A stretch of DNA of 64,000 bases from Eledone cirrhosa (taxonomy: Eukaryota): the NCBI GenBank assembly GCA_964016885.1, contig OZ024752.1, positions 25,110,001-25,174,000 on the forward strand, written 5' to 3'. The notes under the pieces were generated by a model. The model saw nothing but the letters and a program-made list of their open reading frames with translations, was not told where the DNA came from and ran no database searches. Numbering within the stretch: position 1 is the first letter of the stretch; each line of letters starts with the position of its first letter. Of the stretch, positions 1 through 64,000 are shown in pieces. The position numbers and the translations under genes were made by a program.

Positions 1-416
1 GTGTGTGGCTGCAGGGGAATCCAGCCGACGACGACGCCCGGACGGGGCGTCGTGGTGGTAGCTTGGCTTGGTCGATGCGACGACAACACGCCGCCCAAAC
101 TTGCTTCCTTCGGGGAGGCCCCGCGTAGACGGCGGAAAGAAATCCATTCCGCCGGCTAGGCGGTTCCGCCGCCGACCCGTACTTTTACGAGTAGCTGCCG
201 GGAAAGAGAGGCGGCAAGACGGCGTGTATACCCGTCGCGAGGCGAAGTTCCGCGACGCGACACGACGCCTTCCGTCTTCCGCCTCGAACCCGGCAAACGT
301 TCTCGCCCCTTGCCGCTTCGATGGCGAGAAAGTTCGCAACCCGCCGGCGAGGCGTATCCGCCGCCGACCCGTAGGGCTGCGCAACGCCTGCGGGGAATAC
401 CACCGAGTAGGGATTT

Positions 417-455
417 TGCAGCACGGCCAGGGGGTTCTGTCTATTATATAGGGTA
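417..455 (+). promoter_or_regulatory. Putative RNA Pol I spacer promoter (first of 78 copies, one per monomer; last copy ~55000-55038); predicted +1 at A450
   Basis: TGCAGCACGGCCAGGGGGTTCTGTCTATTATATAGGGTA. TATATAGGG matches the Pol I initiation motif known from plant and arthropod rDNA, and the block matches the gene-proximal copy at 55726-55764 at 38 of 39 positions. Activity is inferred, not shown. Confidence 0.75.
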
Positions 456-1140
456 GGCTTGATCGGACGAGCTCGAAGAAAACGATTCCGGGTGCTACCC
501 GTCGAGAGTCGTGAATATTCCGTTTACAAGACGGGTACGTGCCGGCCTACCCTATGCTATGACGGATGTCTCCGCCTCGACGACATGCCGTCTAGAACTC
601 GTCCGCCCCGCCTGCACGTTAACGCCCGCCCTCCGCCTCCGATGCCGTGTTCCGCCTCCGATGCGTGTTCTGCCCGTAAAGTCTTGCCAACTTGGCCGCC
701 TCCGACCCGTGTGTGGCTGCAGGGGAATCCAGCCGACGACGACGCCCGGACGGGGCGTCGTGGTGGTAGCTTGGCTTGGTCGATGCGACGACAACACGCC
801 GCCCAAACTTGCTTCCTTCGGGGAGGCCCCGCGTAGACGGCGGAAAGAAATCCATTCCGCCGGCTAGGCGGTTCCGCCGCCGACCCGTACTTTTACGAGT
901 AGCTGCCGGGAAAGAGAGGCGGCAAGACGGCGTGTATACCCGTCGCGAGGCGAAGTTCCGCGACGCGACACGACGCCTTCCGTCTTCCGCCTCGAACCCG
1001 GCAAACGTTCTCGCCCCTTGCCGCTTCGATGGCGAGAAAGTTCGCAACCCGCCGGCGACCCGTAGGGCTGCGCAACGCCTGCGGGGAATACCACCGAGTA
1101 GGGATTTTGCAGCACGGCCAGGGGGTTCTGTCTATTATAT

Positions 1141-4100
1141 AGGGTAGGCTTGATCGGACGAGCTCGAAGAAAACGATTCCGGGTGCTACCCGTCGAGAGT
1201 CGTGAATATTCCGTTTACAAGACGGGTACGTGCCGGCCTACCCTATGCTATGACGGATGTCTCCGCCTCGACGACATGCCGTCTAGAACTCGTCCGCCCC
1301 GCCTGCACGTTAACGCCCGCCCTCCGCCTCCGATGCCGTGTTCCGCCTCCGATGCGTGTTCTGCCCGTAAAGTCTTGCCAACTTGGCCGCCTCCGACCCG
1401 TGTGTGGCTGCAGGGGAATCCAGCCGACGACGACGCCTGGACGGGGCGTCGTGGTGGTAGCTTGGCTTGGTCGATGCGACGACAACACGCCGCCCAAACT
1501 TGCTTCCTTCGGGGAGGCCCCGCGTAGACGGCGGAAAGAAATCCATTCCGCCGGCTAGGCGGTTCCGCCGCCGACCCGTACTTTTACGAGTAGCTGCCGG
1601 GAAAGAGAGGCGGCAAGACGGCGTGTATACCCGTCGCGAGGCGAAGTTCCGCGACGCGACACGACGCCTTCCGTCTTCCGCCTCGAACCCGGCAAACGTT
1701 CTCGCCCCTTGCCGCTTCGATGGCGAGAAAGTTCGCAACCCGCCGGCGAGGCGTATCCGCCGCCGACCCGTAGGGCTGCGCAACGCCTGCGGGGAATACC
1801 ACCGAGTAGGGATTTTGCAGCACGGCCAGGGGGTTCTGTCTATTATATAGGGTAGGCTTGATCGGACGAGCTCGAAGAAAACGATTCCGGGTGCTACCCG
1901 TCGAGAGTCGTGAATATTCCGTTTACAAGACGGGTACGTGCCGGCCTACCCTATGCTATGACGGATGTCTCCGCCTCGACGACATGCCGTCTAGAACTCG
2001 TCCGCCCCGCCTGCACGTTAACGCCCGCCCTCCGCCTCCGATGCCGTGTTCCGCCTCCGATGCGTGTTCTGCCCGTAAAGTCTTGCCAACTTGGCCGCCT
2101 CCGACCCGTGTGTGGCTGCAGGGGAATCCAGCCGACGACGACGCCCGGACGGGGCGTCGTGGTGGTAGCTTGGCTTGGTCGATGCGACGACAACACGCCG
2201 CCCAAACTTGCTTCCTTCGGGGAGGCCCCGCGTAGACGGCGGAAAGAAATCCATTCCGCCGGCTAGGCGGTTCCGCCGCCGACCCGTACTTTTACGAGTA
2301 GCTGCCGGGAAAGAGAGGCGGCAAGACGGCGTGTATACCCGTCGCGAGGCGAAGTTCCGCGACGCGACACGACGCCTTCCGTCTTCCGCCTCGAACCCGG
2401 CAAACGTTCTCGCCCCTTGCCGCTTCGATGGCGAGAAAGTTCGCAACCCGCCGGCGAGGCGTATCCGCCGCCGACCCGTAGGGCTGCGCAACGCCTGCGG
2501 GGAATACCACCGAGTAGGGATTTTGCAGCACGGCCAGGGGGTTCTGTCTATTATATAGGGTAGGCTTGATCGGACGAGCTCGAAGAAAACGATTCCGGGT
2601 GCTACCCGTCGAGAGTCGTGAATATTCCGTTTACAAGACGGGTACGTGCCGGCCTACCCTATGCTATGACGGATGTCTCCGCCTCGACGACATGCCGTCT
2701 AGAACTCGTCCGCCCCGCCTGCACGTTAACGCCCGCCCTCCGCCTCCGATGCCGTGTTCCGCCTCCGATGCGTGTTCTGCCCGTAAAGTCTTGCCAACTT
2801 GGCCGCCTCCGACCCGTGTGTGGCTGCAGGGGAATCCAGCCGACGACGACGCCCGGACGGGGCGTCGTGGTGGTAGCTTGGCTTGGTCGATGCGACGACA
2901 ACACGCCGCCCAAACTTGCTTCCTTCGGGGAGGCCCCGCGTAGACGGCGGAAAGAAATCCATTCCGCCGGCTAGGCGGTTCCGCCGCCGACCCGTACTTT
3001 TACGAGTAGCTGCCGGGAAAGAGAGGCGGCAAGACGGCGTGTATACCCGTCGCGAGGCGAAGTTCCGCGACGCGACACGACGCCTTCCGTCTTCCGCCTC
3101 GAACCCGGCAAACGTTCTCGCCCCTTGCCGCTTCGATGGCGAGAAAGTTCGCAACCCGCCGGCGAGGCGTATCCGCCGCCGACCCGTAGGGCTGCGCAAC
3201 GCCTGCGGGGAATACCACCGAGTAGGGATTTTGCAGCACGGCCAGGGGGTTCTGTCTATTATATAGGGTAGGCTTGATCGGACGAGCTCGAAGAAAACGA
3301 TTCCGGGTGCTACCCGTCGAGAGTCGTGAATATTCCGTTTACAAGACGGGTACGTGCCGGCCTACCCTATGCTATGACGGATGTCTCCGCCTCGACGACA
3401 TGCCGTCTAGAACTCGTCCGCCCCGCCTGCACGTTAACGCCCGCCCTCCGCCTCCGATGCCGTGTTCCGCCTCCGATGCGTGTTCTGCCCGTAAAGTCTT
3501 GCCAACTTGGCCGCCTCCGACCCGTGTGTGGCTGCAGGGGAATCCAGCCGACGACGACGCCCGGACGGGGCGTCGTGGTGGTAGCTTGGCTTGGTCGATG
3601 CGACGACAACACGCCGCCCAAACTTGCTTCCTTCGGGGAGGCCCCGCGTAGACGGCGGAAAGAAATCCATTCCGCCGGCTAGGCGGTTCCGCCGCCGACC
3701 CGTACTTTTACGAGTAGCTGCCGGGAAAGAGAGGCGGCAAGACGGCGTGTATACCCGTCGCGAGGCGAAGTTCCGCGACGCGACACGACGCCTTCCGTCT
3801 TCCGCCTCGAACCCGGCAAACGTTCTCGCCCCTTGCCGCTTCGATGGCGAGAAAGTTCGCAACCCGCCGGCGAGGCGTATCCGCCGCCGACCCGTAGGGC
3901 TGCGCAACGCCTGCGGGGAATACCACCGAGTAGGGATTTTGCAGCACGGCCAGGGGGTTCTGTCTATTATATAGGGTAGGCTTGATCGGACGAGCTCGAA
4001 GAAAACGATTCCGGGTGCTACCCGTCGAGAGTCGTGAATATTCCGTTTACAAGACGGGTACGTGCCGGCCTACCCTATGCTATGACGGATGTCTCCGCCT

Positions 4101-7100
4101 CGACGACATGCCGTCTAGAACTCGTCCGCCCCGCCTGCACGTTAACGCCCGCCCTCCGCCTCCGATGCCGTGTTCCGCCTCCGATGCGTGTTCTGCCCGT
4201 AAAGTCTTGCCAACTTGGCCGCCTCCGACCCGTGTGTGGCTGCAGGGGAATCCAGCCGACGACGACGCCCGGACGGGGCGTCGTGGTGGTAGCTTGGCTT
4301 GGTCGATGCGACGACAACACGCCGCCGCCCAAACTTGCTTCCTTCGGGGAGGCCCCGCGTAGACGGCGGAAAGAAATCCATTCCGCCGGCTAGGCGGTTC
4401 CGCCGCCGACCCGTACTTTTACGAGTAGCTGCCGGGAAAGAGAGGCGGCAAGACGGCGTGTATACCCGTCGCGAGGCGAAGTTCCGCGACGCGACACGAC
4501 GCCTTCCGTCTTCCGCCTCGAACCCGGCAAACGTTCTCGCCCCTTGCCGCTTCGATGGCGAGAAAGTTCGCAACCCGCCGGCGAGGCGTATCCGCCGCCG
4601 ACCCGTAGGGCTGCGCAACGCCTGCGGGGAATACCACCGAGTAGGGATTTTGCAGCACGGCCAGGGGGTTCTGTCTATTATATAGGGTAGGCTTGATCGG
4701 ACGAGCTCGAAGAAAACGATTCCGGGTGCTACCCGTCGAGAGTCGTGAATATTCCGTTTACAAGACGGGTACGTGCCGGCCTACCCTATGCTATGACGGA
4801 TGTCTCCGCCTCGACGACATGCCGTCTAGAACTCGTCCGCCCCGCCTGCACGTTAACGCCCGCCCTCCGCCTCCGATGCCGTGTTCCGCCTCCGATGCGT
4901 GTTCTGCCCGTAAAGTCTTGCCAACTTGGCCGCCTCCGACCCGTGTGTGGCTGCAGGGGAATCCAGCCGACGACGACGCCCGGACGGGGCGTCGTGGTGG
5001 TAGCTTGGCTTGGTCGATGCGACGACAACACGCCGCCCAAACTTGCTTCCTTCGGGGAGGCCCCGCGTAGACGGCGGAAAGAAATCCATTCCGCCGGCTA
5101 GGCGGTTCCGCCGCCGACCCGTACTTTTACGAGTAGCTGCCGGGAAAGAGAGGCGGCAAGACGGCGTGTATACCCGTCGCGAGGCGAAGTTCCGCGACGC
5201 GACACGACGCCTTCCGTCTTCCGCCTCGAACCCGGCAAACGTTCTCGCCCCTTGCCGCTTCGATGGCGAGAAAGTTCGCAACCCGCCGGCGAGGCGTATC
5301 CGCCGCCGACCCGTAGGGCTGCGCAACGCCTGCGGGGAATACCACCGAGTAGGGATTTTGCAGCACGGCCAGGGGGTTCTGTCTATTATATAGGGTAGGC
5401 TTGATCGGACGAGCTCGAAGAAAACGATTCCGGGTGCTACCCGTCGAGAGTCGTGAATATTCCGTTTACAAGACGGGTACGTGCCGGCCTACCCTATGCT
5501 ATGACGGATGTCTCCGCCTCGACGACATGCCGTCTAGAACTCGTCCGCCCCGCCTGCACGTTAACGCCCGCCCTCCGCCTCCGATGCCGTGTTCCGCCTC
5601 CGATGCGTGTTCTGCCCGTAAAGTCTTGCCAACTTGGCCGCCTCCGACCCGTGTGTGGCTGCAGGGGAATCCAGCCGACGACGACGCCCGGACGGGGCGT
5701 CGTGGTGGTAGCTTGGCTTGGTCGATGCGACGACAACACGCCGCCCAAACTTGCTTCCTTCGGGGAGGCCCCGCGTAGACGGCGGAAAGAAATCCATTCC
5801 GCCGGCTAGGCGGTTCCGCCGCCGACCCGTACTTTTACGAGTAGCTGCCGGGAAAGAGAGGCGGCAAGACGGCGTGTATACCCGTCGCGAGGCGAAGTTC
5901 CGCGACGCGACACGACGCCTTCCGTCTTCCGCCTCGAACCCGGCAAACGTTCTCGCCCCTTGCCGCTTCGATGGCGAGAAAGTTCGCAACCCGCCGGCGA
6001 GGCGTATCCGCCGCCGACCCGTAGGGCTGCGCAACGCCTGCGGGGAATACCACCGAGTAGGGATTTTGCAGCACGGCCAGGGGGTTCTGTCTATTATATA
6101 GGGTAGGCTTGATCGGACGAGCTCGAAGAAAACGATTCCGGGTGCTACCCGTCGAGAGTCGTGAATATTCCGTTTACAAGACGGGTACGTGCCGGCCTAC
6201 CCTATGCTATGACGGATGTCTCCGCCTCGACGACATGCCGTCTAGAACTCGTCCGCCCCGCCTGCACGTTAACGCCCGCCCTCCGCCTCCGATGCCGTGT
6301 TCCGCCTCCGATGCGTGTTCTGCCCGTAAAGTCTTGCCAACTTGGCCGCCTCCGACCCGTGTGTGGCTGCAGGGGAATCCAGCCGACGACGACGCCCGGA
6401 CGGGGCGTCGTGGTGGTAGCTTGGCTTGGTCGATGCGACGACAACACGCCGCCCAAACTTGCTTCCTTCGGGGAGGCCCCGCGTAGACGGCGGAAAGAAA
6501 TCCATTCCGCCGGCTAGGCGGTTCCGCCGCCGACCCGTACTTTTACGAGTAGCTGCCGGGAAAGAGAGGCGGCAAGACGGCGTGTATACCCGTCGCGAGG
6601 CGAAGTTCCGCGACGCGACACGACGCCTTCCGTCTTCCGCCTCGAACCCGGCAAACGTTCTCGCCCCTTGCCGCTTCGATGGCGAGAAAGTTCGCAACCC
6701 GCCGGCGAGGCGTATCCGCCGCCGACCCGTAGGGCTGCGCAACGCCTGCGGGGAATACCACCGAGTAGGGATTTTGCAGCACGGCCAGGGGGTTCTGTCT
6801 ATTATATAGGGTAGGCTTGATCGGACGAGCTCGAAGAAAACGATTCCGGGTGCTACCCGTCGAGAGTCGTGAATATTCCGTTTACAAGACGGGTACGTGC
6901 CGGCCTACCCTATGCTATGACGGATGTCTCCGCCTCGACGACATGCCGTCTAGAACTCGTCCGCCCCGCCTGCACGTTAACGCCCGCCCTCCGCCTCCGA
7001 TGCCGTGTTCCGCCTCCGATGCGTGTTCTGCCCGTAAAGTCTTGCCAACTTGGCCGCCTCCGACCCGTGTGTGGCTGCAGGGGAATCCAGCCGACGACGA

Positions 7101-10100
7101 CGCCTGGACGGGGCGTCGTGGTGGTAGCTTGGCTTGGTCGATGCGACGACAACACGCCGCCCAAACTTGCTTCCTTCGGGGAGGCCCCGCGTAGACGGCG
7201 GAAAGAAATCCATTCCGCCGGCTAGGCGGTTCCGCCGCCGACCCGTACTTTTACGAGTAGCTGCCGGGAAAGAGAGGCGGCAAGACGGCGTGTATACCCG
7301 TCGCGAGGCGAAGTTCCGCGACGCGACACGACGCCTTCCGTCTTCCGCCTCGAACCCGGCAAACGTTCTCGCCCCTTGCCGCTTCGATGGCGAGAAAGTT
7401 CGCAACCCGCCGGCGAGGCGTATCCGCCGCCGACCCGTAGGGCTGCGCAACGCCTGCGGGGAATACCACCGAGTAGGGATTTTGCAGCACGGCCAGGGGG
7501 TTCTGTCTATTATATAGGGTAGGCTTGATCGGACGAGCTCGAAGAAAACGATTCCGGGTGCTACCCGTCGAGAGTCGTGAATATTCCGTTTACAAGACGG
7601 GTACGTGCCGGCCTACCCTATGCTATGACGGATGTCTCCGCCTCGACGACATGCCGTCCAGAACTCGTCCGCCCCGCCTGCACGTTAACGCCCGCCCTCC
7701 GCCTCCGATGCTGTGTTCCGCCTCCGATGCGTGTTCTGCCCGTAAAGTCTTGCCAACTTGGCCGCCTCCGACCCGTGTGTGGCTGCAGGGGAATCCAGCC
7801 GACGACGACGCCCGGACGGGGCGTCGTGGTGGTAGCTTGGTCGATGCGACGACAACACGCCGCCAACTTGCTTCCTTCGGGGAGGCCCCGTGTAGACGGC
7901 GGAAAGAAATCCATTCCGCCGGCTAGGCGGTTCCGCCGCCGACCCGTACTTTTACGAGTAGCTGCCGGGAAAGAGAGGCGGCAAGACGGCGTGTATACCC
8001 GTCGCGAGGCGAAGTTCCGCGACGCGACACGACGCCTTCCGTCTTCCGCCTCGAACCCGGCAAACGTTCCTTTATTCGTTCTCGCCTTGCCGCTTCGATG
8101 GCGAGAAAGTTCGCAACCCGCCGGCGAGGCGTATCCGCCGCCGACCCGTAGGGCTGCGCAACGCCTGCGGGGAATACCACCGAGTAGGGATTTTGCAGCA
8201 CGGCCAGGGGGTTCTGTCTATTATATAGGGTAGGCTTGATCGGACGAGCTCGAAGAAAACGATTCCGGGTGCTACCCGTCGAGAGTCGTGAATATTCCGT
8301 TTACAAGACGGGTACGTGCCGGCCTACCCTATGCTATGACGGATGTCTCCGCCTCGACGACATGCCGTCTAGAACTCGTCCGCCCCGCCTGCACGTTAAC
8401 GCCCGCGCTCCGTCTTCCGCCTCCGATGCGTGTTCTGCCCGTAAAGTCTTGCCAACTTGGCCGCCTCCGACCCGTGTGTGGCTGCAGGGGAATCCAGCCG
8501 ACGACGACGCCCGGACGGGGCGTCGTGGTGGTAGCTTGGCTTGGTCGATGCGACGACAACACGCCGCCCAAACTTGCTTCCTTCGGGGAGGCCCCGTGTA
8601 GACGGCGGAAAGAAATCCATTCCGCCGGCTAGGCGGTTCCGCCGCCGACCCGTACTTTTACGAGTAGCTGCCGGGAAAGAGAGGCGGCAAGACGGCGTGT
8701 ATACCCGTCGCGAGGCGAAGTTCCGCGACGCGACACGACGCCTTCCGTCTTCCGCCTCGAACCCGGCAAACGTTCTCGCCCTTGCCGCTTCGATGGCGAG
8801 AAAAGTTCGCAACCCGCCGGCGAGGCGTATCCGCCGCCGACCCGTAGGGCTGCGCAACGCCTGCGGGGAATACCACCGAGTAGGGATTTTGCAGCACGGC
8901 CAGGGGGTTCTGTCTATTATATAGGGTAGGCTTGATCGGACGAGCTCGAAGAAAACGATTCCGGGTGCTACCCGTCGAGAGTCGTGAATATTCCGTTTAC
9001 AAGACGGGTACGTGCCGGCCTACCCTATGCTATGACGGATGTCTCCGCCTCGACGACATGCCGTCTAGAACTCGTCCGCCCCGCCTGCACGTTAACGCCC
9101 GCGCTCCGTCTTCCGCCTCCGATGCGTGTTCTGCCCGTAAAGTCTTGCCAACTTGGCCGCCTCCGACCCGTGTGTGGCTGCAGGGGAATCCAGCCGACGA
9201 CGACGCCCGGACGGGGCGTCGTGGTGGTAGCTTGGCTTGGTCGATGCGACGACAACACGCCGCCCAAACTTGCTTCCTTCGGGGAGGCCCCGTGTAGACG
9301 GCGGAAAGAAATCCATTCCGCCGGCTAGGCGGTTCCGCCGCCGACCCGTACTTTTACGAGTAGCTGCCGGGAAAGAGAGGCGGCAAGACGGCGTGTATAC
9401 CCGTCGCGAGGCGAAGTTCCGCGACGCGACACGACGCCTTCCGTCTTCCGCCTCGAACCCGGCAAACGTTCCTTTATTCGTTCTCGCCCTTGCCGCTTCG
9501 ATGGCGAGAAAGTTCGCAACCCGCCGGCGAGGCGTATCCGCCGCCGACCCGTAGGGCTGCGCAACGCCTGCGGGGAATACCACCGAGTAGGGATTTTGCA
9601 GCACGGCCAGGGGGTTCTGTCTATTATATAGGGTAGGCTTGATCGGACGAGCTCGAAGAAAACGATTCCGGGTGCTACCCGTCGAGAGTCGTGAATATTC
9701 CGTTTACAAGACGGGTACGTGCCGGCCTACCCTATGCTATGACGGATGTCTCCGCCTCGACGACATGCCGTCTAGAACTCGTCCGCCCCGCCTGCACGTT
9801 AACGCCCGCCCTCCGCCTCCGATGCCGTGTTCCGCCTCCGATGCGTGTTCTGCCCGTAAAGTCTTGCCAACTTGGCCGCCTCCGACCCGTGTGTGGCTGC
9901 AGGGGAATCCAGCCGACGACGACGCCCGGACGGGGCGTCGTGGTGGTAGCTTGGCTTGGTCGATGCGACGACAACACGCCGCCCAAACTTGCTTCCTTCG
10001 GGGAGGCCCCGCGTAGACGGCGGAAAGAAATCCATTCCGCCGGCTAGGCGGTTCCGCCGCCGACCCGTACTTTTACGAGTAGCTGCCGGGAAAGAGAGGC

Positions 10101-13100
10101 GGCAAGACGGCGTGTATACCCGTCGCGAGGCGAAGTTCCGCGACGCGACACGACGCCTTCCGTCTTCCGCCTCGAACCCGGCAAACGTTCTCGCCCCTTG
10201 CCGCTTCGATGGCGAGAAAGTTCGCAACCCGCCGGCGAGGCGTATCCGCCGCCGACCCGTAGGGCTGCGCAACGCCTGCGGGGAATACCACCGAGTAGGG
10301 ATTTTGCAGCACGGCCAGGGGGTTCTGTCTATTATATAGGGTAGGCTTGATCGGACGAGCTCGAAGAAAACGATTCCGGGTGCTACCCGTCGAGAGTCGT
10401 GAATATTCCGTTTACAAGACGGGTACGTGCCGGCCTACCCTATGCTATGACGGATGTCTCCGCCTCGACGACATGCCGTCTAGAACTCGTCCGCCCCGCC
10501 TGCACGTTAACGCCCGCCCTCCGCCTCCGATGCCGTGTTCCGCCTCCGATGCGTGTTCTGCCCGTAAAGTCTTGCCAACTTGGCCGCCTCCGACCCGTGT
10601 GTGGCTGCAGGGGAATCCAGCCGACGACGACGCCCGGACGGGGCGTCGTGGTGGTAGCTTGGCTTGGTCGATGCGACGACAACACGCCGCCGCCCAAACT
10701 TGCTTCCTTCGGGGAGGCCCCGCGTAGACGGCGGAAAGAAATCCATTCCGCCGGCTAGGCGGTTCCGCCGCCGACCCGTACTTTTACGAGTAGCTGCCGG
10801 GAAAGAGAGGCGGCAAGACGGCGTGTATACCCGTCGCGAGGCGAAGTTCCGCGACGCGACACGACGCCTTCCGTCTTCCGCCTCGAACCCGGCAAACGTT
10901 CTCGCCCCTTGCCGCTTCGATGGCGAGAAAGTTCGCAACCCGCCGGCGAGGCGTATCCGCCGCCGACCCGTAGGGCTGCGCAACGCCTGCGGGGAATACC
11001 ACCGAGTAGGGATTTTGCAGCACGGCCAGGGGGTTCTGTCTATTATATAGGGTAGGCTTGATCGGACGAGCTCGAAGAAAACGATTCCGGGTGCTACCCG
11101 TCGAGAGTCGTGAATATTCCGTTTACAAGACGGGTACGTGCCGGCCTACCCTATGCTATGACGGATGTCTCCGCCTCGACGACATGCCGTCTAGAACTCG
11201 TCCGCCCCGCCTGCACGTTAACGCCCGCCCTCCGCCTCCGATGCCGTGTTCCGCCTCCGATGCGTGTTCTGCCCGTAAAGTCTTGCCAACTTGGCCGCCT
11301 CCGACCCGTGTGTGGCTGCAGGGGAATCCAGCCGACGACGACGCCCGGACGGGGCGTCGTGGTGGTAGCTTGGCTTGGTCGATGCGACGACAACACGCCG
11401 CCCAAACTTGCTTCCTTCGGGGAGGCCCCGCGTAGACGGCGGAAAGAAATCCATTCCGCCGGCTAGGCGGTTCCGCCGCCGACCCGTACTTTTACGAGTA
11501 GCTGCCGGGAAAGAGAGGCGGCAAGACGGCGTGTATACCCGTCGCGAGGCGAAGTTCCGCGACGCGACACGACGCCTTCCGTCTTCCGCCTCGAACCCGG
11601 CAAACGTTCTCGCCCCTTGCCGCTTCGATGGCGAGAAAGTTCGCAACCCGCCGGCGAGGCGTATCCGCCGCCGACCCGTAGGGCTGCGCAACGCCTGCGG
11701 GGAATACCACCGAGTAGGGATTTTGCAGCACGGCCAGGGGGTTCTGTCTATTATATAGGGTAGGCTTGATCGGACGAGCTCGAAGAAAACGATTCCGGGT
11801 GCTACCCGTCGAGAGTCGTGAATATTCCGTTTACAAGACGGGTACGTGCCGGCCTACCCTATGCTATGACGGATGTCTCCGCCTCGACGACATGCCGTCT
11901 AGAACTCGTCCGCCCCGCCTGCACGTTAACGCCCGCCCTCCGCCTCCGATGCCGTGTTCCGCCTCCGATGCGTGTTCTGCCCGTAAAGTCTTGCCAACTT
12001 GGCCGCCTCCGACCCGTGTGTGGCTGCAGGGGAATCCAGCCGACGACGACGCCCGGACGGGGCGTCGTGGTGGTAGCTTGGCTTGGTCGATGCGACGACA
12101 ACACGCCGCCCAAACTTGCTTCCTTCGGGGAGGCCCCGCGTAGACGGCGGAAAGAAATCCATTCCGCCGGCTAGGCGGTTCCGCCGCCGACCCGTACTTT
12201 TACGAGTAGCTGCCGGGAAAGAGAGGCGGCAAGACGGCGTGTATACCCGTCGCGAGGCGAAGTTCCGCGACGCGACACGACGCCTTCCGTCTTCCGCCTC
12301 GAACCCGGCAAACGTTCTCGCCCCTTGCCGCTTCGATGGCGAGAAAGTTCGCAACCCGCCGGCGAGGCGTATCCGCCGCCGACCCGTAGGGCTGCGCAAC
12401 GCCTGCGGGGAATACCACCGAGTAGGGATTTTGCAGCACGGCCAGGGGGTTCTGTCTATTATATAGGGTAGGCTTGATCGGACGAGCTCGAAGAAAACGA
12501 TTCCGGGTGCTACCCGTCGAGAGTCGTGAATATTCCGTTTACAAGACGGGTACGTGCCGGCCTACCCTATGCTATGACGGATGTCTCCGCCTCGACGACA
12601 TGCCGTCTAGAACTCGTCCGCCCCGCCTGCACGTTAACGCCCGCCCTCCGCCTCCGATGCCGTGTTCCGCCTCCGATGCGTGTTCTGCCCGTAAAGTCTT
12701 GCCAACTTGGCCGCCTCCGACCCGTGTGTGGCTGCAGGGGAATCCAGCCGACGACGACGCCCGGACGGGGCGTCGTGGTGGTAGCTTGGCTTGGTCGATG
12801 CGACGACAACACGCCGCCCAAACTTGCTTCCTTCGGGGAGGCCCCGCGTAGACGGCGGAAAGAAATCCATTCCGCCGGCTAGGCGGTTCCGCCGCCGACC
12901 CGTACTTTTACGAGTAGCTGCCGGGAAAGAGAGGCGGCAAGACGGCGTGTATACCCGTCGCGAGGCGAAGTTCCGCGACGCGACACGACGCCTTCCGTCT
13001 TCCGCCTCGAACCCGGCAAACGTTCTCGCCCCTTGCCGCTTCGATGGCGAGAAAGTTCGCAACCCGCCGGCGACCCGTAGGGCTGCGCAACGCCTGCGGG

Positions 13101-13155
13101 GAATACCACCGAGTAGGGATTTTGCAGCACGGCCAGGGGGTTCTGTCTATTATAT
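1141..13155 (+). repeat. Higher-order repeat block A (17 monomers, 12015 bp)
   Basis: The same order of variant monomers (CCTGG variant, +GCC 711-bp unit, CCTGG variant, CCAGA/CTTTATTCG variant, 696-bp unit) recurs at an offset of 12015 bp. Examples: 1150/13165, 3982/15997, 7525/19540, 8236/20251, and the 17-bp deletion units 459/12474. Confidence 0.85.
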
Positions 13156-16100
13156 AGGGTAGGCTTGATCGGACGAGCTCGAAGAAAACGATTCCGGGTG
13201 CTACCCGTCGAGAGTCGTGAATATTCCGTTTACAAGACGGGTACGTGCCGGCCTACCCTATGCTATGACGGATGTCTCCGCCTCGACGACATGCCGTCTA
13301 GAACTCGTCCGCCCCGCCTGCACGTTAACGCCCGCCCTCCGCCTCCGATGCCGTGTTCCGCCTCCGATGCGTGTTCTGCCCGTAAAGTCTTGCCAACTTG
13401 GCCGCCTCCGACCCGTGTGTGGCTGCAGGGGAATCCAGCCGACGACGACGCCTGGACGGGGCGTCGTGGTGGTAGCTTGGCTTGGTCGATGCGACGACAA
13501 CACGCCGCCCAAACTTGCTTCCTTCGGGGAGGCCCCGCGTAGACGGCGGAAAGAAATCCATTCCGCCGGCTAGGCGGTTCCGCCGCCGACCCGTACTTTT
13601 ACGAGTAGCTGCCGGGAAAGAGAGGCGGCAAGACGGCGTGTATACCCGTCGCGAGGCGAAGTTCCGCGACGCGACACGACGCCTTCCGTCTTCCGCCTCG
13701 AACCCGGCAAACGTTCTCGCCCCTTGCCGCTTCGATGGCGAGAAAGTTCGCAACCCGCCGGCGAGGCGTATCCGCCGCCGACCCGTAGGGCTGCGCAACG
13801 CCTGCGGGGAATACCACCGAGTAGGGATTTTGCAGCACGGCCAGGGGGTTCTGTCTATTATATAGGGTAGGCTTGATCGGACGAGCTCGAAGAAAACGAT
13901 TCCGGGTGCTACCCGTCGAGAGTCGTGAATATTCCGTTTACAAGACGGGTACGTGCCGGCCTACCCTATGCTATGACGGATGTCTCCGCCTCGACGACAT
14001 GCCGTCTAGAACTCGTCCGCCCCGCCTGCACGTTAACGCCCGCCCTCCGCCTCCGATGCCGTGTTCCGCCTCCGATGCGTGTTCTGCCCGTAAAGTCTTG
14101 CCAACTTGGCCGCCTCCGACCCGTGTGTGGCTGCAGGGGAATCCAGCCGACGACGACGCCCGGACGGGGCGTCGTGGTGGTAGCTTGGCTTGGTCGATGC
14201 GACGACAACACGCCGCCCAAACTTGCTTCCTTCGGGGAGGCCCCGCGTAGACGGCGGAAAGAAATCCATTCCGCCGGCTAGGCGGTTCCGCCGCCGACCC
14301 GTACTTTTACGAGTAGCTGCCGGGAAAGAGAGGCGGCAAGACGGCGTGTATACCCGTCGCGAGGCGAAGTTCCGCGACGCGACACGACGCCTTCCGTCTT
14401 CCGCCTCGAACCCGGCAAACGTTCTCGCCCCTTGCCGCTTCGATGGCGAGAAAGTTCGCAACCCGCCGGCGAGGCGTATCCGCCGCCGACCCGTAGGGCT
14501 GCGCAACGCCTGCGGGGAATACCACCGAGTAGGGATTTTGCAGCACGGCCAGGGGGTTCTGTCTATTATATAGGGTAGGCTTGATCGGACGAGCTCGAAG
14601 AAAACGATTCCGGGTGCTACCCGTCGAGAGTCGTGAATATTCCGTTTACAAGACGGGTACGTGCCGGCCTACCCTATGCTATGACGGATGTCTCCGCCTC
14701 GACGACATGCCGTCTAGAACTCGTCCGCCCCGCCTGCACGTTAACGCCCGCCCTCCGCCTCCGATGCCGTGTTCCGCCTCCGATGCGTGTTCTGCCCGTA
14801 AAGTCTTGCCAACTTGGCCGCCTCCGACCCGTGTGTGGCTGCAGGGGAATCCAGCCGACGACGACGCCCGGACGGGGCGTCGTGGTGGTAGCTTGGCTTG
14901 GTCGATGCGACGACAACACGCCGCCCAAACTTGCTTCCTTCGGGGAGGCCCCGCGTAGACGGCGGAAAGAAATCCATTCCGCCGGCTAGGCGGTTCCGCC
15001 GCCGACCCGTACTTTTACGAGTAGCTGCCGGGAAAGAGAGGCGGCAAGACGGCGTGTATACCCGTCGCGAGGCGAAGTTCCGCGACGCGACACGACGCCT
15101 TCCGTCTTCCGCCTCGAACCCGGCAAACGTTCTCGCCCCTTGCCGCTTCGATGGCGAGAAAGTTCGCAACCCGCCGGCGAGGCGTATCCGCCGCCGACCC
15201 GTAGGGCTGCGCAACGCCTGCGGGGAATACCACCGAGTAGGGATTTTGCAGCACGGCCAGGGGGTTCTGTCTATTATATAGGGTAGGCTTGATCGGACGA
15301 GCTCGAAGAAAACGATTCCGGGTGCTACCCGTCGAGAGTCGTGAATATTCCGTTTACAAGACGGGTACGTGCCGGCCTACCCTATGCTATGACGGATGTC
15401 TCCGCCTCGACGACATGCCGTCTAGAACTCGTCCGCCCCGCCTGCACGTTAACGCCCGCCCTCCGCCTCCGATGCCGTGTTCCGCCTCCGATGCGTGTTC
15501 TGCCCGTAAAGTCTTGCCAACTTGGCCGCCTCCGACCCGTGTGTGGCTGCAGGGGAATCCAGCCGACGACGACGCCCGGACGGGGCGTCGTGGTGGTAGC
15601 TTGGCTTGGTCGATGCGACGACAACACGCCGCCCAAACTTGCTTCCTTCGGGGAGGCCCCGCGTAGACGGCGGAAAGAAATCCATTCCGCCGGCTAGGCG
15701 GTTCCGCCGCCGACCCGTACTTTTACGAGTAGCTGCCGGGAAAGAGAGGCGGCAAGACGGCGTGTATACCCGTCGCGAGGCGAAGTTCCGCGACGCGACA
15801 CGACGCCTTCCGTCTTCCGCCTCGAACCCGGCAAACGTTCTCGCCCCTTGCCGCTTCGATGGCGAGAAAGTTCGCAACCCGCCGGCGAGGCGTATCCGCC
15901 GCCGACCCGTAGGGCTGCGCAACGCCTGCGGGGAATACCACCGAGTAGGGATTTTGCAGCACGGCCAGGGGGTTCTGTCTATTATATAGGGTAGGCTTGA
16001 TCGGACGAGCTCGAAGAAAACGATTCCGGGTGCTACCCGTCGAGAGTCGTGAATATTCCGTTTACAAGACGGGTACGTGCCGGCCTACCCTATGCTATGA

Positions 16101-19100
16101 CGGATGTCTCCGCCTCGACGACATGCCGTCTAGAACTCGTCCGCCCCGCCTGCACGTTAACGCCCGCCCTCCGCCTCCGATGCCGTGTTCCGCCTCCGAT
16201 GCGTGTTCTGCCCGTAAAGTCTTGCCAACTTGGCCGCCTCCGACCCGTGTGTGGCTGCAGGGGAATCCAGCCGACGACGACGCCCGGACGGGGCGTCGTG
16301 GTGGTAGCTTGGCTTGGTCGATGCGACGACAACACGCCGCCGCCCAAACTTGCTTCCTTCGGGGAGGCCCCGCGTAGACGGCGGAAAGAAATCCATTCCG
16401 CCGGCTAGGCGGTTCCGCCGCCGACCCGTACTTTTACGAGTAGCTGCCGGGAAAGAGAGGCGGCAAGACGGCGTGTATACCCGTCGCGAGGCGAAGTTCC
16501 GCGACGCGACACGACGCCTTCCGTCTTCCGCCTCGAACCCGGCAAACGTTCTCGCCCCTTGCCGCTTCGATGGCGAGAAAGTTCGCAACCCGCCGGCGAG
16601 GCGTATCCGCCGCCGACCCGTAGGGCTGCGCAACGCCTGCGGGGAATACCACCGAGTAGGGATTTTGCAGCACGGCCAGGGGGTTCTGTCTATTATATAG
16701 GGTAGGCTTGATCGGACGAGCTCGAAGAAAACGATTCCGGGTGCTACCCGTCGAGAGTCGTGAATATTCCGTTTACAAGACGGGTACGTGCCGGCCTACC
16801 CTATGCTATGACGGATGTCTCCGCCTCGACGACATGCCGTCTAGAACTCGTCCGCCCCGCCTGCACGTTAACGCCCGCCCTCCGCCTCCGATGCCGTGTT
16901 CCGCCTCCGATGCGTGTTCTGCCCGTAAAGTCTTGCCAACTTGGCCGCCTCCGACCCGTGTGTGGCTGCAGGGGAATCCAGCCGACGACGACGCCCGGAC
17001 GGGGCGTCGTGGTGGTAGCTTGGCTTGGTCGATGCGACGACAACACGCCGCCCAAACTTGCTTCCTTCGGGGAGGCCCCGCGTAGACGGCGGAAAGAAAT
17101 CCATTCCGCCGGCTAGGCGGTTCCGCCGCCGACCCGTACTTTTACGAGTAGCTGCCGGGAAAGAGAGGCGGCAAGACGGCGTGTATACCCGTCGCGAGGC
17201 GAAGTTCCGCGACGCGACACGACGCCTTCCGTCTTCCGCCTCGAACCCGGCAAACGTTCTCGCCCCTTGCCGCTTCGATGGCGAGAAAGTTCGCAACCCG
17301 CCGGCGAGGCGTATCCGCCGCCGACCCGTAGGGCTGCGCAACGCCTGCGGGGAATACCACCGAGTAGGGATTTTGCAGCACGGCCAGGGGGTTCTGTCTA
17401 TTATATAGGGTAGGCTTGATCGGACGAGCTCGAAGAAAACGATTCCGGGTGCTACCCGTCGAGAGTCGTGAATATTCCGTTTACAAGACGGGTACGTGCC
17501 GGCCTACCCTATGCTATGACGGATGTCTCCGCCTCGACGACATGCCGTCTAGAACTCGTCCGCCCCGCCTGCACGTTAACGCCCGCCCTCCGCCTCCGAT
17601 GCCGTGTTCCGCCTCCGATGCGTGTTCTGCCCGTAAAGTCTTGCCAACTTGGCCGCCTCCGACCCGTGTGTGGCTGCAGGGGAATCCAGCCGACGACGAC
17701 GCCCGGACGGGGCGTCGTGGTGGTAGCTTGGCTTGGTCGATGCGACGACAACACGCCGCCCAAACTTGCTTCCTTCGGGGAGGCCCCGCGTAGACGGCGG
17801 AAAGAAATCCATTCCGCCGGCTAGGCGGTTCCGCCGCCGACCCGTACTTTTACGAGTAGCTGCCGGGAAAGAGAGGCGGCAAGACGGCGTGTATACCCGT
17901 CGCGAGGCGAAGTTCCGCGACGCGACACGACGCCTTCCGTCTTCCGCCTCGAACCCGGCAAACGTTCTCGCCCCTTGCCGCTTCGATGGCGAGAAAGTTC
18001 GCAACCCGCCGGCGAGGCGTATCCGCCGCCGACCCGTAGGGCTGCGCAACGCCTGCGGGGAATACCACCGAGTAGGGATTTTGCAGCACGGCCAGGGGGT
18101 TCTGTCTATTATATAGGGTAGGCTTGATCGGACGAGCTCGAAGAAAACGATTCCGGGTGCTACCCGTCGAGAGTCGTGAATATTCCGTTTACAAGACGGG
18201 TACGTGCCGGCCTACCCTATGCTATGACGGATGTCTCCGCCTCGACGACATGCCGTCTAGAACTCGTCCGCCCCGCCTGCACGTTAACGCCCGCCCTCCG
18301 CCTCCGATGCCGTGTTCCGCCTCCGATGCGTGTTCTGCCCGTAAAGTCTTGCCAACTTGGCCGCCTCCGACCCGTGTGTGGCTGCAGGGGAATCCAGCCG
18401 ACGACGACGCCCGGACGGGGCGTCGTGGTGGTAGCTTGGCTTGGTCGATGCGACGACAACACGCCGCCCAAACTTGCTTCCTTCGGGGAGGCCCCGCGTA
18501 GACGGCGGAAAGAAATCCATTCCGCCGGCTAGGCGGTTCCGCCGCCGACCCGTACTTTTACGAGTAGCTGCCGGGAAAGAGAGGCGGCAAGACGGCGTGT
18601 ATACCCGTCGCGAGGCGAAGTTCCGCGACGCGACACGACGCCTTCCGTCTTCCGCCTCGAACCCGGCAAACGTTCTCGCCCCTTGCCGCTTCGATGGCGA
18701 GAAAGTTCGCAACCCGCCGGCGAGGCGTATCCGCCGCCGACCCGTAGGGCTGCGCAACGCCTGCGGGGAATACCACCGAGTAGGGATTTTGCAGCACGGC
18801 CAGGGGGTTCTGTCTATTATATAGGGTAGGCTTGATCGGACGAGCTCGAAGAAAACGATTCCGGGTGCTACCCGTCGAGAGTCGTGAATATTCCGTTTAC
18901 AAGACGGGTACGTGCCGGCCTACCCTATGCTATGACGGATGTCTCCGCCTCGACGACATGCCGTCTAGAACTCGTCCGCCCCGCCTGCACGTTAACGCCC
19001 GCCCTCCGCCTCCGATGCCGTGTTCCGCCTCCGATGCGTGTTCTGCCCGTAAAGTCTTGCCAACTTGGCCGCCTCCGACCCGTGTGTGGCTGCAGGGGAA

Positions 19101-22100
19101 TCCAGCCGACGACGACGCCTGGACGGGGCGTCGTGGTGGTAGCTTGGCTTGGTCGATGCGACGACAACACGCCGCCCAAACTTGCTTCCTTCGGGGAGGC
19201 CCCGCGTAGACGGCGGAAAGAAATCCATTCCGCCGGCTAGGCGGTTCCGCCGCCGACCCGTACTTTTACGAGTAGCTGCCGGGAAAGAGAGGCGGCAAGA
19301 CGGCGTGTATACCCGTCGCGAGGCGAAGTTCCGCGACGCGACACGACGCCTTCCGTCTTCCGCCTCGAACCCGGCAAACGTTCTCGCCCCTTGCCGCTTC
19401 GATGGCGAGAAAGTTCGCAACCCGCCGGCGAGGCGTATCCGCCGCCGACCCGTAGGGCTGCGCAACGCCTGCGGGGAATACCACCGAGTAGGGATTTTGC
19501 AGCACGGCCAGGGGGTTCTGTCTATTATATAGGGTAGGCTTGATCGGACGAGCTCGAAGAAAACGATTCCGGGTGCTACCCGTCGAGAGTCGTGAATATT
19601 CCGTTTACAAGACGGGTACGTGCCGGCCTACCCTATGCTATGACGGATGTCTCCGCCTCGACGACATGCCGTCCAGAACTCGTCCGCCCCGCCTGCACGT
19701 TAACGCCCGCCCTCCGCCTCCGATGCTGTGTTCCGCCTCCGATGCGTGTTCTGCCCGTAAAGTCTTGCCAACTTGGCCGCCTCCGACCCGTGTGTGGCTG
19801 CAGGGGAATCCAGCCGACGACGACGCCCGGACGGGGCGTCGTGGTGGTAGCTTGGTCGATGCGACGACAACACGCCGCCAACTTGCTTCCTTCGGGGAGG
19901 CCCCGTGTAGACGGCGGAAAGAAATCCATTCCGCCGGCTAGGCGGTTCCGCCGCCGACCCGTACTTTTACGAGTAGCTGCCGGGAAAGAGAGGCGGCAAG
20001 ACGGCGTGTATACCCGTCGCGAGGCGAAGTTCCGCGACGCGACACGACGCCTTCCGTCTTCCGCCTCGAACCCGGCAAACGTTCCTTTATTCGTTCTCGC
20101 CTTGCCGCTTCGATGGCGAGAAAGTTCGCAACCCGCCGGCGAGGCGTATCCGCCGCCGACCCGTAGGGCTGCGCAACGCCTGCGGGGAATACCACCGAGT
20201 AGGGATTTTGCAGCACGGCCAGGGGGTTCTGTCTATTATATAGGGTAGGCTTGATCGGACGAGCTCGAAGAAAACGATTCCGGGTGCTACCCGTCGAGAG
20301 TCGTGAATATTCCGTTTACAAGACGGGTACGTGCCGGCCTACCCTATGCTATGACGGATGTCTCCGCCTCGACGACATGCCGTCTAGAACTCGTCCGCCC
20401 CGCCTGCACGTTAACGCCCGCGCTCCGTCTTCCGCCTCCGATGCGTGTTCTGCCCGTAAAGTCTTGCCAACTTGGCCGCCTCCGACCCGTGTGTGGCTGC
20501 AGGGGAATCCAGCCGACGACGACGCCCGGACGGGGCGTCGTGGTGGTAGCTTGGCTTGGTCGATGCGACGACAACACGCCGCCCAAACTTGCTTCCTTCG
20601 GGGAGGCCCCGTGTAGACGGCGGAAAGAAATCCATTCCGCCGGCTAGGCGGTTCCGCCGCCGACCCGTACTTTTACGAGTAGCTGCCGGGAAAGAGAGGC
20701 GGCAAGACGGCGTGTATACCCGTCGCGAGGCGAAGTTCCGCGACGCGACACGACGCCTTCCGTCTTCCGCCTCGAACCCGGCAAACGTTCTCGCCCTTGC
20801 CGCTTCGATGGCGAGAAAAGTTCGCAACCCGCCGGCGAGGCGTATCCGCCGCCGACCCGTAGGGCTGCGCAACGCCTGCGGGGAATACCACCGAGTAGGG
20901 ATTTTGCAGCACGGCCAGGGGGTTCTGTCTATTATATAGGGTAGGCTTGATCGGACGAGCTCGAAGAAAACGATTCCGGGTGCTACCCGTCGAGAGTCGT
21001 GAATATTCCGTTTACAAGACGGGTACGTGCCGGCCTACCCTATGCTATGACGGATGTCTCCGCCTCGACGACATGCCGTCTAGAACTCGTCCGCCCCGCC
21101 TGCACGTTAACGCCCGCCCTCCGCCTCCGATGCTGTGTTCCGCCTCCGATGCGTGTTCTGCCCGTAAAGTCTTGCCAACTTGGCCGCCTCCGACCCGTGT
21201 GTGGCTGCAGGGGAATCCAGCCGACGACGACGCCCGGACGGGGCGTCGTGGTGGTAGCTTGGTCGATGCGACGACAACACGCCGCCAACTTGCTTCCTTC
21301 GGGGAGGCCCCGTGTAGACGGCGGAAAGAAATCCATTCCGCCGGCTAGGCGGTTCCGCCGCCGACCCGTACTTTTACGAGTAGCTGCCGGGAAAGAGAGG
21401 CGGCAAGACGGCGTGTATACCCGTCGCGAGGCGAAGTTCCGCGACGCGACACGACGCCTTCCGTCTTCCGCCTCGAACCCGGCAAACGTTCCTTTATTCG
21501 TTCTCGCCTTGCCGCTTCGATGGCGAGAAAGTTCGCAACCCGCCGGCGAGGCGTATCCGCCGCCGACCCGTAGGGCTGCGCAACGCCTGCGGGGAATACC
21601 ACCGAGTAGGGATTTTGCAGCACGGCCAGGGGGTTCTGTCTATTATATAGGGTAGGCTTGATCGGACGAGCTCGAAGAAAACGATTCCGGGTGCTACCCG
21701 TCGAGAGTCGTGAATATTCCGTTTACAAGACGGGTACGTGCCGGCCTACCCTATGCTATGACGGATGTCTCCGCCTCGACGACATGCCGTCTAGAACTCG
21801 TCCGCCCCGCCTGCACGTTAACGCCCGCGCTCCGTCTTCCGCCTCCGATGCGTGTTCTGCCCGTAAAGTCTTGCCAACTTGGCCGCCTCCGACCCGTGTG
21901 TGGCTGCAGGGGAATCCAGCCGACGACGACGCCCGGACGGGGCGTCGTGGTGGTAGCTTGGCTTGGTCGATGCGACGACAACACGCCGCCCAAACTTGCT
22001 TCCTTCGGGGAGGCCCCGTGTAGACGGCGGAAAGAAATCCATTCCGCCGGCTAGGCGGTTCCGCCGCCGACCCGTACTTTTACGAGTAGCTGCCGGGAAA

Positions 22101-25100
22101 GAGAGGCGGCAAGACGGCGTGTATACCCGTCGCGAGGCGAAGTTCCGCGACGCGACGCGACACGACGCCTTCCGTCTTCCGCCTCGAACCCGGCAAACGT
22201 TCCTTTATTCGTTCTCGCCTTGCCGCTTCGATGGCGAGAAAGTTCGCAACCCGCCGGCGAGGCGTATCCGCCGCCGACCCGTAGGGCTGCGCAACGCCTG
22301 CGGGGAATACCACCGAGTAGGGATTTTGCAGCACGGCCAGGGGGTTCTGTCTATTATATAGGGTAGGCTTGATCGGACGAGCTCGAAGAAAACGATTCCG
22401 GGTGCTACCCGTCGAGAGTCGTGAATATTCCGTTTTCAAGACGGGTACGTGCCGGCCTACCCTATGCTATGACGGATGTCTCCGCCTCGACGACATGCCG
22501 TCTAGAACTCGTCCGCCCCGCCTGCACGTTAACGCCCGCCCTCCGCCTCCGATGCGTGTTCCGCCTCCGATGCGTGTTCTGCCCGTAAAGTCTTGCCAAC
22601 TTGGCCGCCTCCGACCCGTGTGTGGCTGCAGGGGAATCCAGCCGACGACGACGCCCGGACGGGGCGTCGTGGTGGTAGCTTGGCTTGGTCGATGCGACGA
22701 CAACACGCCGCCCAAACTTGCTTCCTTCGGGGAGGCCCCGTGTAGACGGCGGAAAGAAATCCATTCCGCCGGCTAGGCGGTTCCGCCGCCGACCCGTACT
22801 TTTACGAGTAGCTGCCGGGAAAGAGAGGCGGCAAGACGGCGTGTATACCCGTCGCGAGGCGAAGTTCCGCGACGCGACACGACGCCTTCCGTCTTCCGCC
22901 TCACAACCCGGCAAACGTTCTCGCCCTTGCCGCTTCGATGGCGAGAAAGTTCGCAACCCGCCGGCGAGGCGTATCCGCCGCCGACCCGTAGGGCTGCGCA
23001 ACGCCTGCGGGGAATACCACCGAGTAGGGATTTTGCAGCACGGCCAGGGGGTTCTGTCTATTATATAGGGTAGGCTTGATCGGACGAGCTCGAAGAAAAC
23101 GATTCCGGGTGCTACCCGTCGAGAGTCGTGAATATTCCGTTTACAAGACGGGTACGTGCCGGCCTACCCTATGCTATGACGGATGTCTCCGCCTCGACGA
23201 CATGCCGTCTAGAACTCGTCCGCCCCGCCTGCACGTTAACGCCCGCCCTCCGCCTCCGATGCCGTGTTCCGCCTCCGATGCGTGTTCTGCCCGTAAAGTC
23301 TTGCCAACTTGGCCGCCTCCGACCCGTGTGTGGCTGCAGGGGAATCCAGCCGACGACGACGCCCGGACGGGGCGTCGTGGTGGTAGCTTGGCTTGGTCGA
23401 TGCGACGACAACACGCCGCCCAAACTTGCTTCCTTCGGGGAGGCCCCGTGTAGACGGCGGAAAGAAATCCATTCCGCCGGCTAGGCGGTTCCGCCGCCGA
23501 CCCGTACTTTTACGAGTAGCTGCCGGGAAAGAGATGCGGCAAGACGGCGTGTATACCCGTCGCGAGGCGAAGTTCCGCGACGCGACACGACGCCTTCCGT
23601 CTTCCGCCTCGAACCCGGCAAACGTTCCTTTATTCGTTCTCGCCTTGCCGCTTCGATGGCGAGAAAGTTCGCAACCCGCCGGCGAGGCGTATCCGCCGCC
23701 GACCCGTAGGGCTGCGCAACGCCTGCGGGGAATACCACCGAGTAGGGATTTTGCAGCACGGCCAGGGGGTTCTGTCTATTATATAGGGTAGGCTTGATCG
23801 GACGAGCTCGAAGAAAACGATTCCGGGTGCTACCCGTCGAGAGTCGTGAATATTCCGTTTACAAGACGGGTACGTGCCGGCCTACCCTATGCTATGACGG
23901 ATGTCTCCGCCTCGACGACATGCCGTCTAGAACTCGTCCGCCCCGCCTGCACGTTAACGCCCGCGCTCCGTCTTCCGCCTCCGATGCGTGTTCTGCCCGT
24001 AAAGTCTTGCCAACTTGGCCGCCTCCGACCCGTGTGTGGCTGCAGGGGAATCCAGCCGACGACGACGCCCGGACGGGGCGTCGTGGTGGTAGCTTGGCTT
24101 GGTCGATGCGACGACAACACGCCGCCCAAACTTGCTTCCTTCGGGGAGGCCCCGTGTAGACGGCGGAAAGAAATCCATTCCGCCGGCTAGGCGGTTCCGC
24201 CGCCGACCCGTACTTTTACGAGTAGCTGCCGGGAAAGAGAGGCGGCAAGACGGCGTGTATACCCGTCGCGAGGCGAAGTTCCGCGACGCGACACGACGCC
24301 TTCCGTCTTCCGCCTCGAACCCGGCAAACGTTCCTTTATTCGTTCTCGCCCTTGCCGCTTCGATGGCGAGAAAGTTCGCAACCCGCCGGCGAGGCGTATC
24401 CGCCGCCGACCCGTAGGGCTGCGCAACGCCTGCGGGGAATACCACCGAGTAGGGATTTTGCAGCACGGCCAGGGGGTTCTGTCTATTATATAGGGTAGGC
24501 TTGATCGGACGAGCTCGAAGAAAACGATTCCGGGTGCTACCCGTCGAGAGTCGTGAATATTCCGTTTACAAGACGGGTACGTGCCGGCCTACCCTATGCT
24601 ATGACGGATGTCTCCGCCTCGACGACATGCCGTCTAGAACTCGTCCGCCCCGCCTGCACGTTAACGCCCGCCCTCCGCCTCCGATGCCGTGTTCCGCCTC
24701 CGATGCGTGTTCTGCCCGTAAAGTCTTGCCAACTTGGCCGCCTCCGACCCGTGTGTGGCTGCAGGGGAATCCAGCCGACGACGACGCCCGGACGGGGCGT
24801 CGTGGTGGTAGCTTGGCTTGGTCGATGCGACGACAACACGCCGCCCAAACTTGCTTCCTTCGGGGAGGCCCCGCGTAGACGGCGGAAAGAAATCCATTCC
24901 GCCGGCTAGGCGGTTCCGCCGCCGACCCGTACTTTTACGAGTAGCTGCCGGGAAAGAGAGGCGGCAAGACGGCGTGTATACCCGTCGCGAGGCGAAGTTC
25001 CGCGACGCGACACGACGCCTTCCGTCTTCCGCCTCGAACCCGGCAAACGTTCTCGCCCCTTGCCGCTTCGATGGCGAGAAAGTTCGCAACCCGCCGGCGA

Positions 25101-28100
25101 GGCGTATCCGCCGCCGACCCGTAGGGCTGCGCAACGCCTGCGGGGAATACCACCGAGTAGGGATTTTGCAGCACGGCCAGGGGGTTCTGTCTATTATATA
25201 GGGTAGGCTTGATCGGACGAGCTCGAAGAAAACGATTCCGGGTGCTACCCGTCGAGAGTCGTGAATATTCCGTTTACAAGACGGGTACGTGCCGGCCTAC
25301 CCTATGCTATGACGGATGTCTCCGCCTCGACGACATGCCGTCTAGAACTCGTCCGCCCCGCCTGCACGTTAACGCCCGCCCTCCGCCTCCGATGCCGTGT
25401 TCCGCCTCCGATGCGTGTTCTGCCCGTAAAGTCTTGCCAACTTGGCCGCCTCCGACCCGTGTGTGGCTGCAGGGGAATCCAGCCGACGACGACGCCCGGA
25501 CGGGGCGTCGTGGTGGTAGCTTGGCTTGGTCGATGCGACGACAACACGCCGCCGCCCAAACTTGCTTCCTTCGGGGAGGCCCCGCGTAGACGGCGGAAAG
25601 AAATCCATTCCGCCGGCTAGGCGGTTCCGCCGCCGACCCGTACTTTTACGAGTAGCTGCCGGGAAAGAGAGGCGGCAAGACGGCGTGTATACCCGTCGCG
25701 AGGCGAAGTTCCGCGACGCGACACGACGCCTTCCGTCTTCCGCCTCGAACCCGGCAAACGTTCTCGCCCCTTGCCGCTTCGATGGCGAGAAAGTTCGCAA
25801 CCCGCCGGCGAGGCGTATCCGCCGCCGACCCGTAGGGCTGCGCAACGCCTGCGGGGAATACCACCGAGTAGGGATTTTGCAGCACGGCCAGGGGGTTCTG
25901 TCTATTATATAGGGTAGGCTTGATCGGACGAGCTCGAAGAAAACGATTCCGGGTGCTACCCGTCGAGAGTCGTGAATATTCCGTTTACAAGACGGGTACG
26001 TGCCGGCCTACCCTATGCTATGACGGATGTCTCCGCCTCGACGACATGCCGTCTAGAACTCGTCCGCCCCGCCTGCACGTTAACGCCCGCCCTCCGCCTC
26101 CGATGCCGTGTTCCGCCTCCGATGCGTGTTCTGCCCGTAAAGTCTTGCCAACTTGGCCGCCTCCGACCCGTGTGTGGCTGCAGGGGAATCCAGCCGACGA
26201 CGACGCCCGGACGGGGCGTCGTGGTGGTAGCTTGGCTTGGTCGATGCGACGACAACACGCCGCCGCCCAAACTTGCTTCCTTCGGGGAGGCCCCGCGTAG
26301 ACGGCGGAAAGAAATCCATTCCGCCGGCTAGGCGGTTCCGCCGCCGACCCGTACTTTTACGAGTAGCTGCCGGGAAAGAGAGGCGGCAAGACGGCGTGTA
26401 TACCCGTCGCGAGGCGAAGTTCCGCGACGCGACACGACGCCTTCCGTCTTCCGCCTCGAACCCGGCAAACGTTCTCGCCCCTTGCCGCTTCGATGGCGAG
26501 AAAGTTCGCAACCCGCCGGCGAGGCGTATCCGCCGCCGACCCGTAGGGCTGCGCAACGCCTGCGGGGAATACCACCGAGTAGGGATTTTGCAGCACGGCC
26601 AGGGGGTTCTGTCTATTATATAGGGTAGGCTTGATCGGACGAGCTCGAAGAAAACGATTCCGGGTGCTACCCGTCGAGAGTCGTGAATATTCCGTTTACA
26701 AGACGGGTACGTGCCGGCCTACCCTATGCTATGACGGATGTCTCCGCCTCGACGACATGCCGTCTAGAACTCGTCCGCCCCGCCTGCACGTTAACGCCCG
26801 CCCTCCGCCTCCGATGCCGTGTTCCGCCTCCGATGCGTGTTCTGCCCGTAAAGTCTTGCCAACTTGGCCGCCTCCGACCCGTGTGTGGCTGCAGGGGAAT
26901 CCAGCCGACGACGACGCCCGGACGGGGCGTCGTGGTGGTAGCTTGGCTTGGTCGATGCGACGACAACACGCCGCCCAAACTTGCTTCCTTCGGGGAGGCC
27001 CCGCGTAGACGGCGGAAAGAAATCCATTCCGCCGGCTAGGCGGTTCCGCCGCCGACCCGTACTTTTACGAGTAGCTGCCGGGAAAGAGAGGCGGCAAGAC
27101 GGCGTGTATACCCGTCGCGAGGCGAAGTTCCGCGACGCGACACGACGCCTTCCGTCTTCCGCCTCGAACCCGGCAAACGTTCTCGCCCCTTGCCGCTTCG
27201 ATGGCGAGAAAGTTCGCAACCCGCCGGCGAGGCGTATCCGCCGCCGACCCGTAGGGCTGCGCAACGCCTGCGGGGAATACCACCGAGTAGGGATTTTGCA
27301 GCACGGCCAGGGGGTTCTGTCTATTATATAGGGTAGGCTTGATCGGACGAGCTCGAAGAAAACGATTCCGGGTGCTACCCGTCGAGAGTCGTGAATATTC
27401 CGTTTACAAGACGGGTACGTGCCGGCCTACCCTATGCTATGACGGATGTCTCCGCCTCGACGACATGCCGTCTAGAACTCGTCCGCCCCGCCTGCACGTT
27501 AACGCCCGCCCTCCGCCTCCGATGCCGTGTTCCGCCTCCGATGCGTGTTCTGCCCGTAAAGTCTTGCCAACTTGGCCGCCTCCGACCCGTGTGTGGCTGC
27601 AGGGGAATCCAGCCGACGACGACGCCCGGACGGGGCGTCGTGGTGGTAGCTTGGCTTGGTCGATGCGACGACAACACGCCGCCCAAACTTGCTTCCTTCG
27701 GGGAGGCCCCGCGTAGACGGCGGAAAGAAATCCATTCCGCCGGCTAGGCGGTTCCGCCGCCGACCCGTACTTTTACGAGTAGCTGCCGGGAAAGAGAGGC
27801 GGCAAGACGGCGTGTATACCCGTCGCGAGGCGAAGTTCCGCGACGCGACACGACGCCTTCCGTCTTCCGCCTCGAACCCGGCAAACGTTCTCGCCCCTTG
27901 CCGCTTCGATGGCGAGAAAGTTCGCAACCCGCCGGCGAGGCGTATCCGCCGCCGACCCGTAGGGCTGCGCAACGCCTGCGGGGAATACCACCGAGTAGGG
28001 ATTTTGCAGCACGGCCAGGGGGTTCTGTCTATTATATAGGGTAGGCTTGATCGGACGAGCTCGAAGAAAACGATTCCGGGTGCTACCCGTCGAGAGTCGT

Positions 28101-28745
28101 GAATATTCCGTTTACAAGACGGGTACGTGCCGGCCTACCCTATGCTATGACGGATGTCTCCGCCTCGACGACATGCCGTCTAGAACTCGTCCGCCCCGCC
28201 TGCACGTTAACGCCCGCCCTCCGCCTCCGATGCCGTGTTCCGCCTCCGATGCGTGTTCTGCCCGTAAAGTCTTGCCAACTTGGCCGCCTCCGACCCGTGT
28301 GTGGCTGCAGGGGAATCCAGCCGACGACGACGCCCGGACGGGGCGTCGTGGTGGTAGCTTGGCTTGGTCGATGCGACGACAACACGCCGCCCAAACTTGC
28401 TTCCTTCGGGGAGGCCCCGCGTAGACGGCGGAAAGAAATCCATTCCGCCGGCTAGGCGGTTCCGCCGCCGACCCGTACTTTTACGAGTAGCTGCCGGGAA
28501 AGAGAGGCGGCAAGACGGCGTGTATACCCGTCGCGAGGCGAAGTTCCGCGACGCGACACGACGCCTTCCGTCTTCCGCCTCGAACCCGGCAAACGTTCTC
28601 GCCCCTTGCCGCTTCGATGGCGAGAAAGTTCGCAACCCGCCGGCGAGGCGTATCCGCCGCCGACCCGTAGGGCTGCGCAACGCCTGCGGGGAATACCACC
28701 GAGTAGGGATTTTGCAGCACGGCCAGGGGGTTCTGTCTATTATAT
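13156..28745 (+). repeat. Higher-order repeat block B (22 monomers, 15590 bp)
   Basis: The variant order recurs at an offset of 15590 bp: 13165/28755, 15997/31587, 18832/34422, 19540/35130, 20251/35841, 20947/36537. Confidence 0.85.
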
Positions 28746-31700
28746 AGGGTAGGCTTGATCGGACGAGCTCGAAGAAAACGATTCCGGGTGCTACCCGTCG
28801 AGAGTCGTGAATATTCCGTTTACAAGACGGGTACGTGCCGGCCTACCCTATGCTATGACGGATGTCTCCGCCTCGACGACATGCCGTCTAGAACTCGTCC
28901 GCCCCGCCTGCACGTTAACGCCCGCCCTCCGCCTCCGATGCCGTGTTCCGCCTCCGATGCGTGTTCTGCCCGTAAAGTCTTGCCAACTTGGCCGCCTCCG
29001 ACCCGTGTGTGGCTGCAGGGGAATCCAGCCGACGACGACGCCTGGACGGGGCGTCGTGGTGGTAGCTTGGCTTGGTCGATGCGACGACAACACGCCGCCC
29101 AAACTTGCTTCCTTCGGGGAGGCCCCGCGTAGACGGCGGAAAGAAATCCATTCCGCCGGCTAGGCGGTTCCGCCGCCGACCCGTACTTTTACGAGTAGCT
29201 GCCGGGAAAGAGAGGCGGCAAGACGGCGTGTATACCCGTCGCGAGGCGAAGTTCCGCGACGCGACACGACGCCTTCCGTCTTCCGCCTCGAACCCGGCAA
29301 ACGTTCTCGCCCCTTGCCGCTTCGATGGCGAGAAAGTTCGCAACCCGCCGGCGAGGCGTATCCGCCGCCGACCCGTAGGGCTGCGCAACGCCTGCGGGGA
29401 ATACCACCGAGTAGGGATTTTGCAGCACGGCCAGGGGGTTCTGTCTATTATATAGGGTAGGCTTGATCGGACGAGCTCGAAGAAAACGATTCCGGGTGCT
29501 ACCCGTCGAGAGTCGTGAATATTCCGTTTACAAGACGGGTACGTGCCGGCCTACCCTATGCTATGACGGATGTCTCCGCCTCGACGACATGCCGTCTAGA
29601 ACTCGTCCGCCCCGCCTGCACGTTAACGCCCGCCCTCCGCCTCCGATGCCGTGTTCCGCCTCCGATGCGTGTTCTGCCCGTAAAGTCTTGCCAACTTGGC
29701 CGCCTCCGACCCGTGTGTGGCTGCAGGGGAATCCAGCCGACGACGACGCCCGGACGGGGCGTCGTGGTGGTAGCTTGGCTTGGTCGATGCGACGACAACA
29801 CGCCGCCCAAACTTGCTTCCTTCGGGGAGGCCCCGCGTAGACGGCGGAAAGAAATCCATTCCGCCGGCTAGGCGGTTCCGCCGCCGACCCGTACTTTTAC
29901 GAGTAGCTGCCGGGAAAGAGAGGCGGCAAGACGGCGTGTATACCCGTCGCGAGGCGAAGTTCCGCGACGCGACACGACGCCTTCCGTCTTCCGCCTCGAA
30001 CCCGGCAAACGTTCTCGCCCCTTGCCGCTTCGATGGCGAGAAAGTTCGCAACCCGCCGGCGAGGCGTATCCGCCGCCGACCCGTAGGGCTGCGCAACGCC
30101 TGCGGGGAATACCACCGAGTAGGGATTTTGCAGCACGGCCAGGGGGTTCTGTCTATTATATAGGGTAGGCTTGATCGGACGAGCTCGAAGAAAACGATTC
30201 CGGGTGCTACCCGTCGAGAGTCGTGAATATTCCGTTTACAAGACGGGTACGTGCCGGCCTACCCTATGCTATGACGGATGTCTCCGCCTCGACGACATGC
30301 CGTCTAGAACTCGTCCGCCCCGCCTGCACGTTAACGCCCGCCCTCCGCCTCCGATGCCGTGTTCCGCCTCCGATGCGTGTTCTGCCCGTAAAGTCTTGCC
30401 AACTTGGCCGCCTCCGACCCGTGTGTGGCTGCAGGGGAATCCAGCCGACGACGACGCCCGGACGGGGCGTCGTGGTGGTAGCTTGGCTTGGTCGATGCGA
30501 CGACAACACGCCGCCCAAACTTGCTTCCTTCGGGGAGGCCCCGCGTAGACGGCGGAAAGAAATCCATTCCGCCGGCTAGGCGGTTCCGCCGCCGACCCGT
30601 ACTTTTACGAGTAGCTGCCGGGAAAGAGAGGCGGCAAGACGGCGTGTATACCCGTCGCGAGGCGAAGTTCCGCGACGCGACACGACGCCTTCCGTCTTCC
30701 GCCTCGAACCCGGCAAACGTTCTCGCCCCTTGCCGCTTCGATGGCGAGAAAGTTCGCAACCCGCCGGCGAGGCGTATCCGCCGCCGACCCGTAGGGCTGC
30801 GCAACGCCTGCGGGGAATACCACCGAGTAGGGATTTTGCAGCACGGCCAGGGGGTTCTGTCTATTATATAGGGTAGGCTTGATCGGACGAGCTCGAAGAA
30901 AACGATTCCGGGTGCTACCCGTCGAGAGTCGTGAATATTCCGTTTACAAGACGGGTACGTGCCGGCCTACCCTATGCTATGACGGATGTCTCCGCCTCGA
31001 CGACATGCCGTCTAGAACTCGTCCGCCCCGCCTGCACGTTAACGCCCGCCCTCCGCCTCCGATGCCGTGTTCCGCCTCCGATGCGTGTTCTGCCCGTAAA
31101 GTCTTGCCAACTTGGCCGCCTCCGACCCGTGTGTGGCTGCAGGGGAATCCAGCCGACGACGACGCCCGGACGGGGCGTCGTGGTGGTAGCTTGGCTTGGT
31201 CGATGCGACGACAACACGCCGCCCAAACTTGCTTCCTTCGGGGAGGCCCCGCGTAGACGGCGGAAAGAAATCCATTCCGCCGGCTAGGCGGTTCCGCCGC
31301 CGACCCGTACTTTTACGAGTAGCTGCCGGGAAAGAGAGGCGGCAAGACGGCGTGTATACCCGTCGCGAGGCGAAGTTCCGCGACGCGACACGACGCCTTC
31401 CGTCTTCCGCCTCGAACCCGGCAAACGTTCTCGCCCCTTGCCGCTTCGATGGCGAGAAAGTTCGCAACCCGCCGGCGAGGCGTATCCGCCGCCGACCCGT
31501 AGGGCTGCGCAACGCCTGCGGGGAATACCACCGAGTAGGGATTTTGCAGCACGGCCAGGGGGTTCTGTCTATTATATAGGGTAGGCTTGATCGGACGAGC
31601 TCGAAGAAAACGATTCCGGGTGCTACCCGTCGAGAGTCGTGAATATTCCGTTTACAAGACGGGTACGTGCCGGCCTACCCTATGCTATGACGGATGTCTC

Positions 31701-34700
31701 CGCCTCGACGACATGCCGTCTAGAACTCGTCCGCCCCGCCTGCACGTTAACGCCCGCCCTCCGCCTCCGATGCCGTGTTCCGCCTCCGATGCGTGTTCTG
31801 CCCGTAAAGTCTTGCCAACTTGGCCGCCTCCGACCCGTGTGTGGCTGCAGGGGAATCCAGCCGACGACGACGCCCGGACGGGGCGTCGTGGTGGTAGCTT
31901 GGCTTGGTCGATGCGACGACAACACGCCGCCGCCCAAACTTGCTTCCTTCGGGGAGGCCCCGCGTAGACGGCGGAAAGAAATCCATTCCGCCGGCTAGGC
32001 GGTTCCGCCGCCGACCCGTACTTTTACGAGTAGCTGCCGGGAAAGAGAGGCGGCAAGACGGCGTGTATACCCGTCGCGAGGCGAAGTTCCGCGACGCGAC
32101 ACGACGCCTTCCGTCTTCCGCCTCGAACCCGGCAAACGTTCTCGCCCCTTGCCGCTTCGATGGCGAGAAAGTTCGCAACCCGCCGGCGAGGCGTATCCGC
32201 CGCCGACCCGTAGGGCTGCGCAACGCCTGCGGGGAATACCACCGAGTAGGGATTTTGCAGCACGGCCAGGGGGTTCTGTCTATTATATAGGGTAGGCTTG
32301 ATCGGACGAGCTCGAAGAAAACGATTCCGGGTGCTACCCGTCGAGAGTCGTGAATATTCCGTTTACAAGACGGGTACGTGCCGGCCTACCCTATGCTATG
32401 ACGGATGTCTCCGCCTCGACGACATGCCGTCTAGAACTCGTCCGCCCCGCCTGCACGTTAACGCCCGCCCTCCGCCTCCGATGCCGTGTTCCGCCTCCGA
32501 TGCGTGTTCTGCCCGTAAAGTCTTGCCAACTTGGCCGCCTCCGACCCGTGTGTGGCTGCAGGGGAATCCAGCCGACGACGACGCCCGGACGGGGCGTCGT
32601 GGTGGTAGCTTGGCTTGGTCGATGCGACGACAACACGCCGCCCAAACTTGCTTCCTTCGGGGAGGCCCCGCGTAGACGGCGGAAAGAAATCCATTCCGCC
32701 GGCTAGGCGGTTCCGCCGCCGACCCGTACTTTTACGAGTAGCTGCCGGGAAAGAGAGGCGGCAAGACGGCGTGTATACCCGTCGCGAGGCGAAGTTCCGC
32801 GACGCGACACGACGCCTTCCGTCTTCCGCCTCGAACCCGGCAAACGTTCTCGCCCCTTGCCGCTTCGATGGCGAGAAAGTTCGCAACCCGCCGGCGAGGC
32901 GTATCCGCCGCCGACCCGTAGGGCTGCGCAACGCCTGCGGGGAATACCACCGAGTAGGGATTTTGCAGCACGGCCAGGGGGTTCTGTCTATTATATAGGG
33001 TAGGCTTGATCGGACGAGCTCGAAGAAAACGATTCCGGGTGCTACCCGTCGAGAGTCGTGAATATTCCGTTTACAAGACGGGTACGTGCCGGCCTACCCT
33101 ATGCTATGACGGATGTCTCCGCCTCGACGACATGCCGTCTAGAACTCGTCCGCCCCGCCTGCACGTTAACGCCCGCCCTCCGCCTCCGATGCCGTGTTCC
33201 GCCTCCGATGCGTGTTCTGCCCGTAAAGTCTTGCCAACTTGGCCGCCTCCGACCCGTGTGTGGCTGCAGGGGAATCCAGCCGACGACGACGCCCGGACGG
33301 GGCGTCGTGGTGGTAGCTTGGCTTGGTCGATGCGACGACAACACGCCGCCCAAACTTGCTTCCTTCGGGGAGGCCCCGCGTAGACGGCGGAAAGAAATCC
33401 ATTCCGCCGGCTAGGCGGTTCCGCCGCCGACCCGTACTTTTACGAGTAGCTGCCGGGAAAGAGAGGCGGCAAGACGGCGTGTATACCCGTCGCGAGGCGA
33501 AGTTCCGCGACGCGACACGACGCCTTCCGTCTTCCGCCTCGAACCCGGCAAACGTTCTCGCCCCTTGCCGCTTCGATGGCGAGAAAGTTCGCAACCCGCC
33601 GGCGAGGCGTATCCGCCGCCGACCCGTAGGGCTGCGCAACGCCTGCGGGGAATACCACCGAGTAGGGATTTTGCAGCACGGCCAGGGGGTTCTGTCTATT
33701 ATATAGGGTAGGCTTGATCGGACGAGCTCGAAGAAAACGATTCCGGGTGCTACCCGTCGAGAGTCGTGAATATTCCGTTTACAAGACGGGTACGTGCCGG
33801 CCTACCCTATGCTATGACGGATGTCTCCGCCTCGACGACATGCCGTCTAGAACTCGTCCGCCCCGCCTGCACGTTAACGCCCGCCCTCCGCCTCCGATGC
33901 CGTGTTCCGCCTCCGATGCGTGTTCTGCCCGTAAAGTCTTGCCAACTTGGCCGCCTCCGACCCGTGTGTGGCTGCAGGGGAATCCAGCCGACGACGACGC
34001 CCGGACGGGGCGTCGTGGTGGTAGCTTGGCTTGGTCGATGCGACGACAACACGCCGCCCAAACTTGCTTCCTTCGGGGAGGCCCCGCGTAGACGGCGGAA
34101 AGAAATCCATTCCGCCGGCTAGGCGGTTCCGCCGCCGACCCGTACTTTTACGAGTAGCTGCCGGGAAAGAGAGGCGGCAAGACGGCGTGTATACCCGTCG
34201 CGAGGCGAAGTTCCGCGACGCGACACGACGCCTTCCGTCTTCCGCCTCGAACCCGGCAAACGTTCTCGCCCCTTGCCGCTTCGATGGCGAGAAAGTTCGC
34301 AACCCGCCGGCGAGGCGTATCCGCCGCCGACCCGTAGGGCTGCGCAACGCCTGCGGGGAATACCACCGAGTAGGGATTTTGCAGCACGGCCAGGGGGTTC
34401 TGTCTATTATATAGGGTAGGCTTGATCGGACGAGCTCGAAGAAAACGATTCCGGGTGCTACCCGTCGAGAGTCGTGAATATTCCGTTTACAAGACGGGTA
34501 CGTGCCGGCCTACCCTATGCTATGACGGATGTCTCCGCCTCGACGACATGCCGTCTAGAACTCGTCCGCCCCGCCTGCACGTTAACGCCCGCCCTCCGCC
34601 TCCGATGCCGTGTTCCGCCTCCGATGCGTGTTCTGCCCGTAAAGTCTTGCCAACTTGGCCGCCTCCGACCCGTGTGTGGCTGCAGGGGAATCCAGCCGAC

Positions 34701-37700
34701 GACGACGCCTGGACGGGGCGTCGTGGTGGTAGCTTGGCTTGGTCGATGCGACGACAACACGCCGCCCAAACTTGCTTCCTTCGGGGAGGCCCCGCGTAGA
34801 CGGCGGAAAGAAATCCATTCCGCCGGCTAGGCGGTTCCGCCGCCGACCCGTACTTTTACGAGTAGCTGCCGGGAAAGAGAGGCGGCAAGACGGCGTGTAT
34901 ACCCGTCGCGAGGCGAAGTTCCGCGACGCGACACGACGCCTTCCGTCTTCCGCCTCGAACCCGGCAAACGTTCTCGCCCCTTGCCGCTTCGATGGCGAGA
35001 AAGTTCGCAACCCGCCGGCGAGGCGTATCCGCCGCCGACCCGTAGGGCTGCGCAACGCCTGCGGGGAATACCACCGAGTAGGGATTTTGCAGCACGGCCA
35101 GGGGGTTCTGTCTATTATATAGGGTAGGCTTGATCGGACGAGCTCGAAGAAAACGATTCCGGGTGCTACCCGTCGAGAGTCGTGAATATTCCGTTTACAA
35201 GACGGGTACGTGCCGGCCTACCCTATGCTATGACGGATGTCTCCGCCTCGACGACATGCCGTCCAGAACTCGTCCGCCCCGCCTGCACGTTAACGCCCGC
35301 CCTCCGCCTCCGATGCTGTGTTCCGCCTCCGATGCGTGTTCTGCCCGTAAAGTCTTGCCAACTTGGCCGCCTCCGACCCGTGTGTGGCTGCAGGGGAATC
35401 CAGCCGACGACGACGCCCGGACGGGGCGTCGTGGTGGTAGCTTGGTCGATGCGACGACAACACGCCGCCAACTTGCTTCCTTCGGGGAGGCCCCGTGTAG
35501 ACGGCGGAAAGAAATCCATTCCGCCGGCTAGGCGGTTCCGCCGCCGACCCGTACTTTTACGAGTAGCTGCCGGGAAAGAGAGGCGGCAAGACGGCGTGTA
35601 TACCCGTCGCGAGGCGAAGTTCCGCGACGCGACACGACGCCTTCCGTCTTCCGCCTCGAACCCGGCAAACGTTCCTTTATTCGTTCTCGCCTTGCCGCTT
35701 CGATGGCGAGAAAGTTCGCAACCCGCCGGCGAGGCGTATCCGCCGCCGACCCGTAGGGCTGCGCAACGCCTGCGGGGAATACCACCGAGTAGGGATTTTG
35801 CAGCACGGCCAGGGGGTTCTGTCTATTATATAGGGTAGGCTTGATCGGACGAGCTCGAAGAAAACGATTCCGGGTGCTACCCGTCGAGAGTCGTGAATAT
35901 TCCGTTTACAAGACGGGTACGTGCCGGCCTACCCTATGCTATGACGGATGTCTCCGCCTCGACGACATGCCGTCTAGAACTCGTCCGCCCCGCCTGCACG
36001 TTAACGCCCGCGCTCCGTCTTCCGCCTCCGATGCGTGTTCTGCCCGTAAAGTCTTGCCAACTTGGCCGCCTCCGACCCGTGTGTGGCTGCAGGGGAATCC
36101 AGCCGACGACGACGCCCGGACGGGGCGTCGTGGTGGTAGCTTGGCTTGGTCGATGCGACGACAACACGCCGCCCAAACTTGCTTCCTTCGGGGAGGCCCC
36201 GTGTAGACGGCGGAAAGAAATCCATTCCGCCGGCTAGGCGGTTCCGCCGCCGACCCGTACTTTTACGAGTAGCTGCCGGGAAAGAGAGGCGGCAAGACGG
36301 CGTGTATACCCGTCGCGAGGCGAAGTTCCGCGACGCGACACGACGCCTTCCGTCTTCCGCCTCGAACCCGGCAAACGTTCTCGCCCTTGCCGCTTCGATG
36401 GCGAGAAAAGTTCGCAACCCGCCGGCGAGGCGTATCCGCCGCCGACCCGTAGGGCTGCGCAACGCCTGCGGGGAATACCACCGAGTAGGGATTTTGCAGC
36501 ACGGCCAGGGGGTTCTGTCTATTATATAGGGTAGGCTTGATCGGACGAGCTCGAAGAAAACGATTCCGGGTGCTACCCGTCGAGAGTCGTGAATATTCCG
36601 TTTACAAGACGGGTACGTGCCGGCCTACCCTATGCTATGACGGATGTCTCCGCCTCGACGACATGCCGTCTAGAACTCGTCCGCCCCGCCTGCACGTTAA
36701 CGCCCGCCCTCCGCCTCCGATGCTGTGTTCCGCCTCCGATGCGTGTTCTGCCCGTAAAGTCTTGCCAACTTGGCCGCCTCCGACCCGTGTGTGGCTGCAG
36801 GGGAATCCAGCCGACGACGACGCCCGGACGGGGCGTCGTGGTGGTAGCTTGGTCGATGCGACGACAACACGCCGCCAACTTGCTTCCTTCGGGGAGGCCC
36901 CGTGTAGACGGCGGAAAGAAATCCATTCCGCCGGCTAGGCGGTTCCGCCGCCGACCCGTACTTTTACGAGTAGCTGCCGGGAAAGAGAGGCGGCAAGACG
37001 GCGTGTATACCCGTCGCGAGGCGAAGTTCCGCGACGCGACACGACGCCTTCCGTCTTCCGCCTCGAACCCGGCAAACGTTCCTTTATTCGTTCTCGCCTT
37101 GCCGCTTCGATGGCGAGAAAGTTCGCAACCCGCCGGCGAGGCGTATCCGCCGCCGACCCGTAGGGCTGCGCAACGCCTGCGGGGAATACCACCGAGTAGG
37201 GATTTTGCAGCACGGCCAGGGGGTTCTGTCTATTATATAGGGTAGGCTTGATCGGACGAGCTCGAAGAAAACGATTCCGGGTGCTACCCGTCGAGAGTCG
37301 TGAATATTCCGTTTACAAGACGGGTACGTGCCGGCCTACCCTATGCTATGACGGATGTCTCCGCCTCGACGACATGCCGTCTAGAACTCGTCCGCCCCGC
37401 CTGCACGTTAACGCCCGCGCTCCGTCTTCCGCCTCCGATGCGTGTTCTGCCCGTAAAGTCTTGCCAACTTGGCCGCCTCCGACCCGTGTGTGGCTGCAGG
37501 GGAATCCAGCCGACGACGACGCCCGGACGGGGCGTCGTGGTGGTAGCTTGGCTTGGTCGATGCGACGACAACACGCCGCCCAAACTTGCTTCCTTCGGGG
37601 AGGCCCCGTGTAGACGGCGGAAAGAAATCCATTCCGCCGGCTAGGCGGTTCCGCCGCCGACCCGTACTTTTACGAGTAGCTGCCGGGAAAGAGAGGCGGC

Positions 37701-40700
37701 AAGACGGCGTGTATACCCGTCGCGAGGCGAAGTTCCGCGACGCGACACGACGCCTTCCGTCTTCCGCCTCGAACCCGGCAAACGTTCTCGCCCTTGCCGC
37801 TTCGATGGCGAGAAAAGTTCGCAACCCGCCGGCGAGGCGTATCCGCCGCCGACCCGTAGGGCTGCGCAACGCCTGCGGGGAATACCACCGAGTAGGGATT
37901 TTGCAGCACGGCCAGGGGGTTCTGTCTATTATATAGGGTAGGCTTGATCGGACGAGCTCGAAGAAAACGATTCCGGGTGCTACCCGTCGAGAGTCGTGAA
38001 TATTCCGTTTACAAGACGGGTACGTGCCGGCCTACCCTATGCTATGACGGATGTCTCCGCCTCGACGACATGCCGTCTAGAACTCGTCCGCCCCGCCTGC
38101 ACGTTAACGCCCGCCCTCCGCCTCCGATGCCGTGTTCCGCCTCCGATGCGTGTTCTGCCCGTAAAGTCTTGCCAACTTGGCCGCCTCCGACCCGTGTGTG
38201 GCTGCAGGGGAATCCAGCCGACGACGACGCCCGGACGGGGCGTCGTGGTGGTAGCTTGGTCGATGCGACGACAACACGCCGCCAACTTGCTTCCTTCGGG
38301 GAGGCCCCGTGTAGACGGCGGAAAGAAATCCATTCCGCCGGCTAGGCGGTTCCGCCGCCGACCCGTACTTTTACGAGTAGCTGCCGGGAAAGAGAGGCGG
38401 CAAGACGGCGTGTATACCCGTCGCGAGGCGAAGTTCCGCGACGCGACACGACGCCTTCCGTCTTCCGCCTCGAACCCGGCAAACGTTCTCGCCCCTTGCC
38501 GCTTCGATGGCGAGAAAGTTCGCAACCCGCCGGCGAGGCGTATCCGCCGCCGACCCGTAGGGCTGCGCAACGCCTGCGGGGAATACCACCGAGTAGGGAT
38601 TTTGCAGCACGGCCAGGGGGTTCTGTCTATTATATAGGGTAGGCTTGATCGGACGAGCTCGAAGAAAACGATTCCGGGTGCTACCCGTCGAGAGTCGTGA
38701 ATATTCCGTTTACAAGACGGGTACGTGCCGGCCTACCCTATGCTATGACGGATGTCTCCGCCTCGACGACATGCCGTCTAGAACTCGTCCGCCCCGCCTG
38801 CACGTTAACGCCCGCCCTCCGCCTCCGATGCCGTGTTCCGCCTCCGATGCGTGTTCTGCCCGTAAAGTCTTGCCAACTTGGCCGCCTCCGACCCGTGTGT
38901 GGCTGCAGGGGAATCCAGCCGACGACGACGCCCGGACGGGGCGTCGTGGTGGTAGCTTGGCTTGGTCGATGCGACGACAACACGCCGCCCAAACTTGCTT
39001 CCTTCGGGGAGGCCCCGCGTAGACGGCGGAAAGAAATCCATTCCGCCGGCTAGGCGGTTCCGCCGCCGACCCGTACTTTTACGAGTAGCTGCCGGGAAAG
39101 AGAGGCGGCAAGACGGCGTGTATACCCGTCGCGAGGCGAAGTTCCGCGACGCGACACGACGCCTTCCGTCTTCCGCCTCGAACCCGGCAAACGTTCTCGC
39201 CCCTTGCCGCTTCGATGGCGAGAAAGTTTGCAACCCGCCGGCGAGGCGTATCCGCCGCCGACCCGTAGGGCTGCGCAACGCCTGCGGGGAATACCACCGA
39301 GTAGGGATTTTGCAGCACGGCCAGGGGGTTCTGTCTATTATATAGGGTAGGCTTGATCGGACGAGCTCGAAGAAAACGATTCCGGGTGCTACCCGTCGAG
39401 AGTCGTGAATATTCCGTTTACAAGACGGGTACGTGCCGGCCTACCCTATGCTATGACGGATGTCTCCGCCTCGACGACATGCCGTCTAGAACTCGTCCGC
39501 CCCGCCTGCACGTTAACGCCCGCCCTCCGCCTCCGATGCCGTGTTCCGCCTCCGATGCGTGTTCTGCCCGTAAAGTCTTGCCAACTTGGCCGCCTCCGAC
39601 CCGTGTGTGGCTGCAGGGGAATCCAGCCGACGACGACGCCCGGACGGGGCGTCGTGGTGGTAGCTTGGCTTGGTCGATGCGACGACAACACGCCGCCGCC
39701 CAAACTTGCTTCCTTCGGGGAGGCCCCGCGTAGACGGCGGAAAGAAATCCATTCCGCCGGCTAGGCGGTTCCGCCGCCGACCCGTACTTTTACGAGTAGC
39801 TGCCGGGAAAGAGAGGCGGCAAGACGGCGTGTATACCCGTCGCGAGGCGAAGTTCCGCGACGCGACACGACGCCTTCCGTCTTCCGCCTCGAACCCGGCA
39901 AACGTTCTCGCCCCTTGCCGCTTCGATGGCGAGAAAGTTCGCAACCCGCCGGCGAGGCGTATCCGCCGCCGACCCGTAGGGCTGCGCAACGCCTGCGGGG
40001 AATACCACCGAGTAGGGATTTTGCAGCACGGCCAGGGGGTTCTGTCTATTATATAGGGTAGGCTTGATCGGACGAGCTCGAAGAAAACGATTCCGGGTGC
40101 TACCCGTCGAGAGTCGTGAATATTCCGTTTACAAGACGGGTACGTGCCGGCCTACCCTATGCTATGACGGATGTCTCCGCCTCGACGACATGCCGTCTAG
40201 AACTCGTCCGCCCCGCCTGCACGTTAACGCCCGCCCTCCGCCTCCGATGCCGTGTTCCGCCTCCGATGCGTGTTCTGCCCGTAAAGTCTTGCCAACTTGG
40301 CCGCCTCCGACCCGTGTGTGGCTGCAGGGGAATCCAGCCGACGACGACGCCCGGACGGGGCGTCGTGGTGGTAGCTTGGTCGATGCGACGACAACACGCC
40401 GCCAACTTGCTTCCTTCGGGGAGGCCCCGTGTAGACGGCGGAAAGAAATCCATTCCGCCGGCTAGGCGGTTCCGCCGCCGACCCGTACTTTTACGAGTAG
40501 CTGCCGGGAAAGAGAGGCGGCAAGACGGCGTGTATACCCGTCGCGAGGCGAAGTTCCGCGACGCGACACGACGCCTTCCGTCTTCCGCCTCGAACCCGGC
40601 AAACGTTCTCGCCCTTGCCGCTTCGATGGCGAGAAAAGTTCGCAACCCGCCGGCGAGGCGTATCCGCCGCCGACCCGTAGGGCTGCGCAACGCCTGCGGG

Positions 40701-43700
40701 GAATACCACCGAGTAGGGATTTTGCAGCACGGCCAGGGGGTTCTGTCTATTATATAGGGTAGGCTTGATCGGACGAGCTCGAAGAAAACGATTCCGGGTG
40801 CTACCCGTCGAGAGTCGTGAATATTCCGTTTACAAGACGGGTACGTGCCGGCCTACCCTATGCTATGACGGATGTCTCCGCCTCGACGACATGCCGTCTA
40901 GAACTCGTCCGCCCCGCCTGCACGTTAACGCCCGCCCTCCGCCTCCGATGCTGTGTTCCGCCTCCGATGCGTGTTCTGCCCGTAAAGTCTTGCCAACTTG
41001 GCCGCCTCCGACCCGTGTGTGGCTGCAGGGGAATCCAGCCGACGACGACGCCCGGACGGGGCGTCGTGGTGGTAGCTTGGTCGATGCGACGACAACACGC
41101 CGCCAACTTGCTTCCTTCGGGGAGGCCCCGTGTAGACGGCGGAAAGAAATCCATTCCGCCGGCTAGGCGGTTCCGCCGCCGACCCGTACTTTTACGAGTA
41201 GCTGCCGGGAAAGAGAGGCGGCAAGACGGCGTGTATACCCGTCGCGAGGCGAAGTTCCGCGACGCGACACGACGCCTTCCGTCTTCCGCCTCGAACCCGG
41301 CAAACGTTCCTTTATTCGTTCTCGCCTTGCCGCTTCGATGGCGAGAAAGTTCGCAACCCGCCGGCGAGGCGTATCCGCCGCCGACCCGTAGGGCTGCGCA
41401 ACGCCTGCGGGGAATACCACCGAGTAGGGATTTTGCAGCACGGCCAGGGGGTTCTGTCTATTATATAGGGTAGGCTTGATCGGACGAGCTCGAAGAAAAC
41501 GATTCCGGGTGCTACCCGTCGAGAGTCGTGAATATTCCGTTTACAAGACGGGTACGTGCCGGCCTACCCTATGCTATGACGGATGTCTCCGCCTCGACGA
41601 CATGCCGTCTAGAACTCGTCCGCCCCGCCTGCACGTTAACGCCCGCGCTCCGTCTTCCGCCTCCGATGCGTGTTCTGCCCGTAAAGTCTTGCCAACTTGG
41701 CCGCCTCCGACCCGTGTGTGGCTGCAGGGGAATCCAGCCGACGACGACGCCCGGACGGGGCGTCGTGGTGGTAGCTTGGCTTGGTCGATGCGACGACAAC
41801 ACGCCGCCCAAACTTGCTTCCTTCGGGGAGGCCCCGTGTAGACGGCGGAAAGAAATCCATTCCGCCGGCTAGGCGGTTCCGCCGCCGACCCGTACTTTTA
41901 CGAGTAGCTGCCGGGAAAGAGAGGCGGCAAGACGGCGTGTATACCCGTCGCGAGGCGAAGTTCCGCGACGCGACGCGACACGACGCCTTCCGTCTTCCGC
42001 CTCGAACCCGGCAAACGTTCCTTTATTCGTTCTCGCCTTGCCGCTTCGATGGCGAGAAAGTTCGCAACCCGCCGGCGAGGCGTATCCGCCGCCGACCCGT
42101 AGGGCTGCGCAACGCCTGCGGGGAATACCACCGAGTAGGGATTTTGCAGCACGGCCAGGGGGTTCTGTCTATTATATAGGGTAGGCTTGATCGGACGAGC
42201 TCGAAGAAAACGATTCCGGGTGCTACCCGTCGAGAGTCGTGAATATTCCGTTTTCAAGACGGGTACGTGCCGGCCTACCCTATGCTATGACGGATGTCTC
42301 CGCCTCGACGACATGCCGTCTAGAACTCGTCCGCCCCGCCTGCACGTTAACGCCCGCCCTCCGCCTCCGATGCGTGTTCCGCCTCCGATGCGTGTTCTGC
42401 CCGTAAAGTCTTGCCAACTTGGCCGCCTCCGACCCGTGTGTGGCTGCAGGGGAATCCAGCCGACGACGACGCCCGGACGGGGCGTCGTGGTGGTAGCTTG
42501 GCTTGGTCGATGCGACGACAACACGCCGCCCAAACTTGCTTCCTTCGGGGAGGCCCCGTGTAGACGGCGGAAAGAAATCCATTCCGCCGGCTAGGCGGTT
42601 CCGCCGCCGACCCGTACTTTTACGAGTAGCTGCCGGGAAAGAGAGGCGGCAAGACGGCGTGTATACCCGTCGCGAGGCGAAGTTCCGCGACGCGACACGA
42701 CGCCTTCCGTCTTCCGCCTCACAACCCGGCAAACGTTCTCGCCCTTGCCGCTTCGATGGCGAGAAAGTTCGCAACCCGCCGGCGAGGCGTATCCGCCGCC
42801 GACCCGTAGGGCTGCGCAACGCCTGCGGGGAATACCACCGAGTAGGGATTTTGCAGCACGGCCAGGGGGTTCTGTCTATTATATAGGGTAGGCTTGATCG
42901 GACGAGCTCGAAGAAAACGATTCCGGGTGCTACCCGTCGAGAGTCGTGAATATTCCGTTTACAAGACGGGTACGTGCCGGCCTACCCTATGCTATGACGG
43001 ATGTCTCCGCCTCGACGACATGCCGTCTAGAACTCGTCCGCCCCGCCTGCACGTTAACGCCCGCCCTCCGCCTCCGATGCCGTGTTCCGCCTCCGATGCG
43101 TGTTCTGCCCGTAAAGTCTTGCCAACTTGGCCGCCTCCGACCCGTGTGTGGCTGCAGGGGAATCCAGCCGACGACGACGCCCGGACGGGGCGTCGTGGTG
43201 GTAGCTTGGCTTGGTCGATGCGACGACAACACGCCGCCCAAACTTGCTTCCTTCGGGGAGGCCCCGTGTAGACGGCGGAAAGAAATCCATTCCGCCGGCT
43301 AGGCGGTTCCGCCGCCGACCCGTACTTTTACGAGTAGCTGCCGGGAAAGAGATGCGGCAAGACGGCGTGTATACCCGTCGCGAGGCGAAGTTCCGCGACG
43401 CGACACGACGCCTTCCGTCTTCCGCCTCGAACCCGGCAAACGTTCCTTTATTCGTTCTCGCCTTGCCGCTTCGATGGCGAGAAAGTTCGCAACCCGCCGG
43501 CGAGGCGTATCCGCCGCCGACCCGTAGGGCTGCGCAACGCCTGCGGGGAATACCACCGAGTAGGGATTTTGCAGCACGGCCAGGGGGTTCTGTCTATTAT
43601 ATAGGGTAGGCTTGATCGGACGAGCTCGAAGAAAACGATTCCGGGTGCTACCCGTCGAGAGTCGTGAATATTCCGTTTACAAGACGGGTACGTGCCGGCC

Positions 43701-44309
43701 TACCCTATGCTATGACGGATGTCTCCGCCTCGACGACATGCCGTCTAGAACTCGTCCGCCCCGCCTGCACGTTAACGCCCGCGCTCCGTCTTCCGCCTCC
43801 GATGCGTGTTCTGCCCGTAAAGTCTTGCCAACTTGGCCGCCTCCGACCCGTGTGTGGCTGCAGGGGAATCCAGCCGACGACGACGCCCGGACGGGGCGTC
43901 GTGGTGGTAGCTTGGCTTGGTCGATGCGACGACAACACGCCGCCCAAACTTGCTTCCTTCGGGGAGGCCCCGTGTAGACGGCGGAAAGAAATCCATTCCG
44001 CCGGCTAGGCGGTTCCGCCGCCGACCCGTACTTTTACGAGTAGCTGCCGGGAAAGAGAGGCGGCAAGACGGCGTGTATACCCGTCGCGAGGCGAAGTTCC
44101 GCGACGCGACACGACGCCTTCCGTCTTCCGCCTCGAACCCGGCAAACGTTCCTTTATTCGTTCTCGCCCTTGCCGCTTCGATGGCGAGAAAGTTCGCAAC
44201 CCGCCGGCGAGGCGTATCCGCCGCCGACCCGTAGGGCTGCGCAACGCCTGCGGGGAATACCACCGAGTAGGGATTTTGCAGCACGGCCAGGGGGTTCTGT
44301 CTATTATAT
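28746..44309 (+). repeat. Higher-order repeat block C (rearranged third copy)
   Basis: The first 12 monomers match block B. Units at 40765, 41476, 42187, 42894 and 43612 match the block B units at 20947, 21658, 22369, 23076 and 23794 (offset 19818 bp), with extra monomers in between. Confidence 0.8.
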
Positions 44310-47300
44310 AGGGTAGGCTTGATCGGACGAGCTCGAAGAAAACGATTCCGGGTGCTACCCGTCGAGAGTCGTGAATATTCCGTTTACAAGACGGGTACGT
44401 GCCGGCCTACCCTATGCTGTGACGGATGTCTCCGCCTCGACGACATGCCGTCTAGAACTCGTCCGCCCCGCCTGCACGTTAACGCCCGCCCTCCGCCTCC
44501 GCTCCGTCTTCCGCCTCCGATGCGTGTTCTGCCCGTAAAGTCTTGCCAACTTGGCCGCCTCCGACCCGTGTGTGGCTGCAGGGGAATCCAGCCGACGACG
44601 ACGCCCGGACGGGGCGTCGTGGTGGTAGCTTGGCTTGGTCGATGCGACGACAACACGCCGCCCAAACTTGCTTCCTTCGGGGAGGCCCCGTGTAGACGGC
44701 GGAAAGAAATCCATTCCGCCGGCTAGGCGGTTCCGCCGCCGACCCGTACTTTTACGAGTAGCTGCCGGGAAAGAGAAGCGGCAAGACGGCGTGTATACCC
44801 GTCGCGAGGCGAAGTTCCGCGACGCGACACGACGCCTTCCGTCTTCCGCCTCGAACCCGGCAAACGTTCCTTTATTCGTTCTCGCCTTGCCGCTTCGATG
44901 GCGAGAAAGTTCGCAACCCGCCGGCGAGGCGTATCCGCCGCCGACCCGTAGGGCTGCGCAACGCCTGCGGGGAATACCACCGAGTAGGGATTTTGCAGCA
45001 CGGCCAGGGGGTTCTGTCTATTATATAGGGTAGGCTTGATCGGACGAGCTCGAAGAAAACGATTCCGGGTGCTACCCGTCGAGAGTCGTGAATATTCCGT
45101 TTTCAAGACGGGTACGTGCCGGCCTACCCTATGCTATGACGGATGTCTCCGCCTCGACGACATGCCGTCTAGAACTCGTCCGCCCCGCCTGCACGTTAAC
45201 GCCCGCCCTCCGCCTCCGCTCCGTCTTCCGCCTCCGATGCGTGTTCTGCCCGTAAAGTCTTGCCAACTTGGCCGCCTCCGACCCGTGTGTGGCTGCAGGG
45301 GAATCCAGCCGACGACGACGCCCGGACGGGGCGTCGTGGTGGTAGCTTGGCTTGGTCGATGCGACGACAACACGCCGCCCAAACTTGCTTCCTTCGGGGA
45401 GGCCCCGTGTAGACGGCGGAAAGAAATCCATTCCGCCGGCTAGGCGGTTCCGCCGCCGACCCGTACTTTTACGAGTAGCTGCCGGGAAAGAGAAGCGGCA
45501 AGACGGCGTGTATACCCGTCGCGAGGCGAAGTTCCGCGACGCGACACGACGCCTTCCGTCTTCCGCCTCGAACCCGGCAAACGTTCCTTTATTCGTTCTC
45601 GCCTTGCCGCTTCGATGGCGAGAAAGTTCGCAACCCGCCGGCGAGGCGTATCCGCCGCCGACCCGTAGGGCTGCGCAACGCCTGCGGGGAATACCACCGA
45701 GTAGGGATTTTGCAGCACGGCCAGGGGGTTCTGTCTATTATATAGGGTAGGCTTGATCGGACGAGCTCGAAGAAAACGATTCCGGGTGCTACCCGTCGAG
45801 AGTCGTGAATATTCCGTTTTCAAGACGGGTACGTGCCGGCCTACCCTATGCTATGACGGATGTCTCCGCCTCGACGACATGCCGTCTAGAACTCGTCCGC
45901 CCCGCCTGCACGTTAACGCCCGCCCTCCGCCTCCGCTCCGTCTTCCGCCTCCGATGCGTGTTCTGCCCGTAAAGTCTTGCCAACTTGGCCGCCTCCGACC
46001 CGTGTGTGGCTGCAGGGGAATCCAGCCGACGACGACGCCCGGACGGGGCGTCGTGGTGGTAGCTTGGCTTGGTCGATGCGACGACAACACGCCGCCCAAA
46101 CTTGCTTCCTTCGGGGAGGCCCCGTGTAGACGGCGGAAAGAAATCCATTCCGCCGGCTAGGCGGTTCCGCCGCCGACCCGTACTTTTACGAGTAGCTGCC
46201 GGGAAAGAGAGGCGGCAAGACGGCGTGTATACCCGTCGCGAGGCGAAGTTCCGCGACGCGACACGACGCCTTCCGTCTTCCGCCTCGAACCCGGCAAACG
46301 TTCCTTTATTCGTTCTCGCCTTGCCGCTTCGATGGCGAGAAAGTTCGCAACCCGCCGGCGAGGCGTATCCGCCGCCGACCCGTAGGGCTGCGCAACGCCT
46401 GCGGGGAATACCACCGAGTAGGGATTTTGCAGCACGGCCAGGGGGTTCTGTCTATTATATAGGGTAGGCTTGATCGGACGAGCTCGAAGAAAACGATTCC
46501 GGGTGCTACCCGTCGAGAGTCGTGAATATTCCGTTTACAAGACGGGTACGTGCCGGCCTACCCTATGCTGTGACGGATGTCTCCGCCTCGACGACATGCC
46601 GTCTAGAACTCGTCCGCCCCGCCTGCACGTTAACGCCCGCCCTCCGCCTCCGCTCCGTCTTCCGCCTCCGATGCGTGTTCTGCCCGTAAAGTCTTGCCAA
46701 CTTGGCCGCCTCCGACCCGTGTGTGGCTGCAGGGGAATCCAGCCGACGACGACGCCCGGACGGGGCGTCGTGGTGGTAGCTTGGCTTGGTCGATGCGACG
46801 ACAACACGCCGCCCAAACTTGCTTCCTTCGGGGAGGCCCCGTGTAGACGGCGGAAAGAAATCCATTCCGCCGGCTAGGCGGTTCCGCCGCCGACCCGTAC
46901 TTTTACGAGTAGCTGCCGGGAAAGAGAAGCGGCAAGACGGCGTGTATACCCGTCGCGAGGCGAAGTTCCGCGACGCGACACGACGCCTTCCGTCTTCCGC
47001 CTCGAACCCGGCAAACGTTCCTTTATTCGTTCTCGCCTTGCCGCTTCGATGGCGAGAAAGTTCGCAACCCGCCGGCGAGGCGTATCCGCCGCCGACCCGT
47101 AGGGCTGCGCAACGCCTGCGGGGAATACCACCGAGTAGGGATTTTGCAGCACGGCCAGGGGGTTCTGTCTATTATATAGGGTAGGCTTGATCGGACGAGC
47201 TCGAAGAAAACGATTCCGGGTGCTACCCGTCGAGAGTCGTGAATATTCCGTTTACAAGACGGGTACGTGCCGGCCTACCCTATGCTATGACGGATGTCTC

Positions 47301-47589
47301 CGCCTCGACGACATGCCGTCTAGAACTCGTCCGCCCCGCCTGCACGTTAACGCCCGCCCTCCGCCTCCGATGCCGTGTTCCGCCTCCGATGCGTGTTCTG
47401 CCCGTAAAGTCTTGCCAACTTGGCCGCCTCCGACCCGTGTGTGGCTGCAGGGGAATCCAGCCGACGACGACGCCCGGACGGGGCGTCGTGGTGGTAGCTT
47501 GGCTTGGTCGATGCGACGACAACACGCCGCCCAAACTTGCTTCCTTCGGGGAGGCCCCGTGTAGACGGCGGAAAGAAATCCATTCCGCC

Positions 47590-47865
47590 GGCTAGGCGGC
47601 CGGCTAGGCGGTTCCGCCGCCGACCCGTACTTTTACGAGTAGCTGCCGGGATAGACAAACGGCAAGACGGCGGCGTGTACACGCGACGCGAGGCGAAGTT
47701 ATGCGACGCGACACGACGCCTACAACCCGGCAAACGTTCCTTTATTCGTCCACGCCTTCCCGCTTCGATAGCGAGAAAGTAATCAATCCGCCGTCGAGGC
47801 GGTTCCGCCGCCGACCCGTAAGCTTACGGGTCGGCAGCGGGGAATACGACCGTCCAGGGCCTTTG
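47590..47865 (+). repeat. Strongly diverged segment within a single monomer
   Basis: It has many substitutions and indels relative to the consensus (GGGATAGACAAACGG, GTGTACACGCGACG, AAAGTAATCAATCCG, CCGTAAGCTTACGGG, GACCGTCCAGGGCC), while the flanks and promoter core are consensus. Confidence 0.92.
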
Positions 47866-50800
47866 CAGCACGGCCAGGGGGTTCTGTCTATTATATAGGG
47901 TAGGCTTGATCGGACGAGCTCGAAGAAAACGATTCCGGGTGCTACCCGTCGAGAGTCGTGAATATTCCGTTTACAAGACGGGTACGTGCCGGCCTACCCT
48001 ATGCTATGACGGATGTCTCCGCCTCGACGACATGCCGTCTAGAACTCGTCCGCCCCGCCTGCACGTTAACGCCCGCCCTCCGCCTCCGATGCCGTGTTCC
48101 GCCTCCGATGCGTGTTCTGCCCGTAAAGTCTTGCCAACTTGGCCGCCTCCGACCCGTGTGTGGCTGCAGGGGAATCCAGCCGACGACGACGCCCGGACGG
48201 GGCGTCGTGGTGGTAGCTTGGCTTGGTCGATGCGACGACAACACGCCGCCGCCCAAACTTGCTTCCTTCGGGGAGGCCCCGTGTAGACGGCGGAAAGAAA
48301 TCCATTCCGCCGGCTAGGCGGTTCCGCCGCCGACCCGTACTTTTACGAGTAGCTGCCGGGAAAGAGAGGCGGCAAGACGGCGTGTATACCCGTCGCGAGG
48401 CGAAGTTCCGCGACGCGACACGACGCCTTCCGTCTTCCGCCTCGAACCCGGCAAACGTTCTCGCCCCTTGCCGCTTCGATGGCGAGAAAGTTCGCAACCC
48501 GCCGGCGAGGCGTATCCGCCGCCGACCCGTAGGGCTGCGCAACGCCTGCGGGGAATACCACCGAGTAGGGATTTTGCAGCACGGCCAGGGGGTTCTGTCT
48601 ATTATATAGGGTAGGCTTGATCGGACGAGCTCGAAGAAAACGATTCCGGGTGCTACCCGTCGAGAGTCGTGAATATTCCGTTTACAAGACGGGTACGTGC
48701 CGGCCTACCCTATGCTATGACGGATGTCTCCGCCTCGACGACATGCCGTCTAGAACTCGTCCGCCCCGCCTGCACGTTAACGCCCGCCCTCCGCCTCCGA
48801 TGCCGTGTTCCGCCTCCGATGCGTGTTCTGCCCGTAAAGTCTTGCCAACTTGGCCGCCTCCGACCCGTGTGTGGCTGCAGGGGAATCCAGCCGACGACGA
48901 CGCCCGGACGGGGCGTCGTGGTGGTAGCTTGGCTTGGTCGATGCGACGACAACACGCCGCCCAAACTTGCTTCCTTCGGGGAGGCCCCGTGTAGACGGCG
49001 GAAAGAAATCCATTCCGCCGGCTAGGCGGTTCCGCCGCCGACCCGTACTTTTACGAGTAGCTGCCGGGAAAGAGAGGCGGCAAGACGGCGTGTATACCCG
49101 TCGCGAGGCGAAGTTCCGCGACGCGACACGACGCCTTCCGTCTTCCGCCTCGAACCCGGCAAACGTTCTCGCCCTTGCCGCTTCGATGGCGAGAAAAGTT
49201 CGCAACCCGCCGGCGAGGCGTATCCGCCGCCGACCCGTAGGGCTGCGCAACGCCTGCGGGGAATACCACCGAGTAGGGATTTTGCAGCACGGCCAGGGGG
49301 TTCTGTCTATTATATAGGGTAGGCTTGATCGGACGAGCTCGAAGAAAACGATTCCGGGTGCTACCCGTCGAGAGTCGTGAATATTCCGTTTACAAGACGG
49401 GTACGTGCCGGCCTACCCTATGCTATGACGGATGTCTCCGCCTCGACGACATGCCGTCTAGAACTCGTCCGCCCCGCCTGCACGTTAACGCCCGCCCTCC
49501 GCCTCCGATGCCGTGTTCCGCCTCCGATGCGTGTTCTGCCCGTAAAGTCTTGCCAACTTGGCCGCCTCCGACCCGTGTGTGGCTGCAGGGGAATCCAGCC
49601 GACGACGACGCCCGGACGGGGCGTCGTGGTGGTAGCTTGGCTTGGTCGATGCGACGACAACACGCCGCCGCCCAAACTTGCTTCCTTCGGGGAGGCCCCG
49701 TGTAGACGGCGGAAAGAAATCCATTCCGCCGGCTAGGCGGTTCCGCCGCCGACCCGTACTTTTACGAGTAGCTGCCGGGAAAGAGAGGCGGCAAGACGGC
49801 GTGTATACCCGTCGCGAGGCGAAGTTCCGCGACGCGACACGACGCCTTCCGTCTTCCGCCTCGAACCCGGCAAACGTTCTCGCCCCTTGCCGCTTCGATG
49901 GCGAGAAAGTTCGCAACCCGCCGGCGAGGCGTATCCGCCGCCGACCCGTAGGGCTGCGCAACGCCTGCGGGGAATACCACCGAGTAGGGATTTTGCAGCA
50001 CGGCCAGGGGGTTCTGTCTATTATATAGGGTAGGCTTGATCGGACGAGCTCGAAGAAAACGATTCCGGGTGCTACCCGTCGAGAGTCGTGAATATTCCGT
50101 TTACAAGACGGGTACGTGCCGGCCTACCCTATGCTATGACGGATGTCTCCGCCTCGACGACATGCCGTCTAGAACTCGTCCGCCCCGCCTGCACGTTAAC
50201 GCCCGCCCTCCGCCTCCGATGCCGTGTTCCGCCTCCGATGCGTGTTCTGCCCGTAAAGTCTTGCCAACTTGGCCGCCTCCGACCCGTGTGTGGCTGCAGG
50301 GGAATCCAGCCGACGACGACGCCCGGACGGGGCGTCGTGGTGGTAGCTTGGCTTGGTCGATGCGACGACAACACGCCGCCCAAACTTGCTTCCTTCGGGG
50401 AGGCCCCGTGTAGACGGCGGAAAGAAATCCATTCCGCCGGCTAGGCGGTTCCGCCGCCGACCCGTACTTTTACGAGTAGCTGCCGGGAAAGAGAGGCGGC
50501 AAGACGGCGTGTATACCCGTCGCGAGGCGAAGTTCCGCGACGCGACACGACGCCTTCCGTCTTCCGCCTCGAACCCGGCAAACGTTCCTTTATTCGTTCT
50601 CGCCCTTGTCGCTTCGATGGCGAGAAAGTTCGCAACCCGCCGGCGAGGCGTATCCGCCGCCGACCCGTAGGGCTGCGCAACGCCTGCGGGGAATACCACC
50701 GAGTAGGGATTTTGCAGCACGGCCAGGGGGTTCTGTCTATTATATAGGGTAGGCTTGATCGGACGAGCTCGAAGAAAACGATTCCGGGTGCTACCCGTCG

Positions 50801-53800
50801 AGAGTCGTGAATATTCCGTTTACAAGACGGGTACGTGCCGGCCTACCCTATGCTATGACGGATGTCTCCGCCTCGACGACATGCCGTCTAGAACTCGTCC
50901 GCCCCGCCTGCACGTTAACGCCCGCCCTCCGCCTCCGATGCCGTGTTCCGCCTCCGATGCGTGTTCTGCCCGTAAAGTCTTGCCAACTTGGCCGCCTCCG
51001 ACCCGTGTGTGGCTGCAGGGGAATCCAGCCGACGACGACGCCCGGACGGGGCGTCGTGGTGGTAGCTTGGCTTGGTCGATGCGACGACAACACGCCGCCC
51101 AAACTTGCTTCCTTCGGGGAGGCCCCGTGTAGACGGCGGAAAGAAATCCATTCCGCCGGCTAGGCGGTTCCGCCGCCGACCCGTACTTTTACGAGTAGCT
51201 GCCGGGAAAGAGAAGCGGCAAGACGGCGTGTATACCCGTCGCGAGGCGAAGTTCCGCGACGCGACACGACGCCTTCCGTCTTCCGCCTCGAACCCGGCAA
51301 ACGTTCCTTTATTCGTTCTCGCCCTTGTCGCTTCGATGGCGAGAAAGTTCGCAACCCGCCGGCGAGGCGTATCCGCCGCCGACCCGTAGGGCTGCGCAAC
51401 GCCTGCGGGGAATACCACCGAGTAGGGATTTTGCAGCACGGCCAGGGGGTTCTGTCTATTATATAGGGTAGGCTTGATCGGACGAGCTCGAAGAAAACGA
51501 TTCCGGGTGCTACCCGTCGAGAGTCGTGAATATTCCGTTTACAAGACGGGTACGTGCCGGCCTACCCTATGCTATGACGGATGTCTCCGCCTCGACGACA
51601 TGCCGTCTAGAACTCGTCCGCCCCGCCTGCACGTTAACGCCCGCCCTCCGCCTCCGATGCCGTGTTCCGCCTCCGATGCGTGTTCTGCCCGTAAAGTCTT
51701 GCCAACTTGGCCGCCTCCGACCCGTGTGTGGCTGCAGGGGAATCCAGCCGACGACGACGCCCGGACGGGGCGTCGTGGTGGTAGCTTGGCTTGGTCGATG
51801 CGACGACAACACGCCGCCCAAACTTGCTTCCTTCGGGGAGGCCCCGTGTAGACGGCGGAAAGAAATCCATTCCGCCGGCTAGGCGGTTCCGCCGCCGACC
51901 CGTACTTTTACGAGTAGCTGCCGGGAAAGAGAAGCGGCAAGACGGCGTGTATACCCGTCGCGAGGCGAAGTTCCGCGACGCGACACGACGCCTTCCGTCT
52001 TCCGCCTCGAACCCGGCAAACGTTCTCGCCCCTTGCCGCTTCGATGGCGAGAAAGTTCGCAACCCGCCGGCGAGGCGTATCCGCCGCCGACCCGTAGGGC
52101 TGCGCAACGCCTGCGGGGAATACCACCGAGTAGGGATTTTGCAGCACGGCCAGGGGGTTCTGTCTATTATATAGGGTAGGCTTGATCGGACGAGCTCGAA
52201 GAAAACGATTCCGGGTGCTACCCGTCGAGAGTCGTGAATATTCCGTTTTCAAGACGGGTACGTGCCGGCCTACCCTATGCTGTGACGGATGTCTCCGCCT
52301 CGACGACATGCCGTCTAGAACTCGTCCGCCCCGCCTGCACGTTAACGCCCGCCCTCCGCCTCCGCTCCGTCTTCCGCCTCCGATGCGTGTTCTGCCCGTA
52401 AAGTCTTGCCAACTTGGCCGCCTCCGACCCGTGTGTGGCTGCAGGGGAATCCAGCCGACGACGACGCCCGGACGGGGCGTCGTGGTGGTAGCTTGGCTTG
52501 GTCGATGCGACGACAACACGCCGCCCAAACTTGCTTCCTTCGGGGAGGCCCCGTGTAGACGGCGGAAAGAAATCCATTCCGCCGGCTAGGCGGTTCCGCC
52601 GCCGACCCGTACTTTTACGAGTAGCTGCCGGGAAAGAGAAGCGGCAAGACGGCGTGTATACCCGTCGCGAGGCGAAGTTCCGCGACGCGACACGACGCCT
52701 TCCGTCTTCCGCCTCGAACCCGGCAAACGTTCTCGCCCCTTGCCGCTTCGATGGCGAGAAAGTTCGCAACCCGCCGGCGAGGCGTATCCGCCGCCGACCC
52801 GTAGGGCTGCGCAACGCCTGCGGGGAATACCACCGAGTAGGGATTTTGCAGCACGGCCAGGGGGTTCTGTCTATTATATAGGGTAGGCTTGATCGGACGA
52901 GCTCGAAGAAAACGATTCCGGGTGCTACCCGTCGAGAGTCGTGAATATTCCGTTTACAAGACGGGTACGTGCCGGCCTACCCTATGCTATGACGGATGTC
53001 TCCGCCTCGACGACATGCCGTCTAGAACTCGTCCGCCCCGCCTGCACGTTAACGCCCGCCCTCCGCCTCCGATGCCGTGTTCCGCCTCCGATGCGTGTTC
53101 TGCCCGTAAAGTCTTGCCAACTTGGCCGCCTCCGACCCGTGTGTGGCTGCAGGGGAATCCAGCCGACGACGACGCCCGGACGGGGCGTCGTGGTGGTAGC
53201 TTGGCTTGGTCGATGCGACGACAACACGCCGCCCAAACTTGCTTCCTTCGGGGAGGCCCCGTGTAGACGGCGGAAAGAAATCCATTCCGCCGGCTAGGCG
53301 GTTCCGCCGCCGACCCGTACTTTTACGAGTAGCTGCCGGGAAAGAGAAGCGGCAAGACGGCGTGTATACCCGTCGCGAGGCGAAGTTCCGCGACGCGACA
53401 CGACGCCTTCCGTCTTCCGCCTCGAACCCGGCAAACGTTCCTTTATTCGTTCTCAGCCTTGCCGCTTCGATGGCGAGAAAGTTCGCAACCCGCCGGCGAG
53501 GCGTATCCGCCGCCGACCCGTAGGGCTGCGCAACGCCTGCGGGGAATACCACCGAGTAGGGATTTTGCAGCACGGCCAGGGGGTTCTGTCTATTATATAG
53601 GGTAGGCTTGATCGGACGAGCTCGAAGAAAACGATTCCGGGTGCTACCCGTCGAGAGTCGTGAATATTCCGTTTTCAAGACGGGTACGTGCCGGCCTACC
53701 CTATGCTATGACGGATGTCTCCGCCTCGACGACATGCCGTCTAGAACTCGTCCGCCCCGCCTGCACGTTAACGCCCGCCCTCCGCCTCCGCTCCGTCTTC

Positions 53801-55224
53801 CGCCTCCGATGCGTGTTCTGCCCGTAAAGTCTTGCCAACTTGGCCGCCTCGGACCCGTGTGTGGCTGCAGGGGAATCCAGCCGACGACGACGCCCGGACG
53901 GGGCGTCGTGGTGGTAGCTTGGCTTGGTCGATGCGACGACAACACGCCGCCCAAACTTGCTTCCTTCGGGGAGGCCCCGTGTAGACGGCGGAAAGAAATC
54001 CATTCCGCCGGCTAGGCGGTTCCGCCGCCGACCCGTACTTTTACGAGTAGCTGCCGGGAAAGAGAAGCGGCAAGACGGCGTGTATACCCGTCGCGAGGCG
54101 AAGTTCCGCGACGCGACACGACGCCTTCCGTCTTCCGCCTCGAACCCGGCAAACGTTCCTTTATTCGTTCTCGCCTTGCCGCTTCGATGGCGAGAAAGTT
54201 CGCAACCCGCCGGCGAGGCGTATCCGCCGCCGACCCGTAGGGCTGCGCAACGCCTGCGGGGAATACCACCGAGTAGGGATTTTGCAGCACGGCCAGGGGG
54301 TTCTGTCTATTATATAGGGTAGGCTTGATCGGACGAGCTCGAAGAAAACGATTCCGGGTGCTACCCGTCGAGAGTCGTGAATATTCCGTTTTCAAGACGG
54401 GTACGTGCCGGCCTACCCTATGCTATGACGGATGTCTCCGCCTCGACGACATGCCGTCTAGAACTCGTCCGCCCCGCCTGCACGTTAACGCCCGCCCTCC
54501 GCCTCCGCTCCGTCTTCCGCCTCCGATGCGTGTTCTGCCCGTAAAGTCTTGCCAACTTGGCCGCCTCCGACCCGTGTGTGGCTGCAGGGGAATCCAGCCG
54601 ACGACGACGCCCGGACGGGGCGTCGTGGTGGTAGCTTGGCTTGGTCGATGCGACGACAACACGCCGCCCAAACTTGCTTCCTTCGGGGAGGCCCCGTGTA
54701 GACGGCGGAAAGAAATCCATTCCGCCGGCTAGGCGGTTCCGCCGCCGACCCGTACTTTTACGAGTAGCTGCCGGGAAAGAGAGGCGGCAAGACGGCGTGT
54801 ATACCCGTCGCGAGGCGAAGTTCCGCGACGCGACACGACGCCTTCCGTCTTCCGCCTCGAACCCGGCAAACGTTCCTTTATTCGTTCTCGCCTTGCCGCT
54901 TCGATGGCGAGAAAGTTCGCAACCCGCCGGCGAGGCGTATCCGCCGCCGACCCGTAGGGCTGCGCAACGCCTGCGGGGAATACCACCGAGTAGGGATTTT
55001 GCAGCACGGCCAGGGGGTTCTGTCTATTATATAGGGTAGGCTTGATCGGACGAGCTCGAAGAAAACGATTCCGGGTGCTACCCGTCGAGAGTCGTGAATA
55101 TTCCGTTTTCAAGACGGGTACGTGCCGGCCTACCCTATGCTGTGACGGATGTCTCCGCCTCGACGACATGCCGTCTAGAACTCGTCCGCCCCGCCTGCAC
55201 GTTAACGCCCGCCCTCCGCCTCCG

Positions 55225-55725
55225 ATGCGTGTTCCGCCGTTAAGGCGTGCCAAGTTGGCCGCCTCCGACCCGTCTGGCTGCAGGGGAATCCAGCCTGGAC
55301 GGCAGCGTGGATAAGCTTGGTCGTCGTCGTCGACGCGACGACAACACGCCGCCAACTAGCTTCCTTCGGGGAGGCCCCGTGTAGACGGCGGAAAGTAATC
55401 GAATCCGCCGCCGACCCGTACTTTTTCGAGTAGCTGCCGGGAAAGAGATGCGGCAAGACGGCGTGTACACGCGACGCGACGCCTTCCGCCTTCCGCCTCG
55501 TACCCGGTAAACGTTCCGCCGTGGCTGCAGGGGAATCCAGCCGACGACGACGCCCGAACGGCGAAGTGGTGTAGCTTCGCCGACGACACGCCGCCTTCTA
55601 TCTCTCTAGCCATTGTAGGTCCCGCATCGACAGCGGGACCGTAGCCAACCCGCCGTCTAGGCGGTTCCGCAGCCGACTCGTGGTGGGCGGATCGGCCTTG
55701 GGGGATTTGCAACGATGCCGGAGGA
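55225..55725 (+). repeat. Degenerate terminal monomer forming the upstream region of the gene promoter
   Basis: Monomer motifs are recognisable but rearranged: GGCTGCAGGGGAATCCAGCC occurs twice, and CTTCCTTCGGGGAGGCCCC and CCGCCGCCGACCCGTACTTTT are present. The segment leads into the final promoter core. Confidence 0.85.
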
Positions 55726-55764
55726 TGCAGCACGGCCAGGGGGTCCTGTCTATTATATAGGGTA
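55726..55764 (+). promoter_or_regulatory. Putative 45S pre-rRNA (RNA Pol I) gene promoter core; predicted +1 at A55759
   Basis: TGCAGCACGGCCAGGGGGTCCTGTCTATTATATAGGGTA is the last copy of the motif before 18S. It is conserved as an island with 1 mismatch to the spacer copies, while both flanks have diverged. Confidence 0.8.

Positions 55765-64000: not shown

What the first reader, a model, noticed from the sequence alone, without database searches (positions are those of the whole stretch)
1..55764. Spacer of at least 55 kb built from 78 tandem copies of a Pol I promoter-like unit upstream of one rRNA gene
Seen: every ~708-bp monomer contains a 39-bp block that matches, at 38 of 39 positions, the single block located at the array end just before the ETS. 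In that last copy the block is a conserved island among diverged flanks. Known: duplicated spacer promoters occur in Drosophila, Xenopus, crustacean and Arabidopsis IGS, usually as a few to roughly a dozen copies in spacers of a few kb. Inference: at least 78 copies is far beyond that. This is either an extreme promoter/enhancer battery or an IGS-derived satellite amplified at the edge of the rDNA locus, where it could act as a sink for Pol I factors, a source of spacer ncRNA, or a centromere-like domain.
Basis: partly seen in the sequence, partly recalled or inferred. Interest (0 to 1): 0.8.

Follow-up and report, generated by a model that had tools for sequence, protein, structure and literature searches.

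The report
Overgrown rRNA promoter array in cephalopod
Seventy-eight near-identical 708-base repeats, each holding a copy of the likely start signal of the ribosomal RNA gene, lie in front of one such gene in what is likely a cephalopod; such repeated spacer promoters are a known design, and read depth suggests an average gene carries about 5 to 35 copies, so this 55,000-base stretch is likely a local overgrowth rather than the norm.

Summary
Observation confirmed. 78 head-to-tail monomers (691-719 bp, 99.4% mean identity) each carry a 39-bp block that matches the single block at 55726-55764 at 38/39; the rRNA genes follow from 57906. The block spans -33..+6 of a plant/arthropod-type Pol I initiator. 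Its flanks stay homologous (68%), so each monomer is a duplicated promoter region. 18S primer sites point to a cephalopod. The giant-spacer reading is only partly supported. In five public runs the monomer-to-promoter contig depth ratio is about 5-11 (four runs) and 25-36 (one deep run), below 78. The distal 62 monomers hold base-perfect 8-9-kb block duplications and lack alleles common in the deep run, so the array looks like a recent local expansion. The left flank is unseen: long spacer variant, locus-edge satellite and assembly inflation remain open. No transcription data. This is a known kind (spacer promoters, spacer-derived satellites) at an unusual scale. My four searches for a cephalopod or molluscan description listed no cephalopod spacer.

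The parts
1..55227 (+). Tandem array of ~708-bp monomers (77 complete regular units plus partial ends; 26 sequence types; 63% GC), open at the left edge of the window
417..455 (+). First of 78 spacer copies of the 39-bp promoter-core block (last copy 55000-55038)
1..9102 (+). Base-perfect duplicate of 12016-21117 (12 monomers; cut by the window edge)
13071..22156 (+). Base-perfect duplicate of 28661-37746 (12 monomers)
47587..47861 (+). Odd diverged tract in monomer 67: 36 substitutions and 3 indels against monomer 61, ending at -36, just before the block; 11 spacer blocks (47864-55038) follow it before the gene promoter
55033..55725 (+). Terminal, decaying monomer: near-identical to the array in its 5' part, rearranged at about -270 to -150, 18-30 of 39 identical in the last bins before the block
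55726..55764 (+). Predicted core of the rRNA gene promoter (-33..+6); predicted start at 55758 or 55759
   Evidence: motif fit to PMC7928365 and PMC2590618; start not measured
55759..57905 (+). Predicted 5' ETS (2,147 nt) with a 356-bp tandem duplication at 56247-56962
57906..60781 (+). 18S rRNA gene, 2,876 nt with long expansions; cephalopod-type V2 primer sites at 58223-58241 and 58423-58442
61310..61468 (+). 5.8S rRNA gene
62090..64000 (+). [quoted passage not shown]

Best explanation
The 78 repeats are tandem duplicates of the region around the predicted RNA polymerase I start of the adjacent rRNA gene, so they are likely spacer promoters, and this array has likely overgrown the average for such units through recent multi-monomer duplications. 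Shown: tandem structure, same orientation as the gene, homology to the gene-proximal copy, the conserved -33..+6 island, and exact 8-9-kb block duplications. Inferred from known systems (Drosophila 240-bp repeats, Arabidopsis and Daphnia spacer promoters): each core would bind the TBP-containing Pol I selectivity factor, raise loading at the gene promoter and yield spacer transcripts; misaligned sister-chromatid exchange would change copy number; the terminal copy recombines least and decays except where factors bind. The gene-proximal 11-16 monomers likely represent the usual array and the distal 62 or more a recent expansion, probably surplus.
For: Block count and orientation. Island p about 0.001 within 68%-identical flanks. 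A second diverged upstream tract (monomer 67) also stops at -36. The block end fits the plant initiator TATATA(A/G)GGG at 9 of 10 and the arthropod consensus TATA-TANGRRRR at 11 of 12 (motifs; match read from the sequence). In Arabidopsis -55/-33 to +6 suffices for initiation (PMC7928365). Longest exactly repeated run is 12 monomers against at most 7 in 500 shuffles, and the three copies continue differently. Monomer-to-unique contig depth: X1 17.4 vs 2.8-3.6, X6 61 vs 5.4-6.7, X7 167 vs 16.9, X8 33.6 vs 3, X2 82,000-112,000 vs 3,130-3,340. Two alleles at 41% and 30% of depth in X2 occur in 8 and 6 of the 16 proximal monomers but in 0 and 2 of the 62 distal ones. Circular monomer contigs in X1, X5, X6, X7 and X8 show the tandem unit exists outside this assembly.
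Against: No start site, transcript or factor binding was measured. The island could be a short gene-conversion tract, and the monomer-67 boundary a crossover point. The tool states that contig depth is no copy number. Overlapping contigs inflate the X2 sums, and one value of exactly 25,000 hints at a cap that would deflate them. X1 and X8 sit near the depth floor. The five runs carry five organism labels, and none is known to be this individual, so this animal's average may be higher. X5 gave no ratio (promoter contig absent) and X11 almost no cover. The left junction to 28S was not seen in any listed loose end (cut their lists).
Confidence: 0.58

Rival explanations
1. Locus-edge satellite: this is the outermost rRNA gene of a cluster, and the distal monomers are a free-standing satellite grown out of the spacer, with no 28S to the left; likely inert or a passive sink for Pol I factors.
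For: No 28S in 55 kb; the distal block differs in allele make-up from the proximal one and from the deep run; spacer satellites occur right outside NORs in Aglais (PMC10257491) and without rDNA on the D. simulans Y (PMC5295612); unchecked scan notes describe other amplified rDNA-derived repeats in this genome.
Against: The distal monomers show no decay, insertions or inversions. A diverged monomer piece at once-per-unit depth in X2 (2,993, record 8) does not fit monomers 67 or 78 by its counts and may be an ordinary 5' boundary lying left of the window.
Confidence: 0.2
2. Assembly inflation: reads from many shorter spacers were chained into one long array.
For: Three base-perfect copies of an 8-9-kb block; depth ratios below 78; an odd monomer with 11 blocks to its right matches the ratio of about 10-11 in X6, X7 and X8.
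Against: The duplicated blocks continue differently each time and types change gradually towards the gene, which simple loop unrolling would not give; 9-kb repeats are shorter than typical accurate long reads (own knowledge; the assembly method is unknown).
Confidence: 0.12
3. Giant spacer as the norm: most rRNA units of this animal carry 55 kb or more of promoter repeats, an extreme enhancer battery.
For: The one unit seen has at least 78 copies; the X2 ratio may be capped; the runs may be other individuals or species.
Against: All five ratios lie at 5-36, including X7, which is far from floor and cap (167 vs 16.9). An unchecked scan note reports two 28S genes within one window elsewhere in this genome (e1-8667571).
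Confidence: 0.05
4. The block is not the Pol I core but a recent conversion tract or a Pol II TATA element, and the true start lies elsewhere.
For: Nothing functional was measured; TATTATATA resembles a TATA box; plant rRNA promoters can be used by Pol II (PMC7928365); mussel start sites proposed in PMC6730533 differ in sequence.
Against: It is the only such block between the array and 18S, its extent equals a known Pol I core, and two independent diverged tracts end at its 5' edge.
Confidence: 0.05

Closest known systems
Bag530 spacer array of Bacillus stick insects (PMC2590618; passages and section 8 read)
   Same: A 'large array' of head-to-tail ~530-bp spacer repeats, each with a putative spacer promoter TATATAGGGGGT, ending in a truncated monomer before a ~1.7-kb ETS that holds a ~388-bp direct repeat; start sites predicted, not mapped.
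   Different: Copy number per unit was not given in what I read; there the gene promoter lies in unique sequence downstream and differs in motif, whereas here it is the last, decayed monomer and matches at 38/39.
Drosophila 240-bp spacer promoter repeats (PMC1215480 passages; PMC5295612 table)
   Same: Duplicated core promoters whose number correlates with promoter activity; length varies within species; spacer repeats also occur without rDNA on the D. simulans Y.
   Different: Mean spacer 3.3-11.6 kb across 29 species against at least 55 kb here; AT-rich 240-bp unit against a 63% GC 708-bp unit; function tested there, not here.
Arabidopsis and other plant gene/spacer promoters (PMC7928365 and PMC6589552 passages)
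   Same: TATATAGGG-type initiator; minimal promoter -55/-33 to +6, the size of the conserved block.
   Different: One spacer promoter per unit in Cucurbita; likeness across kingdoms is limited to about 10 bases.
Spacer satellites of Lepidoptera, tomato and characiform fishes (PMC10257491 passages; PMC2679016 abstract; PMC13170303 abstract and section 5)
   Same: Spacer subrepeat arrays with a short median (about 2 kb) and a long tail (over 17 kb in Inachis io), sometimes also outside the gene cluster; Hepialus units of about 39 kb.
   Different: The word 'promoter' does not occur in the main text of PMC10257491 and the Hepialus spacer is built of mobile-element pieces; here every monomer is a promoter copy.

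Membership tests
rDNA spacer promoters (duplicated Pol I promoters) | Upstream of the gene promoter and ETS, in the same orientation as the rRNA genes | tested here: met
rDNA spacer promoters (duplicated Pol I promoters) | Sequence homology to the gene promoter, highest at the core | tested here: met
   38/39 core, 68% flanks, p about 0.001; the gene promoter itself is predicted
rDNA spacer promoters (duplicated Pol I promoters) | Core holds a Pol I initiator-type motif | tested here: met
   9 of 10 to the plant motif, 11 of 12 to the arthropod consensus; no cephalopod start site available for comparison
rDNA spacer promoters (duplicated Pol I promoters) | Lies between the 28S of one unit and the 18S of the next | tested here: inconclusive
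   left flank outside the window, no genome held, no junction among listed loose ends
rDNA spacer promoters (duplicated Pol I promoters) | Binds Pol I factors, initiates transcripts or enhances the gene promoter | not testable with these tools
   needs 5'-end mapping, ChIP or reporter tests
rDNA spacer promoters (duplicated Pol I promoters) | Copy number varies by unequal exchange; terminal copies diverge | tested here: met
   block duplications, decayed terminal unit, ratios differ between runs; the mechanism is inferred
IGS-derived satellite DNA | Long homogeneous tandem array homologous to spacer subrepeats | tested here: met
IGS-derived satellite DNA | Array lies outside rDNA units, uncoupled from rRNA genes | tested here: inconclusive
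   right end is joined to an rRNA gene; left end unseen
Centromeric satellite | CENP-A occupancy or primary constriction | not testable with these tools
   no data

The most novel reading that the evidence does not exclude
Cephalopod rRNA genes are driven by batteries of full-length (0.7-kb) promoter copies that range from about 10 to more than 78 per unit. Distal copies are active Pol I promoters, so tens of kilobases of spacer are transcribed or hold Pol I factors, and promoter dosage can expand independently of gene dosage as a tunable control on ribosome output in fast-growing animals.
Probability: 0.15. Interest if true: 0.75.

Novelty: new variant of a known kind. Interest (0 to 1): 0.45.

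Why it matters
It gives a base-level candidate for the Pol I promoter of a cephalopod, outlined by natural footprints (-33..+6) and testable by one 5'-end mapping experiment. It shows promoter-bearing spacer repeats averaging roughly 4-25 kb per unit and reaching at least 55 kb, longer than any promoter-repeat spacer in the papers I read. With promoter copies ranging about tenfold, the old link between spacer-promoter number and growth rate becomes testable in a new phylum, and the array records how a spacer repeat could turn into a satellite. It is not a new kind of system.

Tried and rejected
Whole-genome context: none held, so the left flank could not be read. Expression: no RNA holder listed. 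Metagenome scan for the block: 0 matches; second scan not used. Cross-species footprint: the laid runs held near-identical monomers or almost nothing (X11: 2 contigs), so no divergence was available. X5: monomer 36x but no promoter contig, no ratio taken. X23 (RAD reads) is too uneven for ratios; its large loose ends at 56141-56280 are AT-rich and look spurious. The once-per-unit X2 contig did not fit monomer 67 or 78 by its counts; its letters are not given. Folding a monomer as DNA gave z = -2.6 on 20 shuffles, weak and not used. Coding potential: longest stop-free stretch 211 codons in a 63% GC repeat, not pursued. No CpG depletion (observed/expected 1.36) and no excess of CpG transitions among the few variants. 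No fixed higher-order period. Scan look-ups near the finding, by sequence, by words and among relatives returned nothing. Literature searches listed no cephalopod spacer or promoter paper (listings only; one search showed 20 of 24); one search returned nothing.

Full report
What is there. The window holds a tandem array from base 1 to about 55,227, one decayed terminal unit, a predicted 2,147-nt ETS and the rRNA genes: 18S 57906-60781, 5.8S 61310-61468 and 28S from 62090. The 39-bp block occurs 79 times, all on the + strand: 78 copies with one mismatch and the gene-proximal copy at 55726-55764; 100 shuffles gave none. The 77 complete regular monomers average 99.4% pairwise identity (minimum 94.1%) and fall into 26 types, one of which has 25 copies.

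Organism. The 18S gene is 2,876 nt long. The cephalopod primer pair Ceph18S (PMC8074623, passages) fits at 58223-58241 (one mismatch, one gap) and 58423-58442 (three mismatches), enclosing 181 nt against a stated target of 150-190. Two alternative primers fit with 3 and 1 mismatches. Best ungapped fits in 60 shuffles had 4-6 mismatches at minimum and about 7.5 on average; the forward primer needed its gap, and ungapped it did no better than chance. This points to a cephalopod. The paper says the pair is unsuitable for octopods, which fits the mismatches, and unchecked scan notes call the genome octopus-like. Octopod is an inference.

Is the block a promoter core? Its end reads TATATAGGG. It fits the plant initiator TATATA(A/G)GGG at 9 of 10 (PMC7928365, passages) and the arthropod consensus TATA-TANGRRRR at 11 of 12 (PMC2590618, section 8). 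That places the start at 55759 (plant numbering, recalled) or 55758. The block then runs from -33 to +6, and in Arabidopsis -55/-33 to +6 suffices for initiation. Against a typical monomer the terminal unit is near-identical at its 5' end, rearranged around -270 to -150, 18-30 of 39 identical in the next bins, 38 of 39 in the block and 18-27 of 39 downstream. Flank identity is 68% over 282 aligned columns, and 221 of 200,000 permutations reach 38/39. So each monomer is a duplicate of the promoter region with about 200 bp of ETS start, and the core is kept while the rest drifts. Monomer 67 gives a second, weaker footprint: 36 substitutions between -245 and -36, none after; a crossover could give the same edge. 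None of this is a functional test.

How the array grew. Monomer types repeat in blocks: units 1-12 equal 18-29, and 19-30 equal 41-52, base for base over 9.1 kb each; the longest repeated run is 12 against at most 7 in 500 shuffles. The copies continue differently, there is no fixed higher-order period, and types shift towards the gene: the commonest motif class is in 42 of the 62 distal and 4 of the 16 proximal monomers. This is the pattern expected from unequal exchange with rarely recombining terminal repeats, as described for Daphnia (PMC3036644, passages). An assembler chaining reads from different units could mimic part of it.

Is 55 kb typical? The run search listed 24 runs, 20 holding some part; I laid 8. 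Circular monomer contigs occur in X1, X5, X6, X7 and X8, so the repeat exists outside this assembly. Five of the eight runs gave a ratio of monomer depth to promoter or unique ETS depth: X1 5-6, X6 9-11, X7 10, X8 11, X2 25-36. X5, X11 and X23 gave none. In X2 the promoter-side contigs (3,259 and 3,342) and distal ETS contigs (3,263) agree. A second ETS variant set at about 3,700-4,200 fits the promoterless rDNA family of note e1-8664086 and was left out of the denominator. These are rough figures: the tool warns that contig depth is no copy number, X2 sums overlapping contigs and may be capped, X1 and X8 are near the floor, and the runs bear five organism labels (the low-depth ones probably hold trace DNA; inference). 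Still, all lie below 78. Two alleles that make up 41% and 30% of X2 depth are in 8 and 6 of 16 proximal monomers but 0 and 2 of 62 distal ones, so the distal block is not representative of that pool. X2 also holds a diverged monomer piece at once-per-unit depth (2,993) that fits neither odd monomer of the window by its counts; it may be the usual 5' boundary. No 28S junction was seen, but both loose-end or piece lists were cut.

How it most likely works. Each monomer would act as a spacer promoter: the core would bind the TBP-containing selectivity factor and Pol I, raise loading at the gene promoter and yield spacer RNA, as shown for Drosophila, where activity follows the number of promoter-bearing repeats (PMC1215480, passages). 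Unequal exchange sets the number. Most units would carry about 10-35 copies, and this one a recent surplus, either as a long spacer variant or as a block at the edge of the cluster. I give 0.58 to overgrown spacer promoters, 0.2 to a free-standing edge satellite, 0.12 to assembly inflation, 0.05 to a giant spacer as the norm and 0.05 to a non-promoter block.

Comparison and novelty. Bacillus stick insects have a large array of 530-bp repeats with TATATAGGGGGT. Drosophila spacers average 3.3-11.6 kb, and spacer repeats sit without rDNA on the D. simulans Y (PMC5295612, table; bioRxiv 2022.07.10.499502, passages). Butterfly spacer satellites have a 2-kb median with a tail beyond 17 kb, and Hepialus units reach about 39 kb (PMC10257491, passages). 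Tomato and fish satellites derive from spacers (PMC2679016, abstract; PMC13170303, abstract and section 5). Mussel spacers are 1.4-2.5 kb and mammalian ones over 30 kb (PMC6730533, passages). Searches listed no cephalopod spacer or Pol I promoter; the library lacks most subscription journals and I opened no supplements, where spacer lengths and promoter alignments may stand. The system is of a known kind. The scale (at least 78 promoter copies, 55 kb) and the lineage are new in what I could read. Interest 0.45.

Noticed in passing
window 47587-47861: One monomer has a diverged upstream half that shares some alleles with the terminal unit and stops just before the block; 11 blocks follow, close to the depth ratio of 10-11 in three runs. 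It may be a relic boundary monomer.
   Followed up: partly
window 55980-56962: The ETS has nested direct repeats: a 356-bp tandem pair (56247-56962) and a third partial copy from about 55980; Bacillus also has a ~388-bp ETS duplication.
   Followed up: no
window 57906-60781: 18S is about 1,000 nt longer than usual, with GC-rich, simple-sequence expansions near 58100-58320, 58750-59340 and 60000-60300.
   Followed up: partly
run X2 on window 55588-55938: Diverged copies of the promoter region at depth 7-16, against about 3,260 for the main form; RAD run X23 shows only the diverged form at 55615-55699. Probably dispersed low-copy relics.
   Followed up: no
runs X2, X6 on window 56000-57100: A second ETS variant set at depth similar to or above the main form (about 3,700-4,200 in X2), without a matching promoter variant; fits the promoterless rDNA-derived family noted elsewhere in this genome.
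   Followed up: partly
monomer positions +408..+440 and +600..+632 (window 2256-2288, 2448-2480): A 33-bp internal repeat (91% identical, 192 bp apart); the second copy lies at about -110 to -77 and is partly kept in the gene promoter, a candidate upstream element. Imperfect palindromes at +290..+315 and +380..+422.
   Followed up: partly
runs X1, X6, X7, X8 on window 54876-54890: The dominant monomer type differs between runs (short form in X7 and X8, long form in X1, both in X6 and X2), so monomer types may mark individuals or populations.
   Followed up: no
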